Virus record (IMG/VR): IMGVR_UViG_3300025326_000019
Length of the DNA stretch: 64,000 nucleotides
Strand: one strand, 5' to 3'
Source: an uncultured virus (IMG/VR IMGVR_UViG_3300025326_000019)
Taxonomy: Duplodnaviria; Heunggongvirae; Uroviricota; Caudoviricetes
The translations under genes and the position numbers were made by a program. The notes below the pieces were generated by a model. That model saw only the letters and a list, made by a program, of their open reading frames with translations, had not been told where the DNA came from and did not search any database. Positions 1 to 64,000 of the stretch are shown one piece after another; within the stretch, counting starts at the first letter, position 1; the number at the start of each line of letters is the position of its first letter.

Positions 1-1
1 G

Positions 2-484
2 AAGATCGGGAAGGGGATCGCTGACCTCGAGAAGATTCGTGCGCAGCGCGTGGAAGAGGCTGGCGAGGATCCGCTGGCGGTGGTGGAACAGGAACTCGAG
101 GCTGCGGAGCTTTTCATTCAGTCGCGTATCGGTGAACATCTCTCGCGATGCCCTGGATGCGGACAGATGCTGACCGTTCCGGAGTTGCCGCATTGGGCGT
201 ATGAGCCGCTGCAGACCGATCAGGGGCTCCTGTGGCCTGTGTGGTCACCGGAGATGTGGAAGCTAGTACTGGGAGGAGAGATGCGTTTATCAGTTATGGC
301 TTTCGCGCTCCGAACCAGCCCAGAAGGATTAAAGTACACCGCGGCTCGTCGCGGGGAACCGTGGCCGGATGATCTGGATCTTGGTGCAGCAGAGGCGGAA
401 TTGCGCGTGCGGTTGCTGGACGATGAACGCGTGAAGGCGTTGCCCGTCCATGCGGTCGTGGATGATGGAGGATCAATAGAGTGA
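2..484 (+). CDS. hypothetical protein, 5'-truncated by the window edge (CxxC motif)
   Basis: Frame open from position 2; CPGC motif; its stop overlaps the next start. Confidence 0.6.
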   Translation, partial: KIGKGIADLEKIRAQRVEEAGEDPLAVVEQELEAAELFIQSRIGEHLSRCPGCGQMLTVPELPHWAYEPLQTDQGLLWPVWSPEMWKLVLGGEMRLSVMAFALRTSPEGLKYTAARRGEPWPDDLDLGAAEAELRVRLLDDERVKALPVHAVVDDGGSIE

Positions 485-726
485 TGACCTTGATGAATCG
501 TGGTGCCGTGACGATTGATGATCGTCCAGCGCATTCATGGGAAAAGAACGGTACGCAGTACGTGTCGTTTGATCCATGGGGGTGTTGGGGTGAAGGGGCG
601 ACGCTCGAGGCAGCGGTTGATGATCTCATTGATGCTGTACGCGAAATGCGTGGAGCGTTCCTCAATGAGGGTCAAATTGAGCCGTGGGAAGTTGATGGAT
701 GGGAGGATACCCGTGGCCCCCTTTAG
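484..726 (+). CDS. HicB-like small protein
   Basis: GCWGEGATLEAAVDDLIDAV resembles the HicB N-terminal G.C.(S/T).G.T.EEA.....EA pattern; no HicA partner visible. Confidence 0.45.
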   Translation: MTLMNRGAVTIDDRPAHSWEKNGTQYVSFDPWGCWGEGATLEAAVDDLIDAVREMRGAFLNEGQIEPWEVDGWEDTRGPL

Positions 727-991
727 CGATAAAATAAATCCAGAAGATCATTTCTGGATGGGTCTCTCGCAAGCGCCGGATATTGAGCGGATGCCGGCAG
801 TGGTGCTTTGTCCCGCAGGTCATCGAGCGTATCGGCTGATTCTCGAGTTGACGGCTGACTCTGAGCATGACCCTGTACGTGTTCCAGCCTACGGTTGTCA
901 AGCCTGTCAGGTCCTTTATAGATATCAGGAATGTCCGCGCCTTCCACCAGGGGAAGAAGGCCTCCCTCCGTGTGACGAGACACCGGCATGA
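713..991 (+). CDS. hypothetical Zn-ribbon protein
   Basis: GGGAGG RBS before GTG 713; CPAGH...CQAC..LYR. Confidence 0.55.
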   Translation: MAPFSDKINPEDHFWMGLSQAPDIERMPAVVLCPAGHRAYRLILELTADSEHDPVRVPAYGCQACQVLYRYQECPRLPPGEEGLPPCDETPA

Positions 992-1188
992 CATGTCGAG
1001 ATTTCTTTGCACGTTTTGCATGGCTTCCGTGTATGTCGGCAGGTGTAGTGCCACCGGAGATCGTGGATGGGTCGGCGTCCTTTGATGACAACGTGGAGGT
1101 CATGGTGCAGGCTGTGACGAAGACATTTGAGCGCGACGTCCGCCGCGGTCGCTTGCCGCAGGTGCTCAATGGGGGCCAGCGTGGCTGA
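988..1188 (+). CDS. hypothetical protein
   Basis: ATGA overlap with the upstream stop; fills the gap in the operon. Confidence 0.45.
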   Translation: MTCRDFFARFAWLPCMSAGVVPPEIVDGSASFDDNVEVMVQAVTKTFERDVRRGRLPQVLNGGQRG

Positions 1189-1618
1189 GTATTCCCACGA
1201 AGGCGCATCGATCTGGGGTTGGTCGACCTTCCGCGCGCTGGCGAAGCACTTTCGTCTGACGGTCTCTGCGCGCCTGACGCCGACGTCTGAACTCATGCTG
1301 ACGCCCTATCGCACACAGATGATCGAAGAGGAGGAGCGGGCGCGGCACGAGATGGAAGGGGCGATCGGCGCGTGGCGCCAGGATCTGCTCGTCGGGACTC
1401 GGCAGTGTCCTGCCAAACATCCGGTGATTCCATATGAAATTCGCGTGTCTATGCCGGGGGCGAGTCGGCGCCGCTGGATCCAGTGTTTTCCGAGCATGGA
1501 AGGGAATTCGGCGGGCTACGTGCCGGTACCAGTGTTTTTTTGTGCCGTGTGCGTTGGGGTATACCGGCCGCGTGAGGTCGAGGTCGTCAGCCAATCAAGC
1601 GAGGTGCCACGTGTCTAG
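1181..1618 (+). CDS. hypothetical Zn-ribbon protein, C-terminus similar to 713..991
   Basis: CPAKH...CAVC..VYR. Confidence 0.55.
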   Translation: MAEYSHEGASIWGWSTFRALAKHFRLTVSARLTPTSELMLTPYRTQMIEEEERARHEMEGAIGAWRQDLLVGTRQCPAKHPVIPYEIRVSMPGASRRRWIQCFPSMEGNSAGYVPVPVFFCAVCVGVYRPREVEVVSQSSEVPRV

Positions 1619-2168
1619 TAAGTACGAGATTGTTGATCGTATTTGTAAGATATGCGGGCAGGAGTACAAGACACAGTTTTGGCGTAATCTTTATTTCTGT
1701 AGCAGATCCTGTTATCACGTATCTAAAGTCGGAGCGGGGAATCCAAAATGGCGGGGTGGTGAAGTGATCAACAAAGGTTATCGGTACATGTATAACCCGA
1801 GTCATCCAAATGCCACAAAGCAAGGATATGTATTAGAACACCGGCTTGTTATGGAAAGTGCCACTGGGCGGCTTTTGAGTCGTAAGGAAGTCGTGCATCA
1901 TAAAAACGAGAAAACGCTAGAGAATAATCAGGAAAATCTTCTTGTGTGCGAATCCAACGGTCATCATATTTCTGCACATCATCATCCTGATGGCGGCAAG
2001 TTTAATAGAATGAAGACTCATTGTTTACGTGGGCATGAGTTCACGTTAGACAATACAGTTATACATGTTTGTTTGGGAGTTAGAAAACGTATGTGCAAGG
2101 CGTGCGAGAGCGATAGGAAGAAAAGGGTGTATTGGAATAGGAGGCAAGCAAGTGCGCAAGCCGTGTGA
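1611..2168 (+). CDS. free-standing HNH homing endonuclease
   Basis: CxxC..FCSRSC, NPKWRGG, YVLEHRLVME, VVHHKNE....N...NL, C-terminal KTHCLRGH Zn motif; lower GC than neighbours. Confidence 0.85.
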   Translation: MSSKYEIVDRICKICGQEYKTQFWRNLYFCSRSCYHVSKVGAGNPKWRGGEVINKGYRYMYNPSHPNATKQGYVLEHRLVMESATGRLLSRKEVVHHKNEKTLENNQENLLVCESNGHHISAHHHPDGGKFNRMKTHCLRGHEFTLDNTVIHVCLGVRKRMCKACESDRKKRVYWNRRQASAQAV

Positions 2169-2787
2169 GTCGTGTGAGAAATTACCTTGGAGTAAGACTG
2201 CGACTCGACGGTGTATTGAATTCGGTATGAATTTGGACGTTGGATCATCGTCTCATCCGCAGAAGGGATTCTTGGGCATGGATCGTCGCGAAGTGCCGAA
2301 TGTAAGTTTCGTGTGGGATGTGATGTCTCCATCTGAGCCCCCGTGGTGGGCGCAGCAGCAGTTTGGGGCGAAGGCTATTCCTCTTCCATTCCCTAGCATG
2401 TGCGTAGACAAGCTCCTGATGTCGCATTTATTTGAACACATTGCACCTGAGGCCAGCATTGCAGTCATGGACGAAATTTGGCGTCTTATGAAGCCCGATG
2501 GTCAAGCGTTGATTGTGGTGCCACATGGGAATAGTCATGGGTACATGCAAGATCCAACACATCAATTGCCTTGTAATGAAAGTACCTTTGCATACTGGGA
2601 TCCTGAACATGCCTCTCAACTGTGGCAGGTTTATCGCCCTAAGCCGTGGAAGATCGCGAGAATGCATGCGAGTCCTCTTCACAATATAGAAGTGATACTT
2701 GAGCCGAGAAAAAAGGCTGACGGCAGCGTGATTGACATTACAATCGAGAAGCTCAAGCGAAAGCACACGAAGAGGAGAACGCGGTGA
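2152..2787 (+). CDS. class I SAM-dependent methyltransferase
   Basis: LDVGSS motif I, SHLFEHI, EIWRLMKPDG, QDPTH. Confidence 0.85.
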   Translation: MRKPCESCEKLPWSKTATRRCIEFGMNLDVGSSSHPQKGFLGMDRREVPNVSFVWDVMSPSEPPWWAQQQFGAKAIPLPFPSMCVDKLLMSHLFEHIAPEASIAVMDEIWRLMKPDGQALIVVPHGNSHGYMQDPTHQLPCNESTFAYWDPEHASQLWQVYRPKPWKIARMHASPLHNIEVILEPRKKADGSVIDITIEKLKRKHTKRRTR

Positions 2788-3701
2788 GCAGGACGAATGG
2801 AAACCGGATCAGTCAGGTGGCATCAATCGGCCTTCAGCCGCAAGCGAAAGGTCACAGGGAACTCAAGAAGCGCGCGACATTGAAACTCGGCAAGGATAAG
2901 ATCATCCGCAATCTGGGCTTGCTGGGCCGCAAGGTACTTATCGGGACGCCTACTCTAGGGGTCATCAGAATTGAGGCCGCCATGCAGCGGCAGGGGCAGG
3001 TTGTGCCGATTAACTGGCAGGCGGGAAGCATAACAGCGTCCCATCAGCCACCTTCTGTGATCTCTGAGGGATATCATACTGCTGATGCTCAGAATATTAT
3101 TGTGGAGCGTGCGGTTCTGGATGGTTACTCGTGGCTTCTCCTCATTGAGGATGATGTACTTCCACCATTCGACACGTTTATGAAATTCAATCAACATATG
3201 TTAGATGTGACTGCGCCGATCATCTCTGGGCTCTATTTCTCTAAAGGGGAACCGTCGTGGCCACTGGTCTTTCGCGGTCGTGGCAACGGTGCTTATACGA
3301 ATTTCGACATTGGGGATCAGGTGTGGTGCGATGGTTTACCCACCGGCCTTCTAATAATCCACGGTTCGATACTCCAGTATATGTGGGCGAATTCTGAAGA
3401 ATATCGGTTGCCGGATGGCCGGAAGTGTCGGCAGGTCTTCAAATTTCCACGTGAAAGTTGGTTCGACCCTGAAGCGGATCGGTTTTTTGCAACTGGCGGA
3501 ACTTCTGATTTGTATTTCTGCGATAGAATTATGAAAGAAAACGTTTTCGCAAGGACGGGCTGGCCCAAGTTTTCTAAGATGAAATTTCCTTTTCTCTGCG
3601 ATACATCTATCAGCGCTCAGCAAATTGACTTAAGTGGCAAGTACTACCCAGCCGGCTGCACGAAGATCCTCGCCCCGCACCGAGAGAAGAAAGGGAGGTA
3701 G
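2784..3701 (+). CDS. GT-A (family 2-like) glycosyltransferase
   Basis: VLIGTPT, LLLIEDDV (DxD-like), ISGLY, TGLLII, SDLYFC. Confidence 0.7.
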   Translation: MSRTNGNRISQVASIGLQPQAKGHRELKKRATLKLGKDKIIRNLGLLGRKVLIGTPTLGVIRIEAAMQRQGQVVPINWQAGSITASHQPPSVISEGYHTADAQNIIVERAVLDGYSWLLLIEDDVLPPFDTFMKFNQHMLDVTAPIISGLYFSKGEPSWPLVFRGRGNGAYTNFDIGDQVWCDGLPTGLLIIHGSILQYMWANSEEYRLPDGRKCRQVFKFPRESWFDPEADRFFATGGTSDLYFCDRIMKENVFARTGWPKFSKMKFPFLCDTSISAQQIDLSGKYYPAGCTKILAPHREKKGR

Positions 3702-3704
3702 TCC

Positions 3705-4187
3705 ATGGCCCTGACACCAGCGCAAATTGCCACACTCGCAACGGACATCCAAACGCATCCCGAGTTAGCCGAGTTCTACGTCGGCGCAGCGAATGACAAC
3801 GTGGCGGTGCGCGATTACTATAACGCTCCTGACCCGACGCTCGCGGATTGCTGGCGGACGTCTATGTCGATGGCCGAGGCGCTCAAATCGGTGAATTGGA
3901 CCGAGTTCATCGGCCGGACGCAGGGGGAGCGCGATGCCTTCCGCATGATGTTCTCGCTTGGGTCCGTCGCGCCGTCCGATGCGAATATCAGGGCCGGGTT
4001 CACGGACATCTTCAGTGGCCCGAGTGGCGTGACCACGCGGACGGCGTTGACGGCCGCGGCCAAGCGCAAGATGACGCGCGCGGAGCTGCTGTTCGCCACG
4101 GGACCGGCGACGTTTACTCTGACGCACGAGGGGGCGGTGTCCAGTACTGAAGTCAGCGCGGCGTTTGCGTTGATCCCAGGAGCGTAA
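3705..4187 (+). CDS. hypothetical virion-module protein
   Basis: Strong RBS (GGGAGG); first gene of the structural/lectin cluster. Confidence 0.65.
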   Translation: MALTPAQIATLATDIQTHPELAEFYVGAANDNVAVRDYYNAPDPTLADCWRTSMSMAEALKSVNWTEFIGRTQGERDAFRMMFSLGSVAPSDANIRAGFTDIFSGPSGVTTRTALTAAAKRKMTRAELLFATGPATFTLTHEGAVSSTEVSAAFALIPGA

Positions 4188-4190
4188 CCA

Positions 4191-4637
4191 ATGCCGAATG
4201 TCTTGCTGTGGGACGCGGCTCCGACCAGCGAAGGGACCATCCTGACGACGGAGCTGAACGCACTCGGGGACGCCGCGTGGACCGTAGCGGGCACCGAGTA
4301 CGACAACTCCACGGATCTCCGCCAGTTCTTCCAGGCCGTGGTGGCGGTAGACTTTGTCTCTGCCCCCACAGCCACAGGCTTCGTGAGCCTCTACGCGATC
4401 AAGGCCGTGGACGGCTCGAACTACGAGACGCTCGACTCAGACAACGATCCCCGTGCCGACAAGCTGGTCGCCGTGATCAGCCTGATCGACACGACGGCGG
4501 CGCAGATCCGGGCCTCGGGCATCTTCACCTTGCCGGGGTGCAAGGTAAAGTTCATCCTGAAGAACTCCTCGGGGCAGGCGTTCCCGGCGACGGGATCGAC
4601 GGTAACGCTGTACTCGCAGGCGGATGAACTCCAATAA
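4191..4637 (+). CDS. small beta-sandwich-like structural protein (paralog of 58783..59460)
   Basis: LNALG..AW....EYDNSTDL and N.SGQAFPATGSTV match the 58783 product. Confidence 0.65.
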   Translation: MPNVLLWDAAPTSEGTILTTELNALGDAAWTVAGTEYDNSTDLRQFFQAVVAVDFVSAPTATGFVSLYAIKAVDGSNYETLDSDNDPRADKLVAVISLIDTTAAQIRASGIFTLPGCKVKFILKNSSGQAFPATGSTVTLYSQADELQ

Positions 4638-5500
4638 TGCCGCGCTCGACGCTCTGGCCTGATCCCCGCGTCAAGCCGCCCTTCAGGTCGGTAGAGATCG
4701 ACCGTGGGCGCCCGATCGGAGCCAGTATTCGGGTTGTCTGGCTGATGAATGAAGGGGCTGGCGTAGGGGTCTACAGCCTCGGTCTTCGTCACATGCTTGC
4801 GACCCGCCTGGTAATCAATAGCGGCTGGAGTGTAACGCCATTCGGGCCTGGTATGGTCTTTAGCAGCGCCAACGACGATCTCACGCTCGAAGGTATAGAC
4901 AATCCCTTCTACACAATGACGGCGCCGTTTTCTCTTGAAGTGCTCTGCATGCTGCCCGCGACCGTCGTTGGCTACGGTGGGCTGCTAAGCTGTGTGCCGG
5001 CGTCTGGAGCCAACGGGGCGCACTTCTCTGATTCTGGGGGGTCCACCTCCGCGTTCCGACCCACGCTGGTGCTGCTGGCGGGTGGCACAGAGAGTGCGCT
5101 GTGGTACGGCACGAGCACCATCACGCCACCCTTCGCGGGGCATCTCCTCGCGACCTATGACGGGACGACTGGGTACGTGTACGTCAATGGCGTAGACCAA
5201 GGCGCTACGACGCACGGCGCCCTGGGGTACGGCGGTGGCCTCCAAAACCGGATCGGCAGAAACTTCTACGCACGGCAAAATGCGACCGTGGTCAAGACGG
5301 CCATCTATAATCGCGCCCTGTCGTCTGGCGAGGCTCTCGAACTCGCGGCGAAACCCTACGCTGGGCTCCGCCCGATCCTCCGGCGGCGGTACTTCGTGCC
5401 GGCGGTGGGGCCAGGTACAAAGATCAGCGATGCCGCGGCCGTGGCCATGGCAGAGTCGGGCAAAGGGGTGAGTCTCTTGGTTTCCGAGGGGAGGAGATAG
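4637..5500 (+). CDS. concanavalin A/LamG-like lectin-domain protein
   Basis: WLMNEGAG, HLLATYDGTTGYVYVNGV, IYNRALSSGE. Confidence 0.8.
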   Translation: MPRSTLWPDPRVKPPFRSVEIDRGRPIGASIRVVWLMNEGAGVGVYSLGLRHMLATRLVINSGWSVTPFGPGMVFSSANDDLTLEGIDNPFYTMTAPFSLEVLCMLPATVVGYGGLLSCVPASGANGAHFSDSGGSTSAFRPTLVLLAGGTESALWYGTSTITPPFAGHLLATYDGTTGYVYVNGVDQGATTHGALGYGGGLQNRIGRNFYARQNATVVKTAIYNRALSSGEALELAAKPYAGLRPILRRRYFVPAVGPGTKISDAAAVAMAESGKGVSLLVSEGRR

Positions 5501-5504
5501 GGCC

Positions 5505-7256
5505 ATGATTATTCTCAGCGCGGTTGCGGTGGCTGCAGATCGGATTAACCTATCCTGGACCGATGACTACGCATCCGGGCCAGGGTATCTCCTCGAGCGT
5601 GCGCCGTCGACCTCTGGTCCATGGGCCGTCGTCACGACGCTTGGAGGGACGGTGCGAGCGTATACTGATACCGGCCTCGCGCCCTCGACGGCGTACGCCT
5701 ATCGGCTCTCTCGTGTCGCGGAAGCGGTGACGGCAAACGCGACGACGCCGAGCGGCGTGACGATGCCCTCTGCGCCGACGGGCTTGACCGCTATCGCAGT
5801 GTCTTCGAGTCAGATCAACTTAGCGTGGACCGATACGTCGACGAACGAACTTGGCTTTCGGATTGACCGCTGGGCCGGCGTCTGGGCTCCCCCGATCTTT
5901 GTCGGCGCGAATGTGACGACGTATGCGGATACCGGCCTCGCCGCTTCGACGGCCTACACCTATCAGGTACGTGCGTACAATACCGCTGGAGATTCGGCTA
6001 CGACACCGTATGCCAGCGCGACGACAGGGTCAACCGCAACGATGCCCACTGCTCCAAGTAATCTTGTGGCCAGTGCGGTCTCCGCCAGCCAGATCAACCT
6101 GGCCTGGACCGACAATGCCACCAACGAAACGGGGTTCAAGGTCGAGCGGGCCACCTCCTCGGCCGGCCCCTGGACTCAGATCGCGATTACGGGCACGAAC
6201 ATCGTCTCGTATTCGAGCACCGGCCTGAGTCCGTCCACGACCTACTTCTACCGCGTCCGCGCCACCAACGCGGCGGGTGATTCCGGGTACTCCAATACCG
6301 CCGGTGCTACAACTCAGGCCGGAGGTGTCCCCGGTGAGTTTCTGTGGGCGAAGCGCATTGGGGGAGTTGGCAGCGACGTTGGGTATGCCGTGGCGGTGGA
6401 CGGGCTCGGCAATGTCGTGATGGTGGGCACCTTCCAGGGGACGGTGGATTTCTGGGGCGCGCCGCTCACCAGCGCCGGGACCACGGACATGTTCGTGGTG
6501 AAGTACGCTCCGTCGGGGGAGCTTATATGGGCGAAACACTTGGGAGGAAGCGCGGGCACGGGCCGAGCGAACGCTGTCGCGGTAGACGCCGTCGGCGACG
6601 TGGTAGTGACCGGATACTTCCAGGGGACGGTGGACTTCGGAGGTACGCCACTCACCAGTGCCGGTGGGGCGGACGTCTTCGTAGCCAAGTACGCGGGACT
6701 CACTGGGGCGCACCTGTGGTCAGAACGCTTCGGGAGCACGGGCATTGACGTTCCCAATGCTGTCGCAGTAGACGCCGTCGGCGACGTGGTGGTGACCGGA
6801 TACTTCCAGGGGACGGTGGACTTCGGAGGCGCGCTGCTGACCAGTGCCGGCGGGACCGACATCTTCGTCGCGAAGTACGCGGGACTCAATGGCACGCCCC
6901 TGTGGTCCGACAGCTTTGGCGGCGCTGTCGATGATTACGGTCAATCTGTTGCGGTCGATGGCAGCGGCAACGTCGTGGTGACGGGATATTTCCAGCAGAC
7001 GGTCGACTTCGGGGGCGGGCCGCTGACCAGCGCCGGAGATTACGACATCTTCGTCGCGAAGTACTCATCCACCGGCGGGCACCTATGGTCAAAGCGCTTC
7101 GGTGACATCGTGGCCCAGAAAGGCTTCGCTGTCGCGGCTGACGATAGCGGCAATATATTCGTGACGGGGTTCTTTCTGTACCGGACGGACCTTGGTGGTG
7201 GAATACTCAGTAGTGCGGGCCAATCCGACGTCTTCCTCCTTAAACTTGGCCCGTAG
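5505..7256 (+). CDS. three fibronectin type III domains plus a beta-propeller (SBBP-like) repeat domain
   Basis: 3x INL(S/A)WTD...GL.(P/A)ST.Y.Y; ~62-aa repeats AVAVD..G.VVVTGYFQGTVDFGG..LTSAG..D.FVAKY. Confidence 0.9.
   Translation: MIILSAVAVAADRINLSWTDDYASGPGYLLERAPSTSGPWAVVTTLGGTVRAYTDTGLAPSTAYAYRLSRVAEAVTANATTPSGVTMPSAPTGLTAIAVSSSQINLAWTDTSTNELGFRIDRWAGVWAPPIFVGANVTTYADTGLAASTAYTYQVRAYNTAGDSATTPYASATTGSTATMPTAPSNLVASAVSASQINLAWTDNATNETGFKVERATSSAGPWTQIAITGTNIVSYSSTGLSPSTTYFYRVRATNAAGDSGYSNTAGATTQAGGVPGEFLWAKRIGGVGSDVGYAVAVDGLGNVVMVGTFQGTVDFWGAPLTSAGTTDMFVVKYAPSGELIWAKHLGGSAGTGRANAVAVDAVGDVVVTGYFQGTVDFGGTPLTSAGGADVFVAKYAGLTGAHLWSERFGSTGIDVPNAVAVDAVGDVVVTGYFQGTVDFGGALLTSAGGTDIFVAKYAGLNGTPLWSDSFGGAVDDYGQSVAVDGSGNVVVTGYFQQTVDFGGGPLTSAGDYDIFVAKYSSTGGHLWSKRFGDIVAQKGFAVAADDSGNIFVTGFFLYRTDLGGGILSSAGQSDVFLLKLGP
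6390..7250 (+). repeat. ~186-nt coding tandem repeats (propeller blades)
   Basis: Near-identical ~70-nt blocks starting at about 6573 and 6759, with more diverged copies on either side. Confidence 0.85.
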
Positions 7257-7287
7257 CTCGGATCGGATAGCGAAAGGAGGGAGATAG

Positions 7288-10059
7288 ATGGCCCTGACGA
7301 TTCTCGACAACGACGAGGCGCTCGCGGCGAATCCCCAGTCGATATGGATGCAGACCGACATTGACGCCGTCATTGCGGGCTTCAACGGCACCTACGTTGT
7401 AAGCGGCGGTACGGTCACAGCCCAGAGCACACCGGATATGACTGTCGCCGTCGCCGCCGGGACGGTAGCGGTGGGCGGGGTCATTGCGGCGCTCGGCGCT
7501 GGGAACGTGACGATCAGCGCCGCCGACGCGACGAACTCCCGTGTGGACTTGATCTGGTCCGACGAGACTGGGACGCGGGGGATCACCGCCGGGACCGCGG
7601 CGGCGAACCCGAAGGCCCCGGCGCTCCCCGCGAGCAAGGTCCTCCTCGCTATGGTCTACGTCCCTACGAACGACACCGATATCGACGCTGACCAGATCAC
7701 CGACAAGCGCGTGATCGTGCCGCACAACGGCACGGCCGGTACACTCGCCAAGTTCAGCAACGGGACGACCCTGGTAAACTCGATCCTCTCCGAGAGCGGG
7801 GCGGTGGCGACGGTGAATGGGTCGCTAAAACTGGCCGAGCTGGTCGGATCGGAACTGGTCACCAACGGAAATTTTGCGACCGGATCTGCCGATGGGTGGA
7901 CGACAACTGGGTGGACGGTGAACGTCGGTGTGGATGTCCAACATGACACGGGGAACACGACGGCGCTCACGCCCAGCACGCCGATTGTGCCTGTCATTGG
8001 CTTGCTGTACAAACTGGTCTATACCGTCTCTAGCCGGACGGCGGGGACGATCAGCGAGGGCTTCGGCGGCGGCGGGTCTGGCGCAGCCCGTTCCACCAAC
8101 GCGACGTTCACCGTCTATTTTCGTACAACTTCGACAGCTAATTTGACATTCACCCCGACCACTGACTTCGATGGGCACATCGACGATGTCTCGCTCATCG
8201 AACAAATCGGGGGCGTCCTTGTACCGCGAAGTTCTGGCGGCAGCCTTGCGTTCTTGCAGTGGAATGAGGGCACTGGCAGCGGCTCGAACGCCAGTGTCAG
8301 TGTCGGGCCGTTCGCTGGCGATATCCAAGCGTTACGGAACACGTGGATTGGCGGGCGAGCGGGTCCCACAAACAAACAATCGGTCGGCACGGACAATGCC
8401 GTAGTCGGCTATGGCTCGCTCGTAGGCACGACGAGCCAACAGGTCGGTTCTCGTAATCTCGTGATCGGCGCCGAGGGCATGAAGTCCTACGGTGGCGATG
8501 ATGTGATCGCATTCGGGAATCGCATCGGGTTTGACGTGACGAACACGATGGAACGCACGATCCTCATCGGCCACAATCGCGCAGCGGCGGCAAGTGTTGG
8601 TGACGTGGGGAGCACGGACGCAGTCATCATCGGCAACATCATTGCCGATTCGGACCCTGACCTACTGGACTTCAGTATCATCATTGGGGCTGAGGCGCTG
8701 GGCGGCGTGAATGCGGTCGGCATCGGCTATGACGTGAGCGCGATCGCCAATACGATTGCGATTGGCTACAAAGCATCCACGTCGGCGGCCAATGATCTGG
8801 TCATCGGGGGGAATGATGTCGCCGCTGGCGGCGTGACACAGGCCTATATCGGAGCCGGCAAAACGAAAGTCAGTCCAACCGCCGTCACATGGCAGACGAC
8901 TGGTGGGAGCGGCACCGATAACGTCGGCGCCGATCTGACGCTGGCGCCGGGTCGCAGCACGGGGAATGCCGCGGCGGGGTCGCTCTTCTTCGCTACGTCG
9001 ACGCCCGGCGCGTCCGGGGTGACGCTCCGCGCGCTGGCAAACCGCTGGAAGATCAGCGGGCCGATCCCGGCGAGCGGGAATCTGGGCGACCTCCTCGCCG
9101 CTACCGATAACGCCGTCAACATTGGGGCTGATGCGGCGAACCGTCCGAAGACTGTGCACGTCGCGACGAGCGTCATCGTAGGCGGCAACACCGTCATCGG
9201 GAGCGTCGCGGGGAAGCTCAACGCGGCGCTCCTCGCCATCGCGTCGCAAGCGACCGGGGATCTGCTCTACGCGGACTCAACGAGTACCTTCGCTCGATTG
9301 GCCGCAGGCGCCACGGGCACCTATGTACGCGGGGCTGGGGCTGGCACAGCTCCGATCATGAGTACGCTCACTCTCCCGAACGCCGCAACGACCGGCGACA
9401 CGTTTATCGCGACGGGCACCAATGCGATGGGAGTCGTCGCAGCGGGGGCGACGGGCGCCTACTTCCGGGGTGCCGGTGCCGCGACCGCACCGATCTGGTC
9501 CACCTTGATCCTACCGAACGGGGCCACGACGGGCGACACATTCGTGGCCAGTGGCACGAACGTGATGGGCGTGGTGGCGGCGGGCGCGGTCGGCACGGTG
9601 TTCAGCGGCGGGGGGGCCGGGGTAGCCCCGTCGTGGCTGATCCCCGGCAATACAACGCTTGTGATTCCAGGCACGAACCTCACGGCGAGCGGTCCGCAAA
9701 CGAGCGCGTTCCAGGCCGGGGGGACGATCACCGCGGGGGACCTGGTGATCCTCAACTCGTCGAGCCAGTGGGTGCAGACGGACGCCAACGCGGTGGCGAC
9801 GTACAATGGGCTACTTGGCATCTCGCTGGAGTCGAAAACAGTCGGTCAGGCGATGCTAGTCGCGCTCCCGGGCTCGCTCGTGCGGAATACGGCGTGGGCC
9901 TGGACACCTGGCGCGACGCTCTACCTCTCGGAGACGGCGGCGACGATTACGGAAACCCAACCCGTGACGACAGACGCGGCGATCCGGGTCATTGGACATG
10001 CTGTAGATGCAGATGATATTTATTTTGGGCCTGACGGTGCATGGATCACACATGTTTGA
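7288..10059 (+). CDS. large fibre-like virion protein with a C-terminal capsid-cement-like domain
   Basis: Gly/Ala/Thr-rich; CBM-like ELVTNGNF segment; adhesin-like AIG repeats; ~45-aa LPN.ATTGDTF repeats; C-terminus aligns by eye with 35709..36137. Confidence 0.75.
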   Translation: MALTILDNDEALAANPQSIWMQTDIDAVIAGFNGTYVVSGGTVTAQSTPDMTVAVAAGTVAVGGVIAALGAGNVTISAADATNSRVDLIWSDETGTRGITAGTAAANPKAPALPASKVLLAMVYVPTNDTDIDADQITDKRVIVPHNGTAGTLAKFSNGTTLVNSILSESGAVATVNGSLKLAELVGSELVTNGNFATGSADGWTTTGWTVNVGVDVQHDTGNTTALTPSTPIVPVIGLLYKLVYTVSSRTAGTISEGFGGGGSGAARSTNATFTVYFRTTSTANLTFTPTTDFDGHIDDVSLIEQIGGVLVPRSSGGSLAFLQWNEGTGSGSNASVSVGPFAGDIQALRNTWIGGRAGPTNKQSVGTDNAVVGYGSLVGTTSQQVGSRNLVIGAEGMKSYGGDDVIAFGNRIGFDVTNTMERTILIGHNRAAAASVGDVGSTDAVIIGNIIADSDPDLLDFSIIIGAEALGGVNAVGIGYDVSAIANTIAIGYKASTSAANDLVIGGNDVAAGGVTQAYIGAGKTKVSPTAVTWQTTGGSGTDNVGADLTLAPGRSTGNAAAGSLFFATSTPGASGVTLRALANRWKISGPIPASGNLGDLLAATDNAVNIGADAANRPKTVHVATSVIVGGNTVIGSVAGKLNAALLAIASQATGDLLYADSTSTFARLAAGATGTYVRGAGAGTAPIMSTLTLPNAATTGDTFIATGTNAMGVVAAGATGAYFRGAGAATAPIWSTLILPNGATTGDTFVASGTNVMGVVAAGAVGTVFSGGGAGVAPSWLIPGNTTLVIPGTNLTASGPQTSAFQAGGTITAGDLVILNSSSQWVQTDANAVATYNGLLGISLESKTVGQAMLVALPGSLVRNTAWAWTPGATLYLSETAATITETQPVTTDAAIRVIGHAVDADDIYFGPDGAWITHV

Positions 10060-10693
10060 GCGTGGAGATCTGCGCTTTCACTGGTCACGACAACCGAATG
10101 CGGAAGAAATTCGGGCGAGGATTGCCGCTACTAACAAGGCACATTCTCCGCGGTACTGGCTTGGAAGGGTTCATTCTGAGGAAACGAAGCTCAAGGTTAG
10201 CCTGACGAAAAAAGCAAGCGCAACGACGGTTCGTGGGACACGGCATCATAATTGGAAGGGCGGCGTAACATCGGAACATTCGATCGCACGTAAGAGTCTC
10301 CAATATGTAACCTGGCGCGATGCTGTGTACCGCCGTGACGGATGGCGCTGTACTGTCTGCGGTGATCGACATGATCTTGTGGCACATCATATCAAGTCTT
10401 TCTCGGAGCATCGAGAGTTGCGCTTTGATATTGCGAACGCTCAAACGCTGTGTCGGGGCTGTCATGCAAAACATCACGGCGTAGCATATATACAGCCGAA
10501 GCGAACACCTCGATCTGAAAGTGATCCGATTGCTCGCATTGAACGTAAACGTGAATCGCGGCGACAGTACTATCTGCGTAACCGTGAGCGCTGTATAGCT
10601 CGTCAGACGCAGCGCTACAAAAATGATCCAGAACGATTTCGGGCTTACGCCCGACAATATTATAAGCGCATGTCTAGCCAGCGTGTGGGGTGA
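10052..10693 (+). CDS. free-standing HNH endonuclease with a NUMOD3-like motif
   Basis: HSEETKLKVS, HHNWKGG, RDGWRCTVCG, AHHIKSF...NAQTLCRGCH. Confidence 0.85.
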   Translation: MFERGDLRFHWSRQPNAEEIRARIAATNKAHSPRYWLGRVHSEETKLKVSLTKKASATTVRGTRHHNWKGGVTSEHSIARKSLQYVTWRDAVYRRDGWRCTVCGDRHDLVAHHIKSFSEHRELRFDIANAQTLCRGCHAKHHGVAYIQPKRTPRSESDPIARIERKRESRRQYYLRNRERCIARQTQRYKNDPERFRAYARQYYKRMSSQRVG

Positions 10694-10701
10694 GCTAACA
10701 C

Positions 10702-11505
10702 ATGGCAATTACGCCTATCGCGTCGGCTACTCCAACAGGAAACCCGACGACATCGTTTACGATTACGATCCCGACGGTCCTCGTTGGCGATCTCCTGATC
10801 GTAGATGTCTTTCATGGTGGCACAGGAACGCCCACCGTCACGGATGATGATACGGGTGGCGAGACCTGGACGAAGAAGAACGAATTCGACGGGACGGCGT
10901 GCAGTCTCTCGACGTGGTACAAGAGGGCGACGTCGGCGACCTCCGCCAAGACGATTTCGGTGGGGAGTCTGACGGACTCCGGCTGCGGTGGACTCGAAGT
11001 CTATCGCGGTGTCGTGACTTCCGGGGATCCCTTCGACGGGACGCCGGTCGGCGAGTCGAACGCGTCCGGTAATGAAACCCAGGCGGAGATCACGACGCTC
11101 ACCGATGGGGCAATGGTTGTCTTGGTCGTCGGGGTGGATGTCAATAATGCGATCGACTCGCAGACGTGCACGAGTCCTGGCACGCTGACCGAATTGTGGC
11201 AGAAACTCACGACAGGTGGCGCGAACTCAGGAATCGCGCATGCGAGTGCTGTGAAAGCAACGGCCGGTGCGACGGGCGCCTTTACGTGGGCGCATACCGA
11301 TGTGCTTGGTGTGTCGGTGGCGTATGCGTTACGGCCGTCGATAGTTCTGACGGTGAATGATACGGATACGGCGACTGAATTGGTTACCGTGACCATTGGT
11401 TCGACGACGGGCATTAAAACGGTAGATGCAGTGGATAAGGCGAGTGTAAAAACGATCAATAGCCTTATTATCGCGTCCGTCAAAACGTGGGGAGGCTTAG
11501 CATGA
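10702..11505 (+). CDS. Thr/Gly-rich structural protein
   Basis: Beta-rich composition; one Asp/Val repeat unit (LTVNDTDTATELVTVTI) near the C-terminus. Confidence 0.7.
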   Translation: MAITPIASATPTGNPTTSFTITIPTVLVGDLLIVDVFHGGTGTPTVTDDDTGGETWTKKNEFDGTACSLSTWYKRATSATSAKTISVGSLTDSGCGGLEVYRGVVTSGDPFDGTPVGESNASGNETQAEITTLTDGAMVVLVVGVDVNNAIDSQTCTSPGTLTELWQKLTTGGANSGIAHASAVKATAGATGAFTWAHTDVLGVSVAYALRPSIVLTVNDTDTATELVTVTIGSTTGIKTVDAVDKASVKTINSLIIASVKTWGGLA

Positions 11506-11978
11506 GTGAGCACAAGGGAAAGAAGGTCCGGTCTCTCGTGGGCATCGCTCAGGAGGAGGCGCGTGAAATTGAGTTGGACTTTGGCACGCTGGATTACGTC
11601 ATTTCTCCGGCGAATCGGAACGGGCTTCGGCAAAAGCCGGAGGGTGGCCTTCTGGACGATGAGGATGAGCCGGGGATCGCCGCTGCCGCGAGCCGCGTGC
11701 TCATTACCCACATCGTCGAGGAACGTGCATTCGCGTCTCGGGGGCCTGGAGATCCCGGGGGTATGAAGCCGAGCGATAGGAAGATGTGGGCCGTCTGGCA
11801 GACGGCGCTGGACGGTTCGCCTGTCACGGTGAAACTGCCAAAGAATTACGTGACCTGGCTCATCCGTACAATGCGGGCGGATGATTTGAGGATTCCCGGT
11901 TCGCTTGCGCAGTGGTTCGAAACGCTGGTGTCGTATCTCGAGGATGCGGTGCTAACGAAGGAGAGCCCTACCCCATAG
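11502..11978 (+). CDS. hypothetical protein
   Basis: GGGAGG RBS; ATGA overlap. Confidence 0.65.
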   Translation: MSEHKGKKVRSLVGIAQEEAREIELDFGTLDYVISPANRNGLRQKPEGGLLDDEDEPGIAAAASRVLITHIVEERAFASRGPGDPGGMKPSDRKMWAVWQTALDGSPVTVKLPKNYVTWLIRTMRADDLRIPGSLAQWFETLVSYLEDAVLTKESPTP

Positions 11979-11985
11979 GGATGTT

Positions 11986-14900
11986 ATGGCAAGCGCATTA
12001 GTCGGTCCGGGTGGTGGCTATGTAGGTCCTGGCGGAGGACTCGTCGGGCCTGCGAGTAGCGGTGCGCTGTCGCTATCAGTGTCGGATGTCATTACCTCCA
12101 CAGAAGACGTTCTCCTCGCGCTTCCACTCGCGCTGTCTGTCTCGGATGATACGACGGTTACGGAGTTTGTCCAACTGGCGCAGCAACCCCTGCTGGTAGA
12201 CATCACTGATACGCAAGCTATAGACGAGAGTGTGCAGGTTGTCGTCGCCATGATGCCGATGGTTGCTGATGACGTAACGGTGACTGAATTCATTGCGTTG
12301 TACCTGTCGCTGGCAGTGACAGACGATATTACCGTTACGGAGTTTGTTGCGCTCACCGTCCCGATGAGTCTTACGGTGTCCGATGACGCGAGTGTGACAG
12401 ATGCGGCGGTGGTGGCACTGCCCATGGCGGTCGCGATTGCTGACGATAGTGGGGAGACGGACGCCGTTGTCGTTGCGTTCGGTCTCCCGGCGTCTGTATC
12501 CGATGACGTAAGCGCGACTGAGTCCGTTGCGGTACTGATTCCCATGGCAGTATCCGCGGTTGACGATACGCTGGGGACGGACGTCGTGGTAGAGGTGACC
12601 ACCGTTCCGTCGGATCAAGCGACTGTCCTTGACGAGGTTGGGGACAACATCGTCCCGGATGAATTCGTCTCGATTGTATTAGTGACGGCGGCCGGTCCAG
12701 TGTCGGTGTCCGTCTTTGATGATACGCAAGGGGTGGACAGTGTCACCGTTAGTCTTCCGTTGCAAGTCGTGGCGGCTGACGATGTTATAGCAACCGAGTC
12801 TGTGGTTGTTAGCCTGCCGCTGAGTGTGCTGGCGGCTGACGATGACAGTGTTACAGACGTCGTCACACTTGAGTTCTCGGTCCTCCTTCCGGACGTGTCG
12901 GATGACGATCCCGCGAGTGAGAGTGCTGTTGCGCGGATGGTCATTCCGGCATCGGTATTTGATGACGACGTGCCCGGTGAGCAGGTGACGCTGACGCTCG
13001 GCGTCGTGCTCGTGACGGTGAGTGACGATGACAGCGGAGTTGAACAGGTAGACGTTGCGGTGCCGATGGAGGCGGTGGTCTCTGAAGACAGTATTGCATC
13101 AGAAGATGTCATCATTGCGATCTCGCCGAGTCCGTTTGTCTTTGATGATGATGTCGTCGCAGATGTGATGGCTGTCAATCTGATCATTCCAGTCCTGGCT
13201 GTGGAGGATGTGTCTGAAACCGATCTCGTGATTGTGCAGACCGAAGCTGGCGTGCTGGCTGTTGATACGGTGTCGATCACGGAATCTGTTGAGATTGTAA
13301 TGCAGCCGTTGCTGGCAACGGTGTCCGATGACGACGCGGCATCTGAAGAGGTCGTTGTTCAGGTGTCGATGGTTGTGGTCGTCGATGAGACGACCGTTAC
13401 GGGCGAACTGGTTGCGCTGACGCTGAACCCCGTCCTGGTGGCGGTGAGCGATGACACCGTTACGGATGAGGCGGTGACAGTTAGTCTGACGCCGCCAGTC
13501 TTTGTCGCCGATGATGTCACGGCGACTGATGTTGTCACTATTGCTCTCATAGTTCCTGTGTCGGTATTCGATGATGTCAATGAAACAGATGACGTTGTCA
13601 TGGCACCGGTTATTGCCATTGTGATTGCAGAAGATGACGTGGCCACGGAATCGCTCACGATTCAGACGGTCAGCGGTGTGGTGGTATCGGACGATGATCT
13701 CGCAATGGAGTTTGTTGACATTGCGATGCAGCCGCTGTTGGTCTCTGTCGAGGATGACGGGCTCGAGACCGAGGTGGCCACGGTGGCTGTTGCAATGCAG
13801 GCGGGCGTATCGGATGACATGAGTGCCACGGAAGATGTAACCGCGACCCTGAACCCAGTTCTGGTGTCGGTGAGCGACGATGAGAGCGGAGTGGATGTCG
13901 TCGCGGTGGCTCTCCTTGTGCCGGTCACGGTTGACGATATCGCGACCGCTGTGGACGCCGTTCTGGTGTCGATGGTTCTGCAGCTCAGCGTTAGTGATGA
14001 CGATGTTGTCACCGAGTCGGTTGCGCTTGACCTGAATCCGATCCTCATTGACGTGGCGGATGATGATACGGCGACAGATATTGTTGCTGTCAGTGCGAAT
14101 CCGATCGTTATTGTCTCGGATGACGATGTAGTTCAGGAAGCGGTGTCTTTAGTCCTGAATCCGCTACTGGTCGTGACGGATGATACGGGTACTGGGACAG
14201 AGTCAGCCACTGTTAGCCTGCCGATGCAAGTGGTGGTGGCCGAGGTCGATGGTGCGGTGGAAGACGTGACGCTGTCGGTGTCGGCTGTTGCTGGTGTGCC
14301 GGTATCAGTGTTTGACGATGAGAGTGCCATTGACGTCGTAACGGTGGCGCTCCCACTCTTGCTGTCGGTGTCCGATGATGACACGGCTGCGGACGTGGTT
14401 CAGGTGACGGTGTCGATTGATGTTCAAGCGAGTGACGATCTTACGCCCAGTGAGGTTGTCGAAGTTGTGTTCGGGGCAGTGTCCGGTGTCGCGGTGCTGG
14501 TTGCGGATCCTGTCACGTCGAGTGACGTGGGTACCGTGGCACTGCCGCTCGTTCTCACGGTTGAGGATATGGTTCTGACTGCGGATGCCGTCAGTGTGGC
14601 TGTGCCCCTTGGGGTACATGCTGACGATGATCTTGTTCCGATAGACTTCACCAGTTCGTCGATTCCCATCGGCGTGACGGCGTCGGATCTGCAGCCGGTG
14701 ATTGACGGTGTTAGCTTGCTGTTGAATCCATACCTTGTGTTCGTAGCGGATGCGTCGCTAGTATCGGAACACATTACACTCGGTCTTTCTCAGGTCGGAG
14801 TCTCGGCTGATGTGTTCGATACGAGGAGCGTGGGAGAGCGGGCGCGGGCACAGAGCCGAAAGTTCCATTCTCTTCGGTTCATTCATGTCGGTACACATCC

Positions 14901-14994
14901 GGTGACGGGCATCAGTACAAGTGTTCGTGTAGCGTCTGGTGTGACTGTAGCCGTGAGATCACCTGGATCTCGTGATGAGGAGACGATCCTATGA
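11986..14994 (+). CDS. 1002-aa acidic Asp/Val-rich tandem-repeat protein
   Basis: Dozens of ~19-22-aa units V.V.DD...(T/S)(E/D).V.V.L; basic C-terminal tail. Confidence 0.85.
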   Translation: MASALVGPGGGYVGPGGGLVGPASSGALSLSVSDVITSTEDVLLALPLALSVSDDTTVTEFVQLAQQPLLVDITDTQAIDESVQVVVAMMPMVADDVTVTEFIALYLSLAVTDDITVTEFVALTVPMSLTVSDDASVTDAAVVALPMAVAIADDSGETDAVVVAFGLPASVSDDVSATESVAVLIPMAVSAVDDTLGTDVVVEVTTVPSDQATVLDEVGDNIVPDEFVSIVLVTAAGPVSVSVFDDTQGVDSVTVSLPLQVVAADDVIATESVVVSLPLSVLAADDDSVTDVVTLEFSVLLPDVSDDDPASESAVARMVIPASVFDDDVPGEQVTLTLGVVLVTVSDDDSGVEQVDVAVPMEAVVSEDSIASEDVIIAISPSPFVFDDDVVADVMAVNLIIPVLAVEDVSETDLVIVQTEAGVLAVDTVSITESVEIVMQPLLATVSDDDAASEEVVVQVSMVVVVDETTVTGELVALTLNPVLVAVSDDTVTDEAVTVSLTPPVFVADDVTATDVVTIALIVPVSVFDDVNETDDVVMAPVIAIVIAEDDVATESLTIQTVSGVVVSDDDLAMEFVDIAMQPLLVSVEDDGLETEVATVAVAMQAGVSDDMSATEDVTATLNPVLVSVSDDESGVDVVAVALLVPVTVDDIATAVDAVLVSMVLQLSVSDDDVVTESVALDLNPILIDVADDDTATDIVAVSANPIVIVSDDDVVQEAVSLVLNPLLVVTDDTGTGTESATVSLPMQVVVAEVDGAVEDVTLSVSAVAGVPVSVFDDESAIDVVTVALPLLLSVSDDDTAADVVQVTVSIDVQASDDLTPSEVVEVVFGAVSGVAVLVADPVTSSDVGTVALPLVLTVEDMVLTADAVSVAVPLGVHADDDLVPIDFTSSSIPIGVTASDLQPVIDGVSLLLNPYLVFVADASLVSEHITLGLSQVGVSADVFDTRSVGERARAQSRKFHSLRFIHVGTHPVTGISTSVRVASGVTVAVRSPGSRDEETIL

Positions 14995-15374
14995 GGCATG
15001 GCATTGACGTTACGGTCACGACGCTGGACGAGGGAACGACACCGGAACTGACTGCGACGCTGGTGGACTTGGCGCAGGTGCCAGTGCCTGGATCAGCGCT
15101 GGATACGCTTGCTCTCACGTATTACCAAGAATACACGTTGGCGATCATCAATAGTCGAGACATGCAGGACGTGCTGCAGACGAACGGGGTGACGGTGGAT
15201 GAAGATGGTGTACTGCTATGGAAGATGACGGTCCTCGATACCGTGATTCTCAATGATGCGCTCGAGACGGAGCCGCATATCGCGCATTTCGCGTTTTCCT
15301 ATACCGATGCTGGGGATACGAAGGTCGGGAGTATGACCATTCGGATTCCTATTGCGAATATTTTGCGAGATTAG
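14991..15374 (+). CDS. small Ig-like (BppU N-terminal-like) virion protein
   Basis: EGTTPELTATLVD start and beta-strand pattern; ATGA overlap. Confidence 0.5.
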   Translation: MRHGIDVTVTTLDEGTTPELTATLVDLAQVPVPGSALDTLALTYYQEYTLAIINSRDMQDVLQTNGVTVDEDGVLLWKMTVLDTVILNDALETEPHIAHFAFSYTDAGDTKVGSMTIRIPIANILRD

Positions 15375-15377
15375 TTC

Positions 15378-18134
15378 GTGCCGATGGATACGCTTCTAAA
15401 GGGAACACGAGCATCGCAACAAGTATGCTTGCGATTTGTTATCCGTGATCCGCTCGCGTTTCGCGAGTACTGGGTGCCCCAGGTCTCGAAGCTCCGGTAC
15501 TGGGGACGGTATACCTTTGCGGTGCCGATCGCGGCATTGGATGATGGTGATACGCTTGTGCGGGCCGGGAGGGCAGGCGGGAAGTCGTACGCAATAATCC
15601 AGCCAGAACTTGTCCGCCATGCAATGAATCATCCTGGAGAGGAAACACTCCTGACGTCCCTGCGTTTTCTGCATATTATGGATCGCATGGAGCGCGTGAT
15701 TGACTATTTCAACTTGCCGTTTTTTAAGTTGTTCGTGAAGCGTATTATCCGGTCTCCGTATTCCATAGAACTCCGGACGGGGCATATCATTTACGGCCAA
15801 AGCGTTGGAGAAGATTACGATGCGCGCATGATTCAAGGCAAGCATGCATCGCTGCTCATCGTCGAAGAAGCGCAACAGTATCCCGAACGTGCCTGGATTA
15901 AGATACAGGGCGCGAAGGATCCTCGAGGATCGAGGACGCTCATGGTTGGTGTGCCTGATGGGCGACTGGATACGCCATTCCGAAAGGCAGATTCGATCAT
16001 TCAAAGTTTTGCTGATCGACGTTTCGAGATTTCGAGACGTCACGATCCGTTCTTTGATCAACGAACGAAGCGCGATCTTGCGGACAATCTTGACGGGGAA
16101 GATTCCGACATGTTCATTCAGGAGATCGACGCGAAGTGGGGGCATCCCGTGTGGTCCGCGTGGGATCTGGATGCGATCTACAAGTGCCGGGAATCGGCGT
16201 TGAGTCCAGAGTTCTTCGTCATATCCGGTAAGTTATATAAGCAAGCCGGGTTGACGCCATCAGGTGCATGTGGAGATCTTCCGCCGTGTCCGTATGACGG
16301 GAGAGTTCGGCTGGCTATGGACGTCGGGTACTCGCAGCCATCAGAGATACTCGCGTTTGTGTTCTGGGCCAGCCGGTGGCAGTTATTCACACGCGTGCGG
16401 CTTATCAATCGTATGGAGCACACAGATCAGGCGGATATCCTGCATGAGATCGGGAGAAAGTATGGAGCGGATTACATTGGGATTGACACGACAGAGGGTG
16501 AAGGTCGTGCAATTGCGCAAGACATGGAAAGCAAATACGGGTGGGGTGAACGTATTATTCGTGTCGCATTCACGGAAACTCTGCTTTCTGGATGGACGGC
16601 TGGGTCGGTGGACGCTGAGCCAGAAGAAGTCTGGGAACATGCGAAGTCCATCGGGACACGGACCTTGCGTACGATGTTTTCGAAGAGGAACATCGCGATC
16701 TCGCATGATGAAAGCATTCCGACGGAATTCAATCGGGAGCGCGAGGTAAGGAACCAAGACGGGACAACACGTGTGATTACCCCCTTTGACGTGCATTGTG
16801 TTCGTCCAGATCAATGTGTAACGACTCGGCGAGGTCATATTCCTATCGCCAATATTGTAGTTGGTGATGAGGTCCTGACGCATCGGGGGCGGTGGTGTCG
16901 AGTACGTACTGTCTTATCAAGGCCATATGAAGGCGAAATGATTGGATTGAGGGCTGGATGTAATAATCATGCGTGGGTAACGCCAGAACATCCAGTTCTT
17001 GTGCTGAGAAGAAAGAAAGACTGGTGGACATCTACGAAAACATGTCAGCGCCATTACAAGATTAATCGTAAGGCTAAGCTGGGTCAGCCTGAATGGATTG
17101 TAGCCGGTAATGTAGAAGCTGGTGATTTGATACAAATGGTAGCGGACCATACGAATTACGAGGATCGTGTACCTATACTGCAGATCCTTGATGAATTAGG
17201 TAAGCCTTATGGGCGTCAGTGTGTGTCGAGGCGCGAATATAGGACGAATGTTACACATGTAGTTCCTGCCAAGGTTGAAGTAGATGAGGACCTCGCATAC
17301 GTTATGGGCTTGTATCTAGCAGAAGGTTCGGTAGAGCGACAACCGAATGGAAATATTCGTACCTTTTCTTTTGGTTTTCATCAAAAAGAAATTGCATATA
17401 TTGAGTGTGTACAGCGTGTGATGCGAGAGAAGTTTGGTCTTCCGTCATCAACTCGGAATGCACCAGGACTCGGTATGCAAGTTGACGTACATTCAGCTGC
17501 GGTAGGAGAAGCATTTGCGAGGGCCTTTGGTGTGCTGTCCGCCAATATAGGTCCACCTCGTTGGCTCCTTGAGGCTCCACGCCAAATAGTTGCGGCGTGG
17601 ATTCGTGGATTATTCCAGGGTGATGGATCTAGGTGCACTAGAAATAAAACACCATACTGGAGACTACATACGATCTCGCACAATATGGCTTTGTTAACTG
17701 TAGACGCACTGCGTAGTCTGGGATTTCGGGCCATGGCTGGACTCTACGATAATAGTGTGCGTGGAAAATTCAATAGACAAGACGCGTGGACTCTCAATGT
17801 GTCAACTGATGTAGCGCCGTTCGATGATTTCATGCGCACTGGTGTTCTGCCACTTCCATGGACATGGAATGAGTGGACGGTTGTACGGCAACCTATTGCG
17901 AGACAGCGGTATTCAGGACTCGTGTATAACCTCGAAGTTGAACACGATGAAACATTCACGGTGAGTGGAATAACTGTTCATAATTGCACTGATGCCTTCC
18001 GTGTCTTTGCTGTCATGGAATTCCTGGAGACGCCCCTGATACCGCCCGATGCAACGGAAGGCGGTGTGTTTGTGGAGTTGGAACATGGGGATCGTCCAAG
18101 CCCATGGGCGCCGGTGACGGCGTATCCATTTTAG
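15378..18134 (+). CDS. terL: terminase large subunit containing an intein (about 522 aa after splicing)
   Basis: Walker A RAGRAGGKS, Walker B-like LLIVEEAQ, RNase H-like nuclease LAMDVG / IGIDTT / DVH-CTDA; directly upstream of the portal. Confidence 0.9.
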   Translation: MPMDTLLKGTRASQQVCLRFVIRDPLAFREYWVPQVSKLRYWGRYTFAVPIAALDDGDTLVRAGRAGGKSYAIIQPELVRHAMNHPGEETLLTSLRFLHIMDRMERVIDYFNLPFFKLFVKRIIRSPYSIELRTGHIIYGQSVGEDYDARMIQGKHASLLIVEEAQQYPERAWIKIQGAKDPRGSRTLMVGVPDGRLDTPFRKADSIIQSFADRRFEISRRHDPFFDQRTKRDLADNLDGEDSDMFIQEIDAKWGHPVWSAWDLDAIYKCRESALSPEFFVISGKLYKQAGLTPSGACGDLPPCPYDGRVRLAMDVGYSQPSEILAFVFWASRWQLFTRVRLINRMEHTDQADILHEIGRKYGADYIGIDTTEGEGRAIAQDMESKYGWGERIIRVAFTETLLSGWTAGSVDAEPEEVWEHAKSIGTRTLRTMFSKRNIAISHDESIPTEFNREREVRNQDGTTRVITPFDVHCVRPDQCVTTRRGHIPIANIVVGDEVLTHRGRWCRVRTVLSRPYEGEMIGLRAGCNNHAWVTPEHPVLVLRRKKDWWTSTKTCQRHYKINRKAKLGQPEWIVAGNVEAGDLIQMVADHTNYEDRVPILQILDELGKPYGRQCVSRREYRTNVTHVVPAKVEVDEDLAYVMGLYLAEGSVERQPNGNIRTFSFGFHQKEIAYIECVQRVMREKFGLPSSTRNAPGLGMQVDVHSAAVGEAFARAFGVLSANIGPPRWLLEAPRQIVAAWIRGLFQGDGSRCTRNKTPYWRLHTISHNMALLTVDALRSLGFRAMAGLYDNSVRGKFNRQDAWTLNVSTDVAPFDDFMRTGVLPLPWTWNEWTVVRQPIARQRYSGLVYNLEVEHDETFTVSGITVHNCTDAFRVFAVMEFLETPLIPPDATEGGVFVELEHGDRPSPWAPVTAYPF
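16797..17984 (+). mobile_element. intein with a LAGLIDADG homing endonuclease domain (396 aa)
   Basis: Starts CVRPDQ; block B VTPEHP; GLYLAEGS and RGLFQGDGS; ends VYNLEV...TVHN followed by Cys+1. Confidence 0.95.
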
Positions 18135-18155
18135 CAGTCAGGAGCGAGGACGATC

Positions 18156-19964
18156 ATGGCCAGAGCCCCGGCGAATGAATTGGCAACGTTGTACGCGGAT
18201 ATCGCGCCGCAGCGACAGGCGGATCTACTGGCGCAGCGGGATGATACCCTAATGCGGTTGCAGGCCTCAAGCCGACCTGACATGGCCGGCAACCCGATGA
18301 ATCTGACGTTCGTGCCGCAGACCTACCAACAGCGTGTCCTGCGTATGTGGGACGCCTATGGGTCGGACCCACTCTTCAAACGTTTGATCGACCGCACGGT
18401 TGAGTTTTGCGCCAATGGGTCACAGTGGGAACTGCCGGCGGATTCCAAAGGCGTATCGTGGCTGGAACAGTTGAAGAAAAAGGATTCCCCGCGAAATGAT
18501 CGCCTGGAGCGCGAGGAAGATTTCTGGAACGAGTGGGCGGCGCAGATTAATACTGGCGTGCCGAACGTGCTTCCCGGTCTGGATCAGATTGTTGCGTGGG
18601 CGACCCGGCACATGCTGCTCTCTGGCATGTTCGTGCCGCACTGGCAACTCGGGATGATGGCCTTCGGCAAGCAGACGTATCTTGTGCCGAAGGCGATCAC
18701 GTGTTATCCGGCATCGTCCATTACGCTCCGGCGAGAGAACTCGCTCTTCATGAACGAAAACATTCTCTACTTTAAGCCGGTCAACTATGCGACGACGATG
18801 CAGGAAGGGCAATTTATTGAAGCACCGACGTACATGCCACATGTCGGAGTGCCGGCGAATATGGTGACGATTCCGCCGATGAGTGCGAAGGCGAGAGACG
18901 GAGATACCGAAGGATATTGCGTGAAATTTGCCTGGAGCCCTGGCGACATTGTGAGTATTCGGCGTGGCATGGTGACGACGATGGGGCATGGCGTGTATCC
19001 GTTGCCGCCGTTTATTACGCTCCTGCCGCAATTCATTATCCGCCAAAAGATGTTCCACGCTGATATTTCGCTGCTCGATGGCATCATAAACTACGTAATG
19101 GTGTTTAAAGTAGGCGACAAGGATCATCCTCCGAGGTCTCCGTCGAAAGATGCGAAGGGTAATGAAATTCCCGGTACGATTGCGACGGTACGCAAGTTGA
19201 TCCAGGATGGGCGTGTGGGTCCGGCCATGGAACTCTTTTTACCATATTACGTAGATCTCATCATCAAGCAGCCGGATCCGCAAACATTGCTCTCGGATCA
19301 GAAATACGGTTCGAGTGCGAGTGAAATCATGGGGGCCTTTGGCATTTTTTGGCCCCGGACAACATCGGGCTCACGCGAGCGCTTTGACAAGTTCAACGTG
19401 AGCGGATTCGAAGAATTCCTGAACGGTATTCGGCAACAGGTGAAATCATTCCTGCACATGCTGGCGCAGCACATCATGGATATCAATCACGGCAAACTCA
19501 GCGTGCGTCCGCAATGGTCGCCCAACCCTCTGAATACGAAGTCCGAGGCGTTCATGCAGGAGCTCCTCAAATTGAAGCAGATGGGCAGTATTTCACTCCG
19601 CACGTTGCTGCGCCATCACACCTTGGATGACGACGTGGAACTCCGGCGCATCGCGCAGGAGATTAGCCTTGACGTAGACGACCTGACAAACGAGAATGTA
19701 CCGCTGACATTCGTACAACAGACTGTCGACCCTGGGGCTGGAGAGGAGTTGGGTGTACCGGACGCAAGGCAGCCGAAAGGCGGTACCTATATGCCGAAGG
19801 CTCCCGGGAAGCCGAAGCCGGCGTCAGGTCCTAGCCGACAGCAGAACGCGCTACCTCCGACGAAGCAACCCGGTCGACCGCCTGGGGTCACCGGGAAGCC
19901 GCGGAGCGATAAGGGGACGGGGTATCAACCCGATGGCGGCGAGCGGACGCCGGAGAGGACATGA
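18156..19964 (+). CDS. portal protein (putative)
   Basis: 602 aa immediately after terL; helical core with a Pro/Lys-rich disordered tail (PGRPPG). Confidence 0.75.
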   Translation: MARAPANELATLYADIAPQRQADLLAQRDDTLMRLQASSRPDMAGNPMNLTFVPQTYQQRVLRMWDAYGSDPLFKRLIDRTVEFCANGSQWELPADSKGVSWLEQLKKKDSPRNDRLEREEDFWNEWAAQINTGVPNVLPGLDQIVAWATRHMLLSGMFVPHWQLGMMAFGKQTYLVPKAITCYPASSITLRRENSLFMNENILYFKPVNYATTMQEGQFIEAPTYMPHVGVPANMVTIPPMSAKARDGDTEGYCVKFAWSPGDIVSIRRGMVTTMGHGVYPLPPFITLLPQFIIRQKMFHADISLLDGIINYVMVFKVGDKDHPPRSPSKDAKGNEIPGTIATVRKLIQDGRVGPAMELFLPYYVDLIIKQPDPQTLLSDQKYGSSASEIMGAFGIFWPRTTSGSRERFDKFNVSGFEEFLNGIRQQVKSFLHMLAQHIMDINHGKLSVRPQWSPNPLNTKSEAFMQELLKLKQMGSISLRTLLRHHTLDDDVELRRIAQEISLDVDDLTNENVPLTFVQQTVDPGAGEELGVPDARQPKGGTYMPKAPGKPKPASGPSRQQNALPPTKQPGRPPGVTGKPRSDKGTGYQPDGGERTPERT

Positions 19965-20137
19965 AGGAGACACCCCGGATGGTGGAGATTGCTGCGCGGG
20001 TTGTCCGTGCCCTTGACGCGGTGCGGGATAAGTTACCAGATCGCGATGATATTGTGAAAGAATTCCACCGTCGTTCTATGGAGGACATTGTGTACTTGCT
20101 CGGTAAGCTCGGTGTTGTCGTGCGACCTAAGACATGA
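19961..20137 (+). CDS. 58-aa hypothetical protein (not in the ORF track)
   Basis: MKETPRMVEIAARV...VRPKT*; ATGA overlaps at both ends; flanked by a 14-bp direct repeat. Confidence 0.6.
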   Translation: MKETPRMVEIAARVVRALDAVRDKLPDRDDIVKEFHRRSMEDIVYLLGKLGVVVRPKT

Positions 20138-20784
20138 AGGAGACCATTTCGGTTGTGATTCCGTGTCGGACGACGGACGTTCCGAGAGAGACGATAGAAT
20201 CCCTGTTTGCGCAGACCTATAAGCACCTCGAGTTTATTATCGTGGTGGACGCTGAGCAGCGTGGGCAAAGCTGGGCGCGAAATCAGGGGATTCAACGGTC
20301 GTCTTATTCCCTTGATGAGATCGAAGCCAGCCGACTGATACTCTTTAGTGACTATGATTGTCGCTGGGAACCTGACGCCGTAGAGTGCCTCTACGATACG
20401 CTGTGCACCGCACAGACAAAGCCACGTGATACCGATGATTGGGTAATAGGATATTCGTTCCCTAGCTACGTACAGTTATTGGACGGTGTGCCTGTGAAAA
20501 CCTTTGGCCTCGAGCCGTGGAGTTGGCCACGCCTGACCTTTGGGAATTACATCACCATGATGAGTCTAGTGGATATTGATGTTTTGAAAGGTATCTTACA
20601 TTTCGACGAGCGCCTTCGGCGATTGGAAGACTGGGATTTGTGGCTTCGGTGTGGACAGCACGGCATTGCTGGAGTGGGCACGGGCAGGATTCTATTTACC
20701 ACGGACGTCAAGCCTGGGGTGAGTTACGGTGATCTGTCTCATGCGGAAGCGGAGATACAGGTGAGGAAACTGAGGGGGCTATGA
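20134..20784 (+). CDS. glycosyltransferase family 2
   Basis: ISVVIP, ARNQGI, FSDYD, FDERLRRLEDWDLWLR. Confidence 0.9.
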   Translation: MKETISVVIPCRTTDVPRETIESLFAQTYKHLEFIIVVDAEQRGQSWARNQGIQRSSYSLDEIEASRLILFSDYDCRWEPDAVECLYDTLCTAQTKPRDTDDWVIGYSFPSYVQLLDGVPVKTFGLEPWSWPRLTFGNYITMMSLVDIDVLKGILHFDERLRRLEDWDLWLRCGQHGIAGVGTGRILFTTDVKPGVSYGDLSHAEAEIQVRKLRGL

Positions 20785-21722
20785 AGAATCTCGGCCCAGG
20801 TGATGTCGTACTTGTGACTGGTGGTAGCGGGTCACTTGCCAGGGCTCTGATTCCACAGATTCTTACTGCTGGTGTAGATGAATTACGTATCTTGTCTCGC
20901 GATGAAGTCAAGCAGGGGGAAATCCACACGCTGTATCCAAATGTCAGGTGTATCTTGGGAGATGTCCGCGATCTCCGGGCGTGTAAAGAAGCCGTGCGCG
21001 GGGCCACGATTGTCTTGCATGCGGCCAGTCTCAAATTTATTGACGTCTCGGAACTCCAGCCGACAGAGTATGTCCTCACGAATGTCCTCGGCACGATTAA
21101 TATGATCCAAGCAGTCACGCAAGAGGGCGGCGTGGATAGAATGATCGGAATCAGTACTGATAAAGTGGCCAATGCTATTAATACATACGGATTGACTAAG
21201 GCGCTCCTTGAGAAGCTCTTCATGGAATCTCATACGCATCGTAAAAGAACAGGAACGACCTTCGTTGTCTGCCGCTATGGGAATGTCATCGCATCGCGTG
21301 GTTCGGTTCTGCTCAAGTGGGCGGAGGCACGGAAGACCGATGCTCCGTTACTCGTGACGGATCCTACTATGACACGCTTCTTCTTCACGTTGGACGAGGC
21401 CGTCGATCTGATAGATCTGGCGCTGGTGCAGGAATCTGGGGTAATCGTCTCCAAGGCGATGTCCTCGACCACGCTAGGGGAGTTAGCGGAGGTGATGGCT
21501 GGGCCAGCCGGGGTGCGTATCATCGGGCGTCGTCCAGGAGAAAAGGTTCATGAGGATCTGTTGTCGGAACTGGAAATGCCGCGCGTGATACGGCAAGAAG
21601 GATTCTTCTTCTACCGACCCTTGTCAACACCACATGAGACGACGGAACCTGCGTATACGTCCTTCACCGCTCGCCGATTGACGCCGGATGAACTGATGGA
21701 GTTGACGGAGCCATGGCGGTGA
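20781..21722 (+). CDS. UDP-sugar 4,6-dehydratase (PseB/FlaA1/CapD-like SDR)
   Basis: VTGGSGSL, SRDEVKQ, GDVRD, HAASLK, STDK, YGLTK (YxxxK), RYGNV..SRGSV, MTRFF, RPGEK.HE. Confidence 0.92.
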   Translation: MKNLGPGDVVLVTGGSGSLARALIPQILTAGVDELRILSRDEVKQGEIHTLYPNVRCILGDVRDLRACKEAVRGATIVLHAASLKFIDVSELQPTEYVLTNVLGTINMIQAVTQEGGVDRMIGISTDKVANAINTYGLTKALLEKLFMESHTHRKRTGTTFVVCRYGNVIASRGSVLLKWAEARKTDAPLLVTDPTMTRFFFTLDEAVDLIDLALVQESGVIVSKAMSSTTLGELAEVMAGPAGVRIIGRRPGEKVHEDLLSELEMPRVIRQEGFFFYRPLSTPHETTEPAYTSFTARRLTPDELMELTEPWR

Positions 21723-22792
21723 CAGTCGGCATCTCTATCGTTTCGATGAATCGACCGCAGATCCTCCGTCAAACGATCTCGCGCCTGACCTGCAATCCAC
21801 AGATCCCGCAGGATCGGATCGTGATCGTCGACAACGGGTCGACGGACCCTGAGACGCTGGCGCTGTTAGAGACGCAAGCGCGTGAGGGCTGGCACATCGT
21901 GCGCAATGCGACGAACTTGGGTCTCTCGCGTGCGGTCAATCAGGGCTTGGCTGAGTTCGCGGCTGATTCGGATTTACTCCTCCATATGGACGATGATGCC
22001 CTCGTGCATCCTGCGGAGACGGACGATTGGTTGGCGCGCATGGTGGATACTATGGTCAACTGTCCGGAGCTCGGGCTCCTCTTGCCGAATACGGAGAACT
22101 ATACAGAGTTTATTCAGCACGATCGGTATCGGGAACTGCGGTGGGGGCTCGGGATGATGTGGGTGCTTCGACGAGATGTGTACACCATTGTAGGGGGCTA
22201 CGATCAGCAACTCCTACATCAAAATGAATGTGATCTCGCCTTACGTGTGCGCATGGCGGGATATACAGTGGGGGCAATGAACGTTAAGGTCATGCATAAC
22301 GATCCTGGTGGTCCACGATCTGATCTATCATTAGCGCGAGAGCATTTAGGCACAGTGCAGTTCAATGATAAGCATTGTGGGTACTTTCGCGGACGAGCGT
22401 GGTCATACGGCACAGTTCCAGTATACAGAATGCAACAGTGGCCGCCGGATCAGGAATGGTACCGAAGATTCTCGAAAGCTAATGCCATCGAATTGAATCC
22501 TGCGCCACCAGAGTATCGAGTAGAAAATGTGCAACCTGGTGAGCGTGTCATTGAAATTATTGAGGTGAGCGAGCAAGGGAAGATCGAAGGTAAGGCCCTG
22601 GCGCGCCGTATTTTCATTGCGGGGGCGTGGTATTTCTGTATCGTTGGGCTTACAAACGAATACGCGCACTGGGCACGTGGGACTGGATACCTCGATGACC
22701 GGGATCGTGCGATCGCCAAGTGGTTCGAGTTGACTGGTGAGAAGTACGAAGGGTACAAGTGGCCGTGTAATCTGCTTAAGCCGGCTGAATAA
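21713..22792 (+). CDS. glycosyltransferase family 2
   Basis: IVIVDNGSTD, NLGLSRAVNQG, HMDDD, VGGYD. Confidence 0.9.
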   Translation: MAVTVGISIVSMNRPQILRQTISRLTCNPQIPQDRIVIVDNGSTDPETLALLETQAREGWHIVRNATNLGLSRAVNQGLAEFAADSDLLLHMDDDALVHPAETDDWLARMVDTMVNCPELGLLLPNTENYTEFIQHDRYRELRWGLGMMWVLRRDVYTIVGGYDQQLLHQNECDLALRVRMAGYTVGAMNVKVMHNDPGGPRSDLSLAREHLGTVQFNDKHCGYFRGRAWSYGTVPVYRMQQWPPDQEWYRRFSKANAIELNPAPPEYRVENVQPGERVIEIIEVSEQGKIEGKALARRIFIAGAWYFCIVGLTNEYAHWARGTGYLDDRDRAIAKWFELTGEKYEGYKWPCNLLKPAE

Positions 22793-23467
22793 ATGCGCTT
22801 AGGCTCGCATCATACCGAAGATTCTAAGGCTAAAATTGTAGCCGCTAATATTGGACGAGTTCCCAGTGCAGAAACACGCATGAAGATGTCGGCTGCTCAC
22901 GCTGGGCAATGTCAGTTTAAGACTATTACTACTTGTGATCTTGAATGGACTGCTGGGTTTTTAGAGGGAGAAGGCACATTCGATTTTTCTAACGGTAGCC
23001 AAAATGTAGGAAAACTGGCTATAGCATGCGAGTAGGTGCGGTACAGGTACAGGCATGGCCCTTGTACAAACTAAAAGATATGTTTGGAGGCAGTATATCT
23101 TTTTATCCCTCTAAAACCGACGGCGGCAGGTTTATCTATGACGCTTTATTCACTTTTATCTCCTCAGCGCCGGGATCAGGTTTTGAAGAAGTTGACTCTC
23201 TGGAAATTGCGGCCTATGTCACATAAATTCCAAACGCATTGTTTCAATGGGCATTTATTATCTGGTGAAAATGTATCTGTGTATACGGGTATCAAGGGCA
23301 AGAGACGGACTTGCTTAACGTGTCAGAGAAAGTACCGCAAGGATAGGCAGTCAGATATGAATCGCCCAATTTGTAAAATGTCAGAATGCGGAATTCCGGT
23401 GTTCGTTAAAGATGTGTGTAAAAAACATTATCAGCGCTATAGGCGTTCGTTGGGAAAAAGGGCCTAG
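22793..23467 (+). pseudogene. degenerate NUMOD3-LAGLIDADG homing endonuclease split over three reading segments
   Basis: WTAGFLEGEG in 22793..23035; VGAVQ..PLYKLKDMFGG in a second frame; MTLYSLLSPQRRDQ and THCFNGH after a further shift. Confidence 0.75.
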
Positions 23468-23471
23468 AAGA

Positions 23472-24611
23472 ATGCACATTGTTGTTGATGGTAATGTGTA
23501 CGAGCCAAATTCTTTCTGCGTTGTCAACCGCAATATTGTTTGCGCCATGCATCGTCTAGGCTATGACGTGCGCCTCGAGGCATGGGGACAGGGACGCGAG
23601 AAACCTCACCGCGAGTCGTTCATTGACCGCGATCTTCTGGACGAGCTTGCAGCGAAGCCAAAAGACTACGACAACGCGATCACGATCCGCCAAAGCTGGC
23701 CACGGTGCGAGCCGTACTACAGCCCTGCCTACAACTGGGATACCATCCAAGGGAAAATCAAAATAGGGCTCCTCCCATGGGAAAGCGAACATCTCCCGGC
23801 GACATGGCTGGACAATATACGGACGGTCGACGTCATCCTGACCATTTCCACGTTCTCTGCTGACCGTATAGAGCGGGAACTGTGCCGAGCGTCCGTTCCC
23901 ACGCCAGTGTGGGGCGTCCCGTTAGGGGTGGATCGCCGGCTGTTCAATCCAGACCGCCCTCCGAGAGCCCTCGAAGGCGCCAGGGCCTTCCGATTCCTCC
24001 ACATAGGCGTCGGGCAGCCCCGGAAGGGGTCGGATCTCGTGCGCCAAGCCTACCTGAACGAGTTCACGGACGCCGACGACGTGACTCTGGTGGTCAAGAC
24101 AGGAGGATGGGATGACGCGTCCGCGTGGACGGAGCATCTCGAGGCCAATGCCCCGCACATCCTGGTCGTGCATGATGATAATATCCCGGAAGCGGAGATG
24201 GGCGGGTTCTACACGGCCTGCCATTGCCTGGTCCATCCGGCGCGCCTAGAAGGGTTTGGTATGACGATGTTGGAAGCGATGTCGTGCGGGATCCCGGTGA
24301 TCTGTACGGAGCAGGGTGCGCACCGGGTCTTTGCCAACGCATCCAACTCGATATTGGTCCCGTGCGTGGAGGAACAGTTCGCGTACTTTCAGGACCTCGT
24401 GGGCATAGCCCATCGCGTGGATCGCGAGGCCTTGCGCCGTGCCATGCGGACGGCGATGCTGGATGCCTCGTGGCCTATGGTCACGCGAACGAATGTACAT
24501 TTACTGCTTCCTGGTCTCATAACAGCGCAAACGTTCTCATGGGCACGCACGGCGGTACAGATCGTAGACCACATAGAACGGATGTTCGGGCCGCTGGATA
24601 AAATATCATGA
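23472..24611 (+). CDS. glycosyltransferase family 4 (GT-B)
   Basis: PLGVD, PRKGSD, HPARLEGFGMTMLEAMSCG (EX7E). Confidence 0.92.
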   Translation: MHIVVDGNVYEPNSFCVVNRNIVCAMHRLGYDVRLEAWGQGREKPHRESFIDRDLLDELAAKPKDYDNAITIRQSWPRCEPYYSPAYNWDTIQGKIKIGLLPWESEHLPATWLDNIRTVDVILTISTFSADRIERELCRASVPTPVWGVPLGVDRRLFNPDRPPRALEGARAFRFLHIGVGQPRKGSDLVRQAYLNEFTDADDVTLVVKTGGWDDASAWTEHLEANAPHILVVHDDNIPEAEMGGFYTACHCLVHPARLEGFGMTMLEAMSCGIPVICTEQGAHRVFANASNSILVPCVEEQFAYFQDLVGIAHRVDREALRRAMRTAMLDASWPMVTRTNVHLLLPGLITAQTFSWARTAVQIVDHIERMFGPLDKIS

Positions 24612-25315
24612 CAGATTCCGAAGCGATTCAACGATTCCGTGCGCTGTATAGCGGTGGTCTGGCACAAAAGCGCCGTGATGCCGGAGACCCGAGTGCCCTA
24701 GCACCATGGCAATCCACGTCGTGGATGGGGAAACCTGTGTCGAAGTGTCCCATGGATCTGTGGGTGTATCAGGAATTGCTGTATGAGACTCAGCCGGATG
24801 TGTTACTTGAATGTGGGACGAGTGGAGCAGGGTCGGCGTTCTTCTTTGCCTCGATCTTCGATTTCATCGGAAAGGGCCACGTGGTCACGGTCGACGTCGA
24901 TGTGTATCTCCATCTCCGGCGAGAGCATCCGAGGATTACGTATCTAGTCGGCGATTGTCTCAGTGAGGAGATTATGTCTGTAATGCGAGAGTGCGCACGG
25001 GGGAAGGCGACCATGGTCTCGCTGGATTCTACGCATACCTACGTGCACGTGAAACAAGAACTGGCGGTCTATGCACCACTGGTGACGCCGGGGCAGTATT
25101 GTGTTGTCGAGGATATCGGGATATTTGACGAAGCGTCCGCCGAGCGCGGACCGCAGTTCACGCCAGCGATTCTTGCGGATCTCGACATCGGTGATCCGTA
25201 CTGGGGGACGCTGGCGGTGGCAGAGTTTTGTCGCGAGCATCCTGAATTCGTGCAGGATGTGACGCGGGAGCGGCATCTCATGACGTCATTCGCGTGGCTT
25301 CGGAGGGATCGGTAA
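24608..25315 (+). CDS. CmcI (cephalosporin hydroxylase)-family / rhamnosyl O-methyltransferase-like protein
   Basis: WMG.P..KCPMDLWVYQE, PDVLLECGT..AGS, LDSTH, GQYCVVED. Confidence 0.88.
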   Translation: MTDSEAIQRFRALYSGGLAQKRRDAGDPSALAPWQSTSWMGKPVSKCPMDLWVYQELLYETQPDVLLECGTSGAGSAFFFASIFDFIGKGHVVTVDVDVYLHLRREHPRITYLVGDCLSEEIMSVMRECARGKATMVSLDSTHTYVHVKQELAVYAPLVTPGQYCVVEDIGIFDEASAERGPQFTPAILADLDIGDPYWGTLAVAEFCREHPEFVQDVTRERHLMTSFAWLRRDR

Positions 25316-26004
25316 TGAGCTATGGTCGTGCACCGACGGTGGATTTAGCTGTCACCGTGAACTTGACCGAAGAGAACGTGATCGACGCATTCCACGGCGT
25401 CTATTACTCCAGGCTCGACACGCTGCGATGGTTCGGGGTGCCCGTGCTCAAATCCCCTATTGATATGTGGATCTATCAGGAGATTCTGTGCCGAACACTG
25501 CCGGATGTGATCATTGAAACCGGCACGGCTTTCGGTGGCTCGGCGTATTTTATGGCAGCAGTTTGTCAGTTGATCGGGAAGGGACGCATTCTTTCTATTG
25601 ACATTGATCCGACCACAGCGAATCTGATGGTGACCAGTCGACCCGTCCATCCCCGCGTGACGTATCTCACGGGCAGTTCAACGGACTCGGCGATACTTCG
25701 GCAGGTCAGAGAGCAGATCCAACCCAGCGAACGTGTGATGGTAATTCTGGATTCGGATCATCATGAGCCGCATGTGAGTGCGGAACTTGAAGCCTACGCT
25801 GGCTTGGTCTCGCCAGACTGCTACCTTATCGTGGAGGACACGAACCTGAACGGCCATCCCGTGGGGTCGGAGTTTGGGCCTGGTCCGTGGGAAGCTGTGG
25901 ACAAATGGCTGCCGGAGCATCCGGAGTTTGTGCTCGACTCGGTCCTCGAGCAGCGCTACGTCGTCACGTTTAACCCGCGTGGGTATTTTCGGAGACTGGC
26001 ATGA
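25315..26004 (+). CDS. second CmcI-family O-methyltransferase-like protein
   Basis: KSPIDMWIYQE, IIETGTAFGGSA, ILDSDH, YLIVEDT, GPGPWEAV, TFNPRGY. Confidence 0.9.
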   Translation: MSYGRAPTVDLAVTVNLTEENVIDAFHGVYYSRLDTLRWFGVPVLKSPIDMWIYQEILCRTLPDVIIETGTAFGGSAYFMAAVCQLIGKGRILSIDIDPTTANLMVTSRPVHPRVTYLTGSSTDSAILRQVREQIQPSERVMVILDSDHHEPHVSAELEAYAGLVSPDCYLIVEDTNLNGHPVGSEFGPGPWEAVDKWLPEHPEFVLDSVLEQRYVVTFNPRGYFRRLA

Positions 26005-26885
26005 TTGATTCGGCGGTGCGAGATCGGACGGCGTGCATGATGAGAGTGAGGAACGAAGAAAGATGGCTAAAAAGGTCACTTGAGCGGACTTACCAGGTGG
26101 CAAAGACCGTTGTGCTGTTTGACGACGGATCTGAAGACAGAACTATACGTGAGGCGCTTGAGACCGTCCTGCCGAGTACGGATGTCATTGATCGCCTGCT
26201 GGCTGCGCCAGATCCCATTGCTGTGGCGTACAACGATCGGTGCTTGTATGTAATCCGTTCTCCGTTTCGGTACAATGTAGTGCGGCCACGAGAGTCAGTC
26301 AATGAAATCGTGGATAAGGTGATACTCTGGCGGTTTGTTAAAGCGACCGTGGATTTTGACTACATACTCTGTCTTGATGGCGATGAAATTCTTACGCTGG
26401 CAGCCATTCGTAATTGGTCGTCGGCTATCGAACAGATGCGCTCGGGCATTGACATCTTGCACATTCCGTTCCTTTACGCTTGGGATGCAGAAGATCGACG
26501 TCGCGTGGACGGTATTTACGGGGACATCCCTGGTAGTTCGTTCGCGAAGTTGAATTTCCCGAGGCTCTTTACCATTCTTCGACTGAACGAACATTCTTTG
26601 TACAATTCTACCTTCCAGTGGCATGGCACACAATGGAGTCTTCACGGAGGCAGTGTGCCTCGCCAGAACTTTCGACCTCTCGGGGCTGAGCCGACGTCTG
26701 GGAATGCCCACCTTCCTGTTTTACACCTTGGATACGTGTCTGAAGAACTCCGGCAACGAAAGTTCATTTTTTATAATGCTCAGGATCCGGCCAACGACGC
26801 GGAAGGGCGGTACGAACATATTGTAGGAAGAAGTGATATTCATGCCCCTGGACCATTGGAATTTGTATCCTGGAGCGATACATGA
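26001..26885 (+). CDS. glycosyltransferase family 2-like
   Basis: VRNEERWL, FDDGSEDRT, CLDGDE, LHLGY. Confidence 0.85.
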   Translation: MIDSAVRDRTACMMRVRNEERWLKRSLERTYQVAKTVVLFDDGSEDRTIREALETVLPSTDVIDRLLAAPDPIAVAYNDRCLYVIRSPFRYNVVRPRESVNEIVDKVILWRFVKATVDFDYILCLDGDEILTLAAIRNWSSAIEQMRSGIDILHIPFLYAWDAEDRRRVDGIYGDIPGSSFAKLNFPRLFTILRLNEHSLYNSTFQWHGTQWSLHGGSVPRQNFRPLGAEPTSGNAHLPVLHLGYVSEELRQRKFIFYNAQDPANDAEGRYEHIVGRSDIHAPGPLEFVSWSDT

Positions 26886-27406
26886 ACGCGAGAACACGCC
26901 GACCTATAATTATAAAAGACGGTATAGCGTATATAGATCTTGCCGGTAGAGACTGGGCACTTATTAACGAGGAAGATTTACCCTTAGTTAGTAATTGGCC
27001 GTGGCATAGGATTAGAGGAAAGTATACTTGGTACGCCGCAACAAATATTAGAGTGCCAAGTCGTCAACAAGAATACATGCACAGAATGATTCTTGGTACA
27101 TCTGGGAACAAATATACCGACCATATAAATGGTAATGGGCTTGATAACAGACTGATCAATTTAAGGGAATGTACTAATGGTCAGAATATGCGCAACGCTG
27201 AAAAGAGAAAACGTGGCAAAGTTTTATCTAGTAAATATAAAGGAGTATGTTGGTCTAAGAAATCTTCTTTATGGAGAGCAACGATTAAGGAGATGGGCAT
27301 TCAAAGACATATTGGACTTTTTAAGTCCGAGGTGGAAGCCGCTAGGGCTTATGATTCAGCAGCAATAAAAGCATTTGGCGAATTCGCAAGGCCAAACTTC
27401 GCATGA
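26882..27406 (+). CDS. HNH-AP2 homing endonuclease
   Basis: MHRMIL, DHINGNGLDNR..NLR, SKYKGV, HIGLF.SEVEAARAYD.AA...FGEFA; markedly AT-rich. Confidence 0.92.
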   Translation: MNARTRRPIIIKDGIAYIDLAGRDWALINEEDLPLVSNWPWHRIRGKYTWYAATNIRVPSRQQEYMHRMILGTSGNKYTDHINGNGLDNRLINLRECTNGQNMRNAEKRKRGKVLSSKYKGVCWSKKSSLWRATIKEMGIQRHIGLFKSEVEAARAYDSAAIKAFGEFARPNFA

Positions 27407-28137
27407 TCTACGCCGTCATCCCGTCCAGAACTGACGCCTACCTCGACGCGCTCCTGTCCTCCATGGAAGTCTCCGAGCCAGGCATGCTCGGGTATGCCGT
27501 GATCGCTGATAATGGGCTAAGTCAAGAGTTCAAAGATCGCTGGAAGATGATGTGTACGTTCGAACCGACGCCACAACCATTCGTATTCGCACAAGCCATC
27601 AACCTCGCGGTGGCCAAGATTCCAAAGAGCGCGGACATCCTCATCCTGAACGATGATACGACTATGGTGAGTACGTTCTGGCGTCAGCGTGCTGAGCGCC
27701 TACTCCGATCCCCAGATCTCGAGCGCTACGGCATGATCTCGCTGGCCATCGACGGAGGCGTGGGGAACCCGGAGCAGAAGCGCGTGTTCTGGCAGACACC
27801 GGACGTGGTCGAGGCCACGAAGACGCTGTGCTTCGTTGCAGTGATAATCCGGCGCACGGCGTGGGACGCAGTAGGGCCGATGGATGAACGGTTTCACGCG
27901 TACGGCCACGATGACGACGACGCAGTGCGTCGCATGAAGTTAGGTGGTTGGAAATGTGGCGTGACTCAGCGTATCGTGGTAACGCACGGCGCTGATGGTA
28001 GGCCGCACAGCGCGTCATATCTTCGGTACCATAGCCAGGAAGAGGCCGATAGGCTCTTCCATGAAAACCAGAGGATCTACTTTAATAAGTGGGGAGGATC
28101 TCCTGGGTATGAAAGGTTAACGGTGCCCAATCCATGA
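27403..28137 (+). CDS. glycosyltransferase family 2
   Basis: FAQAINLA, ILNDDT, VGPMDERF.AYGHDDDD. Confidence 0.88.
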   Translation: MIYAVIPSRTDAYLDALLSSMEVSEPGMLGYAVIADNGLSQEFKDRWKMMCTFEPTPQPFVFAQAINLAVAKIPKSADILILNDDTTMVSTFWRQRAERLLRSPDLERYGMISLAIDGGVGNPEQKRVFWQTPDVVEATKTLCFVAVIIRRTAWDAVGPMDERFHAYGHDDDDAVRRMKLGGWKCGVTQRIVVTHGADGRPHSASYLRYHSQEEADRLFHENQRIYFNKWGGSPGYERLTVPNP

Positions 28138-28352
28138 ACGCCGTGGCCATGGTCAACATCTGCTTTCGTCATGCGTATCCGGAACTCTACGACCGCGACT
28201 GTGTCGAAGAGCCTGCGATCCCAGCGGACCTGCGTCATGGCGCTGGTGTCGGTGATATTCCAGTGGGTGCGGAGATTCCGGATGCCGTGACACTGATAGG
28301 CGACACACTGTCGGAGGCCGAACGCCTGCGGGCGCAGCAGGCATCATGCTAA
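28134..28352 (+). CDS. hypothetical protein
   Basis: ATGA overlap; operon continuity. Confidence 0.45.
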   Translation: MNAVAMVNICFRHAYPELYDRDCVEEPAIPADLRHGAGVGDIPVGAEIPDAVTLIGDTLSEAERLRAQQASC

Positions 28353-28434
28353 TCCGGTGCCCACAGTGTAAGCGGAAGAGCTTCGACCCCGTGGCTGGGG
28401 CCTGTGAACGACGTGCGTGTGGATATACCGCGTC

Positions 28435-28611
28435 ATGAGGGTCTCTTCCCCGCATGTCCTGCCAAAGCGACGTGGTGCCGAACTTATATGTCCCGTGTGT
28501 GGTGGCAAGTTTTACGTGAAGCCCTCACTGGTGGCGAAAACAAGCACGTGCTCATTGTCTTGCAAGGCGGAGAGACAGCGGCGGCCACAACTTCGGTTGG
28601 ATGAGACATGA
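28435..28611 (+). CDS. small Zn-finger protein (CPVC...CSLSC), resembling an isolated HNH-associated Zn module
   Basis: CxxC-GKFY...CSxxC pattern also seen at the N-termini of 1611 and 29701. Confidence 0.5.
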   Translation: MRVSSPHVLPKRRGAELICPVCGGKFYVKPSLVAKTSTCSLSCKAERQRRPQLRLDET

Positions 28612-29093
28612 CTCGTGCTCTGAACCTCGGGTGCGGGACGAAGCTCAAGAAGCCTGGGGATGAGGGCTTCGATGAATGGATCAACGCGGATATTCGCGAG
28701 GATGTCGGGGCGGACATGACTTTCGATTGCATAATAGGTATTCCATTCCCTAATGGGTATTTTGATCATGCGGAGGCTGACAATTTCCTTGAGCACGTCA
28801 GATCGGAAAGCCTCCTCCCACTGATCAATGAACTCGATCGGGTGATCCGAGTTAACGGAACAGTGCGCATAATCGTGCCGCATTTCTTATCACAAGGCGC
28901 AGTCCAAGATCCCACTCACGTCGCGCTATTTTCACCGCGGACGTTCCTCTATCTCAATCAGCGCCAGACAATATTTGGTGGTCGCGCGATCGGCATTACC
29001 GCGAACCTCATCGCCATCGAAGGCCCGACGGTCTATGGAGACATGGCCACGGAAGCGTTTATCACGGTGCTGCTGAGGAAGGAGCCACTGTAA
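28608..29093 (+). CDS. class I SAM-dependent methyltransferase
   Basis: LNLGCG, WINAD, FLEHV, ELDRVIRVNG, QDPTH; similar to 2152..2787. Confidence 0.85.
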   Translation: MTRALNLGCGTKLKKPGDEGFDEWINADIREDVGADMTFDCIIGIPFPNGYFDHAEADNFLEHVRSESLLPLINELDRVIRVNGTVRIIVPHFLSQGAVQDPTHVALFSPRTFLYLNQRQTIFGGRAIGITANLIAIEGPTVYGDMATEAFITVLLRKEPL

Positions 29094-29290
29094 TGATCGG
29101 CGTCAGACCTGAGAACGTACAACTGTACAAGAGTCTTGCCGCCTATCGTCGCGCGCTCATTACAATTGACGATATTCCGCCTGAGGTGCTCCGAGGTATA
29201 GCGTGGCATTTACTGGAAGTCTGTGAAGTGCTTGTACAAGGACTGGATACGTTCAGAACAACCGTGGAAGATGCAATGGCGAAGCGATGA
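29093..29290 (+). CDS. 65-aa hypothetical protein flanked by an 18-bp direct repeat
   Basis: AAGGAG RBS; GAAGGAGCCACTGTAATG at 29078 and 29289. Confidence 0.6.
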   Translation: MIGVRPENVQLYKSLAAYRRALITIDDIPPEVLRGIAWHLLEVCEVLVQGLDTFRTTVEDAMAKR

Positions 29291-29303
29291 AGGAGCCACT
29301 GTA

Positions 29304-29528
29304 ATGTCTGCGTTCTCGTTCGATCGGTGGATGCCGGAACTTGCGCTGAATAACGAGTTCCTCTGTGTGCGATATCGACAAACCACCACGACCGTATCAC
29401 GGGATGTCCATAGTCTACACGGGCAGCCGATATACTTCGACACACGATCAGCGGCGCGAGCACAGTGTGAACTCTTGAATGCGTCGGAGCGTGCAGCTGT
29501 AGTTTCAACACGGAGGTTCACCGCGTGA
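29304..29528 (+). CDS. hypothetical protein
   Basis: AAGGAG RBS and ATG 29304. Confidence 0.5.
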   Translation: MSAFSFDRWMPELALNNEFLCVRYRQTTTTVSRDVHSLHGQPIYFDTRSAARAQCELLNASERAAVVSTRRFTA

Positions 29529-29704
29529 TCGTAACCTGTTCTTCGTGCCAGCTAGAATACGACGATTTATATACGCTCACCTATTGCCCACATTTGCCAT
29601 TCCAAATGCATACGAAGGTCACCGTTAACGGCATCCAGCGCTGCTGTCATAGCATCGAAGAACTGCGCGAAGCGATGCTGGACAAGACGCAGAGTGAACG
29701 ATGA
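29525..29704 (+). CDS. 59-aa Cys/His-rich hypothetical protein (not in the ORF track)
   Basis: GGAGG RBS; GTGA overlap; CSSC..YDD.....CPH. Confidence 0.5.
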   Translation: MIVTCSSCQLEYDDLYTLTYCPHLPFQMHTKVTVNGIQRCCHSIEELREAMLDKTQSER

Positions 29705-30336
29705 CGTTGGGTGCTGAGAAAAGAGCCACCAGGATTTGGGAAAAAACATGCCCAGCGTGTGGAGAATCTTTTGCTGTTGGCGGTGCATGTGGACCAATGA
29801 GAAAGAAAAAGTATTGTTCTGTGAGATGCGCGGGATTTTCCCCGTCCTTTTCTTCACCACGTGGGGCAATGCCGTTAGAGATGAAAAAGGAAGACGCTGC
29901 TTGGTTAGCAGGCCTGTTCGATGGCGAAGGTTGCGTGATCATCTACAAAAGCTCAAGTAAGTATTCAGTCCGATATGCTATGAAGATAACATTGTCCAAT
30001 ACGAACTCAGAAGCACTTGTAAGATGTAGGGATATTTCCGGGGTTGGCAATGTTGTTCTTGGCAGGGCAGGAACATATAAAAGTAAGCCGAGTTATTACT
30101 GGGTCGCCGGCAGTGAGACCGCTGCTGCTATTCTTCGTCAGATACTACAGTATTCTTTTATAAAGAAACCGCAGGTAGAACTTGCCCTGAAGTTTCAAGA
30201 AAAAATGCTGACTGCGTCTTTGAGGGCTCAGCTTGGATGGCAATTAGAGATGAAAAATGAGCTGCATTTGTTGAATTATCGTGGACCTCGTATTATAACG
30301 CAGCGTCTTGGTCGCCCGAAGACAGAGGCTGTGTAA
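29701..30336 (+). CDS. free-standing LAGLIDADG homing endonuclease
   Basis: AWLAGLFDGEG, LSNTN, ILRQILQYSFIKKPQ; N-terminal Zn finger. Confidence 0.9.
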   Translation: MTLGAEKRATRIWEKTCPACGESFAVGGACGPMRKKKYCSVRCAGFSPSFSSPRGAMPLEMKKEDAAWLAGLFDGEGCVIIYKSSSKYSVRYAMKITLSNTNSEALVRCRDISGVGNVVLGRAGTYKSKPSYYWVAGSETAAAILRQILQYSFIKKPQVELALKFQEKMLTASLRAQLGWQLEMKNELHLLNYRGPRIITQRLGRPKTEAV

Positions 30337-31013
30337 TGCTACCCATCGTTATGCCGTGTGTGAATTGCGTTTCTTATAGTAAGCAAGCGGTCGCGTCCGC
30401 GCATCCTCGCAGCGATCTCTACTTCATCGACAACGCCTCGACAGACGGCACGCGCGAGTGGGCGCAGGCAGAGGCCAACGCTGGCAGACTTCGATATCTG
30501 CCCCAGAGGTATAATCTTGGCGTGGCGGCATCCTGGAACCTCGGGATCCGAAAAGCCTTTGCTGACGGCCATGACAGCGTACTAGTGAGCAATAACGATG
30601 TTGTGTACGACGTGGATACGATCCCGAACCTCGAGCGCTGGCACGAGGAGACAGGGGGCTTTATCACCGTCCACTCGGTCGCGTACCTTGAAACGCTGCT
30701 GAAGCAAGCGCGGCGGCATGTGCTGGAGCAGCCACCGGATTTCGCGGGCTTTGTTATCTCACGGAAAATATTTGAGATGATTGGTCCGTTCGATGAAGGA
30801 TTCCGTCAAGCGTATTTCGAAGATCTGGATTATGTCATCCGCATGAAAGACGCTGATATAGTTTACGGCCGTGCTATGAACTCCTTAGTGCTTCATTACC
30901 ACTCGAGAACTGTACACGAGGGGGGAGTGAAGGCTTTCCCTCAGCAAGAGTTAAATCGTCGTCGCTTCATTGCCAAGTGGGGGCAACAGCGGCTACAGGA
31001 AGTCGGGCAATAG
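30336..31013 (+). CDS. glycosyltransferase family 2
   Basis: IDNASTDGT, NLGVAASWNLG, SNNDV, IGPFDEGF..AYFEDLD. Confidence 0.9.
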   Translation: MLPIVMPCVNCVSYSKQAVASAHPRSDLYFIDNASTDGTREWAQAEANAGRLRYLPQRYNLGVAASWNLGIRKAFADGHDSVLVSNNDVVYDVDTIPNLERWHEETGGFITVHSVAYLETLLKQARRHVLEQPPDFAGFVISRKIFEMIGPFDEGFRQAYFEDLDYVIRMKDADIVYGRAMNSLVLHYHSRTVHEGGVKAFPQQELNRRRFIAKWGQQRLQEVGQ

Positions 31014-31029
31014 TCAATCAAAGGAGGAC

Positions 31030-31257
31030 ATGGTAATGGGATCTAGGGGTGCATTCTACCGTACTCATGTCTGTCCCGGAGGAGAGAAGCCACCGGACAC
31101 ACGAGCGATGATCGTTGCAGTTGATAAAGATAACGCGTTGATTGCGAACGTCCACGTTGGGTGGTATCTCCAGCTTGACGTAGATTGCTACGATTGGATA
31201 TCAACCGTGCACGTGTCGATCGTGTTCTGTCCGTGGTGTCGGGTCACGCTCGAATGA
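31030..31257 (+). CDS. hypothetical protein (FCPWC)
   Basis: AAGGAGG RBS. Confidence 0.55.
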   Translation: MVMGSRGAFYRTHVCPGGEKPPDTRAMIVAVDKDNALIANVHVGWYLQLDVDCYDWISTVHVSIVFCPWCRVTLE

Positions 31258-31418
31258 AAGATATTCCGTCTGACTGGATCCGAGACTATGTGGACAAGTT
31301 ACTCACACTAGCTGGTCAGTTGCCGGAAGATGGGAAGATGCGCGAGGCTATGTTGCGAAACGTAGATTGTATTATGAATATGGTACAGGCGTGGAAAGAT
31401 ACTAAGGAGACGCAATGA
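31254..31418 (+). CDS. hypothetical protein
   Basis: ATGA overlaps at both ends. Confidence 0.5.
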   Translation: MKDIPSDWIRDYVDKLLTLAGQLPEDGKMREAMLRNVDCIMNMVQAWKDTKETQ

Positions 31419-31729
31419 ACACTATATCAAACTATCGCTTCGACGGTGTCAAGACTGAGCCAGTGTATTTCTGCCGTTGTGGTGTTGAGCACACAGGAGA
31501 TTACGCAATCTACGATTTCGGACATCATATGTGCTTTCACGATGGACCACTGTGGGATATCGGCTTAGGTCAATTTGTCTGCTCGGAGTGTGGGAAAGAT
31601 TTCAGAGTTGAGGAGATGCGCTCAGAATATGATATTCGTCAAGGTGTACGAAGGAAGTATACTACCCGTTATCAGAAGCTCTCGTGGTGGCAGGAAATAG
31701 TCTTGTATCTGCAGGCGCTCTACCGATGA
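31415..31729 (+). CDS. hypothetical Zn-binding protein
   Basis: AAGGAG RBS; CRCG..H, H.CFH, CSECG. Confidence 0.55.
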   Translation: MNTISNYRFDGVKTEPVYFCRCGVEHTGDYAIYDFGHHMCFHDGPLWDIGLGQFVCSECGKDFRVEEMRSEYDIRQGVRRKYTTRYQKLSWWQEIVLYLQALYR

Positions 31730-32838
31730 TCCGCGTGGGGTATTCGTCGTTTCTAGCTGACAGTTCGGGCATGGGGGAAGCGGCTCGTCGAGTACTGACT
31801 GCGTTGTCACTTCTTGACGACGTCGAAGTCGGTCCAGCGATCCTCAAGGGCGGGAAGCGAATCATCAGTGACGGGGGCTGGCAAGTGCCGATCACGCCAG
31901 CGCTCAAAGCATTCATCGACTACGATCTCTCTGGCCCAGCCGACGTTCATATGATCCACTGCGCTGCGATGGATTTCGATAAGTTTCGGCCACCGTTCAT
32001 GACAGCGAAGCGGATCGGCATGACTTGTGTAGAGGTCGATCGCCTACACCGTATCCAGATCGAAGGCTGTAAGTTCGTCGATCAGGTACTCGTACCATCC
32101 AAACACAACCAGGAGGTCTTCGAACGAGCTGGCATAGCGACGACCGTGGTCCCGTATCCGCTGGTCATGCCACCGTATACAGATGAACGGAACATCCCGA
32201 ACCGGCAGGCAATCGTCGGGGTCTTCGATAGCTCGTACGTATTTTATTGTGTAACCACCCTCCAAGAGCGCAAGAATATCATGGGTCTCGTGACCGCGTT
32301 CCTCCATGCCTTTACGTGGCAGGATGACGTCGCGCTCCTGATCAAGGTTGCTGGTGTGGATCCTCAGCAGGCTGTCAAGGACGCCGCTCTTTTCGTCGGA
32401 GCTTTGTGCACGGACATGCAGATCCAGGATCCGCCAAAGATCCGTCTGCTCGGCGGGGAATGGACGGATCCCATGCTCTGGGGCCTCCATGCTCGAGGGG
32501 ACTGCTACGTGTCCTTATCCCGTGGGGAGGCCTTCGGAATTCCTTTGTTGGATGCCGCCGCCATGGGGAACCAGGTCATCGCGGTGCCGTACGGTGGCCA
32601 CGTGGACTTCTTGCCGGCTGAAAACACGCATTGGGTGAAATATAGGATGACGCCAGTTGTCCAGAGATACCCACATTTCAATGGCCAGCAACTCTGGGCC
32701 GACGCCGACATCCTTCAGGCCGCCAACCTCATGAAGGAGATCGCCAAGAAAGGACGAGGGCCGAAAGCTCTACCGAACCTCACAGCATTTTCTACTATAA
32801 AAATCGCGGAGTTACTGCACAAGGTGCTTACTGAATGA
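31726..32838 (+). CDS. glycosyltransferase family 4 (GT-B)
   Basis: SGMGEAAR, VPSKHN, ERKNI, SRGEAFGIPLLDA. Confidence 0.9.
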   Translation: MIRVGYSSFLADSSGMGEAARRVLTALSLLDDVEVGPAILKGGKRIISDGGWQVPITPALKAFIDYDLSGPADVHMIHCAAMDFDKFRPPFMTAKRIGMTCVEVDRLHRIQIEGCKFVDQVLVPSKHNQEVFERAGIATTVVPYPLVMPPYTDERNIPNRQAIVGVFDSSYVFYCVTTLQERKNIMGLVTAFLHAFTWQDDVALLIKVAGVDPQQAVKDAALFVGALCTDMQIQDPPKIRLLGGEWTDPMLWGLHARGDCYVSLSRGEAFGIPLLDAAAMGNQVIAVPYGGHVDFLPAENTHWVKYRMTPVVQRYPHFNGQQLWADADILQAANLMKEIAKKGRGPKALPNLTAFSTIKIAELLHKVLTE

Positions 32839-32865
32839 CTCGACATGTGTTGAGATAAACCACTC

Positions 32866-33111
32866 ATGAGTATGCCAATCCAGCGATTGTTTTACCGTGT
32901 CGAAGAGGTGGCGACACTCCTTGAAATTTCGGTTCGAACGGCGTACCGCGCGATTGAAAAGGGAGACATTCCGAGCACGCGAGTACGCGGGTCACTGCGC
33001 ATTCCCATAGCGGAGTTTCACATACGGTTTGGGCTGTCTGGAACTGTCGCATCGACGTCGACGGACCGTTGCGCAGACCTGTCATGGATGACAAAGAAAA
33101 GAAAGGCCTGA
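32866..33111 (+). CDS. excisionase-like helix-turn-helix (HTH_17) DNA-binding protein
   Basis: YRVEEVATLLEISVRTAYRAIEKGDIPSTRVRGSLRIP. Confidence 0.85.
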   Translation: MSMPIQRLFYRVEEVATLLEISVRTAYRAIEKGDIPSTRVRGSLRIPIAEFHIRFGLSGTVASTSTDRCADLSWMTKKRKA

Positions 33112-33123
33112 TCTGACGCAGAC

Positions 33124-33153
33124 TTGACGTACAGGCGTTCATCTTGGTAGTGT
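33124..33153 (+). promoter_or_regulatory. sigma70-type promoter
   Basis: TTGACG-18 nt-TAGTGT with TG extension, in a rare intergenic gap 9 nt before ATG 33163. Confidence 0.5.
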
Positions 33154-33162
33154 TGTGGCGAA

Positions 33163-33351
33163 ATGGACACACCACAGGTAGTGCCATTGAGCGGATTCAA
33201 GCCTAACGCACAACACCCGGTCGTAGCTGCACCTCCTGTTGAACTCACTCCCGATCAGCTCCCAATGCGGATCAATTTCAAGGGACGGAAGTATGTTCTG
33301 CTGATGACAAAAAATATGAGGTTGGTCATGAATGGAGTCACTGACGAGTAA
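33163..33351 (+). CDS. HemP-like small protein
   Basis: RINFKGRKYVLLMTKNMRLVMN matches the HemP I...G..Y.L..T+..+L+L pattern. Confidence 0.5.
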   Translation: MDTPQVVPLSGFKPNAQHPVVAAPPVELTPDQLPMRINFKGRKYVLLMTKNMRLVMNGVTDE

Positions 33352-33401
33352 CTAATACTCCGGCCTTGCGCCGGTTGACATTCCACCAAGCGAGCGAGCC
33401 T

Positions 33402-33436
33402 AAAGCCAGCGAGCCCTCAGAGTCGTTGGCTTTTTT
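33402..33436 (+). terminator. intrinsic terminator
   Basis: AGCCAGCGA / TCGTTGGCT stem followed by a T run. Confidence 0.7.
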
Positions 33437-33469
33437 GCTGTGCACGTTCGAACGCGGGAGGGACGATAG

Positions 33470-33769
33470 ATGGCAAATCAGTTGATCTGGATCATCATCG
33501 TTCTGGCGGTCCTTGCCGGCTTTGCATGGTTCGCAAAATGGATCATCGAGGGATTCTTCCCAGAGCCCATGCGGACGCCTGCCCTCATCCTCGTCGGCGT
33601 TGTTCTGTTGATCTTCCTCATTATCGCGGCCTCACAACTTCTCGGTGGCGGCTCAACGATTGGGCCATTCAAATTCGGCCGCGCTGCAGTTATCGAAGAA
33701 CCATCAGGGCACACACACCTCACCGCGTGCTGCATCAAGCCGCATCGGCGTGATATGGCGGCGATCTAG
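33470..33769 (+). CDS. small membrane protein with 2 TM helices (holin-like possible)
   Basis: Two long hydrophobic stretches; GGGAGG RBS. Confidence 0.65.
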   Translation: MANQLIWIIIVLAVLAGFAWFAKWIIEGFFPEPMRTPALILVGVVLLIFLIIAASQLLGGGSTIGPFKFGRAAVIEEPSGHTHLTACCIKPHRRDMAAI

Positions 33770-33777
33770 ATGTTCTC

Positions 33778-35679
33778 TTGCAGTGTGAATCAGTTATGGA
33801 GAGCGGTCGCATGGTGAAATATCACACGGCGACGATGAGCCACGAGCAGATCCGTTCGACGGTTCAACGTGCACTCGATACAAAGTATCCGGGACCGATG
33901 CCAGAACCCATGGATTACGCTTCCATGCCGTGGGCCATGGAGGTTTACGACGGTCACGTGATCCATTCCGGTGGTCCAGGGAAAGGTCTGTATAAGCAGA
34001 AATATAAACTCGGCAAAAACGGCGAATGTGAATTGCTAGGTGAACCGGAAGAGGTCGAGCCTGGCTATGTTACCAAGGTGGGGATGCAGTTAGCAGCGGC
34101 AAAAGTTACAACCGGGGACGAAGCGGACGCCCAGGCGCTAATGGCCGAGTTGTGCGAAAAAAATCCGCTCATGGCGTCCATCAAGGATTCTCCGAACACC
34201 CATCTGGTCATTTTCGATCTAACGTCCATCGGCAAGCCGAGCAATCACGAGGGTGAGTTCCATTATCAATTGGCGAAGGCCGGGTTGAAGGCGGCACTGC
34301 CCACGCTGATCAGCAAGCCTATTCACGTGACGGAGGGTTTCGACGGGCACTTTACGGCTGGGAAGGACCCCGTGGCGATTGGCGTGTTTCTGGGCGGCGT
34401 GGTCATTGACCAAGCCGATGGGTCTCAGATTCTTCGCGCAGTTGGCACGCTCTGGGACAATGATTTCCCGGATATCGTCAACGAGATCAAAGAGAAGCGT
34501 GCGGATCTCGGTGCCAGTTATGAAATCGCCTACCTCGCTGCCAGCGCGTCCCGCTTAGGAGGCAAGGTGATCGAGATCGGGCAATACGAGTTCTCCGGTG
34601 GGGCGCTTCTCTACAAATCTGCAGCGGCACATCACGAGACGCAATTGCTGATGGCGGATAAGGATGTTAGTCAGGCTTTCGATGTGCTGGACGACGAGCA
34701 GTACCCGCGGCTCCTTGCGTATCTCCGCGGTGGCACCAGCTTTACGCAGGCCGACACGTTGTCCTACAAGGCCCGTGAGAATCTGTCGGACAAGGATTTT
34801 GCGCTAATCCAGCACGTCGATGGCCGTACGATTCGGCGGTTTCCGTTGCAGGACGAAGCACATCGCAAGAATGCATGGGCGCGATTGTCTCAGGCGAAGA
34901 ACCTCTCCGACGCGGAACGCTCGGAGGTGGCAAACAAGATCATCTCGCGTGCGAAGGCAGCTGGGGATGACTGGGCAAAGCCGTACACGAAGTCCGGTGG
35001 TGACTGGACGAAGGGCACTCAGACCAAAGGAGGAGCATCCATGAAGTACAAGGGCATTCCGGAAGAGCTGGAGGCGGCGGTCGAGGCCCTGCTCAAGGAC
35101 GCCACGGCCACAGTGACAGCGGAGTTCACCGACAAGATCGCAGCGCTCGAGGCCAAGCAGGCTAAGGCATTGGCGGCGATGGACGGTGAAGACGACAAGG
35201 ACATGGAAAAGATGATGAAGAAGAAGATGGCGGAGACGACAGCCGAACTTGAGCGGATCAAGCCGTTCGAGGCCAAGGTCACGGAATTGACGGCTGCGCT
35301 GGACGTCACCAAGGACCAGTTGACAACTGAACTCAGCAAGACGACAGAGGAACTTGCGACCGCACGGGCGGAACTCGACAAGCTCGCTGGTGAGCAGAAG
35401 TTGGCTGCCACGATTGCCGCGCTCAAGGCCGACTATGGCTTGACCGACGAGCAGCTGAAGGAAGAAAAGCGTGCGGTCATCGTCGCCAAGCAGGCTGCCG
35501 GCAAGGAGCCGCTCACGATCGAGGAGTGGAAGCAGTTGATGACCGGCGCGCAAGTCCCTGGCGTTGCCGGAACCCGTGTGCCGTTGTTCGCGGGCGGTGG
35601 AGACCCGGGCCAGCAGGCGCCGGATTTGAAGGCGATTTCGAAGAATTTCCCCAACGCGACCAAAAAGGTGTTCAGGTAA
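33778..35679 (+). CDS. prohead protease/scaffold fusion (exact start uncertain)
   Basis: Protease-like core (GASYEI, FSGGALL), a DUF6582-like segment (LSDKDFA...RFPLQD..H..NAWARL) and a coiled-coil C-terminus; upstream of the decoration and capsid genes. Confidence 0.75.
   Translation: MQCESVMESGRMVKYHTATMSHEQIRSTVQRALDTKYPGPMPEPMDYASMPWAMEVYDGHVIHSGGPGKGLYKQKYKLGKNGECELLGEPEEVEPGYVTKVGMQLAAAKVTTGDEADAQALMAELCEKNPLMASIKDSPNTHLVIFDLTSIGKPSNHEGEFHYQLAKAGLKAALPTLISKPIHVTEGFDGHFTAGKDPVAIGVFLGGVVIDQADGSQILRAVGTLWDNDFPDIVNEIKEKRADLGASYEIAYLAASASRLGGKVIEIGQYEFSGGALLYKSAAAHHETQLLMADKDVSQAFDVLDDEQYPRLLAYLRGGTSFTQADTLSYKARENLSDKDFALIQHVDGRTIRRFPLQDEAHRKNAWARLSQAKNLSDAERSEVANKIISRAKAAGDDWAKPYTKSGGDWTKGTQTKGGASMKYKGIPEELEAAVEALLKDATATVTAEFTDKIAALEAKQAKALAAMDGEDDKDMEKMMKKKMAETTAELERIKPFEAKVTELTAALDVTKDQLTTELSKTTEELATARAELDKLAGEQKLAATIAALKADYGLTDEQLKEEKRAVIVAKQAAGKEPLTIEEWKQLMTGAQVPGVAGTRVPLFAGGGDPGQQAPDLKAISKNFPNATKKVFR
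35041..35679 (+). CDS. nested in-frame scaffold protein (212 aa, internal start)
   Basis: AAAGGAGG RBS 7 nt before an in-frame ATG at the start of the coiled coil. Confidence 0.65.
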   Translation: MKYKGIPEELEAAVEALLKDATATVTAEFTDKIAALEAKQAKALAAMDGEDDKDMEKMMKKKMAETTAELERIKPFEAKVTELTAALDVTKDQLTTELSKTTEELATARAELDKLAGEQKLAATIAALKADYGLTDEQLKEEKRAVIVAKQAAGKEPLTIEEWKQLMTGAQVPGVAGTRVPLFAGGGDPGQQAPDLKAISKNFPNATKKVFR

Positions 35680-35708
35680 TCCCACGCACACAGGAGGAGT
35701 GATGAATC

Positions 35709-36137
35709 ATGGCGAAGAAAATCGCAGCCTATAACACAAACTCCGTTATCGGGGCGCCGATCAAGGCGGCCGCGGCATCGACCATTCTTCAGGGAGTCTT
35801 CGTTGGGCTGGATGGGTCCGGCCTAATCCTCCCGGCGGATATGCGGTCCTCGGCCGGTCCGGTGCAGGCTCGGGGTGCGGCGCTACAAGATGCGCAGATG
35901 AAGGATCCGAAGGGTAACGTGTTGGATACGATCGTGCAGGGTTCCTACACATTCGAAGGCAAAATCGCGGGGTTGTCCGGTCTCACGTCCGGCGCAACCT
36001 ATTACCTGCTCTCTGGTGGTGCCATTCAATCAACGGCTCCTGCATCGGCGACGGGCGATATCGACCAGGAAGTCGGCTACGCACTCGACGACACAACCTT
36101 GGTCATCATGATCGGACCAGCTGTCATCCACGCCTAA
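35709..36137 (+). CDS. capsid decoration/cement protein
   Basis: 142 aa between scaffold and capsid genes; GLTSGATYYL...Q.VGYA. Confidence 0.75.
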   Translation: MAKKIAAYNTNSVIGAPIKAAAASTILQGVFVGLDGSGLILPADMRSSAGPVQARGAALQDAQMKDPKGNVLDTIVQGSYTFEGKIAGLSGLTSGATYYLLSGGAIQSTAPASATGDIDQEVGYALDDTTLVIMIGPAVIHA

Positions 36138-36169
36138 TGGCGTTGGCTGAGAAAGGGAGGAACTGAGCA

Positions 36170-37189
36170 ATGCCAAAAGGATATGTCACATCTGACATGA
36201 TCGACCTCAATGAGCTGTGGTATGCAGGCGGTGGTATCGCCGCTGCCGTCGATCAGTATCAAGCGGTCGAGATGCCGCTACTAAACGCACTCGCATTGCC
36301 GTGGCCGGAAAACATCATGAAGTACGGCATCAGCGAACGGAACGGATTCCAGGTCCTCGGGCCTGGGGAACGGCCAGACCGCAAGTACGTCGTAGAAGCG
36401 ACGATGTACCCCGTCGTGACGAAGTATGGCTACGGCGTGGGGACGGATCTCGATACCCTGCAACGCTCCAGCGCGCGGCAGATCATGCTCGCCATGAACC
36501 GGCCGATGCTGGAGGATCCTGAGCACATCCTGACGCGCATTCTCAAACTTCTAATGACGAACCCAGGTACCAGTAATGCTGGGTACGGATTCTGGAACGG
36601 GCAGTACGCGGCAGAGGAAATTATCACGCATCCGCCGGCCTATCAACAGCAGACGTTTGCGGCTGGCCACAACCACTTCTTGGTGTCGCTCACGGCCAGC
36701 ACACTCGTGCTCAAAGACATCACCGCGATGAAGCAGACAATCCGGCATCACGGGGCCAAGGGCACACTGCTTGGTTTCATCAATTCCGATACCGCGATGG
36801 CGATCGAGAACCTTGCGCTCTTTACCGTCGGCAGCACGGCGCTGGTGCGTTCGCCTGTATCGGATACCGTTGCGGTCGACGGCTTCGGGGAAAGCTTCAG
36901 GCTGCTCGGTGTCGACTGGTACGTCACGGAACTCGTGCCGGCCAACTACGTCCTCATGGTCGAAGGCAATTCTGCCGAGACTGAGCGGCCGTTGATCATG
37001 TACGAGCCCGCCGCGATGCGGGGGCTCAGGCTGCATCCAGGGCCGATGAACGACTATCCGCTCATCGAGTCCTTCTGGGATCGGTGGTTTGGATTCAAGG
37101 TCGCCAGGCGCGGTTCCGGTGCTGCGCTCTGGTTTGGTGCGCACGTCGGGACGTATACGTCGCCGACATTCTCGTTCACGGCGTCGTAA
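36170..37189 (+). CDS. major capsid protein
   Basis: 339 aa; position after scaffold and decoration genes; strong RBS; downstream hairpin. Confidence 0.8.
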   Translation: MPKGYVTSDMIDLNELWYAGGGIAAAVDQYQAVEMPLLNALALPWPENIMKYGISERNGFQVLGPGERPDRKYVVEATMYPVVTKYGYGVGTDLDTLQRSSARQIMLAMNRPMLEDPEHILTRILKLLMTNPGTSNAGYGFWNGQYAAEEIITHPPAYQQQTFAAGHNHFLVSLTASTLVLKDITAMKQTIRHHGAKGTLLGFINSDTAMAIENLALFTVGSTALVRSPVSDTVAVDGFGESFRLLGVDWYVTELVPANYVLMVEGNSAETERPLIMYEPAAMRGLRLHPGPMNDYPLIESFWDRWFGFKVARRGSGAALWFGAHVGTYTSPTFSFTAS

Positions 37190-37204
37190 GGACTGACAAC
37201 GGAT

Positions 37205-37231
37205 GCCCCGGCGTGAGTAATCCGCCGGGGC
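37205..37231 (+). terminator. GC hairpin after the capsid gene (terminator or mRNA stabiliser; no U tract)
   Basis: GCCCCGGCG / CGCCGGGGC perfect 9-bp stem. Confidence 0.55.
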
Positions 37232-37265
37232 CGTAAGATCAATCAAGCAATGAGAGGAGTGTGCG

Positions 37266-37616
37266 ATGAGAACACATCAGAGGGAGAGGGTGAAGGAGCA
37301 TCTGATCGATCCGCGTCAATGGCGTGTCATCGGTCAATTGCGGCACCATGACGTGACGTACGGCACGGCAGAACCGCTGCCGGATATCACGGTGACTGAA
37401 GCGGCGCTGTACGAAAAGCAAGGCACATTGATGCGGGTGAGCGATACGGCACTCGCAGAATCATATCTTGAAGGGCCTGATGTGGCGGTGCTGCAGACTG
37501 TGCTCGACAAGAAACCGGATGAACGAGTGCTGAATCAGATGCTTACACTGGCGCAAAGGAATTCGCGATCCAAGGTGCTTGAATTGGCGCTGACCATTGC
37601 CAGGGGGAGTGCATAG
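37266..37616 (+). CDS. hypothetical protein
   Basis: GAGGAG RBS. Confidence 0.6.
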   Translation: MRTHQRERVKEHLIDPRQWRVIGQLRHHDVTYGTAEPLPDITVTEAALYEKQGTLMRVSDTALAESYLEGPDVAVLQTVLDKKPDERVLNQMLTLAQRNSRSKVLELALTIARGSA

Positions 37617-39928
37617 TGCCACGTGTGCTGATCGTCAGCGATAGCCCGGCGGTGAGTTCTGGCATGGGCCGCGTGGTGCGTGAACTCGCGCCGCGATTCA
37701 CGGCCGACGGATTTTCGGTCGGGGTCGCTGGGTGGTTTGACCTTGACGCTCCTGCCATGGACTTCGATTATCCAGTTTTCCCAATTCAGAAGCACGAACC
37801 GGCGAGCCTGCAACCGTATCTCGAGCACTTTGCGCCGGATCTCGTGGTGGCGATCGGGGATCCGTGGGACTGGGCGTGGCTTGTCAATCATCGGTTGCAG
37901 ACCGGCGGATACAAGCTCGTCGGCTACCTAAATGTCGAAAGTGCTCCATTGCCCATGCTGTGTGAACGTATTCTCGACGGTTTCGATGCCGTGTGTACCT
38001 CTAGCCAGTACGGTGCCCGTGCGATCGGCCGGCCTGGCGTGACTGCGATTCATTACGGCGTCGATACGGAGACGTTCTTTCCCATGCCGCCACCGTCCAA
38101 GGTGTTGTTTGGGAAGCCATTGGATCAGACATTCACGGTGCTGATCAACGGGCAAAATACATTTCGAAAGAACTTGGGCGCATCCATGGCGGGATTCCTG
38201 CAGTTCGCTCGCGGGAAGCCGGATGTCCTGGCGTACTTCAATACCGTCGCTAGGCCAGGTCCGAACGATGCACCCGGGACGGACCTCGTGGATCTGTCTA
38301 TTCAGCTCGAGGCTGAGAAACTCGTTTGGTTCAATCCAGACAACCATGGACCGATCAAGACCATTGACGATACGGCCTTGAACGGACTCTATGGGATTGC
38401 CTCCGTTCTGCTCTCAACTTCTGTCGGCGAAGGATTCGGGCTTCCGGTCCTCGAGGCGATGGCCTGTGGCGTTGTTCCGGTAGTTCCGCAAGATTTCAGT
38501 ATGCCGGAAATCATCGGAACGGAACCGGGTCAGTACATCCAACACGCCCGCGGTATTGGGATCCCGGTGCATGCGTACATTCCGACGCTCCAGGGTCAGC
38601 GGGTGCCGGTGGTCGCTGACGCGGACATTGCGGATGCGCTCCAAGCTGCCTACGACGCATGGCGTCATATGCGCGCAATGTCCAATCTCGATGGGGATAC
38701 GACCAGCTTCGGCGTGATGCGCACAAACGGTCTTGAATTCGCGCGGAGCAAGACCTGGGATCGGACGTATACGCAATTCGTTACTGTGTGCCTAGACTCC
38801 TTGCGGACGCCGCGGTCGCGGATGGCGGTGGGCCGACCCATCGAGCCAGCTATCCGACTCTTTGGACGCCGGACAGCCAAACGGCATCCGGAGGCTTTTG
38901 GCGTGCTCAAGATGGGCGGGTTGGGTGACATGCTGCAGGCCACGGCCGTTATCCGGGCTGCGGCGCTCAAGTCAGGACGCAAGGCCGTAGTTTTCTGCAA
39001 CGCCCATGCGGACGTGTTTCTGGCCATGCCAGAGGTGGTTGAAACTGTGCAACTCGCTCCCATGCCCCAGCAAATGGCAGCAGACAGCCTAGCAGACGAG
39101 TTTCCGCTCTTCCTGGACGTCCGGTACGTCTCGAGGGCCTACGGCCTCTGGAAGCCCACGGCGTTCTTTGAGAAGCATCAGTGGTTTTATGACCACTGGA
39201 CGCCGTCCTCAAATCGCCTGGCGACCCTTGGGATGCACAGTACGCAAATCATGCTGGATAGTTTGGGGCTCGAGGGGCCGATTTGGCCGGTCTATGAACC
39301 TCGGGCTGAGCCGTCGCTGGATCGCGCTGCGTGGCCAGTCGAGCCCTACGTGGTCTTGGCGACCGGTGTCGGTGCTATGGGAGGGCTCAAGCGCTGGCCG
39401 GCGGAGCGCTGGACCGCGCTCGCCAGTGCTCTTCACCTGGACGGACTTCACCTTGTGCATGTCGGCGGCACTGGGGATGACGCGGTGGATGGCATTGACT
39501 TTGATTACCGTGGTGCAAGCCTACCTGAGACCGCGTGGATCCTTGAGCATGCGCAAGCGCTAATTGCCGTGGAAGGTGGGATTGCACACTTGGCCGCTGC
39601 GGTCATGCGGCCTTTTTGGGGACCGGATGGGCAGAAGGTGCCCAACGGACAATTCATTGGAGTGATCTTCGGGCCAACGCCCACTAGGCCTTTTCTCTAT
39701 CCAGGCCACACCGCTCTCGTACTCCCAGAATTCTGTACCCCATGCTGGCAGGTCGAACCGAATTGGAAGCACGCCAAATGCTCAATCGGAGCACCGAGTT
39801 GTGTGAACTTCCCGTCGGTGGCGGATGTCCTCTCTACGGTAACGCTGTATCTGCCGCGTGTGACCCGAACATCCTTTTCTTCTCCCAGTACGGCGCATGC
39901 CCTGCATATGGAAATGATACCGAAATGA
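37616..39928 (+). CDS. GT4 + GT9 (heptosyltransferase-like) fusion glycosyltransferase
   Basis: N half: SGMGRV, RKNL, GEGFGLPVLEAMACG; C half: GGLGDML, KRWPAERW, SLPETAWIL, VEGGIAHLAAA, IFGPT, CTPCW. Confidence 0.9.
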   Translation: MPRVLIVSDSPAVSSGMGRVVRELAPRFTADGFSVGVAGWFDLDAPAMDFDYPVFPIQKHEPASLQPYLEHFAPDLVVAIGDPWDWAWLVNHRLQTGGYKLVGYLNVESAPLPMLCERILDGFDAVCTSSQYGARAIGRPGVTAIHYGVDTETFFPMPPPSKVLFGKPLDQTFTVLINGQNTFRKNLGASMAGFLQFARGKPDVLAYFNTVARPGPNDAPGTDLVDLSIQLEAEKLVWFNPDNHGPIKTIDDTALNGLYGIASVLLSTSVGEGFGLPVLEAMACGVVPVVPQDFSMPEIIGTEPGQYIQHARGIGIPVHAYIPTLQGQRVPVVADADIADALQAAYDAWRHMRAMSNLDGDTTSFGVMRTNGLEFARSKTWDRTYTQFVTVCLDSLRTPRSRMAVGRPIEPAIRLFGRRTAKRHPEAFGVLKMGGLGDMLQATAVIRAAALKSGRKAVVFCNAHADVFLAMPEVVETVQLAPMPQQMAADSLADEFPLFLDVRYVSRAYGLWKPTAFFEKHQWFYDHWTPSSNRLATLGMHSTQIMLDSLGLEGPIWPVYEPRAEPSLDRAAWPVEPYVVLATGVGAMGGLKRWPAERWTALASALHLDGLHLVHVGGTGDDAVDGIDFDYRGASLPETAWILEHAQALIAVEGGIAHLAAAVMRPFWGPDGQKVPNGQFIGVIFGPTPTRPFLYPGHTALVLPEFCTPCWQVEPNWKHAKCSIGAPSCVNFPSVADVLSTVTLYLPRVTRTSFSSPSTAHALHMEMIPK

Positions 39929-39935
39929 TTTTGTC

Positions 39936-40136
39936 ATGATACGACGGCTCAGTATCGCCTACCTCGTTGCCGTATTGACGTGGGGGTTTACGCTGTCCAT
40001 TGGGGATTCGACGTTTCGCGTGTGTGGATTTACAACACGCGATAAATGCTGGAGTGTACATAAGACGCTGACCGACGCATTCCCTGAATGGATCCTCGGT
40101 CACTGTGAACGTGAACCGCTGGTGCGACGTGGCTAA
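39936..40136 (+). CDS. small hypothetical protein with a hydrophobic N-terminus
   Basis: Fills the gap; signal-like N-terminus. Confidence 0.4.
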   Translation: MIRRLSIAYLVAVLTWGFTLSIGDSTFRVCGFTTRDKCWSVHKTLTDAFPEWILGHCEREPLVRRG

Positions 40137-40605
40137 CACGGATCTGGGCAGCCTTGAGCCGCAATTGATTGAAGAACTCGGTGGCGAGGACCTGGCGCCC
40201 GGCGTCCTCCGTCGGATGAACCTCCTTATCCAGGCGGTACCGGATTTCAACGCCGCCACGCACGTAGCCTTTGGGTTGGCTGGTACAACGCTTGATCGCG
40301 AAGCCTCGCCCATGGAATCCCGCGCGATCGTGCTCTTTGCGGCACTGAAATATCTTCGCGGGATGGCCATTGTGTCTGCTGGCATGGCACTCAGTCACAC
40401 GAACGTCGCCGGCCGTACGGACACCTCGGGTCAGCCGCGTGCGTACGAGCGGCGCATTGAATCGGTTGAGGCACGGTTGGCGGCGGTCATGGAACGTCTA
40501 ACTGACCACGCCATTGCTGGAGAAACCGTGGCGGCCGAGTTGGGAGAGACCAAAGACTTGCTTACGAGTCTCCCATCAACGTCGTGGTGGGATTGGCGCT
40601 GGTAA
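40105..40605 (+). CDS. head-tail adaptor (putative; true start may be the GTG ~24 nt downstream)
   Basis: Size, helical pattern and position after the capsid module. Confidence 0.55.
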   Translation: MNVNRWCDVANTDLGSLEPQLIEELGGEDLAPGVLRRMNLLIQAVPDFNAATHVAFGLAGTTLDREASPMESRAIVLFAALKYLRGMAIVSAGMALSHTNVAGRTDTSGQPRAYERRIESVEARLAAVMERLTDHAIAGETVAAELGETKDLLTSLPSTSWWDWRW

Positions 40606-40672
40606 ACCCTGTTGCAGAGAGGAGGAGGCGGTATGCACGTGACATTCACACTTTCACGAGGAGGAGGGGCGC

Positions 40673-41771
40673 ATGGCAACTGCACGCATGAAGAAGGGTA
40701 GGCGCCCGCGGGGAGGAGTCACGCACTCCTCGATTCATGTCCGCGGGTTCGCTCGGATTCAGATGGGGGAGAGGGTCGACGGTCACCTGAAGATTGTCGG
40801 TGATTCCGGGTGGCTGAAGAACACGATTACCAACGAGGGGCGCAATCTGTACATCGCGGCGCAGGTCGGCTCTGTCACCGGTTCCAAGCAGGTGAACGCG
40901 CTCCAGCTTGCGACGCAGCAAACCGCTGTCGATGCCGCGTCCACGGCTCTTGTGGGTGAGACGCGCGTGCGGAAGACACTGCTGGCGTCCACCCTCGCAA
41001 CGGGTACGTTGCGGATGACCGCGTCCTGGTCGTCTACGGACAATGCGGCGGCGATCACCATCGGGTCGATCGCTGTGTACAACACCACTACCGCTGGGGC
41101 GGGTACCATGGGATCGGGCCAAAGTTTCACAACTTTGACTGTAAAATCAACTACTTACAGAGCGCCTGCTCTTTATCTAGTTGGTTGCGGAGCCTTGGCT
41201 GCGTGAGCTACCAAGGGATGGCCGCTAATTCGGCGAACGCTGTGATGCCAACGCCGAGCGAAATGCCTGAGGCGATGAGGACGCGCTCGCAACACGTCTC
41301 AGGTATCTGTGTAGAGATCATATACGGCCCTCTTCGGCGCGTGCAGACCGGAGATGAAGACATGATCCATGCCCTGGCGAATGATAAGTCAGGGAACCAG
41401 CCCGATAGCCCAGTAAATTTGACGCACTGCGCAATGGGCGTCAAATCAAGATTTGTCGGCTACGTTACTCCTGCTGCAAAATCAACTAGTTATATCTCAG
41501 AATATGAGAGATCGGTTGATAGCAGCGTAAAGGGGTCGGCGCGTCATATTGGTGACGATATGACGGATGGTGGCGAACTCGGTGGACGCTGTGATGCCAA
41601 TACCGAGCCAAGCGTTGGGTCAGGGGAGATCGCACTCGTTTGTACTGACTCAATGGCGTGTGTAGAGACTAGGTGCCACCCTCTCCCGTGCGGTAGTTTG
41701 GGAGATGAAGGTATAGTCCACTCCCCGGCGAACGATAAGTCGGGAGCCACGAGGACGAGTGGCGTTTCTAA
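40673..41771 (+). CDS. spliced structural protein, 171 aa: join(40673..41135,41430..41465,41755..41771)
   Basis: Removing both introns gives ...GSGQSFTT-SQWASNQDLSAT-YEWRF*; each 5' exon ends in U and each intron ends in G. Confidence 0.85.
41136..41429 (+). mobile_element. group I intron 1 (294 nt, no ORF)
   Basis: P AATTCGGCGAA, Q AACGCCGAGC, R GTAGAGATCA, S GAAGACATGATCC; P3 GGCCG/CGGCC; P7 GATCA/TGATC; IGS TTGCGGAG (41185-41192) pairs with CTT|CGCAA with U.G at the splice site. Confidence 0.9.
41466..41754 (+). mobile_element. group I intron 2 (289 nt, no ORF)
   Basis: P AACTCGGTGGA, Q AATACCGAGCCAAG, R GTAGAGACTA, S GAAGGTATAGTCC; P3 GGTGGC/GCCACC; P2 CGTCATAT/ATATGACG. Confidence 0.9.
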
Positions 41772-41807
41772 CGCATCGCGTTACAGTAGTTTGAGAGAGA
41801 ATCAAGT

Positions 41808-42926
41808 GTGATTTGGACGAAGGAGATGGATGCACTACTGCTCGAGAAGTATCCGAGCGAAGGTGCCCGTCCGTGCTCGGTACTATTCGGCGTATCAATC
41901 GACGCCGTATGGCACCGAGCACGGAAACTAGGCTGTCATGCGAGCAAGGAAGTGCAGAAGTCTGCCATCCGTAGATGGAAAGACGAGTACGACGACATTC
42001 TTCGGAAACGGTATGCAGTCGACGGTCCACAAAGAATAGCAGCAGAACTCAAATTATCTAGGCAAACCGTAGAGAATCGGGCAGCGGCTCTTGGTCTTAC
42101 AAAGGGACACTGGAGTCAGGAATCGGATGCAGTAATTAAATCCGGTTATGCCGCAGATGGTGCTGCAGCCGTTGCTAAGGTTCTAGGGGTACCAATTTCT
42201 GCTGTGTACCACCGTGCCCGACGACTTGGAATTAAATATGACTGGAAGACTCGTCGTGGACAGTCGCAGTGGCTTTCAGAAACAGTACGTGTAACCGCAG
42301 CTATCCGTGATGATTTAAAGTGTGGAATTTACGCTATTCGACATGGTGACAGTGGTCGGATGTATGTTGGTAGTGCTCTTGATATCTTTTCAAGATGGAA
42401 GGTACATCTAAGGGGTTTGCGTCAAGGTAAGCATCATTCTAGGGCATTACAAGCAATCTTCGATAAATATGGACCATCAGCATTCGTTTTTGAAGTTTTG
42501 GAAGAATGTGCTTCTGAACAGCTTTACGAGCGCGAACAGCAGTTCATGAATATTCATAAACCTGACTTAAATTCGGCTCCAAACGCGGGGAGTCCACGTG
42601 GCATTAAACGCACTGCTGAGCAACGTGTTGCCCATACAAAGAGAATAAGAGCTATTTACGCTGATCCAATTAAGCGCAAACGCATTAGGGCAGCAAAGTC
42701 AGCGGCTATGCGTGAAAAGTGGAAGAACTCAGAATTTCGAGGCAGAATGTCGACGGCTTGGCGTACGCGTCCGTGGGATGGCGAGGAGGATAATTACCTT
42801 TTCAATCTCTCTGGGCATCTTCCTCTTAAAGAATTAGCCGTAGTTTTTGGCCGAACACCGTCGGCCGTCCAAAATCGTGTCCATTTCCTCGGTCTCAGTC
42901 TCCGCGCCAAAGGAGCGAGGGTGTGA
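41808..42926 (+). CDS. free-standing GIY-YIG endonuclease with repeated HTH-like modules
   Basis: CGIYAI...MYVGSA...RW..H...L, EREQQF; three N-terminal and one C-terminal W...D..L HTH-like repeats. Confidence 0.9.
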   Translation: MIWTKEMDALLLEKYPSEGARPCSVLFGVSIDAVWHRARKLGCHASKEVQKSAIRRWKDEYDDILRKRYAVDGPQRIAAELKLSRQTVENRAAALGLTKGHWSQESDAVIKSGYAADGAAAVAKVLGVPISAVYHRARRLGIKYDWKTRRGQSQWLSETVRVTAAIRDDLKCGIYAIRHGDSGRMYVGSALDIFSRWKVHLRGLRQGKHHSRALQAIFDKYGPSAFVFEVLEECASEQLYEREQQFMNIHKPDLNSAPNAGSPRGIKRTAEQRVAHTKRIRAIYADPIKRKRIRAAKSAAMREKWKNSEFRGRMSTAWRTRPWDGEEDNYLFNLSGHLPLKELAVVFGRTPSAVQNRVHFLGLSLRAKGARV

Positions 42927-43322
42927 ATGGGCACCGGCTATCTCACCCCCGCGCAAATAGCGCAGATCAAGGCGATCCGAGCGAAGGCCTGGAACCGCCC
43001 GTTCACGGTCTACACAGAGGTACGGAGCTCGCCGACAGATTACTACGACACGCCAGCGCTCCTGCAAAGTGGCACGACCACGGTGCTATCAGGCGACTGG
43101 GCCTGGCGCGGGCAGGTGGAGAACCGTGGAGAAGCGGGTGGAGTGATCCAGCATGCGGACTTAGCGCTGGCAACGGATATCCTGTATTCCGGCTCCCTGA
43201 TGCAGGCGGGGGTACGACTGGTCGTCGACGGCATCACGGTGGCGGTGATACGGGCATCCCCGTACCCAGATTCAGGGGAAATCGTTGTGAACGCTGTCAG
43301 AGTTCTGACGACCAATGAGTAA
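42927..43322 (+). CDS. head-closure / head-tail joining protein (putative)
   Basis: 131 aa, beta-rich, in neck position. Confidence 0.6.
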   Translation: MGTGYLTPAQIAQIKAIRAKAWNRPFTVYTEVRSSPTDYYDTPALLQSGTTTVLSGDWAWRGQVENRGEAGGVIQHADLALATDILYSGSLMQAGVRLVVDGITVAVIRASPYPDSGEIVVNAVRVLTTNE

Positions 43323-43620
43323 TCTGCTCCTCGCGCTCTCGGACGTCTCACGCCTTGTCGTGACGGGGTCCTTCTGGTGGTTTGTCATCAAATTCTGGAA
43401 CATCAGGAACGGACTCGTGCTCCGTCGGTTCGCGGATTTCATTGTTGCGCTGGCACTCACCAGTAGCTGGATTACCCTAGTACATTTCGACCGGCGATTC
43501 GATGTATTGCCAATGATCGATCTCAACACCATCGCACTCGAATGGCAGTGGGTGAGTAGCGCGATCCTTGTTACAACACTTCTACGCCTCGGCCAGGCAC
43601 TCCTCCGGACGCCGACATGA
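43315..43620 (+). CDS. membrane protein with about 3 hydrophobic segments (holin-like possible)
   Basis: Hydrophobicity pattern. Confidence 0.5.
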   Translation: MSNLLLALSDVSRLVVTGSFWWFVIKFWNIRNGLVLRRFADFIVALALTSSWITLVHFDRRFDVLPMIDLNTIALEWQWVSSAILVTTLLRLGQALLRTPT

Positions 43621-44096
43621 GCGAGCCTGCAAGTGGAACTAAGGCACCTTCGACGATCGATTCGGCAATCGCGGAGATCGTCTCTGCTGCCGCTGACCGT
43701 GCGGCCGAGCGTGTGCTCTACCAAGCGGCCATTACCCGTGCTGAGGTCGAGCAAGAACTGGTGAGGTTTAATGCCGAGCGTACGAGCATGATCAAAGAAA
43801 TTTCACTTCAGGTCGCGGCAGCGGCGGCGAAAGCTGATCTCGCGCTGGTGCAACATCAACTCGAAGAGATGACACGGTTTCAATCCATTGAAGAGAAGAT
43901 GGCACTGGTGGCGACGCAGATGACGAATATGGCTGCATCATTTTCTCAGATTGCGGCCGACGTGAAGTCCTTACTGGCCACGCGATCGTATACGCAGGGT
44001 GCGTGGAAGATGTTAACCGTGCTTGCCGTCGTTATCTCTGCTGCGGTGGCCATGATAAGCAATTTCCTGCAAAACAGGTGGCCTTGGGGTCACTGA
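43617..44096 (+). CDS. coiled-coil protein with a C-terminal TM helix
   Basis: Heptad-rich; GAWKMLTVLAVVISAAVAMI. Confidence 0.6.
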   Translation: MSEPASGTKAPSTIDSAIAEIVSAAADRAAERVLYQAAITRAEVEQELVRFNAERTSMIKEISLQVAAAAAKADLALVQHQLEEMTRFQSIEEKMALVATQMTNMAASFSQIAADVKSLLATRSYTQGAWKMLTVLAVVISAAVAMISNFLQNRWPWGH

Positions 44097-44105
44097 GGTC
44101 AATCA

Positions 44106-44393
44106 ATGACTGAGAACGGGACCGTGACGCTGTCAGCCAAAACGAAGGAAGAATTCCGGCGTGCGGTGAACAATTCCGTGCGACACGCGAAGCGGAGTCT
44201 GCTCACGTTCCTCGAGTTCCAGAAAGCGCAGCACGCGGAACTGGATCCGCTGTACGGATATCTGATGAAACGTGTGCACAACGACGTCTCGATCATCGAG
44301 GACCAGGTGGACGCGGCGTTTGAAATCGTCTGCAACGGCGGCATTATTCCAGCATTTGGCCGTACTGAAGAAGAACAGAAACGGAGCGCTTGA
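44106..44393 (+). CDS. hypothetical protein
   Basis: Operon continuity. Confidence 0.55.
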   Translation: MTENGTVTLSAKTKEEFRRAVNNSVRHAKRSLLTFLEFQKAQHAELDPLYGYLMKRVHNDVSIIEDQVDAAFEIVCNGGIIPAFGRTEEEQKRSA

Positions 44394-45154
44394 TGCCTCT
44401 TATCGATCTGCTTGCGGAAGACTTGGCTGCCTTGCAACGCATCGTCGCTCATACCATGGCATTCGACGTGACCGTGGTACAGCTTCAACGTATTGCTGCA
44501 GCGCTTGGTGTAAGTGTGCCTGCACCTGCGCCTGCGCCTGCTCCAGGGCCTACGCCAGCGCCTATTCCTGCTCCAGCTCCGGCGCCTGCTCCGGTACCAG
44601 TACCTGTGCCGTTGCCTCCTCCGCCTCCTCCGGCATCTACTCCTGGACCTCCTGGACCGGGGTGTTTCGGAGGTCAATCGAGCGCGTTCGCAGCAATCTA
44701 TGAAGATGTGCAGCTTGGGTCGTTCTACGAAGCAGACATTACCGGCGGCAATGGACCCGATGGATCGAATCCGTCAGGCGAAGGCGTGGATAATCATTTC
44801 TTTTTCGTGGGTCTGTCGAGCCGAGGACACTCTGTGTGGGCACCGCAATCTCTGTACCACGGCGTGCGGCGACCGACGGACGCTGTGATATCTGCAGCCC
44901 TGGCGGCAGTCCATGGTGTGCGCTACGTCGTGATCGGATCCTCTGATCCTCTAGATGAATCATGCGCGATCTATGAAGCTGGAGCGCCAAATTGGCCGTC
45001 TCCAGGATCGAATTACATTCGTGTAGGGACGTCAGGAACGGGCGGTATTCCAGATTTTTCACTTGGAGCAGGTTTACCTATCTATGCTCGCCCAAATGTC
45101 AATCCATCATTACTCCATGCCGTGATTCTCGCCCTAGGCGGGACTGCGACGTGA
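44390..45154 (+). CDS. protein with a Pro/Ala-rich linker
   Basis: (PA)n/(PV)n/poly-P tract at about 44515-44660. Confidence 0.65.
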   Translation: MMPLIDLLAEDLAALQRIVAHTMAFDVTVVQLQRIAAALGVSVPAPAPAPAPGPTPAPIPAPAPAPAPVPVPVPLPPPPPPASTPGPPGPGCFGGQSSAFAAIYEDVQLGSFYEADITGGNGPDGSNPSGEGVDNHFFFVGLSSRGHSVWAPQSLYHGVRRPTDAVISAALAAVHGVRYVVIGSSDPLDESCAIYEAGAPNWPSPGSNYIRVGTSGTGGIPDFSLGAGLPIYARPNVNPSLLHAVILALGGTAT

Positions 45155-45254
45155 GGATCTAGGAATGCGTGGGATGGCGATAACGATCTGCATAGGAATC
45201 GGCGTACTGTTCCTGTACCTAGCGTGCCATCACAACGGGAGGCTGAACTAAGTC

Positions 45255-45893
45255 ATGGCAGTCGGTACGCTTACCCTCACAGCACAGGGCCGAGCCAAGC
45301 TCGCCCGATTCCTTGTTGCCGTGCGACAGGAAGCGTCCGCAGCGGTCGGCTATGCTGCGGTCGAACTCAAGTCCGCGGTCGCCGATGCTGCGCCGTCACC
45401 GGAAGAAGAGGGTCGCCTCCTATCCGAAGGTGTCGGGGTGTCTGGTGGAGGCCTCGCTGCCTTTGGAACGCCAGAGGGTGGCAGATTTCTCCGTCAGGGT
45501 ACGATGGTATCGTTGCGTGAGGCGATTCAAAGTGATCCGCTGGAATCGAAGGCAGTGACACAGGACCGCTTTGTGGCAGGGTTTGGAAGTCCCACACGTA
45601 TCAATGCGAAGACAGGGTTCTCATGGCAGACGCGCCGGCGCGGGATCCAAGGGCCGACGTTGCCGTTCAATCAGGCCTACGTACAGGCACTGGAAAACGG
45701 CGGCGTGATCTGGAAAGTTGTTCCACGTCCCGGCACACGAATCCTCGAACCAGAACCCGGCCGCTTTGCACGAGAAATGTACAAGACACTTGCCCCGCGT
45801 CGCATGTTCCGCGGCACGCTTTTTCTTCGTCAGACGCGGCTCAAGGCTCGCATGGCAGCGGAGATCCGGCAGGCGGCGAGGTCAATTGCGTGA
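45255..45893 (+). CDS. neck/tail completion protein (HK97 gp10-like position)
   Basis: Basic; AYVQALENG; precedes the terminator-like gene. Confidence 0.5.
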   Translation: MAVGTLTLTAQGRAKLARFLVAVRQEASAAVGYAAVELKSAVADAAPSPEEEGRLLSEGVGVSGGGLAAFGTPEGGRFLRQGTMVSLREAIQSDPLESKAVTQDRFVAGFGSPTRINAKTGFSWQTRRRGIQGPTLPFNQAYVQALENGGVIWKVVPRPGTRILEPEPGRFAREMYKTLAPRRMFRGTLFLRQTRLKARMAAEIRQAARSIA

Positions 45894-46063
45894 AAACGCT
45901 CAAAGTTAATAGGTCCATGGCTCCGATACCAATCTGGCGGGCTTGCAGTGCCTGCCATCTGGTGTTTTCTGTCGGCGTACCGGAAGGCACGGCACCTCGG
46001 CCAATCGCACATTGTCCAACTTGTGGATCTGAATTACTTGAACTGCTGGAGAAGATGACATAA
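45890..46063 (+). CDS. small Zn-ribbon protein
   Basis: GTGA overlap; CSAC...CPTCGS. Confidence 0.5.
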   Translation: MKTLKVNRSMAPIPIWRACSACHLVFSVGVPEGTAPRPIAHCPTCGSELLELLEKMT

Positions 46064-46605
46064 TGCCGCCTATTGCCCCGACACCATTGATGCGGTCACT
46101 GCCGAACATTATCGCGTCGATGTTCAGGTATTTATCCGATCTGCAGTATACGGTCGGTACCCGCACCGATACGCTCAAAGGATTCTTTCCGGGGCTCATT
46201 ATCTTTCCAGCGTTCCCGGATGACTTGACCGTACTGAAATCTCCCGTGCTCGCGCTGGGCAGTACGGAATATACGTCCCCTGGATTCGATCGATTCGGGT
46301 CCGTGGGATTCGACGCCGTGTATCGGTTGCCGCTGTGGGGATTTGTGTGTGGGCAGGGCGGCGATCAGAAGAACAAGGCCTATCGGGATCGGCTCATGAG
46401 CGATCTGATCGAGATCTTTTCTGGTACGGCGGCCAATGAGGGCATCGATCTTTATGATTCGGAAACGCGGCAAGTTATTTCCACCGTGGAAGTGGTCGGG
46501 TGCATGGCGCGAGAAGTGCCGACGAATGCGCCGACGATCGATGCAGATCGCTTTAGATTTCTTTGTGAGGTGGATGTTTCTATAGACGCTGGGTGGACAT
46601 CATGA
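46063..46605 (+). CDS. tail terminator protein (putative)
   Basis: Position before the tail tube; FP.....PVLAL, RDRL...L pattern. Confidence 0.55.
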   Translation: MPPIAPTPLMRSLPNIIASMFRYLSDLQYTVGTRTDTLKGFFPGLIIFPAFPDDLTVLKSPVLALGSTEYTSPGFDRFGSVGFDAVYRLPLWGFVCGQGGDQKNKAYRDRLMSDLIEIFSGTAANEGIDLYDSETRQVISTVEVVGCMAREVPTNAPTIDADRFRFLCEVDVSIDAGWTS

Positions 46606-47672
46606 CTATGGTCGATATTATCTGGCTCGCAGGTATTATTGAAGGCGAGGGATGTTTTAGTGATGTTTATCCAATTATTCAATTACAGATGACTGATAAA
46701 GATGTTGTCGAACGCGTAGCCAGTTTATTTGATAGACCACTAAGAGCATGGCAATCTAAAACTACAGGTCTTAAGCGTGTATACATTTGTAACGTGTCTG
46801 GGACTGACGCTATTTCTTGGATGATGACGTTGTACTCTGAAATGGGCACGCGTAGAAGGGGACAGATTAAGGAAGCTATAAACAAATGGAAAGCGTCCTC
46901 TCGAATTCCTCGAGGAGCAAATGGACGCAGGCTACCGGCTATCTGTCATCCTGATAGGTTACGTAAGGCTCACGGATTGTGTCCATCTTGTAGTGTAAAG
47001 AACTATAGATCGCGTGGTAACACTATGTCTGGAGATAGAATAAAACCAAGTGACTTACATCTACGCGTGAACGCGAAAATCCAAAATACGCATTCCATTG
47101 ATATCGCGAGAACGCGACCTGACTTAGGGGATATTACACCCATAGCTAAGGATATTTCTTGGCTTGCTGGCGTTCTTGAAGGCGAAGGATCATTCCTTAA
47201 AGCGAACAGGCAGCCTGTAATTTCGTTAGCAATGGCAGACCGTGATGTTATAGAACATGCTGCGCGTTTGTGGAATAGAGCTGCTAATACATGGCACCGC
47301 AAGGGTTCAACCTGTAAAGGTTCAAATTACAAACCCATACATTTCTGTCGTGTTACCGGCGTTGCTGCCATTTCTTGGATGATGACCTTGTATTCTAGTA
47401 TGGGTATTCGTAGGAAACAACGAATCAAAAGTCTTATAGAGGAATGGCGAGCTTCTTCAAATATGCCCAAGAGCTCAAGGGGTTATCGTTTCCCTGCTAT
47501 CTGTCACTCGGATAGAGTACGTCATGGACGTGGTCTTTGTCGTGCGTGTTATTGGAAAATTCACGGCAGTCCCAAAAGAAATACGAGCAAGCGATGCATG
47601 AACGATTCAACGTACAGCAATCTAACAAACACGAACGATGTACGACAAAACGAAGTTGAAGTAACGTCTTAA
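46602..47672 (+). CDS. free-standing tandem LAGLIDADG endonuclease (duplicated LAGLIDADG+Zn unit)
   Basis: WLAGIIEGEG and WLAGVLEGEG, each followed by AISWMMTLYS.MG.RR and PAICH.DR....GLC..C; AT-rich. Confidence 0.9.
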   Translation: MTMVDIIWLAGIIEGEGCFSDVYPIIQLQMTDKDVVERVASLFDRPLRAWQSKTTGLKRVYICNVSGTDAISWMMTLYSEMGTRRRGQIKEAINKWKASSRIPRGANGRRLPAICHPDRLRKAHGLCPSCSVKNYRSRGNTMSGDRIKPSDLHLRVNAKIQNTHSIDIARTRPDLGDITPIAKDISWLAGVLEGEGSFLKANRQPVISLAMADRDVIEHAARLWNRAANTWHRKGSTCKGSNYKPIHFCRVTGVAAISWMMTLYSSMGIRRKQRIKSLIEEWRASSNMPKSSRGYRFPAICHSDRVRHGRGLCRACYWKIHGSPKRNTSKRCMNDSTYSNLTNTNDVRQNEVEVTS

Positions 47673-47707
47673 CTAATACGATGTAACTATGCGAAAAGGG
47701 GAAGAAA

Positions 47708-48741
47708 ATGGCTCAGGAGGCAAAGCGTTACAGGCGCCGCAAGAAGGAAGACGTCAGCCCACGGGCTCAGGCGCACTAAGCGAGTGATCGCTTACGTGAA
47801 TCACGGCGAAGTCGGGGAACGCCCAGCCGGTCACCCGCCGGCGGCCAATCCCGAGCCAAGCGTTGCGAAGAGGGAGAACGCACTCCGCGGTACTCTCGCA
47901 ATGGCGTGTGTAGAGACTGGGTGCCGTGCGCTCCGGTGCGTTATCGGAGATGAAGGGACAGTCCGCGCCTCTGCGGAAGCAGAGGATTACGCGCTTCATC
48001 GATGGGTACTTTGTAGACAATGCCAACGTTGCAACGCCAGATGTGAACAAGACAGACGAAACCTTCCACGTATTCGGCAAGGATTCGCCCGAGTCCGATG
48101 TGCTGAACAACTACGGCACACTGACCCTGGGCCTGCTCGACAAGTACACGTCCAACGCCATCCTCGATCTGATCACGGGTCAGGATCCTGGAGACACGGC
48201 ACCGCATCGCTATCAGGCCGACGACCTTGGCACGGTGCACGTGTGGGCGAATATCAAGGATGCCAAGAATACGCAGTACCTCAAGTCGTGGTTCCTTGGC
48301 GGGTGGGCACCTGGTCTGCCAATGCCGTCAGGCAATCCGGAAGCCAAGGCTGCGGTGTCGATTGTCGGCAACGGACATTTGCCAGAACAGTATCAGGGCT
48401 GCTTCGTCATGATGAAGAAGGTGTCTTCAGGCGCAGCGGTATCCATGGGCGTCACGCCGATCCCGGTGCCCACAGGATCGCTGTCCGGCAATCCGCCGGA
48501 GAAGTACGCGATTTCCGTCAAGGCGATCAACGATACGACTGCATCGCCGGGCGGCAAGTTCGATCAGGAAGAGGTTACAGTGACGGCGGCGATGGTCACC
48601 TCGGCAGGGACCGTGGTATTTTCCGAGATCATGTCGCAAACGACACTGCCGGCCGTGACGCATGCGGCGGTGTACTACCTGTCGAGCGGGACCGGTGTGT
48701 ACCCGACGGCGAGTGCTAAGCCGGATAAGCTGCGGACGTAA
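47708..48741 (+). CDS. major tail tube protein (putative), spliced, 264 aa: join(47708..47754,47994..48741)
   Basis: Spliced product MAQEAKRYRRRKKEDV-FIDGYFVDN...; lies between the terminator and chaperone genes; followed by a hairpin. Confidence 0.8.
47755..47993 (+). mobile_element. group I intron 3 (239 nt, no ORF)
   Basis: P1 CGU|C with GGCG; P2 with GUGA tetraloop; P3 CACGGC/GCCGTG; R GTAGAGACTG, S GAAGGGACAGTCC; P9 CCTCTGC-GGAA-GCAGAGG; P9.0 then terminal G. Confidence 0.92.
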
Positions 48742-48781
48742 ACGGTAAAAGCGTCTTCTGACGCCGGAGCACCTGACAAGG

Positions 48782-48812
48782 GCGCCGCTTCCTGATTGTG
48801 GGGAGCGGCGCC
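48782..48812 (+). terminator. GC hairpin after the tail tube gene (no U tract)
   Basis: GGCGCCGCT / AGCGGCGCC stem. Confidence 0.55.
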
Positions 48813-48852
48813 ACAGTAAGACGTATAACGCACTCAAGCAAAGGAGCACGCA

Positions 48853-49749
48853 ATGGCTACCGATAAGGTCCGATCCCTGCCACGCCCGAAGTCTGCCGCC
48901 TCGAAGATCTTCGAACTGTTCAAGGAAACGGAATCCTACACGATTTTGGGTCCGCACGACGAACGCATTCCTATCTTGTTCCGGAGCCTCGATTACGGGC
49001 AGAATGCTGCCCTTGTCAAAGAAATGGACCTGATTCGGGCGGCCATCAAGGACGATTTCGAGGCTGAGGATCTCCGTGCGGGGCTCACCGATCAGGTGGT
49101 TCGGTTGACACGGGAGAAGCTCCTGGACGCGATTCTGAGTCTCGAGCGTCCGCTCGCCACTGAACAGGCGGATCTAGCGCCCGGCGCGGATCCTGAAGCC
49201 ATCGACGCGGCAAAGAAGGAACAGGAAGCCGTGGTCAAATGGGAAGAAGCTAGGAAGACTGAGCTTGAGGGTATGGAGGACAAGGATCTCCGGACCCTGG
49301 TCGTGGATCGGCAGACGCGGTTGCTCGTCAATAGCCGACTGCTTGGGGAATTCATGAATTCTTCTCTCGTGCACATGGTCCTCGATCCGGAGACTCAGGA
49401 CGCCATGTTTTCGGCGGATGCCTTCGAATGCGCGCAGTGCGGGAAGCGATCGCGGGATCTGTCGCCGACAGCGGAGATCTGCTGTGGGCAACCGATGGAA
49501 CCCGTGGCGAACTTCATCGGCCGCCTCGCGCCGCAAATCCGGGAGCAACTGGTCGAATTCCGTCGCCAGTTCACGATGAAGAAAGATGAGAAAGAGATTC
49601 GGAAGGTCGCCGAGTCGAACGCTTTTTTACCCTCTGGCGAGTCAGCCACAAAGTCGGACGATTCCCCTGGGGCAACGATCGAGACCCCGGCGACCTCCCA
49701 GCCTGTGTCGTCAGCTTATATTCCAGGAGAGGGTGGCTCGACAGTGTAG
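48853..49749 (+). CDS. tail assembly chaperone (gpG-like)
   Basis: Between tube and tape measure; contains a slippery site. Confidence 0.8.
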   Translation: MATDKVRSLPRPKSAASKIFELFKETESYTILGPHDERIPILFRSLDYGQNAALVKEMDLIRAAIKDDFEAEDLRAGLTDQVVRLTREKLLDAILSLERPLATEQADLAPGADPEAIDAAKKEQEAVVKWEEARKTELEGMEDKDLRTLVVDRQTRLLVNSRLLGEFMNSSLVHMVLDPETQDAMFSADAFECAQCGKRSRDLSPTAEICCGQPMEPVANFIGRLAPQIREQLVEFRRQFTMKKDEKEIRKVAESNAFLPSGESATKSDDSPGATIETPATSQPVSSAYIPGEGGSTV

Positions 49750-50051
49750 ACGAGGCCGTGGGGCATTATCCCAACGCTCCCACGCCGACGCGGGTAGAGC
49801 GGTGGGTAGGATCGTACTTCACGGAATGGATTGACGAAGCGCAGAGATTGGAGAAGGAGCGCATGAAAAATCCTGAGGTGACCACGCATCCTGGATTCGG
49901 TCGGCAAGGCGAAATAGAAGCAGGCCATTGGGTCCAGTGGTTTGAATTAGTGGATGGCCTCAATGCACGAGATGACGAAGACACTGATGATCGTGATTCT
50001 GAAATCGAGGAAGAGCATATTGTACCTGATGAAGATGAGGACGAGAATTAG
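48853..50051 (+). CDS. tail assembly chaperone -1 frameshift product (gpGT-like)
   Basis: T TTT TTA at 49623-49629 in the zero frame; the -1 frame is open from there to the stop at 50051. Confidence 0.8.
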
Positions 50052-50053
50052 CC

Positions 50054-53000
50054 ATGGCTGATCAAGCGACAGATCTCCTCTTAACTATTGGTGCTGATAC
50101 TACAGCGCTGAGACAGCAGATCGCGCTGCTCAGTCAAGAGCTTGGTGTTGCTATTCAGCCGATCAAGCTGAGGGTTGAAGCAACTGGGGTTAAGGAAGTT
50201 GAGCAAGGCCTGACAGGTGCGCAGGTAGCCGCTAGTAAAGTTACTGCTGAACTCAATGATGTTCAAAAGGCCCTTGATCGTAATGCAGCGGCTACTGTAC
50301 GGTGGCAAGCAGAATTTGCCGCCGGAACGCAGAGAGCTGGTCGAATACAATCTGCTGCCATTGCTGAAAATGAAACGTTAACCAGAAAGCTCGGAGTTAC
50401 ACAGATTCAAAGTGGGCTGGAATATGAAGCTCTACTCCGAAAACTTGGCGTTACGCAGATTCGAGCGGCGACAGAATACGAAGCTGCGGTACGGAAATTA
50501 GGCGTTGCACAAGTTCAAGGATATGCAGAGAATGCCCGCCTTGAACAGCAACAACAATTGCAGCGTATTCGTAATATCGAAGCACTTAAAGTACAACTTG
50601 CCCAGCTTCAGAAACTGCAAGCAAGTATTAATCTCCCCGCTGGATTTACTTCGCAGATTACGACATTGCAGGGCGCTCAAGCAACGCTACAAGCAGGCGG
50701 TATTATTGATCCCGTTGTACTCGCTCGACTCAAGACCCAAACGAGCGAATTTCGCCGCGAGATTGAAACACTGAATCCAAAGATTGCGCAAGCCGACTCC
50801 TTCCTCAGTACATTTTTCGGTCGCTTCGGTCGCTATATTCAGATCGCCGGGCAGTTGACTCTTGTCTACGGCGCCTTCCGGGCCGTCACGTCAGAGATTA
50901 CCGAATTCATCGCAGTTGACAAGATCCTGCACCAGATTGCTGCAACGATGGATCAGAGTGCGAATCGCGCTGAAGTATTGCGTCAGTCGTGGGCGCTCAT
51001 GGTGCAGGCAAATCAGGCCTTTGGTACGAGTTTTTCAGAAGCTGGCAAAGTGGTGTTTGAACTGCAGAAAGCGCTCAATAACAGCGCTGAACAGATTCAA
51101 GGTGCGTTTATTCCTGCTCTGGCATTAGCTTCACTCGGGGAAGGCAATCAGACAGAGATTATCCGGGCACTCATTGGACTCTATAAGATCTTTGGCGACA
51201 CATTAGGTAATACGACACCGCAGGAAAAGTATCTCGCCATTTCTGATAAATTGATCGCCGCAGCGGCGTCGTCTATCCAAGACATTGACGGATTCAGAAC
51301 TGCACTCCAAAACGTCGCACCAGTTGCAGCGGTAGCGAATATCAGCCTCAACGAAACTCTTGCCGGCTTAATTCTTTTGACGAACGGACTGCAATCAGCC
51401 AGCCGTGCTGGTACTGGTTTCCGGGCACTGATTGTCGATCTTCAGACACGCGGGCCGCAAATCGCCCAAGCACTAAAGATTCCATTTGATATTGATGCGC
51501 CATTAGATGCCATGAAATTGTTGGACCGGGTTATTGCGAAACTGAAAGAAACGGGTGCGACATCACTTCAGACACAACTCGCTATCAACGCAGCATTCCC
51601 GGATAAGCGTGCTGCCCTTGCATTGGAAGCGTTTGTTAAGACATGGGGAGACTACGGCAATGCTCTCAACGACGTCACAAATTCTGCTGGTAAAACTGGC
51701 GTTGTAGTCAAGGAATTATCTGAAACTGTCAGTGCGGCATTTGGACGCTTATCGGGAGCGTTATTCAAGGGATTTGCTGACAGTCTCGACGTATTGTTCA
51801 ACGTTAAACCAGGCGATACTGCTGGGCTTGTTCAGGCTATTGATGCTGTCACGGGTGCTATTAAGTTGCTTTCCGGTGATGCTGTAACAGCCATCACAAT
51901 CCTGAAACAGTTGTTGGAACTTGTTCCACGCATACCGAAATTACCGGGAGAAGGGCCTGGACGAACTGGCGCTGAAACAATACGACGCTTTGTCGGACAG
52001 GTTATCCCAGGGTTAGGTCTTGCGCAAGGATTAGCAGACATTAAGGCAGCGAATGACGCCCAGGTTATTGCAAATCAACTTGCAAGCGAGCAGCAATATC
52101 TGTTAGCTGCAGGAGTTGGGGATTCCCTTAAGAGCAATGCAATCCTTGCACAACGCACTGAGCTCACAGCAGAACTGAACAAACGCCTCGCGGAACTCCA
52201 TAGTATCGCCCAGGCGAATCTCGCAGTCAGCGATCAGACATTGTCGTTCGACGCGCGGCTGGCTGCGGCCGAATTTCTTATTACGAAACGTCGGCAGGAA
52301 CGGATCCAAGCTGAAAACGATTTTCGGCAATTAGATTTGCCCAAGGCTGAACAAGGCTCGATCGACACCGCTGGTGCAAAAGTTATTGCAACGCTCGAGG
52401 CGGAAAATCGAGCGATCAAGCAACGGTTGGAACTCAAGAAACAGGTCAATGATGCAGATATTGCTTTCTCTCAGCAACAGGCAAAGTCGGCAGAGGATGC
52501 CAGAAAAGCGCTTGAGGCCTTCGATAATCTGCTTGCATCACAGCAAGGCAAGCTCAAGGATCTGACGGCCAGCGAAAAGTTTGCGGCTGACGATATGGCG
52601 AAGTTGTTGAGCACGTTAAATGATTTGCAGTTCAAGGCCATCTCACCGGAGGAATTCGCAGCCCGTAATGCTGCCGTGACAGCATTTGGAATTGCCTTGC
52701 AAAGAAATCTCATTGAACCGCTCCTGCAAATTACGCGCTCTGATCAGGAAAATGCGCTTGAGAATTTGTTCGCCGCTATGCTAAAAGCTGGCCGAGAAGC
52801 CGATAATCTCCGGTCAAAACTCGGCCCAGGCGCGACCAGCGGTATCACTGGAGGTGTGCTACCAACAGGTATTGCCGTCCAGACACGATTGACTGAGCGT
52901 GATCTTGGTCTGGATAAGATGCGCGATGCCCTCAATCAACTCGGCGCGCAATCGTCAAACATTTTCGAGCAGATGATCCTTGATACAGCAGCCGCTGGAA

Positions 53001-56000
53001 AGGGATTTACAAGCTTTGCAGCATTGGTCGAAGCCTCCGCACACGCTGCGGCCATTGCAGAATCCATGCTCGAAGATGCGGCGACACCTGTCACTGAAGC
53101 GGAGCAAAAAGCTACCAAAGCAGCGTTAGATAGAGCCGATGCGCTTGCAATCCTCGTCACGGTAATCCAGAAACTTGTACCAGAAACCAAGGCACTTCAA
53201 AATGCAGAGATTACTGACGCCACCAGACAAACTACGAATGCCCTACGAGATGCCGTCGCAGCATTTGGTCAGGTGGGCGCGGAAACGCAAAAATATACCC
53301 TCGCACGCGTATCACTCAAACGTTCGTATGATGATCTCCTGCCAGCGGAAAAAGCGGAGATTGACGCGCTGGCAAGATTACAGGAACGTCTACAGATACT
53401 CTCAGCCCTTGATGCTGGTACGAAGACAGCCATTGACGACCTGAAACTTTTGACCGCCAATTTTGGCCTGTCGGATGAAGCTGCAGCGCGTAATACATTA
53501 GCAATCAAGCTCACGCATAAAACTTATACAGAGCTTGCTGAAGCAGCACAGGATTCATCTGATGAGCTTGTGGAATTCATTGCCACGCAAGCAAAATTAA
53601 CAGTTGAAGCCAAACGTGTGAACGATGTCCTTGCTCTACAAGCGATAGGGTTTAGTAAACTTGCGGCAGAAGCGATCGTCGCGCAGAATTCTATTAACGC
53701 TATTAAATTCAAGGCCCTAGATGATGCTATTGTGCAATTAGAAGCAGCGAATACTAGCACACAAAAGTTTGCGGAAAAGTGGTCAGAGTTGCAGGTTCAG
53801 TTAGCTCAACAAACTGGCAATCCCTTCGCCTTCTTTCTCGCATCCATGGACGCCGCAGGAGTCAAGGCCGGCGATTTCTGGGAGAATCTCCGCACGCTAG
53901 CTGAAGATACCGCGAAGCAGATGTCCAGTTCGCTGTCCGACTTCTTTTTTGCCAAGTTCACGGGCCAGTTGACCACTGCCAAGGAACTCTTCAAAGCATT
54001 CACAGACTCCATTCTTCGGTCCATCTCGAACTTTCTGGCCCAAGCTGTCGTCTCACAATTCTTGTCGCTCCTTGGCAGCGTGGGCAGTGCAGTGTTTGGT
54101 ACTGGAGGTAGCGCTGCAGCCAGTGCTGCAAGCGCTGTCGGCGGCACTGGCTTAGGAGGTATTTCGTCTTCGGCCTTGGCAGCCCTTGGATTATCAGTTG
54201 GTGGATCAGCACTGATTGCCGGGAATGCGCTCGGTATACCTGGATTGTCGTCAGCTGGTGGCGTCGGTTCGTTAGTGGGTGGGTTGAGCGCGGTCGTGCA
54301 GGCCGTGACAGCCAATACCTCAGCAATTACAGCGGCTACGGCTGGCACGGCAAACTTTACCACGGTGATGGGTCTTCAAATCAATGCACAGGCTGCGCAA
54401 ACAGCCGGGCTGTCTGGCCTTGGAAGTCTCCAGGGTATCGGGGGTCTTGCGGGTATTGCCGGTGGACTGCTGGGCCTTTTCGGTGGCGGTGGTTTACAAG
54501 TCCAAAGTGCTTCGTCATTACTCGGTCTTCTTGGAACTGGTATCGGCTTGGCTGGTGCAGTTGGAGCAGGTGGCTTAGGTGCAGCGGCAGCTGGTGCAGG
54601 TGCTGGACTTGCTGGCGCTGGAGCGGCGGCAGCTGCCTTCGCTCCCTACATCGCCGCCGTGGTCGCGGCGGTCTTCGGTATCATGAATTCATTCCAGACA
54701 TCGACGGCTGCCGGCTGGGCCGCACTGACGCCCGCGCAGCAAACAGGGACGGTTATCGGAGCGTCGATTGGCAATCCACTCCTTGCTCCGTTCGCGTTAT
54801 CAGGCATTATTCCAGCGCGGTATGCCTCATTCATCGACCCCATTGGTGGATGGATTGGCGGTCTGCTGGGCGGTCTCTTTGGAGGAGCACCACGGCTGAC
54901 CCACGCACAGCGTGAAGCGCTCGAGGCCAACCGTGCCATCAGCGCGGCCAACGTCTTCAATCAAAATATTGCGGCATCGATGACGCCGACACAATTGTTT
55001 AGTACGCTTGTCGCTCAACAGTCTCAGTCCGTAGGAGGGACAGCGAGTACCGCTATTTCCGTAGGCATTAGACGCCCAATGACCATTGATGAGTTGCGGG
55101 CGTTAGTAGCCGCTGGCGATATTTTGCTTCCGACTGGCAAAACTGTCGAAGAAGTGATCGCGACATGGTCGAATATGTTTGCCCCGGGTGCATCAACCAC
55201 ATTTGGTGTCGGTTTGCAAAATGCCGCGCAACCCGTGTGGACACAACAAGGATTTTTCAGACAGGCTGCGTTAGATCCAACGTCTGTGTTTTCTGGTATC
55301 CAAGCTGGCGTTACGCCAGGTCTTATCACGCCGGCAAATCAAGCCGTCGTGACGACGATCCTGAATCAAATTACGAATATCAAGACGCTGAGTACCGCGA
55401 TCAACCAAGCCATCGCGGATATCTTTGCCGGAACAGGACCAACGCCACCTATAAAATTAACTGACCATTTGAGGACGCAAGCCAAGGATTTTCGTACTGT
55501 TCTCGATCAACTCATTCAAGATAACGCTGACGAGCAAGCGAGAATCACCGGACTGCTAGAGACGGAAACAAACCCAGGGAAAGTCCTGGAATACACCGTA
55601 CAAATCAGAGACCTCATCCAAGCGCGCTATGACGATGAAATCAAGCTCGTCAAACAATTTGCTGGGGCGTTAGATGAGCTTGCGGCTAATTTCGTGAAGG
55701 TTGCCAAGGCCGTAGATGATCAGATTGCTGCACTCCAAGAACAGTATTTCCCTCTCGATCCAAGTAGTCCTGAAGCTGCAACGAAGCGGCAAGCAACCCT
55801 CTTTGATGCACAGAAGATTTTTAGCAGCGCAGTCAAGGACTTTTTTGGTGGAGCGACGAAGCCATCGATTACGTCTTTGGGTTTCGGTTCCGTTGTGCCG
55901 CCAACAAGCGAGATTATGACACCGGGTGTTGGTATTGCTGCGACACGATTCGGCCCCATTACTCCTGGTTTTACTGTCGGACCAGGAGGAACTCCTACCC

Positions 56001-57961
56001 CAGAAAACGCGCAAGCTATCCAGGCAGCGGCAGCAGCCTACCTTGCGGCAGCGGATGATATACGACAAGCCGCGTACAATACCGCTGATGCTCTTGATCA
56101 ACTTGCTGAGGACCTCAGAGCCGTCAGCGAATCCATTGCAGACCAGATTGCTGAATTGCAACAAGCCTACTTTCCACCTAGCGCAGAAGAGGCGCTTGCG
56201 TCAACGCAGGATGACTTCAACCAAGCTCGACAAGCGTTCTTTGGTGGGCCTGGGGAGGGTATGCAGGCCCAAACCATAGAAAATGCGCAGGCTATCCAAG
56301 CATCGGCCTCAGCATATCTTGCGGCAGCGGATGCCATTCGGCAGGCAGCCTATAAAGCTGCGGACGCGCTGGATCAAGCTGCTGAGGAATTTCAAGCTGC
56401 CAGCGCATCTATCGCAGAGCAGATCTCCGCATTACAGCAAACATATTTTCCGCCGAGTGACACGCAAGCACTTGCATCTGCGCAGGCAGCATTTGATGTG
56501 GCAAAGGGAGCCTTCTTTGGCGGACCCGGAGAAGGCATGCAGGTACAAACCCCTCAGAGTGCACAAGCTATTCAAGCTGCAGCATCGTCATATCTTGCGG
56601 CGGCCAGTGCGGCAGACAAGAAGCGCTGGGCTGATGAACAGGCTCTGAAAAAGGCCATGGGGCAGGACGAAGAAACCCTCATTAATAATCGATACGATGC
56701 TGAACGGGAACGGATCAATGCAAAATATGATCTCGAACGGGAACGTATCCAGAAAATTCTCTCATCGATCCAAGAATTAAAGCAAGTCAGTGAAGCTCTC
56801 GAGAAACAGATTCTTGGATTGAAGCTATCTAATTTTGGTTCGACGAATCCGTCCGATCAGTTTCAGCTTGCACAGCAAACCTATGAAGATGCGCTGGCTG
56901 CGTTCAATGCCGATCCTACCGCGAAAAATGCCCAGGCTGTCCAGGCTGCTGTTGACGCCATGTTGCAGAAAGCCGCCGATTTATATACGCGACCGTCGAC
57001 AGCATTTCGCGCAATATTTGATCAAACAATCAAAGACCTTGAGGCAGTCAAAGCTCGCGTCGACAAGGAAGCTGATCTCGCAAGTTTGCTTGCAGACGGG
57101 AATGCGCTTGCAGCGCTGACAGCGAAACACACCGCAGATCTCAAAGCACTGGCAGAACAGCAACGCATCGAGTTAGCCGCAGCACTTGCCAATGCTACGT
57201 ACAAGCCCTCACCGGAATTCACAAAAATCTTTGATGACACCATCGCAACCCTTACGGCTGTCCAGGCTATCATAGATGAACAGGCAGCGGCGGCAGCGGC
57301 GGCAGCAGCAGCAACCCGCGCGGCGGCGGATGCCGCGTTCCTGGCTGTCTTTACGTCCACCATTGCCACCCTTACCGCTGTCCAGGTCATCATAGACGAT
57401 CAAGCTCGAGCCAATGCTGCGACAGCAGCAGCGACCCGTGCAGCTGCGGATGCTGCGTTTCAAGCCATCTTTAATACAACCATTGCCGCACTTGAAGCCG
57501 TCGGAGTGTCTCTCCACGCGCAGGCAGCAGAAATCACTGATGTCTTAGGTGAAATTCTTGGGATCGGTAATACGATTGCCGATCTGACCGCACACAATAC
57601 GACTGCGATGGCTGACGACATGGCAGAACTTCTCGCGTTAGTGCGTGCGCGTTTCATTGCGCTTGGATTTGAACCACCGCCACCGGAAACCCCGAGCGCT
57701 CAGCACGGTGCATGGTATACCGCAGGGGGCCTGTATCGACTTCACGAAGGTGAAATGGTCTTGCCTCCGGCTGTGGCCGCATCCATACGGCAGAGTGGCG
57801 GTGGGGGCGGAGGGATTACACTTATGATTTCCCCTGGGGCCATTGTCGTGACCGGAACCTCGGATCCTATCGAAGTAGGCAAGTCAGTCGTCAAGGAAGT
57901 CGAGTCGAGCATTCGTACTGGGCGCTTGGGACATGTCATTGCGCAGCGAGTAGGCAAATGA
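50054..57961 (+). CDS. tape measure protein (2635 aa)
   Basis: Ala/Gln helical; TP901-like core (NVAPVAAVANISLNET...SRAGTGFRAL); Gly-rich hydrophobic region; C-terminal LHEGEMVLP. Confidence 0.92.
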   Translation: MADQATDLLLTIGADTTALRQQIALLSQELGVAIQPIKLRVEATGVKEVEQGLTGAQVAASKVTAELNDVQKALDRNAAATVRWQAEFAAGTQRAGRIQSAAIAENETLTRKLGVTQIQSGLEYEALLRKLGVTQIRAATEYEAAVRKLGVAQVQGYAENARLEQQQQLQRIRNIEALKVQLAQLQKLQASINLPAGFTSQITTLQGAQATLQAGGIIDPVVLARLKTQTSEFRREIETLNPKIAQADSFLSTFFGRFGRYIQIAGQLTLVYGAFRAVTSEITEFIAVDKILHQIAATMDQSANRAEVLRQSWALMVQANQAFGTSFSEAGKVVFELQKALNNSAEQIQGAFIPALALASLGEGNQTEIIRALIGLYKIFGDTLGNTTPQEKYLAISDKLIAAAASSIQDIDGFRTALQNVAPVAAVANISLNETLAGLILLTNGLQSASRAGTGFRALIVDLQTRGPQIAQALKIPFDIDAPLDAMKLLDRVIAKLKETGATSLQTQLAINAAFPDKRAALALEAFVKTWGDYGNALNDVTNSAGKTGVVVKELSETVSAAFGRLSGALFKGFADSLDVLFNVKPGDTAGLVQAIDAVTGAIKLLSGDAVTAITILKQLLELVPRIPKLPGEGPGRTGAETIRRFVGQVIPGLGLAQGLADIKAANDAQVIANQLASEQQYLLAAGVGDSLKSNAILAQRTELTAELNKRLAELHSIAQANLAVSDQTLSFDARLAAAEFLITKRRQERIQAENDFRQLDLPKAEQGSIDTAGAKVIATLEAENRAIKQRLELKKQVNDADIAFSQQQAKSAEDARKALEAFDNLLASQQGKLKDLTASEKFAADDMAKLLSTLNDLQFKAISPEEFAARNAAVTAFGIALQRNLIEPLLQITRSDQENALENLFAAMLKAGREADNLRSKLGPGATSGITGGVLPTGIAVQTRLTERDLGLDKMRDALNQLGAQSSNIFEQMILDTAAAGKGFTSFAALVEASAHAAAIAESMLEDAATPVTEAEQKATKAALDRADALAILVTVIQKLVPETKALQNAEITDATRQTTNALRDAVAAFGQVGAETQKYTLARVSLKRSYDDLLPAEKAEIDALARLQERLQILSALDAGTKTAIDDLKLLTANFGLSDEAAARNTLAIKLTHKTYTELAEAAQDSSDELVEFIATQAKLTVEAKRVNDVLALQAIGFSKLAAEAIVAQNSINAIKFKALDDAIVQLEAANTSTQKFAEKWSELQVQLAQQTGNPFAFFLASMDAAGVKAGDFWENLRTLAEDTAKQMSSSLSDFFFAKFTGQLTTAKELFKAFTDSILRSISNFLAQAVVSQFLSLLGSVGSAVFGTGGSAAASAASAVGGTGLGGISSSALAALGLSVGGSALIAGNALGIPGLSSAGGVGSLVGGLSAVVQAVTANTSAITAATAGTANFTTVMGLQINAQAAQTAGLSGLGSLQGIGGLAGIAGGLLGLFGGGGLQVQSASSLLGLLGTGIGLAGAVGAGGLGAAAAGAGAGLAGAGAAAAAFAPYIAAVVAAVFGIMNSFQTSTAAGWAALTPAQQTGTVIGASIGNPLLAPFALSGIIPARYASFIDPIGGWIGGLLGGLFGGAPRLTHAQREALEANRAISAANVFNQNIAASMTPTQLFSTLVAQQSQSVGGTASTAISVGIRRPMTIDELRALVAAGDILLPTGKTVEEVIATWSNMFAPGASTTFGVGLQNAAQPVWTQQGFFRQAALDPTSVFSGIQAGVTPGLITPANQAVVTTILNQITNIKTLSTAINQAIADIFAGTGPTPPIKLTDHLRTQAKDFRTVLDQLIQDNADEQARITGLLETETNPGKVLEYTVQIRDLIQARYDDEIKLVKQFAGALDELAANFVKVAKAVDDQIAALQEQYFPLDPSSPEAATKRQATLFDAQKIFSSAVKDFFGGATKPSITSLGFGSVVPPTSEIMTPGVGIAATRFGPITPGFTVGPGGTPTPENAQAIQAAAAAYLAAADDIRQAAYNTADALDQLAEDLRAVSESIADQIAELQQAYFPPSAEEALASTQDDFNQARQAFFGGPGEGMQAQTIENAQAIQASASAYLAAADAIRQAAYKAADALDQAAEEFQAASASIAEQISALQQTYFPPSDTQALASAQAAFDVAKGAFFGGPGEGMQVQTPQSAQAIQAAASSYLAAASAADKKRWADEQALKKAMGQDEETLINNRYDAERERINAKYDLERERIQKILSSIQELKQVSEALEKQILGLKLSNFGSTNPSDQFQLAQQTYEDALAAFNADPTAKNAQAVQAAVDAMLQKAADLYTRPSTAFRAIFDQTIKDLEAVKARVDKEADLASLLADGNALAALTAKHTADLKALAEQQRIELAAALANATYKPSPEFTKIFDDTIATLTAVQAIIDEQAAAAAAAAAATRAAADAAFLAVFTSTIATLTAVQVIIDDQARANAATAAATRAAADAAFQAIFNTTIAALEAVGVSLHAQAAEITDVLGEILGIGNTIADLTAHNTTAMADDMAELLALVRARFIALGFEPPPPETPSAQHGAWYTAGGLYRLHEGEMVLPPAVAASIRQSGGGGGGITLMISPGAIVVTGTSDPIEVGKSVVKEVESSIRTGRLGHVIAQRVGK
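55710..56620 (+). repeat. three ~92-aa repeats in the tape measure (first copy has an insertion)
   Basis: QI..LQ..YFP....FFGG....AQAIQA.A..YLAAA; 276-nt period between copies 2 and 3. Confidence 0.85.
57227..57500 (+). repeat. 40-aa (120-nt) tandem repeats in the tape measure
   Basis: F..TIATLTAVQ.IID.QA....A.AAATRAAADAAF. Confidence 0.85.
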
Positions 57962-58758
57962 GAAGCTACCCGACGTATCTGTCGTTGCTCAATTACGTAG
58001 CGACGGCTGCGATTACCACGACTGATCCCAATGGTAGTGCGACGGCAGACTATATACGATCTCCAGGGCGTCCGTTCCTTCCGTGGCGAACGGGTGCGCT
58101 GGGTGCGCAAAACATCGTGATCAATTTCGGCAGTACGAAGTCTGTCAAGCTGCTACTCCTTGTTCGGACAAACTTTACAACCGCGAATATTCAAGGTCAT
58201 CCATCCGATTCCTGGGGAGCCCCGGCGTTTGATCAAGCCATTACGATCAGCCGGAACCCGTGGAATTATCGCTATCAATGGGGCATGCGAGTGGTCGGAT
58301 TCAGCTATCAGTACATGCGTATTTCTATCCCGAGCCAATCGACTACGGATGGGAGTACTGGATACCTTCTTGGAGGAGTGTGGGCAGGCGATGAACTCCG
58401 TATCCCGCGACAATTCCGCTTTGACTACGATGCTGAGACGGTGGAACCGCTCGTGGATATGATTCCACCGCACCAGGGTTGGCGGCAACGGCTCATCATG
58501 GGCGAACCGATGGCGCGATTTACGTTTTCCAGGATTGCGACGATCGATCAGTTCACGCCAGGGTACGCGGATCAATTGCTCGCGTGGAAGGATATCGATC
58601 GGCAGATCCGTGAGAATGATATCTGCGCCCTTCTGCTGACCACGCAAGATCCTGCACAGGCCTTCGTCGTCCGGCCCACTGGAGATAACAAGTGGCGGCG
58701 GAACAAATATACGATGGCGGAGCATCAAATATCGCTCGAGGAAGTTATTGGGCCATGA
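57958..58758 (+). CDS. distal tail / baseplate protein (putative)
   Basis: Immediately after the tape measure; ATGA overlap. Confidence 0.6.
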   Translation: MRSYPTYLSLLNYVATAAITTTDPNGSATADYIRSPGRPFLPWRTGALGAQNIVINFGSTKSVKLLLLVRTNFTTANIQGHPSDSWGAPAFDQAITISRNPWNYRYQWGMRVVGFSYQYMRISIPSQSTTDGSTGYLLGGVWAGDELRIPRQFRFDYDAETVEPLVDMIPPHQGWRQRLIMGEPMARFTFSRIATIDQFTPGYADQLLAWKDIDRQIRENDICALLLTTQDPAQAFVVRPTGDNKWRRNKYTMAEHQISLEEVIGP

Positions 58759-58782
58759 TATGCCATTTGAGGAGGCTGACTA

Positions 58783-59460
58783 ATGTTTGTCAATCCTAAT
58801 ACTGAGATCATCTCCTGCATGTCGTGTGGGATCTCTCACGCCTTACCTGTGGAGATTCGACAGCGTCTTGCGTCTGCACAAGGTTTCGCCGACCGTCATC
58901 TCGAGCATTCACTCACCTTTGGACGCATTGCCCCGCCAGGCGTCCATGCGCAGTACGGCGTCGCGTGGAACAGTGACGTCAAGATTGCCTTGCAAGCCGT
59001 GCAGACCATGACGGTCACAAATCTGCATTCGCTGGCCAATTCTGCTACGGCAGGTTGGCAGAGTGCTGTGGTTGATAATACCTCGAACTTATTTCTCGAA
59101 TCCCTCGTACAGGTCGTGCTGGATTTTGCCAACACCGCTCCAGCGAATTCCAAGGCTGCGTTTGTCTTTGCCTATGGAGGGATTGAAACAGGGGTATACA
59201 GCAATCCGGCAAGTGGGACAGAAGGCGCGCTCACGCTCGTCGATGTGGATAGCAATGCACAGAATCTTCGGCTGATTGGCACGATGCCGTATACCACGGC
59301 TGATGAAGTCGTTGAATCTTCGCCAATGAGCGTTGCGGCTGCGTTCGGAGGCTTATTGCCTCCGTTTTGGGGCCTAGCCATCATGAACCGGTCGGGCGCT
59401 GCCCTTGCAGGGAGCGGTAATACGGTGAAACATCGCGGACTCTATACGACAATTATCTAG
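58783..59460 (+). CDS. structural protein, paralog of 4191..4637 with an N-terminal Cys/His extension
   Basis: LHSLAN....GWQSAVVDNTSNL; NRSGAALAGSGNTV. Confidence 0.65.
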   Translation: MFVNPNTEIISCMSCGISHALPVEIRQRLASAQGFADRHLEHSLTFGRIAPPGVHAQYGVAWNSDVKIALQAVQTMTVTNLHSLANSATAGWQSAVVDNTSNLFLESLVQVVLDFANTAPANSKAAFVFAYGGIETGVYSNPASGTEGALTLVDVDSNAQNLRLIGTMPYTTADEVVESSPMSVAAAFGGLLPPFWGLAIMNRSGAALAGSGNTVKHRGLYTTII

Positions 59461-59480
59461 ATTACCCGGTGACTTAAGCC

Positions 59481-62400
59481 GTGCTCGTTATCGGAAGCAA
59501 GCGTTGGACTGAGAAACCCCCACTCGGTATTGGGCTGAATCACAGCCTTCCCGCGGGAACACTCGGCCTGTGGCTCATGAATGAAGGTCTTGGTATTCGC
59601 AATATCCTACGCGAGGAATTTGGGGCTGTCACAGGCACACGAACCGCTGGCGTAGGTTCTCGCGGCACAATGCTGTCTCACACAGCAACGACTGCTCGAT
59701 CTGATCTGTTCGCTGCAGCTATTGCAGCGAGTATCGTTCCTACGCAAGAGATTACGGTGTGTCTCGGTTATGAAAAACGAGATGCCACGCTTCGTAATAG
59801 TGGTGCGTTCGGTACTGGTAGTACCAATGCAGAACGGTGTGGCGTTCATCTTCCGTATACGGATGGCAAGGTCTATTGGGATTTCGGCGGTGTTGTCGAA
59901 GGTACCACGCGGCTGAGTATCGCTGGACTGACTACCTCTGATTATCATACCTGGGCATTCACCAGCGGGCCGCGTGGTATGGAAATCTGGCAGGATAGCA
60001 TACTCCGCGCAGCCAATAGCAGTAATCCTACGAGGACGGCTTCAGCTTCAGCGTTTCGGTTGGGCATTCACCCAACTGGAAGTACCAGTGATCTCGCAAA
60101 TTATTATTGGGTCTGGATCCACCGTTCACAAATGCCGGTACAAGTTTTACAGGATATTCTGCTTGATCCATACAACACGCTGTGCGCTCCTAAATCTCTA
60201 TCGAAAAGGTTTTTCACGCCGAATATTGTAGTACCAGGCATATCTGTATTTGATGACGTACTTGGTACGGAAGACATCAGTTTAACATTGGCTGCTCAGG
60301 GTGAGATAAAAACTCACGATGATGATGATGTCGTAGACAACGCGGACGTATCTGTATCTCTCGCCCTATTGGTAGTGGACTCGAATATCTCTACAGATGA
60401 CGTACAAATAGCGACAGCCACGGTATTGTTGTTTACATCGGACGATATTGTTACCACAGAATCCGTGGCATTTGGAACAGCCGTTATCGGCACCTCGATT
60501 ACTGCAGCCGATATAGCAAGTATAACAGATGTCGCATCCGTTCAACTACCGGCTGTCCCTGTAGGTCCAGCTGTTCTCCTGATCGATGTTCCGACGATCA
60601 CGGAATCCGTTGCTCTTGCCTTCAATCCAGGAACACCCTACGCATTAGATACTATTGATGTCACGGATTCAGTAACGCTGGCATTCTCCAATCTTCAGAT
60701 TGATGTGTTTGATGATGCCAACACGACTGAAAGCTGGCAAGTCTTTGCCCTCACGCTCCAGGATACACAGGGCGGCACAGGTGGCGGAGCACCCACTGCA
60801 GTCTGGCGACCTGTCTGGCTCATTGATATGTCGCAAATCACCATTATCCCAGCACCGTATACGTCTGCTGAACTCAAATTCTCCAACGTCGATATCGAAC
60901 AGTATCCGCCCTATAACGGTCGCATCCTTGATGATCCGATCATTGATCGTCAACTCATGGATACATTTTGGGGGTTCACGCAGGTCTCGACCGTCTCGTT
61001 CTCGCTGGCGAATGCCGATGGATATCTCACGAATCTGTTTACACACAATCTCCGTGACCAGCCGATTACCATCCAGCGATATGATATTGCCTCCGGTGTG
61101 ACGGTTGAGGCTCTCTGGGCCAAGATTAGCAGTGTTGCGTTGGGCGACGGTGAAATTATTATTACCGCAGAAAGTCCAGCGCTCGAACTTTTCGAGCAGG
61201 AGATACCAAAGAAAGACGTTAACATCCGAGATTTCCCGTGGTCTGTCGGCGGTCCAGACGTCGGCAAAGTGATTCCCGTTGTCTTTGGCGATGCGAAAGC
61301 GGTTCCCATGGTGTACGTGTACGACGGCGTGACAGAGAACATTTATGAATATGTCCTTGCTGGGAATCTAACGATCAATGCGCTCTACCGCAATAAACCA
61401 GACGGATCACTTGAACTGATAGAGACCTCAGAATATCTGATCTCGACGGATCGGTACCCCGGGAATACATGTGTGCGTTTCCCGATCAGGCAACGGGATT
61501 TTAGCAATAACTTTCATCAGATCTATGCTGACGCATCCTCGAGTAGCCGGAACTTTGCTGATGCCATTGAGGAAGTCATTACCAATAGTGAATGGGGACT
61601 CAATCACCTCGTTGACCTTATTTCGTTCGGTGATGTTGCGCAGGCGCTCGAAGATCTTGGATTACTGTGTGATGGATTCCTGAATACGAAACTCCAAGCC
61701 CAAGCTGTGCTGAATAGCCTTATGATTGTACGCGGAATGCGTCTGGGATTCAATGCCTCCGGACTCATTACCCTGGCAGCAGATACCGCACCAGCCGTCA
61801 TTTCAATGCAGATCCGCGACGGGACTGGTGATGGAGAGCGAAATATTCTGAAAGCCGGGAAAAAGGCTATCGTTGATTCGAAGAATGCGATCTCGACCTA
61901 TATCGTCAATTATCGTCTTGATGGGACAAAGGATACCTATCTCTCCAAACAGACACGCGTGGTCACCGGCATTGGAAAAGAGAAATCTCTCGACGCCCCA
62001 TTTATTTGGGATCACGTCACGGCGGATAAGGTCACAGACTACTTGGCGAAGCGCGAATTCTATGGCCAAGTTACATGTGATTTTGAAGTCACTCAGGAAG
62101 CACGCCGCCTCATTGAGGGAAATCTTGTTCGCGTATTCTATACCCCGTGTGGCTATGCTAACGACATCGTTGAGATTCGCCAGGTACAGAAACGGCGAGA
62201 AAGCATCCAAGTGGTAGTCGTCGGCTGGGATCAATCGATCTACGTGTATACACCAGGAGTACTCCCGATTGATACACCACCTGGTACGCCACCTGGCAGT
62301 CCGCCGCCGGCACCGCCGCCTGGTACTGGACCACCTCCAGGTACATGGAATCCTCCACCGCCGCCAGGAGGGACACCGCCAGGAGGTACACCATTCGGCA

Positions 62401-63170
62401 GCATCGCTATTCCACGTCCTGGTGGCCTTGAAATTCCAGGGCAACGTCTTGACCAGGAATTTGTCGGCTGCGATGTTATCTTGCACTGGCACGCGAACTC
62501 AGAACTCTTTTTCACTAGTCAAGATGAGGAAAACCTGACTGGTTCAACGGTTGCCGGGTACTGGGTCACGGTGATTGTCAACGACGTTACCGTGCGAGAG
62601 GAATTCGTCAAGATTGCCGCGTACGAATACACGATTTTCAAGAACATGACTGACAATCCACCGTTTGGTGCGCGCATAATCACGTTCAAGATTCAAACTC
62701 AATCCCTCACCAATCGCCTCGGCGAACCGAACTATATTACGGTCTTTAATCTCGAGGAAGATCTCACGCCACGGTGGGCGGCGGTCTACGACGATCTTAG
62801 TGTAACGGATAGTGTCGCCTTCGCATTTGGCTTTGCAACAGGAAATGTGTTCGATGACAATCCGGTGACCGAACTCGTCGATGTGATAATCCAGGGGCGG
62901 CAAGCCATTGCACGAGACTACCAAGACGTCTGGGACTACGTCACGGTACAGATCAACGCGTGCTTCATCAACGTCACGGATTATATCGCGGAATACGACG
63001 TGGTTGAGCGCATTGAGTCAACCGGCCTTTCGATCTTTGTCGCTGAAGACATTCAGTCGGACGATATTGCAGCGATCAGTAGCAATGTCATTACTGTTTC
63101 TGACGACATTAACCTTACTTTCAATCCAGAAGGACAGACATTTGAAAAGGTTACAATAGTTAGGGGGTAA
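59481..63170 (+). CDS. multidomain tail tip protein: LamG-like domain + Asp/Val repeats + hub-like domain + Pro-rich linker + Asp/Val repeats
   Basis: KPP...LWLMNEG; GKVIPVVFG; PPGTPPG tract at about 62270-62400. Confidence 0.75.
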   Translation: MLVIGSKRWTEKPPLGIGLNHSLPAGTLGLWLMNEGLGIRNILREEFGAVTGTRTAGVGSRGTMLSHTATTARSDLFAAAIAASIVPTQEITVCLGYEKRDATLRNSGAFGTGSTNAERCGVHLPYTDGKVYWDFGGVVEGTTRLSIAGLTTSDYHTWAFTSGPRGMEIWQDSILRAANSSNPTRTASASAFRLGIHPTGSTSDLANYYWVWIHRSQMPVQVLQDILLDPYNTLCAPKSLSKRFFTPNIVVPGISVFDDVLGTEDISLTLAAQGEIKTHDDDDVVDNADVSVSLALLVVDSNISTDDVQIATATVLLFTSDDIVTTESVAFGTAVIGTSITAADIASITDVASVQLPAVPVGPAVLLIDVPTITESVALAFNPGTPYALDTIDVTDSVTLAFSNLQIDVFDDANTTESWQVFALTLQDTQGGTGGGAPTAVWRPVWLIDMSQITIIPAPYTSAELKFSNVDIEQYPPYNGRILDDPIIDRQLMDTFWGFTQVSTVSFSLANADGYLTNLFTHNLRDQPITIQRYDIASGVTVEALWAKISSVALGDGEIIITAESPALELFEQEIPKKDVNIRDFPWSVGGPDVGKVIPVVFGDAKAVPMVYVYDGVTENIYEYVLAGNLTINALYRNKPDGSLELIETSEYLISTDRYPGNTCVRFPIRQRDFSNNFHQIYADASSSSRNFADAIEEVITNSEWGLNHLVDLISFGDVAQALEDLGLLCDGFLNTKLQAQAVLNSLMIVRGMRLGFNASGLITLAADTAPAVISMQIRDGTGDGERNILKAGKKAIVDSKNAISTYIVNYRLDGTKDTYLSKQTRVVTGIGKEKSLDAPFIWDHVTADKVTDYLAKREFYGQVTCDFEVTQEARRLIEGNLVRVFYTPCGYANDIVEIRQVQKRRESIQVVVVGWDQSIYVYTPGVLPIDTPPGTPPGSPPPAPPPGTGPPPGTWNPPPPPGGTPPGGTPFGSIAIPRPGGLEIPGQRLDQEFVGCDVILHWHANSELFFTSQDEENLTGSTVAGYWVTVIVNDVTVREEFVKIAAYEYTIFKNMTDNPPFGARIITFKIQTQSLTNRLGEPNYITVFNLEEDLTPRWAAVYDDLSVTDSVAFAFGFATGNVFDDNPVTELVDVIIQGRQAIARDYQDVWDYVTVQINACFINVTDYIAEYDVVERIESTGLSIFVAEDIQSDDIAAISSNVITVSDDINLTFNPEGQTFEKVTIVRG

Positions 63171-63175
63171 TAAGC

Positions 63176-63475
63176 ATGTCCAACCCACGAATGGACGTAC
63201 TTAGACACCGGAAAGATAATATGAATTTCCTCAAGGCTCTCGTCTTGTCTGACATTCCAGCAGAATTGCCGGAAATTCAGAAACTTCGGATGAAGATATC
63301 AGCCGCACGCGCATTGTTTCTCGCTATGGAAACCGCCCTGACGTCGCTCCACGAACGAGAGATACCACGGTCCATGCGTACGGTAGATCCTAATGCCCAT
63401 CTCGTGCACATCGAAAGCCGTGCATTGGTTGAGGTTGCGCTCCAACTGATTACGCACGCGAAGACGACTTTGTGA
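63176..63475 (+). CDS. hypothetical protein
   Basis: Operon continuity. Confidence 0.5.
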   Translation: MSNPRMDVLRHRKDNMNFLKALVLSDIPAELPEIQKLRMKISAARALFLAMETALTSLHEREIPRSMRTVDPNAHLVHIESRALVEVALQLITHAKTTL

Positions 63476-63482
63476 GGACCGA

Positions 63483-64000
63483 ATGTCCATCGTAGTATCA
63501 GATGTATCCGCAATCGGTGAAGCGTTGGCGATCGCTTTGCAAACACCGCTTGCCATTGATTGGGCACTTGCTGCTACGATTCCTGGACACGATACCGCAT
63601 CGGGAATCAGTAATATCGGTGGAGGACGTATGGTTGCGGTGGTTGGCGCTACGTATAGCCTTCCGTTCTCTTCCTTAAAACGCGGTGAAGTCTGGGCTTC
63701 CAATGATGACGGTAAACCAGGCTCCTGGCAGCGCACTTCAGGCTTAGCTATGTTTTCGGAACTTGGGGTTTCCGGAGAGGATGTGTTTAGTATGGGCGCT
63801 GGGTTACTGTGTTACAAGCCAAGTGACTGGCTGCATGCTGAAGACGGAAAAGGTCCTTCTTCCGGCGATGCCGGCGGTATCATTCGGGCTCATCAAAATC
63901 GTGACGTCGGACCTGGAACGCCGATTTTCTTATTGACCGGGTGGTCACAATTTGGCCGGCCTAGCATGAACGGACGGAGGGATGTGGCAACGCGGAAATT
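63483..64000 (+). CDS. 3'-truncated protein with an Asp-box (BNR)-like motif (not in the ORF track)
   Basis: GAGG RBS; frame open to the window end; VWASNDDGKPGSW. Confidence 0.6.
   Translation, partial: MSIVVSDVSAIGEALAIALQTPLAIDWALAATIPGHDTASGISNIGGGRMVAVVGATYSLPFSSLKRGEVWASNDDGKPGSWQRTSGLAMFSELGVSGEDVFSMGAGLLCYKPSDWLHAEDGKGPSSGDAGGIIRAHQNRDVGPGTPIFLLTGWSQFGRPSMNGRRDVATRK

Follow-up and report, generated by a model that had tools for sequence, protein, structure and literature searches.

A putative virion-glycosylation island embedded in the head module of an uncultured tailed virus

We analyzed a stretch of 64,000 nt (hereafter, the window) from an uncultured member of the Caudoviricetes, a phage of the long-tailed kind, assigning families with Pfam and NCBIfam profiles as well as PHROG profiles to the 64 window ORFs scanned. 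The window carries an enzyme island bounded by a portal-like gene (18156-19964) and by head-assembly and capsid genes (33778-37189). The portal-to-head-assembly interval encodes seven glycosyltransferase (GT) genes, one dehydratase, two CmcI-type methyltransferases and one small class I methyltransferase; with a two-domain GT beyond the capsid gene and an outlying methyltransferase-GT pair, the enzymes in or beside the head module total 14 genes, all on one strand. A previous sequence-only reading had arrived at nine GT genes (ten domains), four methyltransferases and one dehydratase, and our analysis gave the same totals. The features are as follows.

2065-2787, plus strand: class I methyltransferase (Methyltransf_11, 23.1 bits, cut-off 21.2)
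2784-3701, plus: divergent GT-A-like protein (no Pfam match of its own; assigned via homologues)
15378-18134, plus: large terminase with intein (phrog_2, E 6e-17)
18156-19964, plus: portal-like protein, directly after the terminase (ESM Atlas look-alikes)
20134-20784, plus: GT2, 216 aa (PF00535, E 5e-8, 33.5 bits, cut-off 23.3)
20781-21722, plus: PseB/FlaA1/CapE-type UDP-HexNAc 4,6-dehydratase (PF02719 Polysacc_synt_2, E 1e-65)
21713-22792, plus: GT2, 359 aa (PF00535, E 4e-15, 56.5 bits; phrog_2456)
22793-23035 and 23084-23467, plus: two homing-endonuclease ORFs, NUMOD3 (PF07460, E 5e-7) and HNH (phrog_1492 HNH, E 3e-9)
23412-24611, plus: GT4, 399 aa (PF13692, E 2e-14; PF00534, E 5e-14; phrog_2170, E 6e-29)
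24608-25315, plus: CmcI/rhamnosyl O-methyltransferase type (PF04989, E 5e-42; NF045824, 83.9 bits, cut-off of 400 not reached)
25294-26004, plus: second CmcI/rhamnosyl O-methyltransferase type (PF04989, E 3e-64; NF045824, 159 bits, cut-off of 400 not reached)
26001-26885, plus: probable GT2-like protein, kept in relatives (PF00535, 17.6 bits, under cut-off)
26882-27406, plus: HNH-AP2 homing endonuclease (phrog_99, E 2e-33; HNH_3 and AP2 matches)
27403-28137, plus: GT-A (GT2-like), kept in relatives (Glyco_transf_7C, 19.4 bits, under cut-off; phrog_29879 "galactosyl transferase", E 9e-6)
28608-29093, plus: small class I SAM methyltransferase, 161 aa (phrog_6636 "methyltransferase", E 5e-9; Methyltransf_11, 18.8 bits, under cut-off)
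29701-30336, plus: LAGLIDADG homing endonuclease (PF00961, E 3e-6; phrog_5046, E 2e-21)
30336-31013, plus: GT2, 225 aa, kept in relatives (PF00535, E 2e-13, 51.2 bits; phrog_29879, E 4e-16)
31684-32838, plus: GT4, 384 aa, kept in relatives (PF00534, E 1e-6; phrog_2170, E 8e-20)
32866-33111, plus: small HTH_17 DNA-binding protein at the island end (PF12728, E 8e-11)
33778-35679, plus: conserved head-assembly protein (ESM Atlas YonD_N-type clusters, 0.94; DUF6582)
35709-36137, plus: conserved 142-aa protein directly 5' of the capsid gene (homologues in 13 of 16 relative loci)
36170-37189, plus: major capsid protein (phrog_3990, E 8e-34)
37266-37616, plus: conserved 116-aa protein, encoded after the capsid gene and before the fusion (homologues here in 10 of 16 loci)
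37616-39928, plus: two-domain GT, N-terminal GT4 and C-terminal GT9-like (PF00534 and PF01075)

The earlier count of five GT2 and two GT4 genes in the interval holds, with the gene at 26001 a probable GT2-like glycosyltransferase to judge from its NEE, DDGSTD and DGDE motifs, which are typical of GT2 enzymes; when it was aligned with its sister GT2 at 21713 (hhalign), the DDGSTD stretch alone aligned (probability 10.8%). The family profile of 27403 (3 sequences) aligned with the GT2 at 30336 at a probability of 96.8% (hhalign, E 3e-10). The second methyltransferase-GT pair, previously given as 2152-3701, was recovered at 2065-3701, with its GT member recognized through homologues (8 of 36 aligned homologues match PF00535, and some homologues are fused to methyltransferases); 387 library representatives match this protein at E<=1e-3, and a 64.5% identical fragment is present at the end of relative record G002. 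The dehydratase scores 212 bits against TIGR03589 (PseB), under the equivalog cut-off of 407.75, has the H. pylori UDP-GlcNAc C6 dehydratase 2gn4 as its closest solved relative (E 2e-53; CapE 3vvb, E 2e-52) and retains the STDK...YG.TK stretch, while the small methyltransferase at 28608 has an LNLGCG motif at its N-terminus. The O-methylated deoxy-sugar suggested in the sequence-only reading is a prediction from the dehydratase and the two CmcI-type enzymes. No downstream sugar-nucleotide enzyme, and none processing the 4-keto sugar further, was found among the window ORFs.

The terminase, which marks the start of the head module, is split by an intein that carries a LAGLIDADG endonuclease (LAGLIDADG_3, Intein_splicing, Hint_2), and its homologue in relatives is ~464-533 aa long, without the intein insert. 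The label "portal" for the next gene draws on its place behind the terminase and on look-alikes in the ESM Atlas (features 0.96-0.98; structure rows of the Portal_Mu type, TM 0.54-0.58), but not on Pfam, PHROG, PDB or phage-record searches, none of which gave a match; the protein is 55-57% identical to its homologue in relative loci L003, L004 and L007, where the HTH_17 protein also has a 56% identical homologue in the same place. The gene at 33778, previously called a protease, a label that is tentative, is YonD_N/DUF6582-like; it had no match in PDB or phage records and, in Pfam, matched DUF6582 alone (19.4 bits). Its C-terminal part looks coiled-coil in the sequence, and 11 of the 16 relative loci have a homologue upstream of their capsid gene. 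The 142-aa protein that follows is possibly a decoration or cement protein, given a weak Phage_cement_2 match of its L003 homologue (E 0.0065). The capsid protein is 25-27% identical to cluster D/H mycobacteriophage capsid genes and ends in a Y-x-x-P-T/S-F/L motif found family-wide (C-termini of 24 family members), and the 116-aa protein after it matched no Pfam or PHROG family.

The enzymes lie within the late structural operon and are co-oriented with the head genes, as had been claimed, every long ORF in the window being on the plus strand. Start/stop overlaps are continuous across 20781-28137, homing-endonuclease genes included, which agrees with the translational coupling proposed before. 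GC content over the window is 49-64%. Four homing-endonuclease genes (22793, 23084, 26882 and 29701), absent from the sequence-only reading, break up the island. The one at 26882, an HNH-AP2 gene, is an insertion between GT genes that adjoin each other in relatives, their L007 homologues overlapping directly (3174-3962 and 3959-4693).

The GT4-GT9 fusion reported earlier after the capsid gene was confirmed there, with a single small gene in between. Its AF2 model (pLDDT 89.9, pTM 0.87) matched 3oy2 with the N-domain (Z 33.3) and 3tov, 1psw and TibC 4rap with the C-domain (Z 21.6, 21.0 and 20.7, respectively). Across 33 sequences, E272, E280, the GGLGD stretch, K592, C707, C710, C722 and C729 are invariant, and the first cysteine pair (CPPCW) aligns with GCYGCW of TibC, a protein-directed heptosyltransferase in whose iron finger these cysteines are Cys339 and Cys342 (PMC4358343). 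The top solved match of the GT4 domain is chlorovirus NY-2A B736L (profile E 5e-12; Foldseek E 7e-17), at a fold score (Z 33.3) tied with bacterial GT4s. According to the available part of PMC9614988, chloroviruses make methylated-rhamnose capsid glycans with their own enzymes, the acceptor of B736L itself being unknown there. We consider this conserved capsid-adjacent fusion, with its four invariant cysteines and the alignment of the first pair with the TibC iron finger, the most original part of the system.

Comparison with 16 relative loci, whose capsid proteins are 57-59% identical, showed that the island is not a one-off and that versions of it stay in the head operon of relatives. The fusion lies 3' of the capsid gene in all eight loci that reach far enough, and homologues of 26001, 27403, 30336, 21713 and 31684 flank the capsid gene, on one side or the other, in L003/L004/L007, L013 and L016, with identities of 39-45% for 26001 (L007 and L013), 36-38% for 30336 (L003, L007 and L016) and 36-46% for 31684 (L003, L007, L010, L013 and L016). 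In contrast, no homologue of the dehydratase, of either CmcI gene, of the GT2 at 20134 or of the methyltransferase at 28608 turned up in any of the 16 loci, and therefore the most distinctive chemistry lies outside the conserved core. Just 5' of its terminase, record G002 (GC 67%) encodes a fusion of a methyltransferase with a Maf_flag10 domain (PF01973, E 6e-16), the core of flagellin O-glycosyltransferases.

All 14 enzymes are soluble, without a membrane segment: none reached a 19-residue hydropathy maximum of at least 1.6. Wzx/Wzy, GtrA and polyprenyl-phosphate GT families, as well as C5-methylase, TET/JBP and thymidylate-synthase-like families, were not found among the 64 ORFs scanned, in agreement with the earlier statement that the window holds no flippase, polymerase, GtrA/B or DNA-modification partner. 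PADLOC matched 0 of 17 island proteins.

The solubility of the enzymes, a head-operon slot kept in relatives and the precedent of mycobacteriophage Corndog (below) make glycosylation of virion proteins the best reading. Judged by genomic context, we favor with moderate confidence a cytoplasmic glycosylation system that the phage encodes and expresses together with its head genes, the most likely outcome being a particle coated with a methylated sugar chain. The acceptor, sugars and order of steps that we infer are as follows. Soluble GT-A and GT-B enzymes would draw on host nucleotide sugars, with the PseB/CapE-type dehydratase supplying an additional 4-keto-6-deoxy-HexNAc derivative, and would assemble an O-linked oligosaccharide on exposed stretches of the structural proteins; its sugars would be O-methylated by the CmcI-type and class I methyltransferases. 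The leading candidate acceptor is the conserved C-terminal Y-x-x-P-T-F tail of the capsid protein; other possible acceptors are the tail tube and the 142-aa protein encoded before the capsid gene. Found clade-wide beside the capsid gene, the fusion is the best candidate core (priming or first-extension) enzyme, and the portal-to-head-assembly genes may represent a variable elaboration set invaded by homing endonucleases.

Alternatively, the enzymes might remodel the host cell envelope by altering a surface glycan or glycolipid (e.g., a methylated deoxy-sugar glycolipid or wall polysaccharide), thereby blocking superinfection, masking receptors or aiding release. The nearest curated families are indeed those of enzymes of the cell envelope, namely EpsD/EpsE, rhamnosyl O-methyltransferase, the MSMEG_0565 family, LPS heptosyltransferases and CapE; 30336 weakly matches a GtrB-like PHROG (E 5e-5), source names of fusion homologues read "involved in cell wall biosynthesis", and the GT9-like domain scores better with the LPS heptosyltransferase WaaC (E 2e-6) than with TibC (2e-4), fold scores being tied. 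Further, G002 carries an integrase, which makes lysogenic conversion conceivable on lifestyle grounds, although a pattern scan of 185,579 species genomes found no homologue of the fusion or capsid and, therefore, no prophage context is known. We consider envelope remodelling unlikely, given the lack of membrane segments, of a flippase, polymerase or GtrA in the window, and of a separately oriented moron near an integrase, the genes instead overlapping inside a late head operon, in a slot retained across relatives of very different GC content.

Slightly less probable still is another cytoplasmic acceptor or a mixed island, in which some enzymes would modify host proteins, a soluble methylated oligo- or polysaccharide or a small molecule, and at most the capsid-adjacent fusion would act on the virion. 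Fold matches close to the top scores include the mycobacterial methylmannose-polysaccharide mannosyltransferase 7qsg and the small-molecule GTs BshA and MshA; the variable part (dehydratase, CmcI genes, 20134 and 23412) is missing from all 16 relative loci, unlike the constant fusion; and homing endonucleases cut the island into pieces. However, the genes form a single, tightly coupled operon with the head genes, virion glycans in Corndog need just soluble GTs and a methyltransferase, and we know of no report of a free methylated polysaccharide made by a phage.

Hypermodification of DNA, with the GTs adding sugars to modified bases of the phage's DNA as a defence against restriction, is very improbable because, besides the families missing from the window, G001 and the relative G002 (83% complete), searched in six frames, gave no match to C5-DNA-methylase or thymidylate-synthase-like proteins (the TET/JBP search carries no weight, as its control gave no signal), and because, to our knowledge, known DNA-glycosylation pathways include neither sugar O-methyltransferases of the CmcI type nor a UDP-HexNAc dehydratase and are not known to have nearly as many as ten GT domains; on its side are the match of 23412 to the Pfam "GT4-conflict" family (E 6e-11), a fold match to T4 alpha-glucosyltransferase (Z 22.5, far under the top) and, in the available part of bioRxiv 10.1101/2023.12.21.572611, phage GT-A/GT-B enzymes akin to LPS and teichoic-acid enzymes that glycosylate 5hmC DNA, in gene neighbourhoods that can also adjoin structural genes.

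Virion glycosylation, which we favor, has its closest parallel in Corndog, where a methyltransferase and three GTs occupy the same portal-to-capsid slot as the island (portal gp34, methyltransferase gp35, GTs gp36-38, gp39, gp40, capsid gp41). As far as the available parts of the sources go, these enzymes modify the Corndog capsid and tail tube (PMC11600133), and it is the C-terminal ends of the capsid and tail tube subunits that bear the glycans (PMC12619734). Kinship of the enzymes is weak for Corndog (21713 vs. gp37, 30% identity over 106 aa, E 7e-8; no BLASTP match of gp35, gp36 or gp38 to window proteins) and absent for Che8 (gp108-110, no BLASTP match at E<=0.01 to any of the 64 window proteins); thus, the analogy stands on position, not kinship, and the virion-glycosylation proposal of the sequence-only reading is retained on solubility, operon position and slot conservation rather than on relatedness to these systems. 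Cyanophage S-CBS4 shows a comparable order (portal, GT, GT, methyltransferase, HNH, ..., protease, capsid). By gene counts, the system is more elaborate than the mycobacteriophage cases, as had been suggested, with 14 enzyme genes vs. one methyltransferase and three GTs in Corndog and three genes in Che8. The island would represent a much larger version of the virion glycosylation demonstrated to date in just a few mycobacteriophages.

The long open reading frames of the window all lie on the + strand, and among the head genes stands a run of glycosyltransferase (GT), dehydratase and methyltransferase genes, here called the island, which we think probably serves the cytoplasmic glycosylation and O-methylation of virion proteins. 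A two-domain GT4+GT9 glycosyltransferase gene, the fusion, stands one small gene after the capsid gene. Genes are named by their start coordinate.

Features of the window and, in the last two lines, of the relative record G002 (its locus L028)
1434-2168, 10007-10693, 22793-23467, 26882-27406, 29701-30336, 41808-42926, 46593-47672: free-standing homing-endonuclease regions
15378-18134, + strand: large terminase, 918 aa, with an intein that bears a LAGLIDADG endonuclease (Hint_2, Intein_splicing and LAGLIDADG_3 matches)
18156-19964, + strand: portal-like gene, by position and ESM Atlas look-alikes
20134-32838, + strand: enzyme island
28608 (start), + strand: class I methyltransferase, 161 aa
32866-33111, + strand: small HTH_17 (excisionase/MerR-like) gene at the island end; homologue, 56%, in the relative loci L003, L004 and L007
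33778-35679, + strand: conserved 633-aa head-assembly gene
35709-36137, + strand: 142-aa gene between the head-assembly and capsid genes
36170-37189, + strand: major capsid gene (phrog_3990, E 8e-34)
between capsid gene and fusion, + strand: 116-aa gene
37616-39928, + strand: GT4+GT9 fusion
47926-48741, + strand: tail tube gene, 46-57% identical to relatives
50054-57961, + strand: 2635-aa tape measure, last of the tail genes after the fusion
L028:16956-18320, - strand: Maf_flag10/MptE-like (PF01973) + class I methyltransferase fusion
L028:13798-15884: FkbM and Methyltransf_24 methyltransferases

The sequence-only reading had counted nine GT genes (ten domains), four methyltransferases and one dehydratase, and this inventory is borne out by Pfam, NCBIfam and PHROGs, with uneven support for 26001. 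Three genes exceed the PF00535 (GT2) gathering cut-off of 23.3 bits, namely 20134 (33.5 bits), 21713 (56.5) and 30336 (51.2), while 26001 remains sub-threshold at 17.6 bits with its NEE, DDGSTD and DGDE motifs present. Gene 27403 has no PF00535 match; comparing profiles with hhalign links it to 30336 (probability 96.8%, E 3e-10), and the genes 27403, 30336 and 21713 are all matched by phrog_29879 ('galactosyl transferase'). Against the PDB, the family profiles of 26001 and 27403 gave weak matches only (GmaR, E 0.023; beta-4-galactosyltransferase 7, E 0.11). The GT4 families PF00534 and PF13692 are above cut-off in 23412 (52.6 and 54.4 bits) and 31684 (28.6 and 27.4 bits). The outlying GT gene at 2784-3701 has no Pfam match of its own; its family comprises 387 library representatives, with PF00535 in 8 of 36 aligned members and some members fused to methyltransferases.

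The dehydratase (20781-21722) belongs to Polysacc_synt_2 (PF02719, 222 bits); its nearest relatives are FlaA1/PseB of H. pylori (2gn4, E 2e-53) and CapE of S. aureus (E 2e-52), with the STDK...YG.TK stretch of 2gn4 kept, which we take to be the catalytic D-K...Y...K residues. Since it scores below the equivalog cut-offs for both PseB (TIGR03589, 212.4 vs. 407.75 bits) and FnlA (188.5 vs. 730), its exact product cannot be named. A PseB/FlaA1-type dehydratase is the first enzyme of the pseudaminic-acid pathway, and CapE/FnlA-type 6-deoxy-HexNAc routes would, judging from sequence, suit the enzyme equally well; the families Maf_flag10, PseC, PseH, PseG, PseI and PseF are all absent from the 64 window ORFs. 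The two CmcI/rhamnosyl-O-methyltransferase-type genes, 24608 and 25294, clear the PF04989 cut-off of 23.2 bits (144.5 and 216.8) and miss the NF045824 equivalog cut-off of 400 (83.9 and 159), so that membership of the CmcI-type family holds and substrate identity does not.

All 14 enzymes, the outlying pair at 2065-3701 included, have 19-residue hydropathy means below 1.6. It had been claimed from the sequence that the window lacks a flippase, a polymerase, GtrA/B-type membrane proteins and DNA-modification partners, and the Pfam search of the 64 ORFs agrees: it returned no family for a GtrA flippase, a GtrB with TM helices, Wzx/Wzy or a polymerase, and none for C5-methylases, TET/JBP or thymidylate synthase. 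Modification of the host envelope we regard as an unlikely function of the island. There is one weak GtrB-like PHROG match, to the soluble catalytic part of 30336, and neither a Gtr-type nor a Wzx-Wzy serotype-conversion arrangement is found in the window. Ranking below the envelope in our estimate, and improbable too, is another cytoplasmic acceptor or a mixture of acceptors. PADLOC matched 0 of 17 island proteins. Finally, glycosylation of DNA, in which GTs act on 5hmC or 5hmU, is highly improbable, as no C5-methylase with 5mYOX/TET, nor a hydroxymethylase, lies beside the GTs in the window, and neither PF00303 nor PF00145 matches G002 or G001, a record searched alongside; that last negative covers these two families, the PF12851 search being left out with its control silent everywhere.

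Both halves of the fusion are recognizable by sequence and by fold. The N-domain scores 35.8 bits for Pfam GT4 and has a GT-B fold (Z 33), and the C-domain scores 31.6 bits for PF01075 (GT9) vs. a cut-off of 22. Homologues fall into 32 non-self clusters, all full-length (697-760 aa, 29-77% identical), of which 24 carry PF01075. In 33 aligned sequences E272 and E280, presumably the E-x7-E motif of GT4, are invariant, as are G437-D438 of a GGLGD stretch, K592, and four cysteines (C707, C710, C722 and C729). In the AlphaFold model (pLDDT 89.9, pTM 0.87) the best solved match of the N-domain is chlorovirus NY-2A B736L (3oy2; profile E 5e-12, Foldseek E 7e-17, Z 33.3), its fold score being tied with those of bacterial GT4 enzymes, e.g., BshA, PimA and PglA. 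The C-domain has the GT9 fold, with tied scores for 3tov (Z 21.6), WaaF (1psw, Z 21.0) and TibC (Z 20.7; Foldseek E 2e-7), and a domain-only model (pLDDT 65.2, and 30-40 in the cysteine region) left the order of matches unchanged. We also tried to tell TibC-type from LPS-type GT9 enzymes by fold, and both Foldseek (domain-only model) and VIA-align (full model) returned ties.

The bacterial autotransporter heptosyltransferases TibC and AAH (4rap, 4rb4) are cytoplasmic protein O-glycosyltransferases that have the GT9-like GT-B fold in common with the C-domain. By sequence profile WaaC (E 2e-6) is a better match than TibC (E 2e-4); the TibC alignment alone extends into the cysteine region, where the CPPCW of the fusion lies over the GCYGCW of TibC, which includes the iron-finger residues Cys339 and Cys342 (PMC4358343). 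The four cysteines near the C-terminus of the fusion may form a finger of this sort: the first CxxCW aligns, and the spacing of the last two differs (C-x2-C-x11-C-x6-C in the fusion vs. Cys339, 342, 358 and 370 in TibC). The TibC type is marked by an N-terminal beta-barrel, a dodecameric ring and an autotransporter substrate; no such barrel is seen in the fusion, which has its GT4 domain in that place. We read the cysteine alignment as a hint, rather than a demonstration, that the C-domain may be of the protein-directed kind.

Fusion and capsid gene are passed on together, and the other genes of the kit change from one relative to the next. For the capsid protein there are 57 clusters of homologues, every one of them metagenomic, and scans recovered 16 non-self loci, 8 of which end too early to show the fusion. 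In all eight loci that reach far enough (L003, L004, L007, L008, L010, L011, L013 and L016) the fusion follows the capsid gene and a small gene; since L003/L004/L007 and L010/L011/L016 are near-identical groups, these represent about four independent lineages besides the window. The slot between portal and head-assembly genes in L003/L007 holds homologues of 26001, 27403, 30336/21713 and 31684 together with a Methyltransf_24 enzyme, and in L013 and L016 the 31684 homologue is placed after the fusion, with a further GT2 in L013. The synteny for which the sequence-only reading had asked is kept in part: the fusion and several GT genes are retained, and none of the 16 loci contains a homologue of the dehydratase, of either CmcI gene, of 20134 or of 28608. 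Dehydratase homologues do occur on metagenome contigs (47-91% identical, about 310-330 aa), and two of them, P0285 and P0290 (48-50% identical, 327-332 aa), have a precomputed Phage_portal (PF04860) assignment on the same predicted protein, a lead which suggests that other phages also place a dehydratase gene beside the portal. The relative record G002 (107,417 bases, 83% complete, 67% GC) has an FkbM methyltransferase, a Methyltransf_24 protein and a Maf_flag10 (PF01973)-methyltransferase fusion just upstream of its terminase, none with a homologue in the window, and also encodes an integrase, Dam, a RuvB-like protein and a ligase. Neither the capsid alignment nor that of the fusion gave a hit when 185,579 species genomes were scanned for their patterns.

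Four homing-endonuclease genes, to which the sequence-only reading does not refer, lie inside the island (22793, 23084, 26882 and 29701), and HNH, NUMOD3, HNH-AP2, LAGLIDADG and GIY-YIG types are all represented in the structural region. The HNH-AP2 gene is an insertion, given that the two GT genes flanking it in the window overlap each other directly in L007. Reading frames within 28256-28611 contain zinc-ribbon-like remnants (CxxC...CSxxC) similar to the N-terminal part of the 29701 endonuclease. Just after the LAGLIDADG gene, a 16-codon stretch (47708-47755) corresponds to residues 1-16 of the tail tubes in L013 and L016 (81% and 63%) and is perhaps a second copy of the gene start that the insertion of an endonuclease left behind. 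The terminase homologue of relatives is about 464-533 aa long, without the intein insert.

The stretch 20134-39928 is 100% identical to a 45,640-base IMG/VR record that CheckV rates 35% complete. The capsid gene is also present in a 128,929-base metagenome record, from which the phage genome is probably about 130 kb and the window about half of it. No match was obtained when the head genes were compared by blastn with 50,697 phage records, and the capsid protein is 25-27% identical to the capsids in 33 records from actinophages (30 Mycobacterium, 2 Arthrobacter, 1 Nocardia). For the names of two head genes the outcome was mixed. The label 'portal' is supported by position and ESM Atlas look-alikes and by no PDB or phage-record match; the 'protease' label of the 633-aa gene finds no support, as this protein, likewise with no solved or phage-record relative, resembles YonD_N/DUF6582 proteins. 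Neither showed significant BLASTP similarity to the portal, head-morphogenesis or scaffold proteins of Hawkeye. Directly before the 633-aa gene, a 99-aa ORF (33470-33769) contains a strongly hydrophobic helix (hydropathy 2.90); it has neither a family match nor homologues among the relatives and is perhaps not a real gene. Searches of the window found no tRNA genes, Rfam families or group I intron, and in 19900-39890 there were 10 promoter-like sites vs. 13.3 expected and 24 terminator-like sites vs. 14.3 expected, most of the latter being weak and most lying on the minus strand. Upstream of the terminase, the GC content of 4000-10000 is 63-64% vs. 49-58% elsewhere, and its Laminin_G_3, fn3/SBBP-repeat and large unannotated proteins look like fiber or surface proteins, possibly separately acquired.

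As candidate acceptors we considered structural proteins with conserved C-termini. The capsid family ends in a motif, [ST]-Y-x-x-P-[TS]-[FL], with P332 invariant in 24 sequences, and the tail tube ends in ...SGTGVYPT...PDKLR, likewise in relatives; the two tails resemble each other only loosely. A longer overlapping ORF (47784-48719), which masks the real gene, is not the tail tube. Rejected as an acceptor was the S/T/P-rich tail of 48853-49749, the tail assembly chaperone: a T TTT TTA slippery heptamer (49623-49629) lies in frame, and the -1 frame is open over 49590-50051, just before the tape measure, in the classic G/G-T arrangement. The FLPSGES stretch coincides with the slippery site, and FLPSG is kept in three relatives, so that this tail is conserved on account of the -1 frameshift site. 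Complex prediction of the fusion with capsid residues 250-339 scored 0.00, the partner's own fold being uncertain, and counts neither for nor against the pairing.

These observations can be combined into a bolder proposal, which we offer tentatively and consider on the unlikely side: the fusion would be a new family of viral protein O-glycosyltransferases that primes the capsid tail, the island its tailoring kit, and the product a glycan coat found clade-wide. The TibC-like cysteine-finger domain would prime the Y-x-x-P-T-F tail of the capsid, the sugar being perhaps heptose or another one supplied by the host, and elongation would fall to the GT4 domain, while the portal-side kit would be fast-evolving, shuffled by endonucleases, and in this phage would add O-methylated 6-deoxy-HexNAc-type sugars. 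If so, virions throughout a clade of uncultured phages from soil and groundwater, with genomes of 75-130 kb, would bear lineage-specific glycan coats. Of the new elements, the fusion with its putative cysteine finger, taken together with the capsid C-terminal motif, lends itself best to testing, as a candidate enzyme-substrate pair in vitro.

According to statements in PMC11600133, phage virion glycosylation has been demonstrated only in a few mycobacteriophages, where it weakens the neutralizing-antibody response. The present locus, with ten GT domains, four methyltransferases and its own sugar-nucleotide dehydratase, is among the largest gene sets of this kind that the present analysis could document, and it places the portal-to-capsid slot in use in an unrelated, uncultured phage clade. 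Coats of glycan may be widespread among phage particles in nature; if they are, this would matter for phage-host recognition, for how stable particles are in soil and water, and for phage therapy and display.

Among the systems to which the island can be compared, chloroviruses (PBCV-1 A064R, A061L) are described in PMC9614988 as building a capsid glycan with O-methylated rhamnose by viral cytoplasmic GTs and methyltransferases. The GT4 domain of the fusion finds its best solved match in B736L; these are eukaryotic giant viruses with N-linked glycans, and B736L itself has no assigned acceptor. The Maf flagellin nonulosonic-acid glycosyltransferases, in which PF01973 is the core of flagellin O-glycosyltransferases, have their counterpart in G002 and not in the window. 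From Che8, the example chosen by the sequence-only reading, the use of phage-encoded soluble GTs carries over, and gene position and sequence kinship do not. PMC12363180 contains the statement that the soluble GTs gp108-gp110 of Che8 (cluster F) are required for capsid glycosylation, and attributes to Freeman et al. 2023 that Che8, Corndog and Myrna have glycosylated proteins. The three Che8 genes are at the right genome end, distant from the structural genes, whereas the island lies within the head module, and they gave 0 BLASTP matches (E<=0.01) in the 64 window proteins.

Closer in layout are the cyanosiphovirus S-CBS4 and Tetrasphaera phage TJE1, both known from annotation alone. In the gp13-gp16 region of S-CBS4 the portal is followed by a hypothetical gene, a GT group 1 gene, a galactosyl transferase, a SAM methyltransferase and an HNH gene, and further on by a regulator, protease and capsid, with a 'transcriptional repressor' before the protease at the place analogous to the HTH_17 gene of the window; in TJE1 (orf9-orf14) there are in addition nucleotidyl transferase, epimerase and methyltransferase genes. 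S-CBS4 gp14 and TJE1 orf14 are 28-30% identical to the N-domain of the fusion, and S-CBS4 gp15 is 29% identical to 30336, but both phages have far fewer such genes and no GT9-like domain, and their portal and protease have no detectable relation to those of the window. We know of no experiments on either S-CBS4 gp13-gp16 or TJE1 orf9-orf14.

The nearest working parallel is the mycobacteriophage Corndog (cluster O). PMC11600133 attributes to Freeman et al. 2023 that the capsid and tail tube are modified by its gp35-38 enzymes, and PMC12619734 attributes to the same study that glycans are located on the subunits of capsid and tail tube, at their C-termini. The Corndog map runs from portal gp34 through O-methyltransferase gp35, GTs gp36-38, gp39 and gp40 to capsid gp41, and thus shares with the window the portal-to-capsid slot, co-orientation, and soluble GT-A types accompanied by a methyltransferase. 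Sequence kinship is slight: gp37 and 21713 share 30% identity across 106 aa (E 7e-8), which indicates superfamily-level GT-A kinship only, gp35, gp36 and gp38 have no BLASTP match in the window, and the capsid and portal are unrelated to the window's at BLAST level. By analogy, the island would resemble the Corndog cassette in its working rather than as a sequence member, and is a much larger variant (14 genes vs. 4), to which are added GT-B enzymes, a dehydratase of its own, CmcI-type methyltransferases and a clade-wide, capsid-linked GT4+GT9 fusion, all of which Corndog lacks.

What the first reader, a model, noticed from the sequence alone, without database searches (positions are those of the whole stretch)
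40673..41771. One small structural gene split by two tandem ORF-less group I introns around a 36-nt micro-exon
Seen: two complete group I cores (P/Q/R/S, P3, P7) at 41136-41429 and 41466-41754. Removing both at U|...G| junctions restores a clean C-terminus (FTT-SQWASNQDLSAT-YEWRF*), and the intron 1 guide sequence pairs 8 nt across its junction. Known: multi-intron phage genes exist (for example Staphylococcus phage Twort orf142) but are uncommon, and most phage introns sit in nucleotide/DNA metabolism genes. Inference: two self-splicing events are needed to make the last 17 residues of a virion protein. The track ORFs 40673..41206 and 41185..41811 are artefacts of the unspliced sequence.
Basis: partly seen in the sequence, partly recalled or inferred. 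Interest (0 to 1): 0.85.

Follow-up and report, generated by a model that had tools for sequence, protein, structure and literature searches.

The report
Two self-splicing introns, one phage gene
The last 17 codons of a small, widely conserved phage virion gene are split by two related self-splicing (group I) introns separated by a 36-base exon, with a homing-nuclease gene next door; it is real, but it closely matches a case already described in Staphylococcus phage Twort.

Summary
41136-41429 and 41466-41754 are paralogous ORF-less group I introns. Removing them at U|...G| gives a 171-codon gene. Its tail (…FTT|SQWASNQDLSAT|YEWRF*) matches the conserved C-terminus of intron-less homologues. 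With four homologous introns from other contigs, P2, P3, P4, P5, P7 (pseudoknot), P8 and P9 covary: 94% of cells pair against 33-42% when partners are slid, and 24 of 39 pairs change on both sides. A covariance model built only from foreign introns hits the window three times: both introns and a third copy at 47755-47993. Rfam RF00028 is sub-threshold here (intron 2: 23 bits; intron 1: no hit) but passes on homologues (70.3 and 52.6 bits). The host protein folds (pLDDT 92) like tail-fibre anchoring domains. Across the family, related introns occupy five sites within 37 nt. Two other contigs also carry intron pairs, around 30-nt and 13-nt exons. A free-standing nuclease gene is the next ORF downstream in 6 of 7 intron-bearing loci against 13 of 83 intron-less ones, which fits trans ("collaborative") homing. 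No RNA data exist, so splicing is inferred. Closest precedent: Twort orf142 introns 2 and 3. Verdict: new member of a known kind, moderate interest.

The parts
40673..41135 (+). Exon 1 of the host gene (154 codons + 1 nt), a small conserved virion protein with a tail-fibre-anchor-like fold
   Evidence: 58 homologues at E<=1e-3; 151 and 410 relatives in viral and metagenome contigs. An AF2 model of intron-less homologue P0005 reaches pLDDT 92.3. Best PDB match is a Haloferax tailed virus 1 tail chain, E 7.9e-7; BFVD matches include tail fibre and tail-collar fibre proteins.
41136..41429 (+). Group I intron 1 (294 nt, ORF-less, phase 1, inside the Ser codon U|CG)
   Evidence: Helices: P2 41194-41200/41209-41215, P3 41220-41225/41324-41329, P4 41229-41234/41253-41258, P5 41239-40/41247-48, P7 41316-41321/41362-41367, P8 41331-41337/41348-41354, P9 41372-41376/41390-41394. 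Covariation. Foreign-built model R1 scores 140.4 bits. U at -1 and G at the 3' end.
41184..41192 (+). Internal guide sequence of intron 1 (P1 + P10)
   Evidence: 9 contiguous pairs with the ligated junction CUU|CGCAAU, including U41135.G; 38 of 2000 shuffles do as well. It lies immediately 5' of P2.
41146..41184 (+). Hairpin in the P1 loop of intron 1; a homologous one lies in intron 2 at about 41481-41520
   Evidence: Present in the MFE folds of both introns. Its first 15 nt are identical to the sequence between the stop codon and the GIY-YIG ORF of L082, and 13 nt match L089.
41430..41465 (+). Exon 2, a 36-nt micro-exon (codes SQWASNQDLSAT together with the flanking split codons)
   Evidence: Identical to the corresponding residues of intron-less P0005; tblastn picks it up as a separate segment.
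41466..41754 (+). Group I intron 2 (289 nt, ORF-less, phase 1, inside the Tyr codon U|AC)
   Evidence: Helices: P2 41543-41549/41558-41564, P3 41569-41574/41675-41680, P4 41578-41583/41602-41607, P5 41588-89/41596-97, P7 41667-41672/41713-41718, P8 41682-41688/41699-41705, P9 41723-41727/41741-41745. RF00028 23.1 bits; R1 149.6 bits. The same insertion site is used in L086 and L017.
41524..41529 (+). Best candidate guide sequence of intron 2 (P1 only)
   Evidence: AGCGUA pairs with UACGU|U, 6 bp including the U.G wobble. This is no better than shuffles (1121 of 2000 for the 5-bp exon part) and no P10 was found, so it is weak.
41755..41771 (+). Exon 3 (completes Tyr, then EWRF and the stop at 41769-41771)
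   Evidence: Matches the family's C-terminus YEWRF.
41808..42926 (+). Free-standing GIY-YIG homing-endonuclease gene (372 aa, HTH repeats then the GIY-YIG domain at residues 171-252)
   Evidence: Pfam PF01541 36.9 bits (cut-off 22.6); PHROG homing-endonuclease families. Homologous GIY-YIG ORFs lie directly downstream of the same host gene in L005, L082, L088, L089 and L097.
47755..47993 (+). Third intron of the same family, in the 5' end of another late gene (exon 1 47708-47754, exon 2 47994-48741)
   Evidence: R1 145.3 bits; RF00028 22.8 bits. Removal gives MAQEAKRYRRRKKEDV|FIDGYF..., while intron-less homologues start MALEGRRFRRRKKEDVFVEGYF.... A LAGLIDADG_3 ORF at 46593-47672 lies just upstream.

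Best explanation
Two paralogous ORF-less group I introns interrupt the 3' end of a conserved gene of about 171 codons for a small virion protein. In the late transcript each intron should fold into its own ribozyme (P1-P9 with the P3/P7 pseudoknot) and excise itself by the standard two-step, guanosine-initiated transesterification. Both splicing events are then needed to join exon 1, the 36-nt exon 2 and the 17-nt exon 3. Those last two exons encode the final beta-hairpin of the protein. The existence, boundaries, homology and RNA-level conservation of the introns are shown here, as is the restoration of the conserved protein. Catalysis in vivo, its efficiency and the order of the two events are inferred. 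At the DNA level the introns most likely spread and persist with help from the free-standing GIY-YIG nuclease encoded 37 nt downstream (trans or 'collaborative' homing). In that model an intron in the target both rides the repair event and protects its own genome from cleavage. This mobility part is inferred from gene order and its statistics only.
For: (1) Joining at U|...G| gives the tail ...FTT|SQWASNQDLSAT|YEWRF*, identical to intron-less P0005 and matching the family consensus. (2) By tblastn, 144 of 160 fetched loci run uninterrupted through this region, so the insertions are derived. (3) Six homologous introns were aligned (window x2, L082, L086 x2, L005). Of 39 pairs in P2, P3, P4, P5, P7, P8 and P9, 94.4% of cells pair against 33-42% for slid partners. 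24 pairs change on both sides, and 0 of 500 shuffles reach the observed covariation. (4) Model R1, built from four introns of other contigs only, finds both elements at 149.6 and 140.4 bits, plus one further copy, and nothing else in 64 kb. (5) Rfam RF00028 passes its curated cut-off of 50 bits on homologous introns: L137 70.3 bits and L086 intron 2 52.6 bits (same insertion site as window intron 2); L082 scores 47. Window intron 1 matches L086 intron 2 by blastn at E 8e-12. (6) All 13 introns defined in this family have U before the 5' splice site and G as the last intron base, and their removal restores the conserved C-terminus. (7) The intron 1 guide pairs 9 nt across the ligated junction. 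(8) The AF2 model (pLDDT 92.3) places the residues of exons 2 and 3 in the last two strands, E144-155 and E159-168. (9) The downstream exons are intact, and the locus is 100% identical in three other contigs, L001, L002 and L081. (10) For mobility: a nuclease gene is the next ORF downstream in 6 of 7 intron-bearing loci against 13 of 83 intron-less loci, Fisher p 2.6e-4. GC3 falls from 0.77 (codons 1-145) to 0.54 (codons 146-171), p 0.028, as a co-conversion tract would give.
Against: No RNA evidence was obtainable, because no RNA run was listed. Rfam finds nothing at gathering level in the window and nothing at E<=1 in a whole-window permissive scan. Intron 1 alone gets no RF00028 hit at E<=10, and intron 2 and the third intron score only 23.1 and 22.8 bits. 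The P1 of intron 2 is 5-6 bp, no better than shuffles (1121 of 2000), and no P10 was found. The covariation set has only six sequences, and I derived the structure from those same sequences; P6 could not be put in register and was left out. The exon 1 reading frame stays open for 23 codons into intron 1 (stop at 41204-41206), past the guide sequence, so translation could interfere with folding. The nuclease association is not corrected for relatedness, the nuclease's target is unknown, and nuclease genes also follow intron-less alleles (L088, L089, L097). In L086 my junctions for intron 1 give two extra residues (SQWAFITNQD), so at least one boundary in the family is uncertain.
Confidence: 0.9

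Rival explanations
1. The two elements are decayed intron relics that no longer splice. The phage would then make the 177-aa read-through protein of ORF 40673-41206, which lacks the conserved C-terminus, as gene callers annotate it.
For: The database holds exactly this 177-aa product (P0001). Rfam scores are below threshold in the window. The P1 of intron 2 is weak. No RNA data exist.
Against: Exons 2 and 3 are intact, in frame and identical in protein sequence to intron-less homologues, which is unexpected for unused DNA. Every core helix is kept by compensatory changes between the two paralogues and their relatives. The missing residues form the last two strands of a confidently predicted fold. 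Other family members with aberrant tails (P0003, P0011, P0019, P0034, P0036, P0038, P0049) look like the same read-through into introns. For P0019 this is shown: its tail is the read-through of L086 exon 1 into intron 1.
Confidence: 0.05
2. The pair often acts as one unit and skips the micro-exon, as in Twort orf142. Both introns are in phase 1, so joining exon 1 to exon 3 stays in frame (...FTT|YEWRF*) and would give a second isoform 12 residues shorter.
For: Both introns are phase 1. They are paralogues with 74% mean column identity. Exon skipping is documented for two similar tandem group I introns around a 23-nt exon in Twort orf142 and around a 34-nt exon in Coxiella 23S rRNA (PMC10136302, passages read), and for a Bastillevirinae polymerase gene (PMC11878797, passages read).
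Against: The intron 1 guide pairs with the start of exon 2 (6 bp of P10), and by my own reading of the sequences, not a tool result, it does not pair with the start of exon 3. The micro-exon residues are among the most conserved of the family (S153, Q154, W155, S157, N158, Q159, D160) and sit inside the predicted sheet. There is no RNA evidence either way.
Confidence: 0.1
3. The introns are immobile passengers and the neighbouring GIY-YIG gene is an unrelated selfish insertion in a convenient intergenic spot, so there is no functional link between nuclease and introns.
For: Nuclease genes of several types (HNH_3, NUMOD3/DUF559, GIY-YIG) follow 13 of 83 intron-less alleles as well. This phage carries many other free-standing nuclease ORFs.
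Against: The enrichment is 6 of 7 against 13 of 83. L025, which has two introns, has two HNH_3 ORFs downstream. The third intron of the window, near the 5' end of its gene, has a LAGLIDADG_3 ORF directly upstream. The introns' P1-loop hairpin is shared with the nuclease gene's leader in L082 and L089. GC3 drops around the insertion sites.
Confidence: 0.3

Closest known systems
Staphylococcus phage Twort orf142, introns 2 and 3 (Landthaler & Shub 1999; seen here only as cited in PMC10136302 and PMC11878797, passages read)
   Same: A phage structural gene (orf142 is called a tail tube gene in PMC11878797) carries several group I introns. Two of them are highly similar to each other and flank a very short exon (23 nt there, 36 nt here).
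   Different: The phage lineage is unrelated (an uncultivated phage, 55% GC window, about 129-kb contig). There are two introns rather than three. The Twort introns are subgroup IA2; here P3' is followed directly by P8 with no P7.1/P7.2, and the subgroup was not determined. Splicing and exon skipping are shown for Twort and only inferred here. Here a free-standing nuclease gene abuts the gene.
Collaborative (trans) homing: an ORF-less intron plus an adjacent free-standing endonuclease, as in cyanophage S-PM2 psbA with F-CphI (Zeng, Bonocora & Shub 2009) and a second phage system (review PMC3984707, passages read)
   Same: ORF-less group I intron(s) in a conserved phage gene, with a free-standing homing-endonuclease gene immediately beside that gene.
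   Different: The nuclease here is GIY-YIG (HNH_3 in distant relatives). There are two introns, and five alternative sites across the family. The defining feature, a nuclease target coinciding with the intron insertion site, is untested.
Group I introns in capsid and tail genes of Cluster J mycobacteriophages, and in the Tuc2009 capsid gene (PMC3706429, abstract and passages read)
   Same: Group I introns in virion structural genes of phages that also carry many free-standing HNH genes. The introns were recognised by comparison with intron-less homologues and by U...G boundaries.
   Different: Those are single introns per gene and were confirmed by RT-PCR and protein sequencing. Here a tandem pair surrounds a micro-exon, with no RNA data.
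Coxiella burnetii 23S rRNA gene with two group I introns around a 34-nt exon (as cited in PMC10136302)
   Same: Two group I introns separated by a micro-exon of similar size.
   Different: That is an rRNA gene of a bacterium with introns of different subgroups (IB2 and IA3). Here the two are paralogues inside a protein-coding phage gene.

Membership tests
Group I self-splicing intron | Conserved core of paired regions P3-P8 with the P3/P7 pseudoknot topology | tested here: met
   P2, P3, P4, P5, P7, P8 and P9 were located in both introns. 94.4% of cells pair, 24 of 39 pairs show compensatory change, and slid controls pair at 33-42%. P6 is present in each sequence but could not be aligned in register.
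Group I self-splicing intron | U as the last base of the 5' exon, paired with G in an internal guide sequence (P1) | tested here: met
   U41135 and U41465 are present. Intron 1 has a 9-bp P1+P10 guide at 41184-41192 (38 of 2000 shuffles). Intron 2 has a 5-6-bp P1 at 41524-41529 with the U.G wobble, but this is not better than chance.
Group I self-splicing intron | G as the last intron nucleotide (omega-G) | tested here: met
   G41429 and G41754. The same holds for all 13 introns defined in the family.
Group I self-splicing intron | Score at or above the Rfam RF00028 gathering cut-off (50 bits) | tested here: not met
   Window: no gathering hit; intron 2 23.1 bits; intron 1 no hit at E<=10; third intron 22.8 bits. 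The cut-off is met by homologues in other contigs: L137 70.3 bits and L086 intron 2 52.6 bits. Membership therefore rests on homology plus structure, not on the curated model.
Group I self-splicing intron | Guanosine-dependent self-splicing, or spliced RNA in vivo | not testable with these tools
   No RNA run was listed for this sequence.
GIY-YIG homing endonuclease (ORF 41808-42926) | GIY-YIG catalytic domain above the Pfam cut-off, joined to DNA-binding modules | tested here: met
   PF01541 36.9 bits against a cut-off of 22.6 at residues 171-252, with HTH hits on both sides. PHROG homing-endonuclease families down to E 7.5e-20.
Collaborative (trans) homing system | ORF-less intron with a free-standing endonuclease gene adjacent to the intron-bearing gene | tested here: met
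   The nuclease ORF starts 37 nt after the host stop codon. The same arrangement occurs in 6 of 7 intron-bearing loci.
Collaborative (trans) homing system | [quoted passage not shown] | not testable with these tools
   This needs a cleavage assay. Only indirect hints are available: the enrichment and the GC3 drop around the sites.

The most novel reading that the evidence does not exclude
The last 45 nt or so of this small virion gene may be a family-wide arena of nuclease-intron conflict. Whichever free-standing nuclease (GIY-YIG, HNH_3) lands just downstream would cut intron-less alleles inside codons 153-165. Related ORF-less introns have been fixed at five different positions there because each insertion destroys a target, and tandem pairs (micro-exons of 36, 30 and 13 nt) would arise when one insertion does not protect against a nuclease with a long or two-part target, or against a second nuclease. 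The hairpin shared by the introns' P1 loop and the nuclease gene's leader would be the recombination joint of an intermediate on the way to, or back from, a composite mobile intron.
Probability: 0.25. Interest if true: 0.7.

Novelty: new member of a known kind. Interest (0 to 1): 0.5.

Why it matters
For annotation: gene callers truncate this conserved virion gene, and a second late gene at 47708-48741, and they invent ORFs across the ribozymes. Rfam's group I model misses all three introns at its curated threshold, so this intron lineage is probably overlooked widely in uncultivated phages. For biology: the family offers natural replicates of tandem group I introns around very short exons (36, 30 and 13 nt), a layout for which only a few natural examples were named in the papers I read. 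It also pairs these with several kinds of neighbouring free-standing nuclease. That makes it a convenient system for testing how two adjacent ribozymes avoid or use exon skipping, and whether introns act as immunity against neighbouring homing nucleases.

Tried and rejected
- RNA evidence: no RNA holder was listed for 40900-41900.
- Whole genome: none is held for this window, so only the window and fetched loci were searched for further introns.
- Rfam: gathering scan of the window gave 0 hits, and the permissive whole-window scan gave 0 at E<=1.
- GenBank phages: tblastn of exon 1 found no match. blastn of the intron region found only a 34-nt match in Bacillus phage SP-15, between a RecA CDS and a hypothetical CDS. 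Rfam found no group I hit in that locus at E<=0.1, so it was dropped.
- Host protein: no family at E<=0.01 in Pfam or PHROGs for the window's own exon 1 and none in Pfam for P0005. P0005 has only a weak PHROG hit (phrog_5417, unknown function, E 0.0015). A profile search of PDB sequences gave only chance-level hits.
- First AF2 run, with 38 close homologues, was unusable (pLDDT 49.8). It was replaced by a 115-sequence alignment.
- P1 for intron 1: I first considered GGUUG/AGUUG (41179-41188) pairing with CAACU, but this leaves the splice-site U unpaired. TAGTTGG (41178-41184) gives only one exon base pair. Both were rejected in favour of 41184-41192.
- 3' end of intron 2: by similarity to intron 1, a 3' end near 41778 was considered. 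It gives ...SAT-SLQ*, which no homologue supports, so it was rejected.
- L051 ends early but has no intron hit and was left unexplained. L100 is cut by its contig end.
- P6 and part of P9 were left out of the covariation count and the model because the alignment was not in register.
- Subgroup (IA, IB, IC...) was not determined.
- Earlier scan notes gave nothing on this genome.
Full report
**What is there.** The window is part of a large tailed-phage genome; the same sequence lies on a 128,929-bp metagenome contig (L081) and in two IMG/VR contigs. The region of interest sits in the structural module. That module holds a terminase large subunit gene (15378-18134), a major head protein gene (36170-37189), several glycosyltransferase genes, many free-standing HNH ORFs and a tape-measure gene (50054-57961). 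ORF 40673-41206 (177 aa) and ORF 41185-41811 (208 aa) are what an ORF finder sees at the finding's coordinates. A 372-aa ORF follows at 41808-42926.

**Check of the observation.**
- The two elements, 41136-41429 and 41466-41754, align end to end at 74% mean column identity.
- Joining 40673-41135, 41430-41465 and 41755-41771 gives 516 nt (171 codons plus stop) ending ...GSGQSFTT|SQWASNQDLSAT|YEWRF*.
- A search with exon 1 alone returned 58 homologues, mostly 156-172 aa.
- The alignment consensus of 49 of these sequences ends ...GQTFTTSQWNSNQDLSATYEWRF. P0005 (79% identical in exon 1) has exactly the window's last 17 residues as one uninterrupted ORF.
- The family is large: 151 relatives in viral contigs and 410 in metagenome contigs.
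- Of the 160 loci kept, 144 run uninterrupted to the C-terminus by tblastn (that criterion missed L137).
- 114 distinct ORFs from these loci show the same C-terminal motif.

**Are they group I introns?** The curated evidence is weak.
- Rfam gives no gathering-level hit in the window and nothing at E<=1 in a permissive whole-window scan.
- In short-range scans RF00028 scores intron 2 at 23.1 bits and the third intron at 22.8 bits. It does not report intron 1 at all.

The comparative evidence is strong.
- Homologous introns interrupt the same gene in L082, L086 (two) and L005.
- On the six-sequence alignment A4 I placed P2, P3, P4, P5, P7 (crossing P3, the group I pseudoknot), P8 and P9.
- 94.4% of 233 cells form standard pairs, against 33-42% when the 3' partners are slid by 1-3 columns.
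- 24 of 39 pairs change on both sides, and 0 of 500 shuffles reach the observed covariation.
- Caveats: there are only six sequences, I derived the structure from them, and P6 was left out because it is not in register.

As a non-circular test I built a covariance model from the four foreign introns only.
- In the 64-kb window it finds exactly three hits at E<=1: 41542-41747 (149.6 bits), 47774-47987 (145.3 bits) and 41193-41396 (140.4 bits).
- RF00028 passes its own 50-bit cut-off on homologous introns elsewhere: L137 at 70.3 bits and L086 intron 2 at 52.6 bits, the latter at the same insertion site as window intron 2. L082 scores 47.
- The sequence motifs aligned to the Rfam consensus in intron 2 are the classical conserved P, Q, R and S stretches.
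- MFE folds reproduce the nested helices, with z -2.38 and -3.74.

**Splice sites.**
- Both introns follow a U and end in G. The same is true of all 13 introns I delimited in this family, and each removal restores the conserved C-terminus.
- Intron 1: GUUGCGGAG (41184-41192), immediately 5' of P2, pairs contiguously with CUU of exon 1 and CGCAAU of exon 2. This is a textbook P1/P10 guide with the U.G wobble at the splice site.
- Intron 2: the best P1 is AGCGUA (41524-41529) with UACGU|U. It is short, no better than chance, and no P10 was found. This is the weakest point of the anatomy.
- Both introns are in codon phase 1.

**The host protein.**
- The window's exon 1 has no Pfam or PHROG family.
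- More distant members hit phrog_5417 (unknown function), the N-terminal half of phrog_4176 ('tail fiber protein') and phrog_240 ('head protein').
- With a 115-sequence alignment AlphaFold gives a confident all-beta model of P0005 (pLDDT 92.3).
- Its best solved match is a 953-residue chain of the Haloferax tailed virus 1 tail (E 7.9e-7). The next is a chain of the 'fiber I and fiber-tail-adaptor' entry of phage GP4.
- Among predicted viral structures, 71 matches reach E<=1e-3. They include N-terminal parts of tail fibre and tail-collar fibre proteins.
- 'Small virion protein with a fibre-anchoring type fold' is as far as the evidence goes.
- Exons 2 and 3 encode residues that fall in the last two strands (E144-155, E159-168), so the unspliced product would lack part of the sheet.

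1. The ORF 37 nt downstream is a GIY-YIG homing endonuclease with HTH modules (PF01541, 36.9 bits).
2. The family's 3' end is an intron hotspot.
   - Related introns occupy five positions within 37 nt (P0005 numbering):
     - codon 153, phase 1: window intron 1
     - codon 157, phase 1: L086 intron 1 and L025 intron A
     - codon 161, phase 2: L082, L005, L137, L069 and L025 intron B
     - codon 163, phase 2: L115
     - codon 165, phase 1: window intron 2, L086 intron 2 and L017
.
   - Tandem pairs occur three times independently of site: window (36-nt exon), L086 (30 nt) and L025 (13 nt).
   - In 100 non-redundant loci (492 kb) the model hits nothing except these positions.
3. Nuclease genes are associated with the introns.
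   - A nuclease gene is the next ORF downstream in 6 of 7 intron-bearing loci with enough sequence. These are GIY-YIG in the window, L005 and L082, and HNH_3 in L017, L115 and twice in L025; none was detected in L069.
   - Among intron-less loci the figure is 13 of 83. Fisher p is 2.6e-4, not corrected for relatedness.
4. GC3 drops from 0.77 in codons 1-145 to 0.54 in codons 146-171 (p 0.028), as a co-conversion tract from a lower-GC donor would give.
5. A hairpin in the P1 loop of both window introns begins with a 15-mer identical to the sequence between the stop codon and the GIY-YIG ORF of L082, and 13 nt match L089.

Together these points fit the collaborative, or trans, homing scheme described for ORF-less phage introns with adjacent free-standing endonucleases (PMC3984707, passages read). 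The defining test, cleavage at the insertion site, was not possible.

**A third intron.** The same model finds a copy at 47755-47993. Its removal joins a 47-nt exon (47708-47754, MAQEAKRYRRRKKEDV) to 47994-48741 (FIDGYF...). 30 of 34 listed homologues begin with the contiguous ...RRRKKE... motif, for example MALEGRRFRRRKKEDVFVEGYF.... A LAGLIDADG_3 ORF (46593-47672) lies directly upstream. This is again a free-standing nuclease gene next to the intron-bearing end of a gene.

**Comparison with what is known.**
- Tandem, mutually similar group I introns around a very short exon in a phage structural gene are already described. Twort orf142 introns 2 and 3 flank a 23-nt exon that can be skipped or included (PMC10136302, passages), and orf142 is called a tail tube gene in PMC11878797 (passages).
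- Coxiella 23S rRNA has a 34-nt exon between two group I introns.
- Introns in capsid and tail genes are known from Cluster J mycobacteriophages and Tuc2009 (PMC3706429, abstract and passages).
- The statement that most phage introns sit in DNA and nucleotide metabolism genes agrees with PMC11878797.
- My four literature searches did not turn up this gene family or a multi-site hotspot of this kind. They were keyword searches of open-access text only, and I read no supplements.

**Verdict.** The element is a new member of a known kind: group I introns of phage late genes, probably mobilised in trans. Its added value lies in the family-wide hotspot, the repeated tandem pairs and the nuclease association. 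Splicing itself, exon skipping and nuclease targeting remain to be tested.

Noticed in passing
window 47708-48741 (intron 47755-47993); ORF 46593-47672: A third ORF-less intron of the same family splits the 5' end of another late gene after codon 15 plus 2 nt. Intron-less homologues confirm the join. A free-standing LAGLIDADG_3 nuclease ORF (labelled 'HNH' by PHROG) ends 36 nt before that gene's start codon. Gene callers start the gene inside the intron (P0059, 271 aa).
   Followed up: yes
window 41146-41184 and about 41481-41520; L082 1086-1130; L089 and L088 just after the host stop codon: A hairpin module starting ATCAACTACTTACA lies in the P1 loop of both window introns. In other contigs it lies between the host gene's stop codon and the GIY-YIG ORF. 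A diverged copy also sits in the L082 intron. This may be a footprint of exchange between intron and nuclease cassette, or a regulatory hairpin; it is unexplained.
   Followed up: partly
L025 3416-3658 and 3672-3917; L086 1131-1391 and 1422-1657: Two other phage contigs carry tandem intron pairs in the same gene, around micro-exons of only 13 nt (L025) and 30 nt (L086). L025 has two HNH_3 ORFs downstream.
   Followed up: partly
L086 1131-1391: With the only available omega-G, removal of L086 intron 1 gives SQWA-FIT-NQD, two residues longer than every other family member. Either the boundary is atypical or this copy is degenerate.
   Followed up: no
window 41120-41771 (exon parts): Third-position GC falls to 0.40 in codons 151-165, against 0.77 upstream. 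The exon sequence there resembles lower-GC relatives (L082, L089, L090), which suggests co-conversion during homing.
   Followed up: partly
window 41870-41925: A 56-nt near-perfect inverted repeat lies inside the N-terminal coding part of the GIY-YIG ORF. It drew chance-level miRNA-model hits on both strands.
   Followed up: no
window 1434-2168, 10007-10693, 26882-27406, 29701-30336 (HNH-type ORFs); 21713-22792, 23412-24611, 30336-31013, 31684-32838, 37616-39928 (glycosyltransferases): The structural module is unusually rich in free-standing HNH nuclease ORFs and glycosyltransferase genes. These include a 770-aa fusion of GT4-like and GT9 (heptosyltransferase-like) domains right after the head genes.
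   Followed up: no
intron-less relatives, first ORF downstream of the host gene (e.g. L007 3659-4213, L011 3578-4129): In many distant relatives the gene after this virion gene is a small Methyltransf_11-type methyltransferase (about 35 of 83 ORFs scanned).
   Followed up: no
L161 (Bacillus phage SP-15, KT624200.1 93091-93124): A 34-nt match to the P4-P5 region of intron 2 lies in the unannotated gap between a short RecA CDS and a hypothetical CDS. This may be an unannotated intron, but Rfam gave no hit at E<=0.1.
   Followed up: partly

What the first reader, a model, noticed from the sequence alone, without database searches (positions are those of the whole stretch)
47708..48741. Group I intron inside the putative major tail tube gene
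Seen: a compact 239-nt intron with canonical P1 (U.G), GNRA-capped P2 and P9, and P9.0 plus terminal G. Unspliced RNA gives a 23-aa peptide; spliced RNA gives 264 aa. Inference: one of the most abundant virion proteins depends on self-splicing. The track start at 47926 lies inside the intron.
Basis: partly seen in the sequence, partly recalled or inferred. Interest (0 to 1): 0.7.

Follow-up and report, generated by a model that had tools for sequence, protein, structure and literature searches.

The report
Self-splicing intron in phage tail-tube gene
An uncultured soil phage carries a small self-splicing-type (group I) intron near the start of its major tail-tube gene, next to a separate homing-endonuclease gene; it is real, but the layout is already known from other phages.

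Summary
A 239-nt insert (47755-47993) splits a 264-codon gene. Joining 47708-47754 to 47994-48741 gives an open frame, the same length as the nearest uninterrupted homologue and 220/264 identical to it. 29 of 30 aligned homologues carry the exon-1 peptide fused directly to exon 2. The insert follows a U and ends in G. All of P1-P9, with the P3/P7 pseudoknot, can be drawn with standard pairs only. Rfam's group I model matches it end to end but below threshold (22.8 bits against 50, E 7.5e-4). A model built from it finds two paralogous introns 6 kb upstream and viral introns that pass Rfam's threshold. Across the nine matches 93% of pair cells are paired, against 68% in shuffles. A homologue's predicted structure has the tail-tube fold, with the junction inside its first strand. 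A LAGLIDADG endonuclease gene absent from all 15 relatives examined lies 83 nt upstream. Splicing was not observed because no RNA data exist. Tail-tube introns beside endonuclease genes are published for Staphylococcus phage 812, so this is a new member of a known kind.

The parts
46593..47672 (+). Free-standing LAGLIDADG homing-endonuclease gene (359 aa, two LAGxxEGEG motifs), inserted between the upstream structural gene and the tail-tube gene
   Evidence: Pfam PF14528 E 9.2e-7; phrog_5046 E 8.6e-22. No tblastn hit in any of the 15 related loci examined, where the neighbouring genes keep their order. GC 43-46% against 55-63% in flanking genes.
47708..47754 (+). Exon 1 of the tail-tube gene (MAQEAKRYRRRKKEDV, last codon split GT|C)
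   Evidence: Matches the conserved N-terminus MA.EGRRFRRRKKEDV of 29 of 30 aligned homologues and of 14 uninterrupted loci. AAGGGG lies upstream of the ATG.
47755..47993 (+). Group I intron A, 239 nt, without an ORF
   Evidence: RF00028 at 47758-47985, 22.8 bits, E 7.5e-4, model positions 1-253. Hand structure uses standard pairs only. Covariation. Absent from every non-identical homologue seen.
47752..47773 (+). P1: exon CGU plus intron CAGCC paired to the guide sequence, with U47754.G47771 at the 5' splice site
47777..47779 (+). TAA in frame with exon 1, inside P2
   Evidence: 23-aa ORF. The review PMC3984707 (passages read) describes such stops as common in group I introns of coding genes.
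47802..47928 (+). P3 (47802-07 with 47923-28) enclosing the P4-P5-P6 domain (47812-47909) and the 5' strand of P7
   Evidence: P3 has changes on both sides at 5 of 6 pairs, and the P6 extension (helix 8) at 9 of 9.
47913..47964 (+). P7 (G47913-C47964 and 47915-19 with 47959-63, A47914 bulged) enclosing P8 (47931-35 with 47945-49) and J8/7 AUGAAGGGA
   Evidence: P7 was not part of the search model, yet 100% of its cells are paired and 3 of 6 pairs show changes on both sides.
47965..47993 (+). P9.0 (GCG/CGC), P9 hairpin with GGAA loop, terminal G47993
47994..48741 (+). Exon 2 of the tail-tube gene
   Evidence: Its first residue aligns to residues 17-25 of most of the full-length homologues listed. 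Tail-tube fold of the 84%-identical homologue P0002.
41135..41431 (+). Paralogous intron B1 (about 297 nt) in the gene that starts at 40673. Its boundaries are uncertain by 7 nt: the alternative register is 41128-41424
   Evidence: Model R1 gives 60.4 bits at 41164-41407. Homologues run on past ...GQSFTT. Registers tested.
41466..41754 (+). Paralogous intron B2 (289 nt), preceded by U41465 and ending in G41754. It leaves a 17-nt last exon, 41755-41771
   Evidence: R1 gives 109.6 bits. RF00028 gives 23.1 bits, E 0.0038. It is 77% identical to intron A over 135 nt. The spliced C-terminus ...SATYEWRF* equals that of the homologues.
41808..42926 (+). Free-standing GIY-YIG homing-endonuclease gene, 36 nt downstream of the twice-interrupted gene
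   Evidence: Pfam PF01541 E 4.5e-9; phrog_314 'homing endonuclease' E 7.5e-20. GC falls to 43-49%.

Best explanation
The 239 nt at 47755-47993 are a small group I intron without an ORF, lying 47 nt into the major tail-tube gene of a siphovirus-like soil phage. In the late transcript a ribosome starting at 47708 would stop at the in-frame TAA (47777) inside P2. That leaves the ribozyme core free to fold into P3-P9 with the P3/P7 pseudoknot. A free guanosine bound at the G47915-C47963 pair beside the bulged A47914 would attack after U47754, which forms the U.G wobble in P1. The freed exon 1 would then attack after the terminal G47993. This joins GACGU to CUUCAUC and restores a 264-aa tube protein whose first beta-strand spans the junction. 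The intron belongs to a family with two more copies in another structural gene 6 kb upstream. Steps shown here: the interruption, its exact boundaries, the fold-compatible architecture, covariation, family membership and the identity of the host gene. Steps inferred: catalysis and splicing in vivo. Also inferred: the neighbouring free-standing LAGLIDADG endonuclease cuts intron-less alleles at or near the conserved insertion site AAGGAAGACGT|CTTC and drags the intron along ('collaborative' or trans homing).
For: Colinearity. 29 of 30 aligned homologues read ...RR(F/Y)RRRKKE(D/V)(V/I)F(V/I)(E/D)GY... without interruption. 14 of 22 fetched loci show it in their DNA. A fifteenth, L017, has only 65 nt between the upstream gene and the exon-2 equivalent. 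The exhaustive HMMER search (36 hits) aligns exon-2 residue 1 to homologue residues 17-25 in most full-length hits. The spliced frame is 264 aa with no stop, and 220/264 identical to the 264-aa P0002 in an alignment of 264 columns.

Boundaries. U at position -1 and G at the intron's end, at the only register that is also colinear.

Structure. 17 helical segments, all standard pairs.

Rfam. RF00028 matches full length at 22.8 bits, E 7.5e-4, and aligns the same P3, P4, P5, P6, P8 and P9 that I drew.

Family. Model R1, built from this intron alone, finds B2 (109.6 bits), B1 (60.4) and six viral loci. Two of these, L038 and L042, score 61.1 and 53.0 bits with RF00028, above its threshold of 50.

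Covariation on 9 sequences. 93.0% of cells are paired against 67.8% in shuffles (0 of 500 shuffles reach it) and 34-42% when the partner is slid. 51 of 75 pairs change on both sides.

DNA presence. The intron is bridged identically by contigs of separate runs, so it is not an assembly artefact.

Host gene. AF2 model of P0002 at pLDDT 92.5, with strand E14-18 spanning the junction at residues 16/17. Foldseek finds tail-tube chains at probability 1.00, E from 2.9e-6. A tape-measure gene lies downstream.

Endonuclease. Absent from all 15 relatives examined and low in GC. The insertion site is conserved at nucleotide level.
Against: No RNA evidence: 0 of 16 listed runs is RNA, so splicing is unobserved. 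The RF00028 score is below Rfam's gathering score (22.8 against 50). The match was missed entirely when the whole window or a 2.8-kb stretch was searched. Of 20 viral loci sharing the core motif, 17 gave no RF00028 match at E <= 0.01, so the motif alone does not establish a group I intron. Folding energy is not above chance (z -0.64). The covariation alignment was fitted to my structure, except for P7, and holds only 9 sequences, three of them from this window. No intron-less DNA variant of this phage was seen in the 4 runs laid (no joints), so mobility has no direct support. Nothing links the LAGLIDADG enzyme to the insertion site except proximity.
Confidence: 0.87

Rival explanations
1. The intron is real and splices, but the LAGLIDADG gene is an independent free-standing homing element. 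It would target its own intergenic insertion site ('intron-less homing'), and its position next to the intron would be a coincidence of two selfish elements in one conserved region.
For: The endonuclease gene lies outside the intron and 83 nt from the insertion site. The same genome has a second free-standing endonuclease of another family (GIY-YIG), also just outside an interrupted gene. So such genes may simply be frequent in this structural module.
Against: Both endonuclease genes lie within about 100 nt of intron insertion sites. Both are missing, together with the introns, from the relatives examined. The paired layout is the one described for collaborative homing (PMC3984707, passages). 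In phage 812 the tail-tube introns and the adjacent endonuclease gene are both missing from the 812a-derived mutants (PMC6445280, passages).
Confidence: 0.3
2. The insert is a dead or non-splicing insertion and the tail-tube gene is a pseudogene in a decaying prophage.
For: Splicing was not observed. Rfam's score is below threshold. No intron-less variant was seen.
Against: The insert keeps every group I helix with standard pairs, together with U(-1) and a terminal G at the one colinear register. Both exons remain open and 83% identical to an intact homologue. All neighbouring structural genes are intact and keep their order. The same sequence recurs in 14 runs holding at least half of its sampled words.
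Confidence: 0.06
3. There is no exon 1. Translation starts at GTG 47926, as gene callers annotate, and the upstream 47 nt only resemble the homologues' N-terminus by chance.
For: Gene callers produce this 271-aa ORF (P0001, on 11 contigs).
Against: The first 23 residues of that ORF have no counterpart in any homologue. The 16-residue exon-1 peptide carries the RRRKKE stretch that is nearly invariant in the homologues. No ribosome-binding site precedes 47926. In the model the junction sits inside the first strand.
Confidence: 0.03

Closest known systems
[quoted passage not shown] 2019, PMC6445280; passages read)
   Same: Introns without ORFs inside the tail-tube gene, with a separate endonuclease gene directly beside it. 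Presence or absence varies among relatives: phage K and the 812a-derived mutants lack both the introns and the endonuclease gene.
   Different: That is a low-GC myovirus of Staphylococcus, with the endonuclease gene next to the tube gene and a different intron lineage. Here the phage is a high-GC soil phage with siphovirus-like gene order, has one intron, and carries a LAGLIDADG enzyme upstream. No DNA similarity to any of 50,697 phage records.
Cluster J mycobacteriophages: introns in the capsid gene (LittleE, 819 bp, LAGLIDADG-like ORF) and a minor tail gene (BAKA/Optimus, 265 bp) (Pope et al. 2013, PMC3706429; passages read)
   Same: Small group I-type introns in virion genes of phages with high-GC hosts. 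Paralogous introns sit in two structural genes. U at -1 and G at the intron's end. Found by colinearity with uninterrupted relatives. That paper showed splicing by RT-PCR.
   Different: There the LAGLIDADG ORF lies inside an intron and the tail intron is in a minor tail gene. Here the enzyme gene is free-standing and the host gene is the major tube protein. Sequence relatedness to those introns was not tested beyond the negative blastn.
Collaborative (trans) homing: a free-standing endonuclease plus an intron without an ORF at one target site (review by Hausner et al. 2014, PMC3984707, passages read; F-CphI paper PMC6083498 and T4 mobE paper PMC2790892 seen only in the search listing)
   Same: An intron without an ORF next to a free-standing endonuclease gene. 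Intron-less alleles have a conserved target sequence.
   Different: In the published cases cleavage at the intron insertion site was demonstrated. Here it is inferred from position only. The enzyme here is LAGLIDADG, whereas the review says phage intron enzymes are mostly GIY-YIG, HNH, PD-(D/E)xK or EDxHD.
Staphylococcus phage Twort orf142 with three group I introns
   Same: Several small group I introns in one late structural gene.
   Different: Not checked here. A different lineage according to the negative blastn.
Small bacterial IC3-type introns of tRNA genes (Azoarcus, cyanobacteria): a resemblance recalled from memory only
   Same: Size of about 200-250 nt. P2 and P9 capped by GNRA loops. 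No large peripheral domains. Motifs resembling CCGAGCCAAGC and GUGUAGAGACU.
   Different: Subgroup membership was not tested. ARAGORN found no tRNA gene in any of 60 genome loci that share the core motif, and only 1 of 80 such loci matched model R1.

Membership tests
Group I intron | 5' splice site after a U that forms a U.G wobble in P1 with an internal guide sequence | tested here: met
   U47754.G47771, flanked by G47753-C47772 and C47755-G47770.
Group I intron | Terminal G at the 3' end, preceded by P9.0 | tested here: met
   G47993. P9.0 pairs 47965-67 with 47990-92. This is the only register that is also colinear with the homologues.
Group I intron | Conserved core: the P4-P6 domain and the P3-P7-P8 domain, with a P3/P7 pseudoknot | tested here: met
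   All helices can be drawn with standard pairs. Covariation: P3 at 5 of 6 pairs, P7 at 3 of 6, and the P6 extension (helix 8) at 9 of 9 pairs with changes on both sides.
Group I intron | Guanosine-binding G-C pair in P7 next to a bulged nucleotide | tested here: met
   G47915-C47963 beside the bulged A47914. This G-C pair is invariant in all 9 sequences. That it binds guanosine is inferred.
Group I intron | Reaches the curated score of Rfam RF00028 | tested here: not met
   22.8 bits against a gathering score of 50, though E is 7.5e-4 and the match covers the whole model. No hit in the wider searches. Relatives found with this intron's own model do pass: L038 at 61.1 and L042 at 53.0 bits. 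This is a database threshold, not a biological criterion.
Group I intron | Self-splicing by two transesterifications started by free guanosine | not testable with these tools
   No RNA run holds the locus.
Phage tail-tube protein (host gene) | Tail-tube fold, and a position upstream of the chaperone and tape-measure genes | tested here: met
   Foldseek against the PDB: diffocin, phiCD508, phage 812, AFP/PVC, siphophage R4C and T4 tube chains, probability 1.00, target TM-score 0.53-0.81 over about 140-155 columns. The tape-measure gene is 50054-57961. No Pfam or PHROG family matches the protein. The fold was predicted for the homologue P0002, not for the window's own joined product.
Collaborative/trans homing pair | A free-standing endonuclease gene next to an intron without an ORF, both missing from intron-less relatives | tested here: met
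   0 of the 15 related loci examined has the LAGLIDADG gene or the intron.
Collaborative/trans homing pair | The endonuclease cleaves the intron-less allele at or near the intron insertion site | not testable with these tools
   Only the proximity (83 nt) and the nucleotide conservation of the site are known.

The most novel reading that the evidence does not exclude
One intron lineage may be actively colonising the structural module of this phage group. Three paralogues lie within 7 kb of each other. Two sit 34-42 nt apart at the very end of one gene and leave a 17-nt last exon. They are served by two free-standing endonucleases of different families (GIY-YIG and LAGLIDADG), each parked just outside the interrupted gene. 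Among homologues of that second gene, about ten have aberrant C-termini that break off at four or more different codons within ...TTSQWNSNQD.... This suggests a hotspot where related introns have inserted at several neighbouring sites. In addition, intron B1 cannot combine a U at -1, a G at its end and a colinear product. It therefore either deletes one codon on splicing or uses a non-G end.
Probability: 0.35. Interest if true: 0.55.

Novelty: new member of a known kind. Interest (0 to 1): 0.4.

Why it matters
Annotation. Gene callers start this abundant virion protein at a false GTG inside the intron, lose its conserved N-terminus, and add 23 residues of intron translation. The wrong 271-aa product is what public protein collections hold.

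Biology. The case extends tail-tube introns with a neighbouring endonuclease gene from low-GC Staphylococcus myoviruses to a high-GC soil phage with siphovirus-like gene order. It also provides a compact 239-nt ribozyme candidate with two natural paralogues for comparison. A free-standing LAGLIDADG gene lies 83 nt from the insertion site of an ORF-less intron. That makes it a testable candidate for the proposed intermediate stage in the origin of mobile introns.

Tried and rejected
Rfam over the whole window at gathering scores and over 46000-48800 at E <= 10 gave no group I match. Only short stretches did.

blastn of the intron against 50,697 phage records gave only 24-30-nt chance matches, E >= 3.

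A third blastn match in the window, 13698-13761 (E 0.017), lies in a repetitive coding region and was dropped after reading it. Model R1 does not find it.

RNA evidence: no RNA holder is listed among the 16 runs.

Contigs of 4 DNA runs showed no joint across any intron or endonuclease gene.

The window's own assembly is not held. The nearest record, G001, was used instead.

Model R1 matched only 1 of 80 bacterial and archaeal loci that share the core motif. ARAGORN found no tRNA gene in 60 of them. The recalled link to IC3 tRNA introns therefore stays untested.

A full-text search for the core motif found only two unrelated papers.

Scans of viral contigs for relatives of the LAGLIDADG protein and of the second interrupted gene returned only this phage and two uninterrupted relatives.

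The promoter and terminator scan of 46000-49200 found no more than the shuffles did.

The model's first placement of intron B2's 3' end (G41761) was rejected in favour of G41754. Only G41754 gives the conserved ...YEWRF* ending.

Translational bypassing and an intein were considered and dismissed: the 239 nt are not a multiple of three and contain stop codons.

Full report
**What is in the sequence**

An ATG at 47708, with AAGGGG about 7 nt upstream, opens a frame. It reads MAQEAKRYRRRKKEDV and then runs on to a TAA at 47777-47779, giving a 23-aa ORF. A second frame, open from a GTG at 47926 to 48741, is what gene callers annotate. That 271-aa product is stored in the public collection on 11 contigs. 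Joining 47708-47754 to 47994-48741 by coordinates inside a script gives 795 nt and 264 aa with no internal stop.

- The word-indexed search found 35 proteins at E <= 0.001, one of them the window's own.
- I aligned 30 of the other 34. I left out P0005, P0021, P0029 and P0030, which are short or partial.
- 29 of the 30 carry ...G(R/K)R(F/Y)RRRKKE..F(V/I)(E/D)GY... as one uninterrupted stretch.
- 27 of them start M(A/P) a few residues before it. P0033 and P0034 have a longer called N-terminus. P0004 (239 aa) starts later, at MNVATP, and may be partial or itself interrupted.
- P0026 begins MAQEGRRFRRRKKEDVFIDGYFVDH, almost the joined window sequence.
- The exhaustive HMMER search with exon 2 alone gave 36 hits. 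Most of the full-length hits align exon-2 residue 1 to their residues 17-25, so they have room for a 16-residue exon-1 equivalent.
- Of 22 loci fetched from viral and metagenome contigs, 14 show the uninterrupted N-terminus in their DNA.
- Five loci (L001, L002, L005, L006, L007) match the window's 271-aa tube ORF at 100% identity, intron-encoded N-terminus included.
- L020 and L022 cover only later parts of the gene. L017 has just 65 nt between the upstream gene and the exon-2 equivalent.
- The joined product is the same length as P0002 (264 aa) and 220/264 identical to it in a 264-column alignment.

So an intervening sequence is real. Its ends are fixed to one base of ambiguity, because C47755 equals C47994. 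Of the two registers, only 47755-47993 places a U before the intron and a G at its end.

**Is it a group I intron?**

Every canonical helix can be drawn, and a script confirmed that all 75 pairs are standard:

| Element | Position |
|---|---|
| P1 | 47752-55 with 47770-73, including U47754.G47771, plus an extension of 47756-59 with 47764-67 |
| P2 | capped by GUGA |
| P3 | 47802-07 with 47923-28 |
| P4, P5/P5a, P6/P6a/P6b | within 47812-47909 |
| P7 | G47913-C47964 and 47915-19 with 47959-63, A47914 bulged |
| P8 | 47931-35 with 47945-49 |
| J8/7 | AUGAAGGGA |
| P9.0 | GCG/CGC |
| P9 | capped by GGAA |
| Terminal G | G47993 |

Rfam gave a mixed answer:
- No hit in the whole window at gathering scores.
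- No hit in a 2.8-kb stretch at E <= 10.
- When given only 351 nt, where its filters are laxer, RF00028 matched 47758-47985 on the + strand over model positions 1-253. The score was 22.8 bits, E 7.5e-4, against a gathering score of 50.
- That alignment uses the same P3, P4, P5, P6, P8 and P9 that I drew.

Folding energy is not unusual for this GC-rich composition (z -0.64).

**Paralogues and family**

Searching the nearest held virus record, and then the window itself, with the intron found a 135-nt stretch at 41596-41730 that is 77% identical. A covariance model built from intron A alone with my structure (R1) gave three hits in the window:
- intron A itself;
- 41527-41768 at 109.6 bits (intron B2);
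- 41164-41407 at 60.4 bits (intron B1).

It also hit six of the 23 other viral loci searched. Those loci came from a scan for two motifs shared by the three window introns. That scan found 27 viral loci, four of them this same phage, and at least 120 loci in bacterial and archaeal genomes.

I gave 20 of the 23 viral loci to Rfam. Three of them produced seven RF00028 matches, five above the gathering score (L044 81.1; L038 61.1 and 60.8; L042 60.8 and 53.0). The other 17 produced none at E <= 0.01. Two of the introns that pass Rfam's threshold (L038:667-850 and L042:1-192) are also R1 hits. This ties intron A to accepted group I introns.

Covariation on the 9-sequence alignment:
- 93.0% of pair cells are standard pairs, against 67.8% in shuffles (0 of 500 shuffles reach it) and 34-42% when partners are slid by 1-3 columns.
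- 51 of 75 pairs show changes on both sides.
- P7 was not in the model, so the alignment was not fitted to it. It is 100% paired, with changes on both sides at 3 of 6 pairs. In the window, for example, GACUG/CAGUC in A corresponds to GACUA/UAGUC in B2 and GAUCA/UGAUC in B1.

Caveats: there are only nine sequences, three from this window, and the other helices were fitted by the model.

**The host gene**

Neither Pfam nor PHROGs recognises the protein. I did not fold the joined product. I folded the unaltered 84%-identical homologue P0002 with a 47-row alignment, which gave pLDDT 92.5 and pTM 0.88. Foldseek against the PDB returns tail-tube chains of contractile and non-contractile tails:
- diffocin 8v3t_B, E 2.9e-6;
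- phiCD508 9gb1_S;
- phage 812 8q01;
- AFP and PVC tubes;
- siphophage R4C 8gtb_A;
- T4 5w5f.

All are at probability 1.00, over about 140-155 of the 264 residues. The rest is an extra domain.

The splice junction (residues 16/17) lies inside strand E14-18, in a block with pLDDT 95. A protein started at 47926 would therefore lack part of the fold.

The gene order is major head protein (36170-37189), several unknown genes, this gene, two small genes, then a 2635-aa tape-measure protein. That order fits the major tail protein of a siphovirus-like tail.

**Neighbourhood and mobility**

- The ORF 46593-47672 is a two-motif LAGLIDADG protein (Pfam PF14528, phrog_5046). It ends 36 nt before exon 1 and 83 nt before the insertion site.
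- In the 15 related loci examined, the four flanking genes that lie within each locus keep their order and the LAGLIDADG gene is absent.
- Its GC content is 43-46%, against 55-63% around it.
- In intron-less relatives the insertion site sits in a conserved stretch, AAGGAAGACGT|CTTCGTCGA.

This is the layout called collaborative or trans homing (review PMC3984707, passages). That this endonuclease cuts that site is my inference. No intron-less DNA variant of this phage appeared in contigs of four runs.

The gene starting at 40673 has homologues that end ...GSGQTFTTSQW(N/A)SNQDLSATYEWRF. In the window this end is in three pieces.

- Intron B2 is 41466-41754 (289 nt), with U before it and G at its end. 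It leaves a 17-nt exon 3 (41755-41771) and restores ...SATYEWRF* exactly.
- For intron B1, the colinear junction (41134|41429) would end the intron in U. The two registers with U at -1 and a G at the end (41135-41431 or 41128-41424, both 297 nt) each lose one residue. A P1 of CAACU with GGUUG favours the first. This remains unresolved.
- A GIY-YIG endonuclease gene (41808-42926) lies 36 nt downstream.
- About ten homologues have aberrant C-termini that break off at several different codons of this region. Several end in ...ALAA like the window's own read-through. This suggests other interrupted alleles, but I could not fetch their DNA.

**Comparison with what is known**

[quoted passage not shown] The 812a-derived mutants lack both the introns and that gene (PMC6445280, passages).
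- Related small group I-type introns in capsid and minor-tail genes of Cluster J mycobacteriophages were shown to splice. One carries a LAGLIDADG-like ORF (PMC3706429, passages).
- Earlier notes of this scan list further tail-tube introns. I treated those as leads only.

The finding is therefore a well-supported new member of a known kind. Its modest novelty lies in three points: a high-GC soil phage lineage, a free-standing LAGLIDADG partner, and three paralogous introns with two endonucleases of different families within 7 kb.

Noticed in passing
window 40673-41771: A second structural gene of unknown function, 3.5 kb downstream of the major head gene, is split by two introns paralogous to the tail-tube intron (about 41135-41431, and 41466-41754). 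They leave a 34-nt middle exon and a 17-nt last exon. For the first intron, a colinear junction is incompatible with a G at the intron's end.
   Followed up: partly
window 41808-42926: A free-standing GIY-YIG homing-endonuclease gene with several helix-turn-helix domains lies 36 nt after the twice-interrupted gene. Its GC content is low (43-49%).
   Followed up: partly
proteins P0072, P0073, P0080, P0081, P0090, P0105, P0106, P0108, P0112, P0119: Homologues of the 40673 gene from other metagenomes have aberrant C-termini that break off at four or more different codons within ...TTSQWNSNQD.... Several end in ...ALAA like the window's own read-through into intron B1. This looks like a hotspot of intron insertions, but their DNA could not be fetched.
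   Followed up: no
loci L038, L042, L044 (viral contigs): Other viral contigs carry two or three tandem RF00028-positive group I introns within about 1.4 kb. The genes they interrupt were not examined.
   Followed up: no
window 50054-57961: The tape-measure gene encodes 2635 aa, which implies a very long tail. It contains long Ala/Gly-rich and repeated Q/A-rich segments.
   Followed up: no
window 11986-14994: A 1002-aa ORF is built of many imperfect repeats of an acidic unit, rich in D, V and T. It caused a spurious blastn match to the intron at 13698-13761.
   Followed up: no
window 48781-48812: A 12-bp GC-rich hairpin without a U-tract lies just after the tail-tube stop codon. It could be a transcript-stabilising or attenuating element after the highly expressed tube gene. 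It is read by eye, and the terminator scan did not list it.
   Followed up: no
window 31684-32838 and 37616-39928: Two glycosyltransferase-like ORFs (phrog_2170) flank the major head protein gene. This is an unusual place for such genes.
   Followed up: no
window 42923 (run X12): One contig matches the window only from 42923 onward, the end of the GIY-YIG ORF, and has 21 unrelated letters before that point. It may be a variant that lacks the endonuclease gene, but it is too short to tell.
   Followed up: no
loci L013, L014, L015: In these relatives about 490 nt separate the upstream gene from the exon-2 equivalent of the tube gene, against 65-145 nt in most other relatives. The extra DNA lies upstream of the start codon and was not examined.
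   Followed up: no
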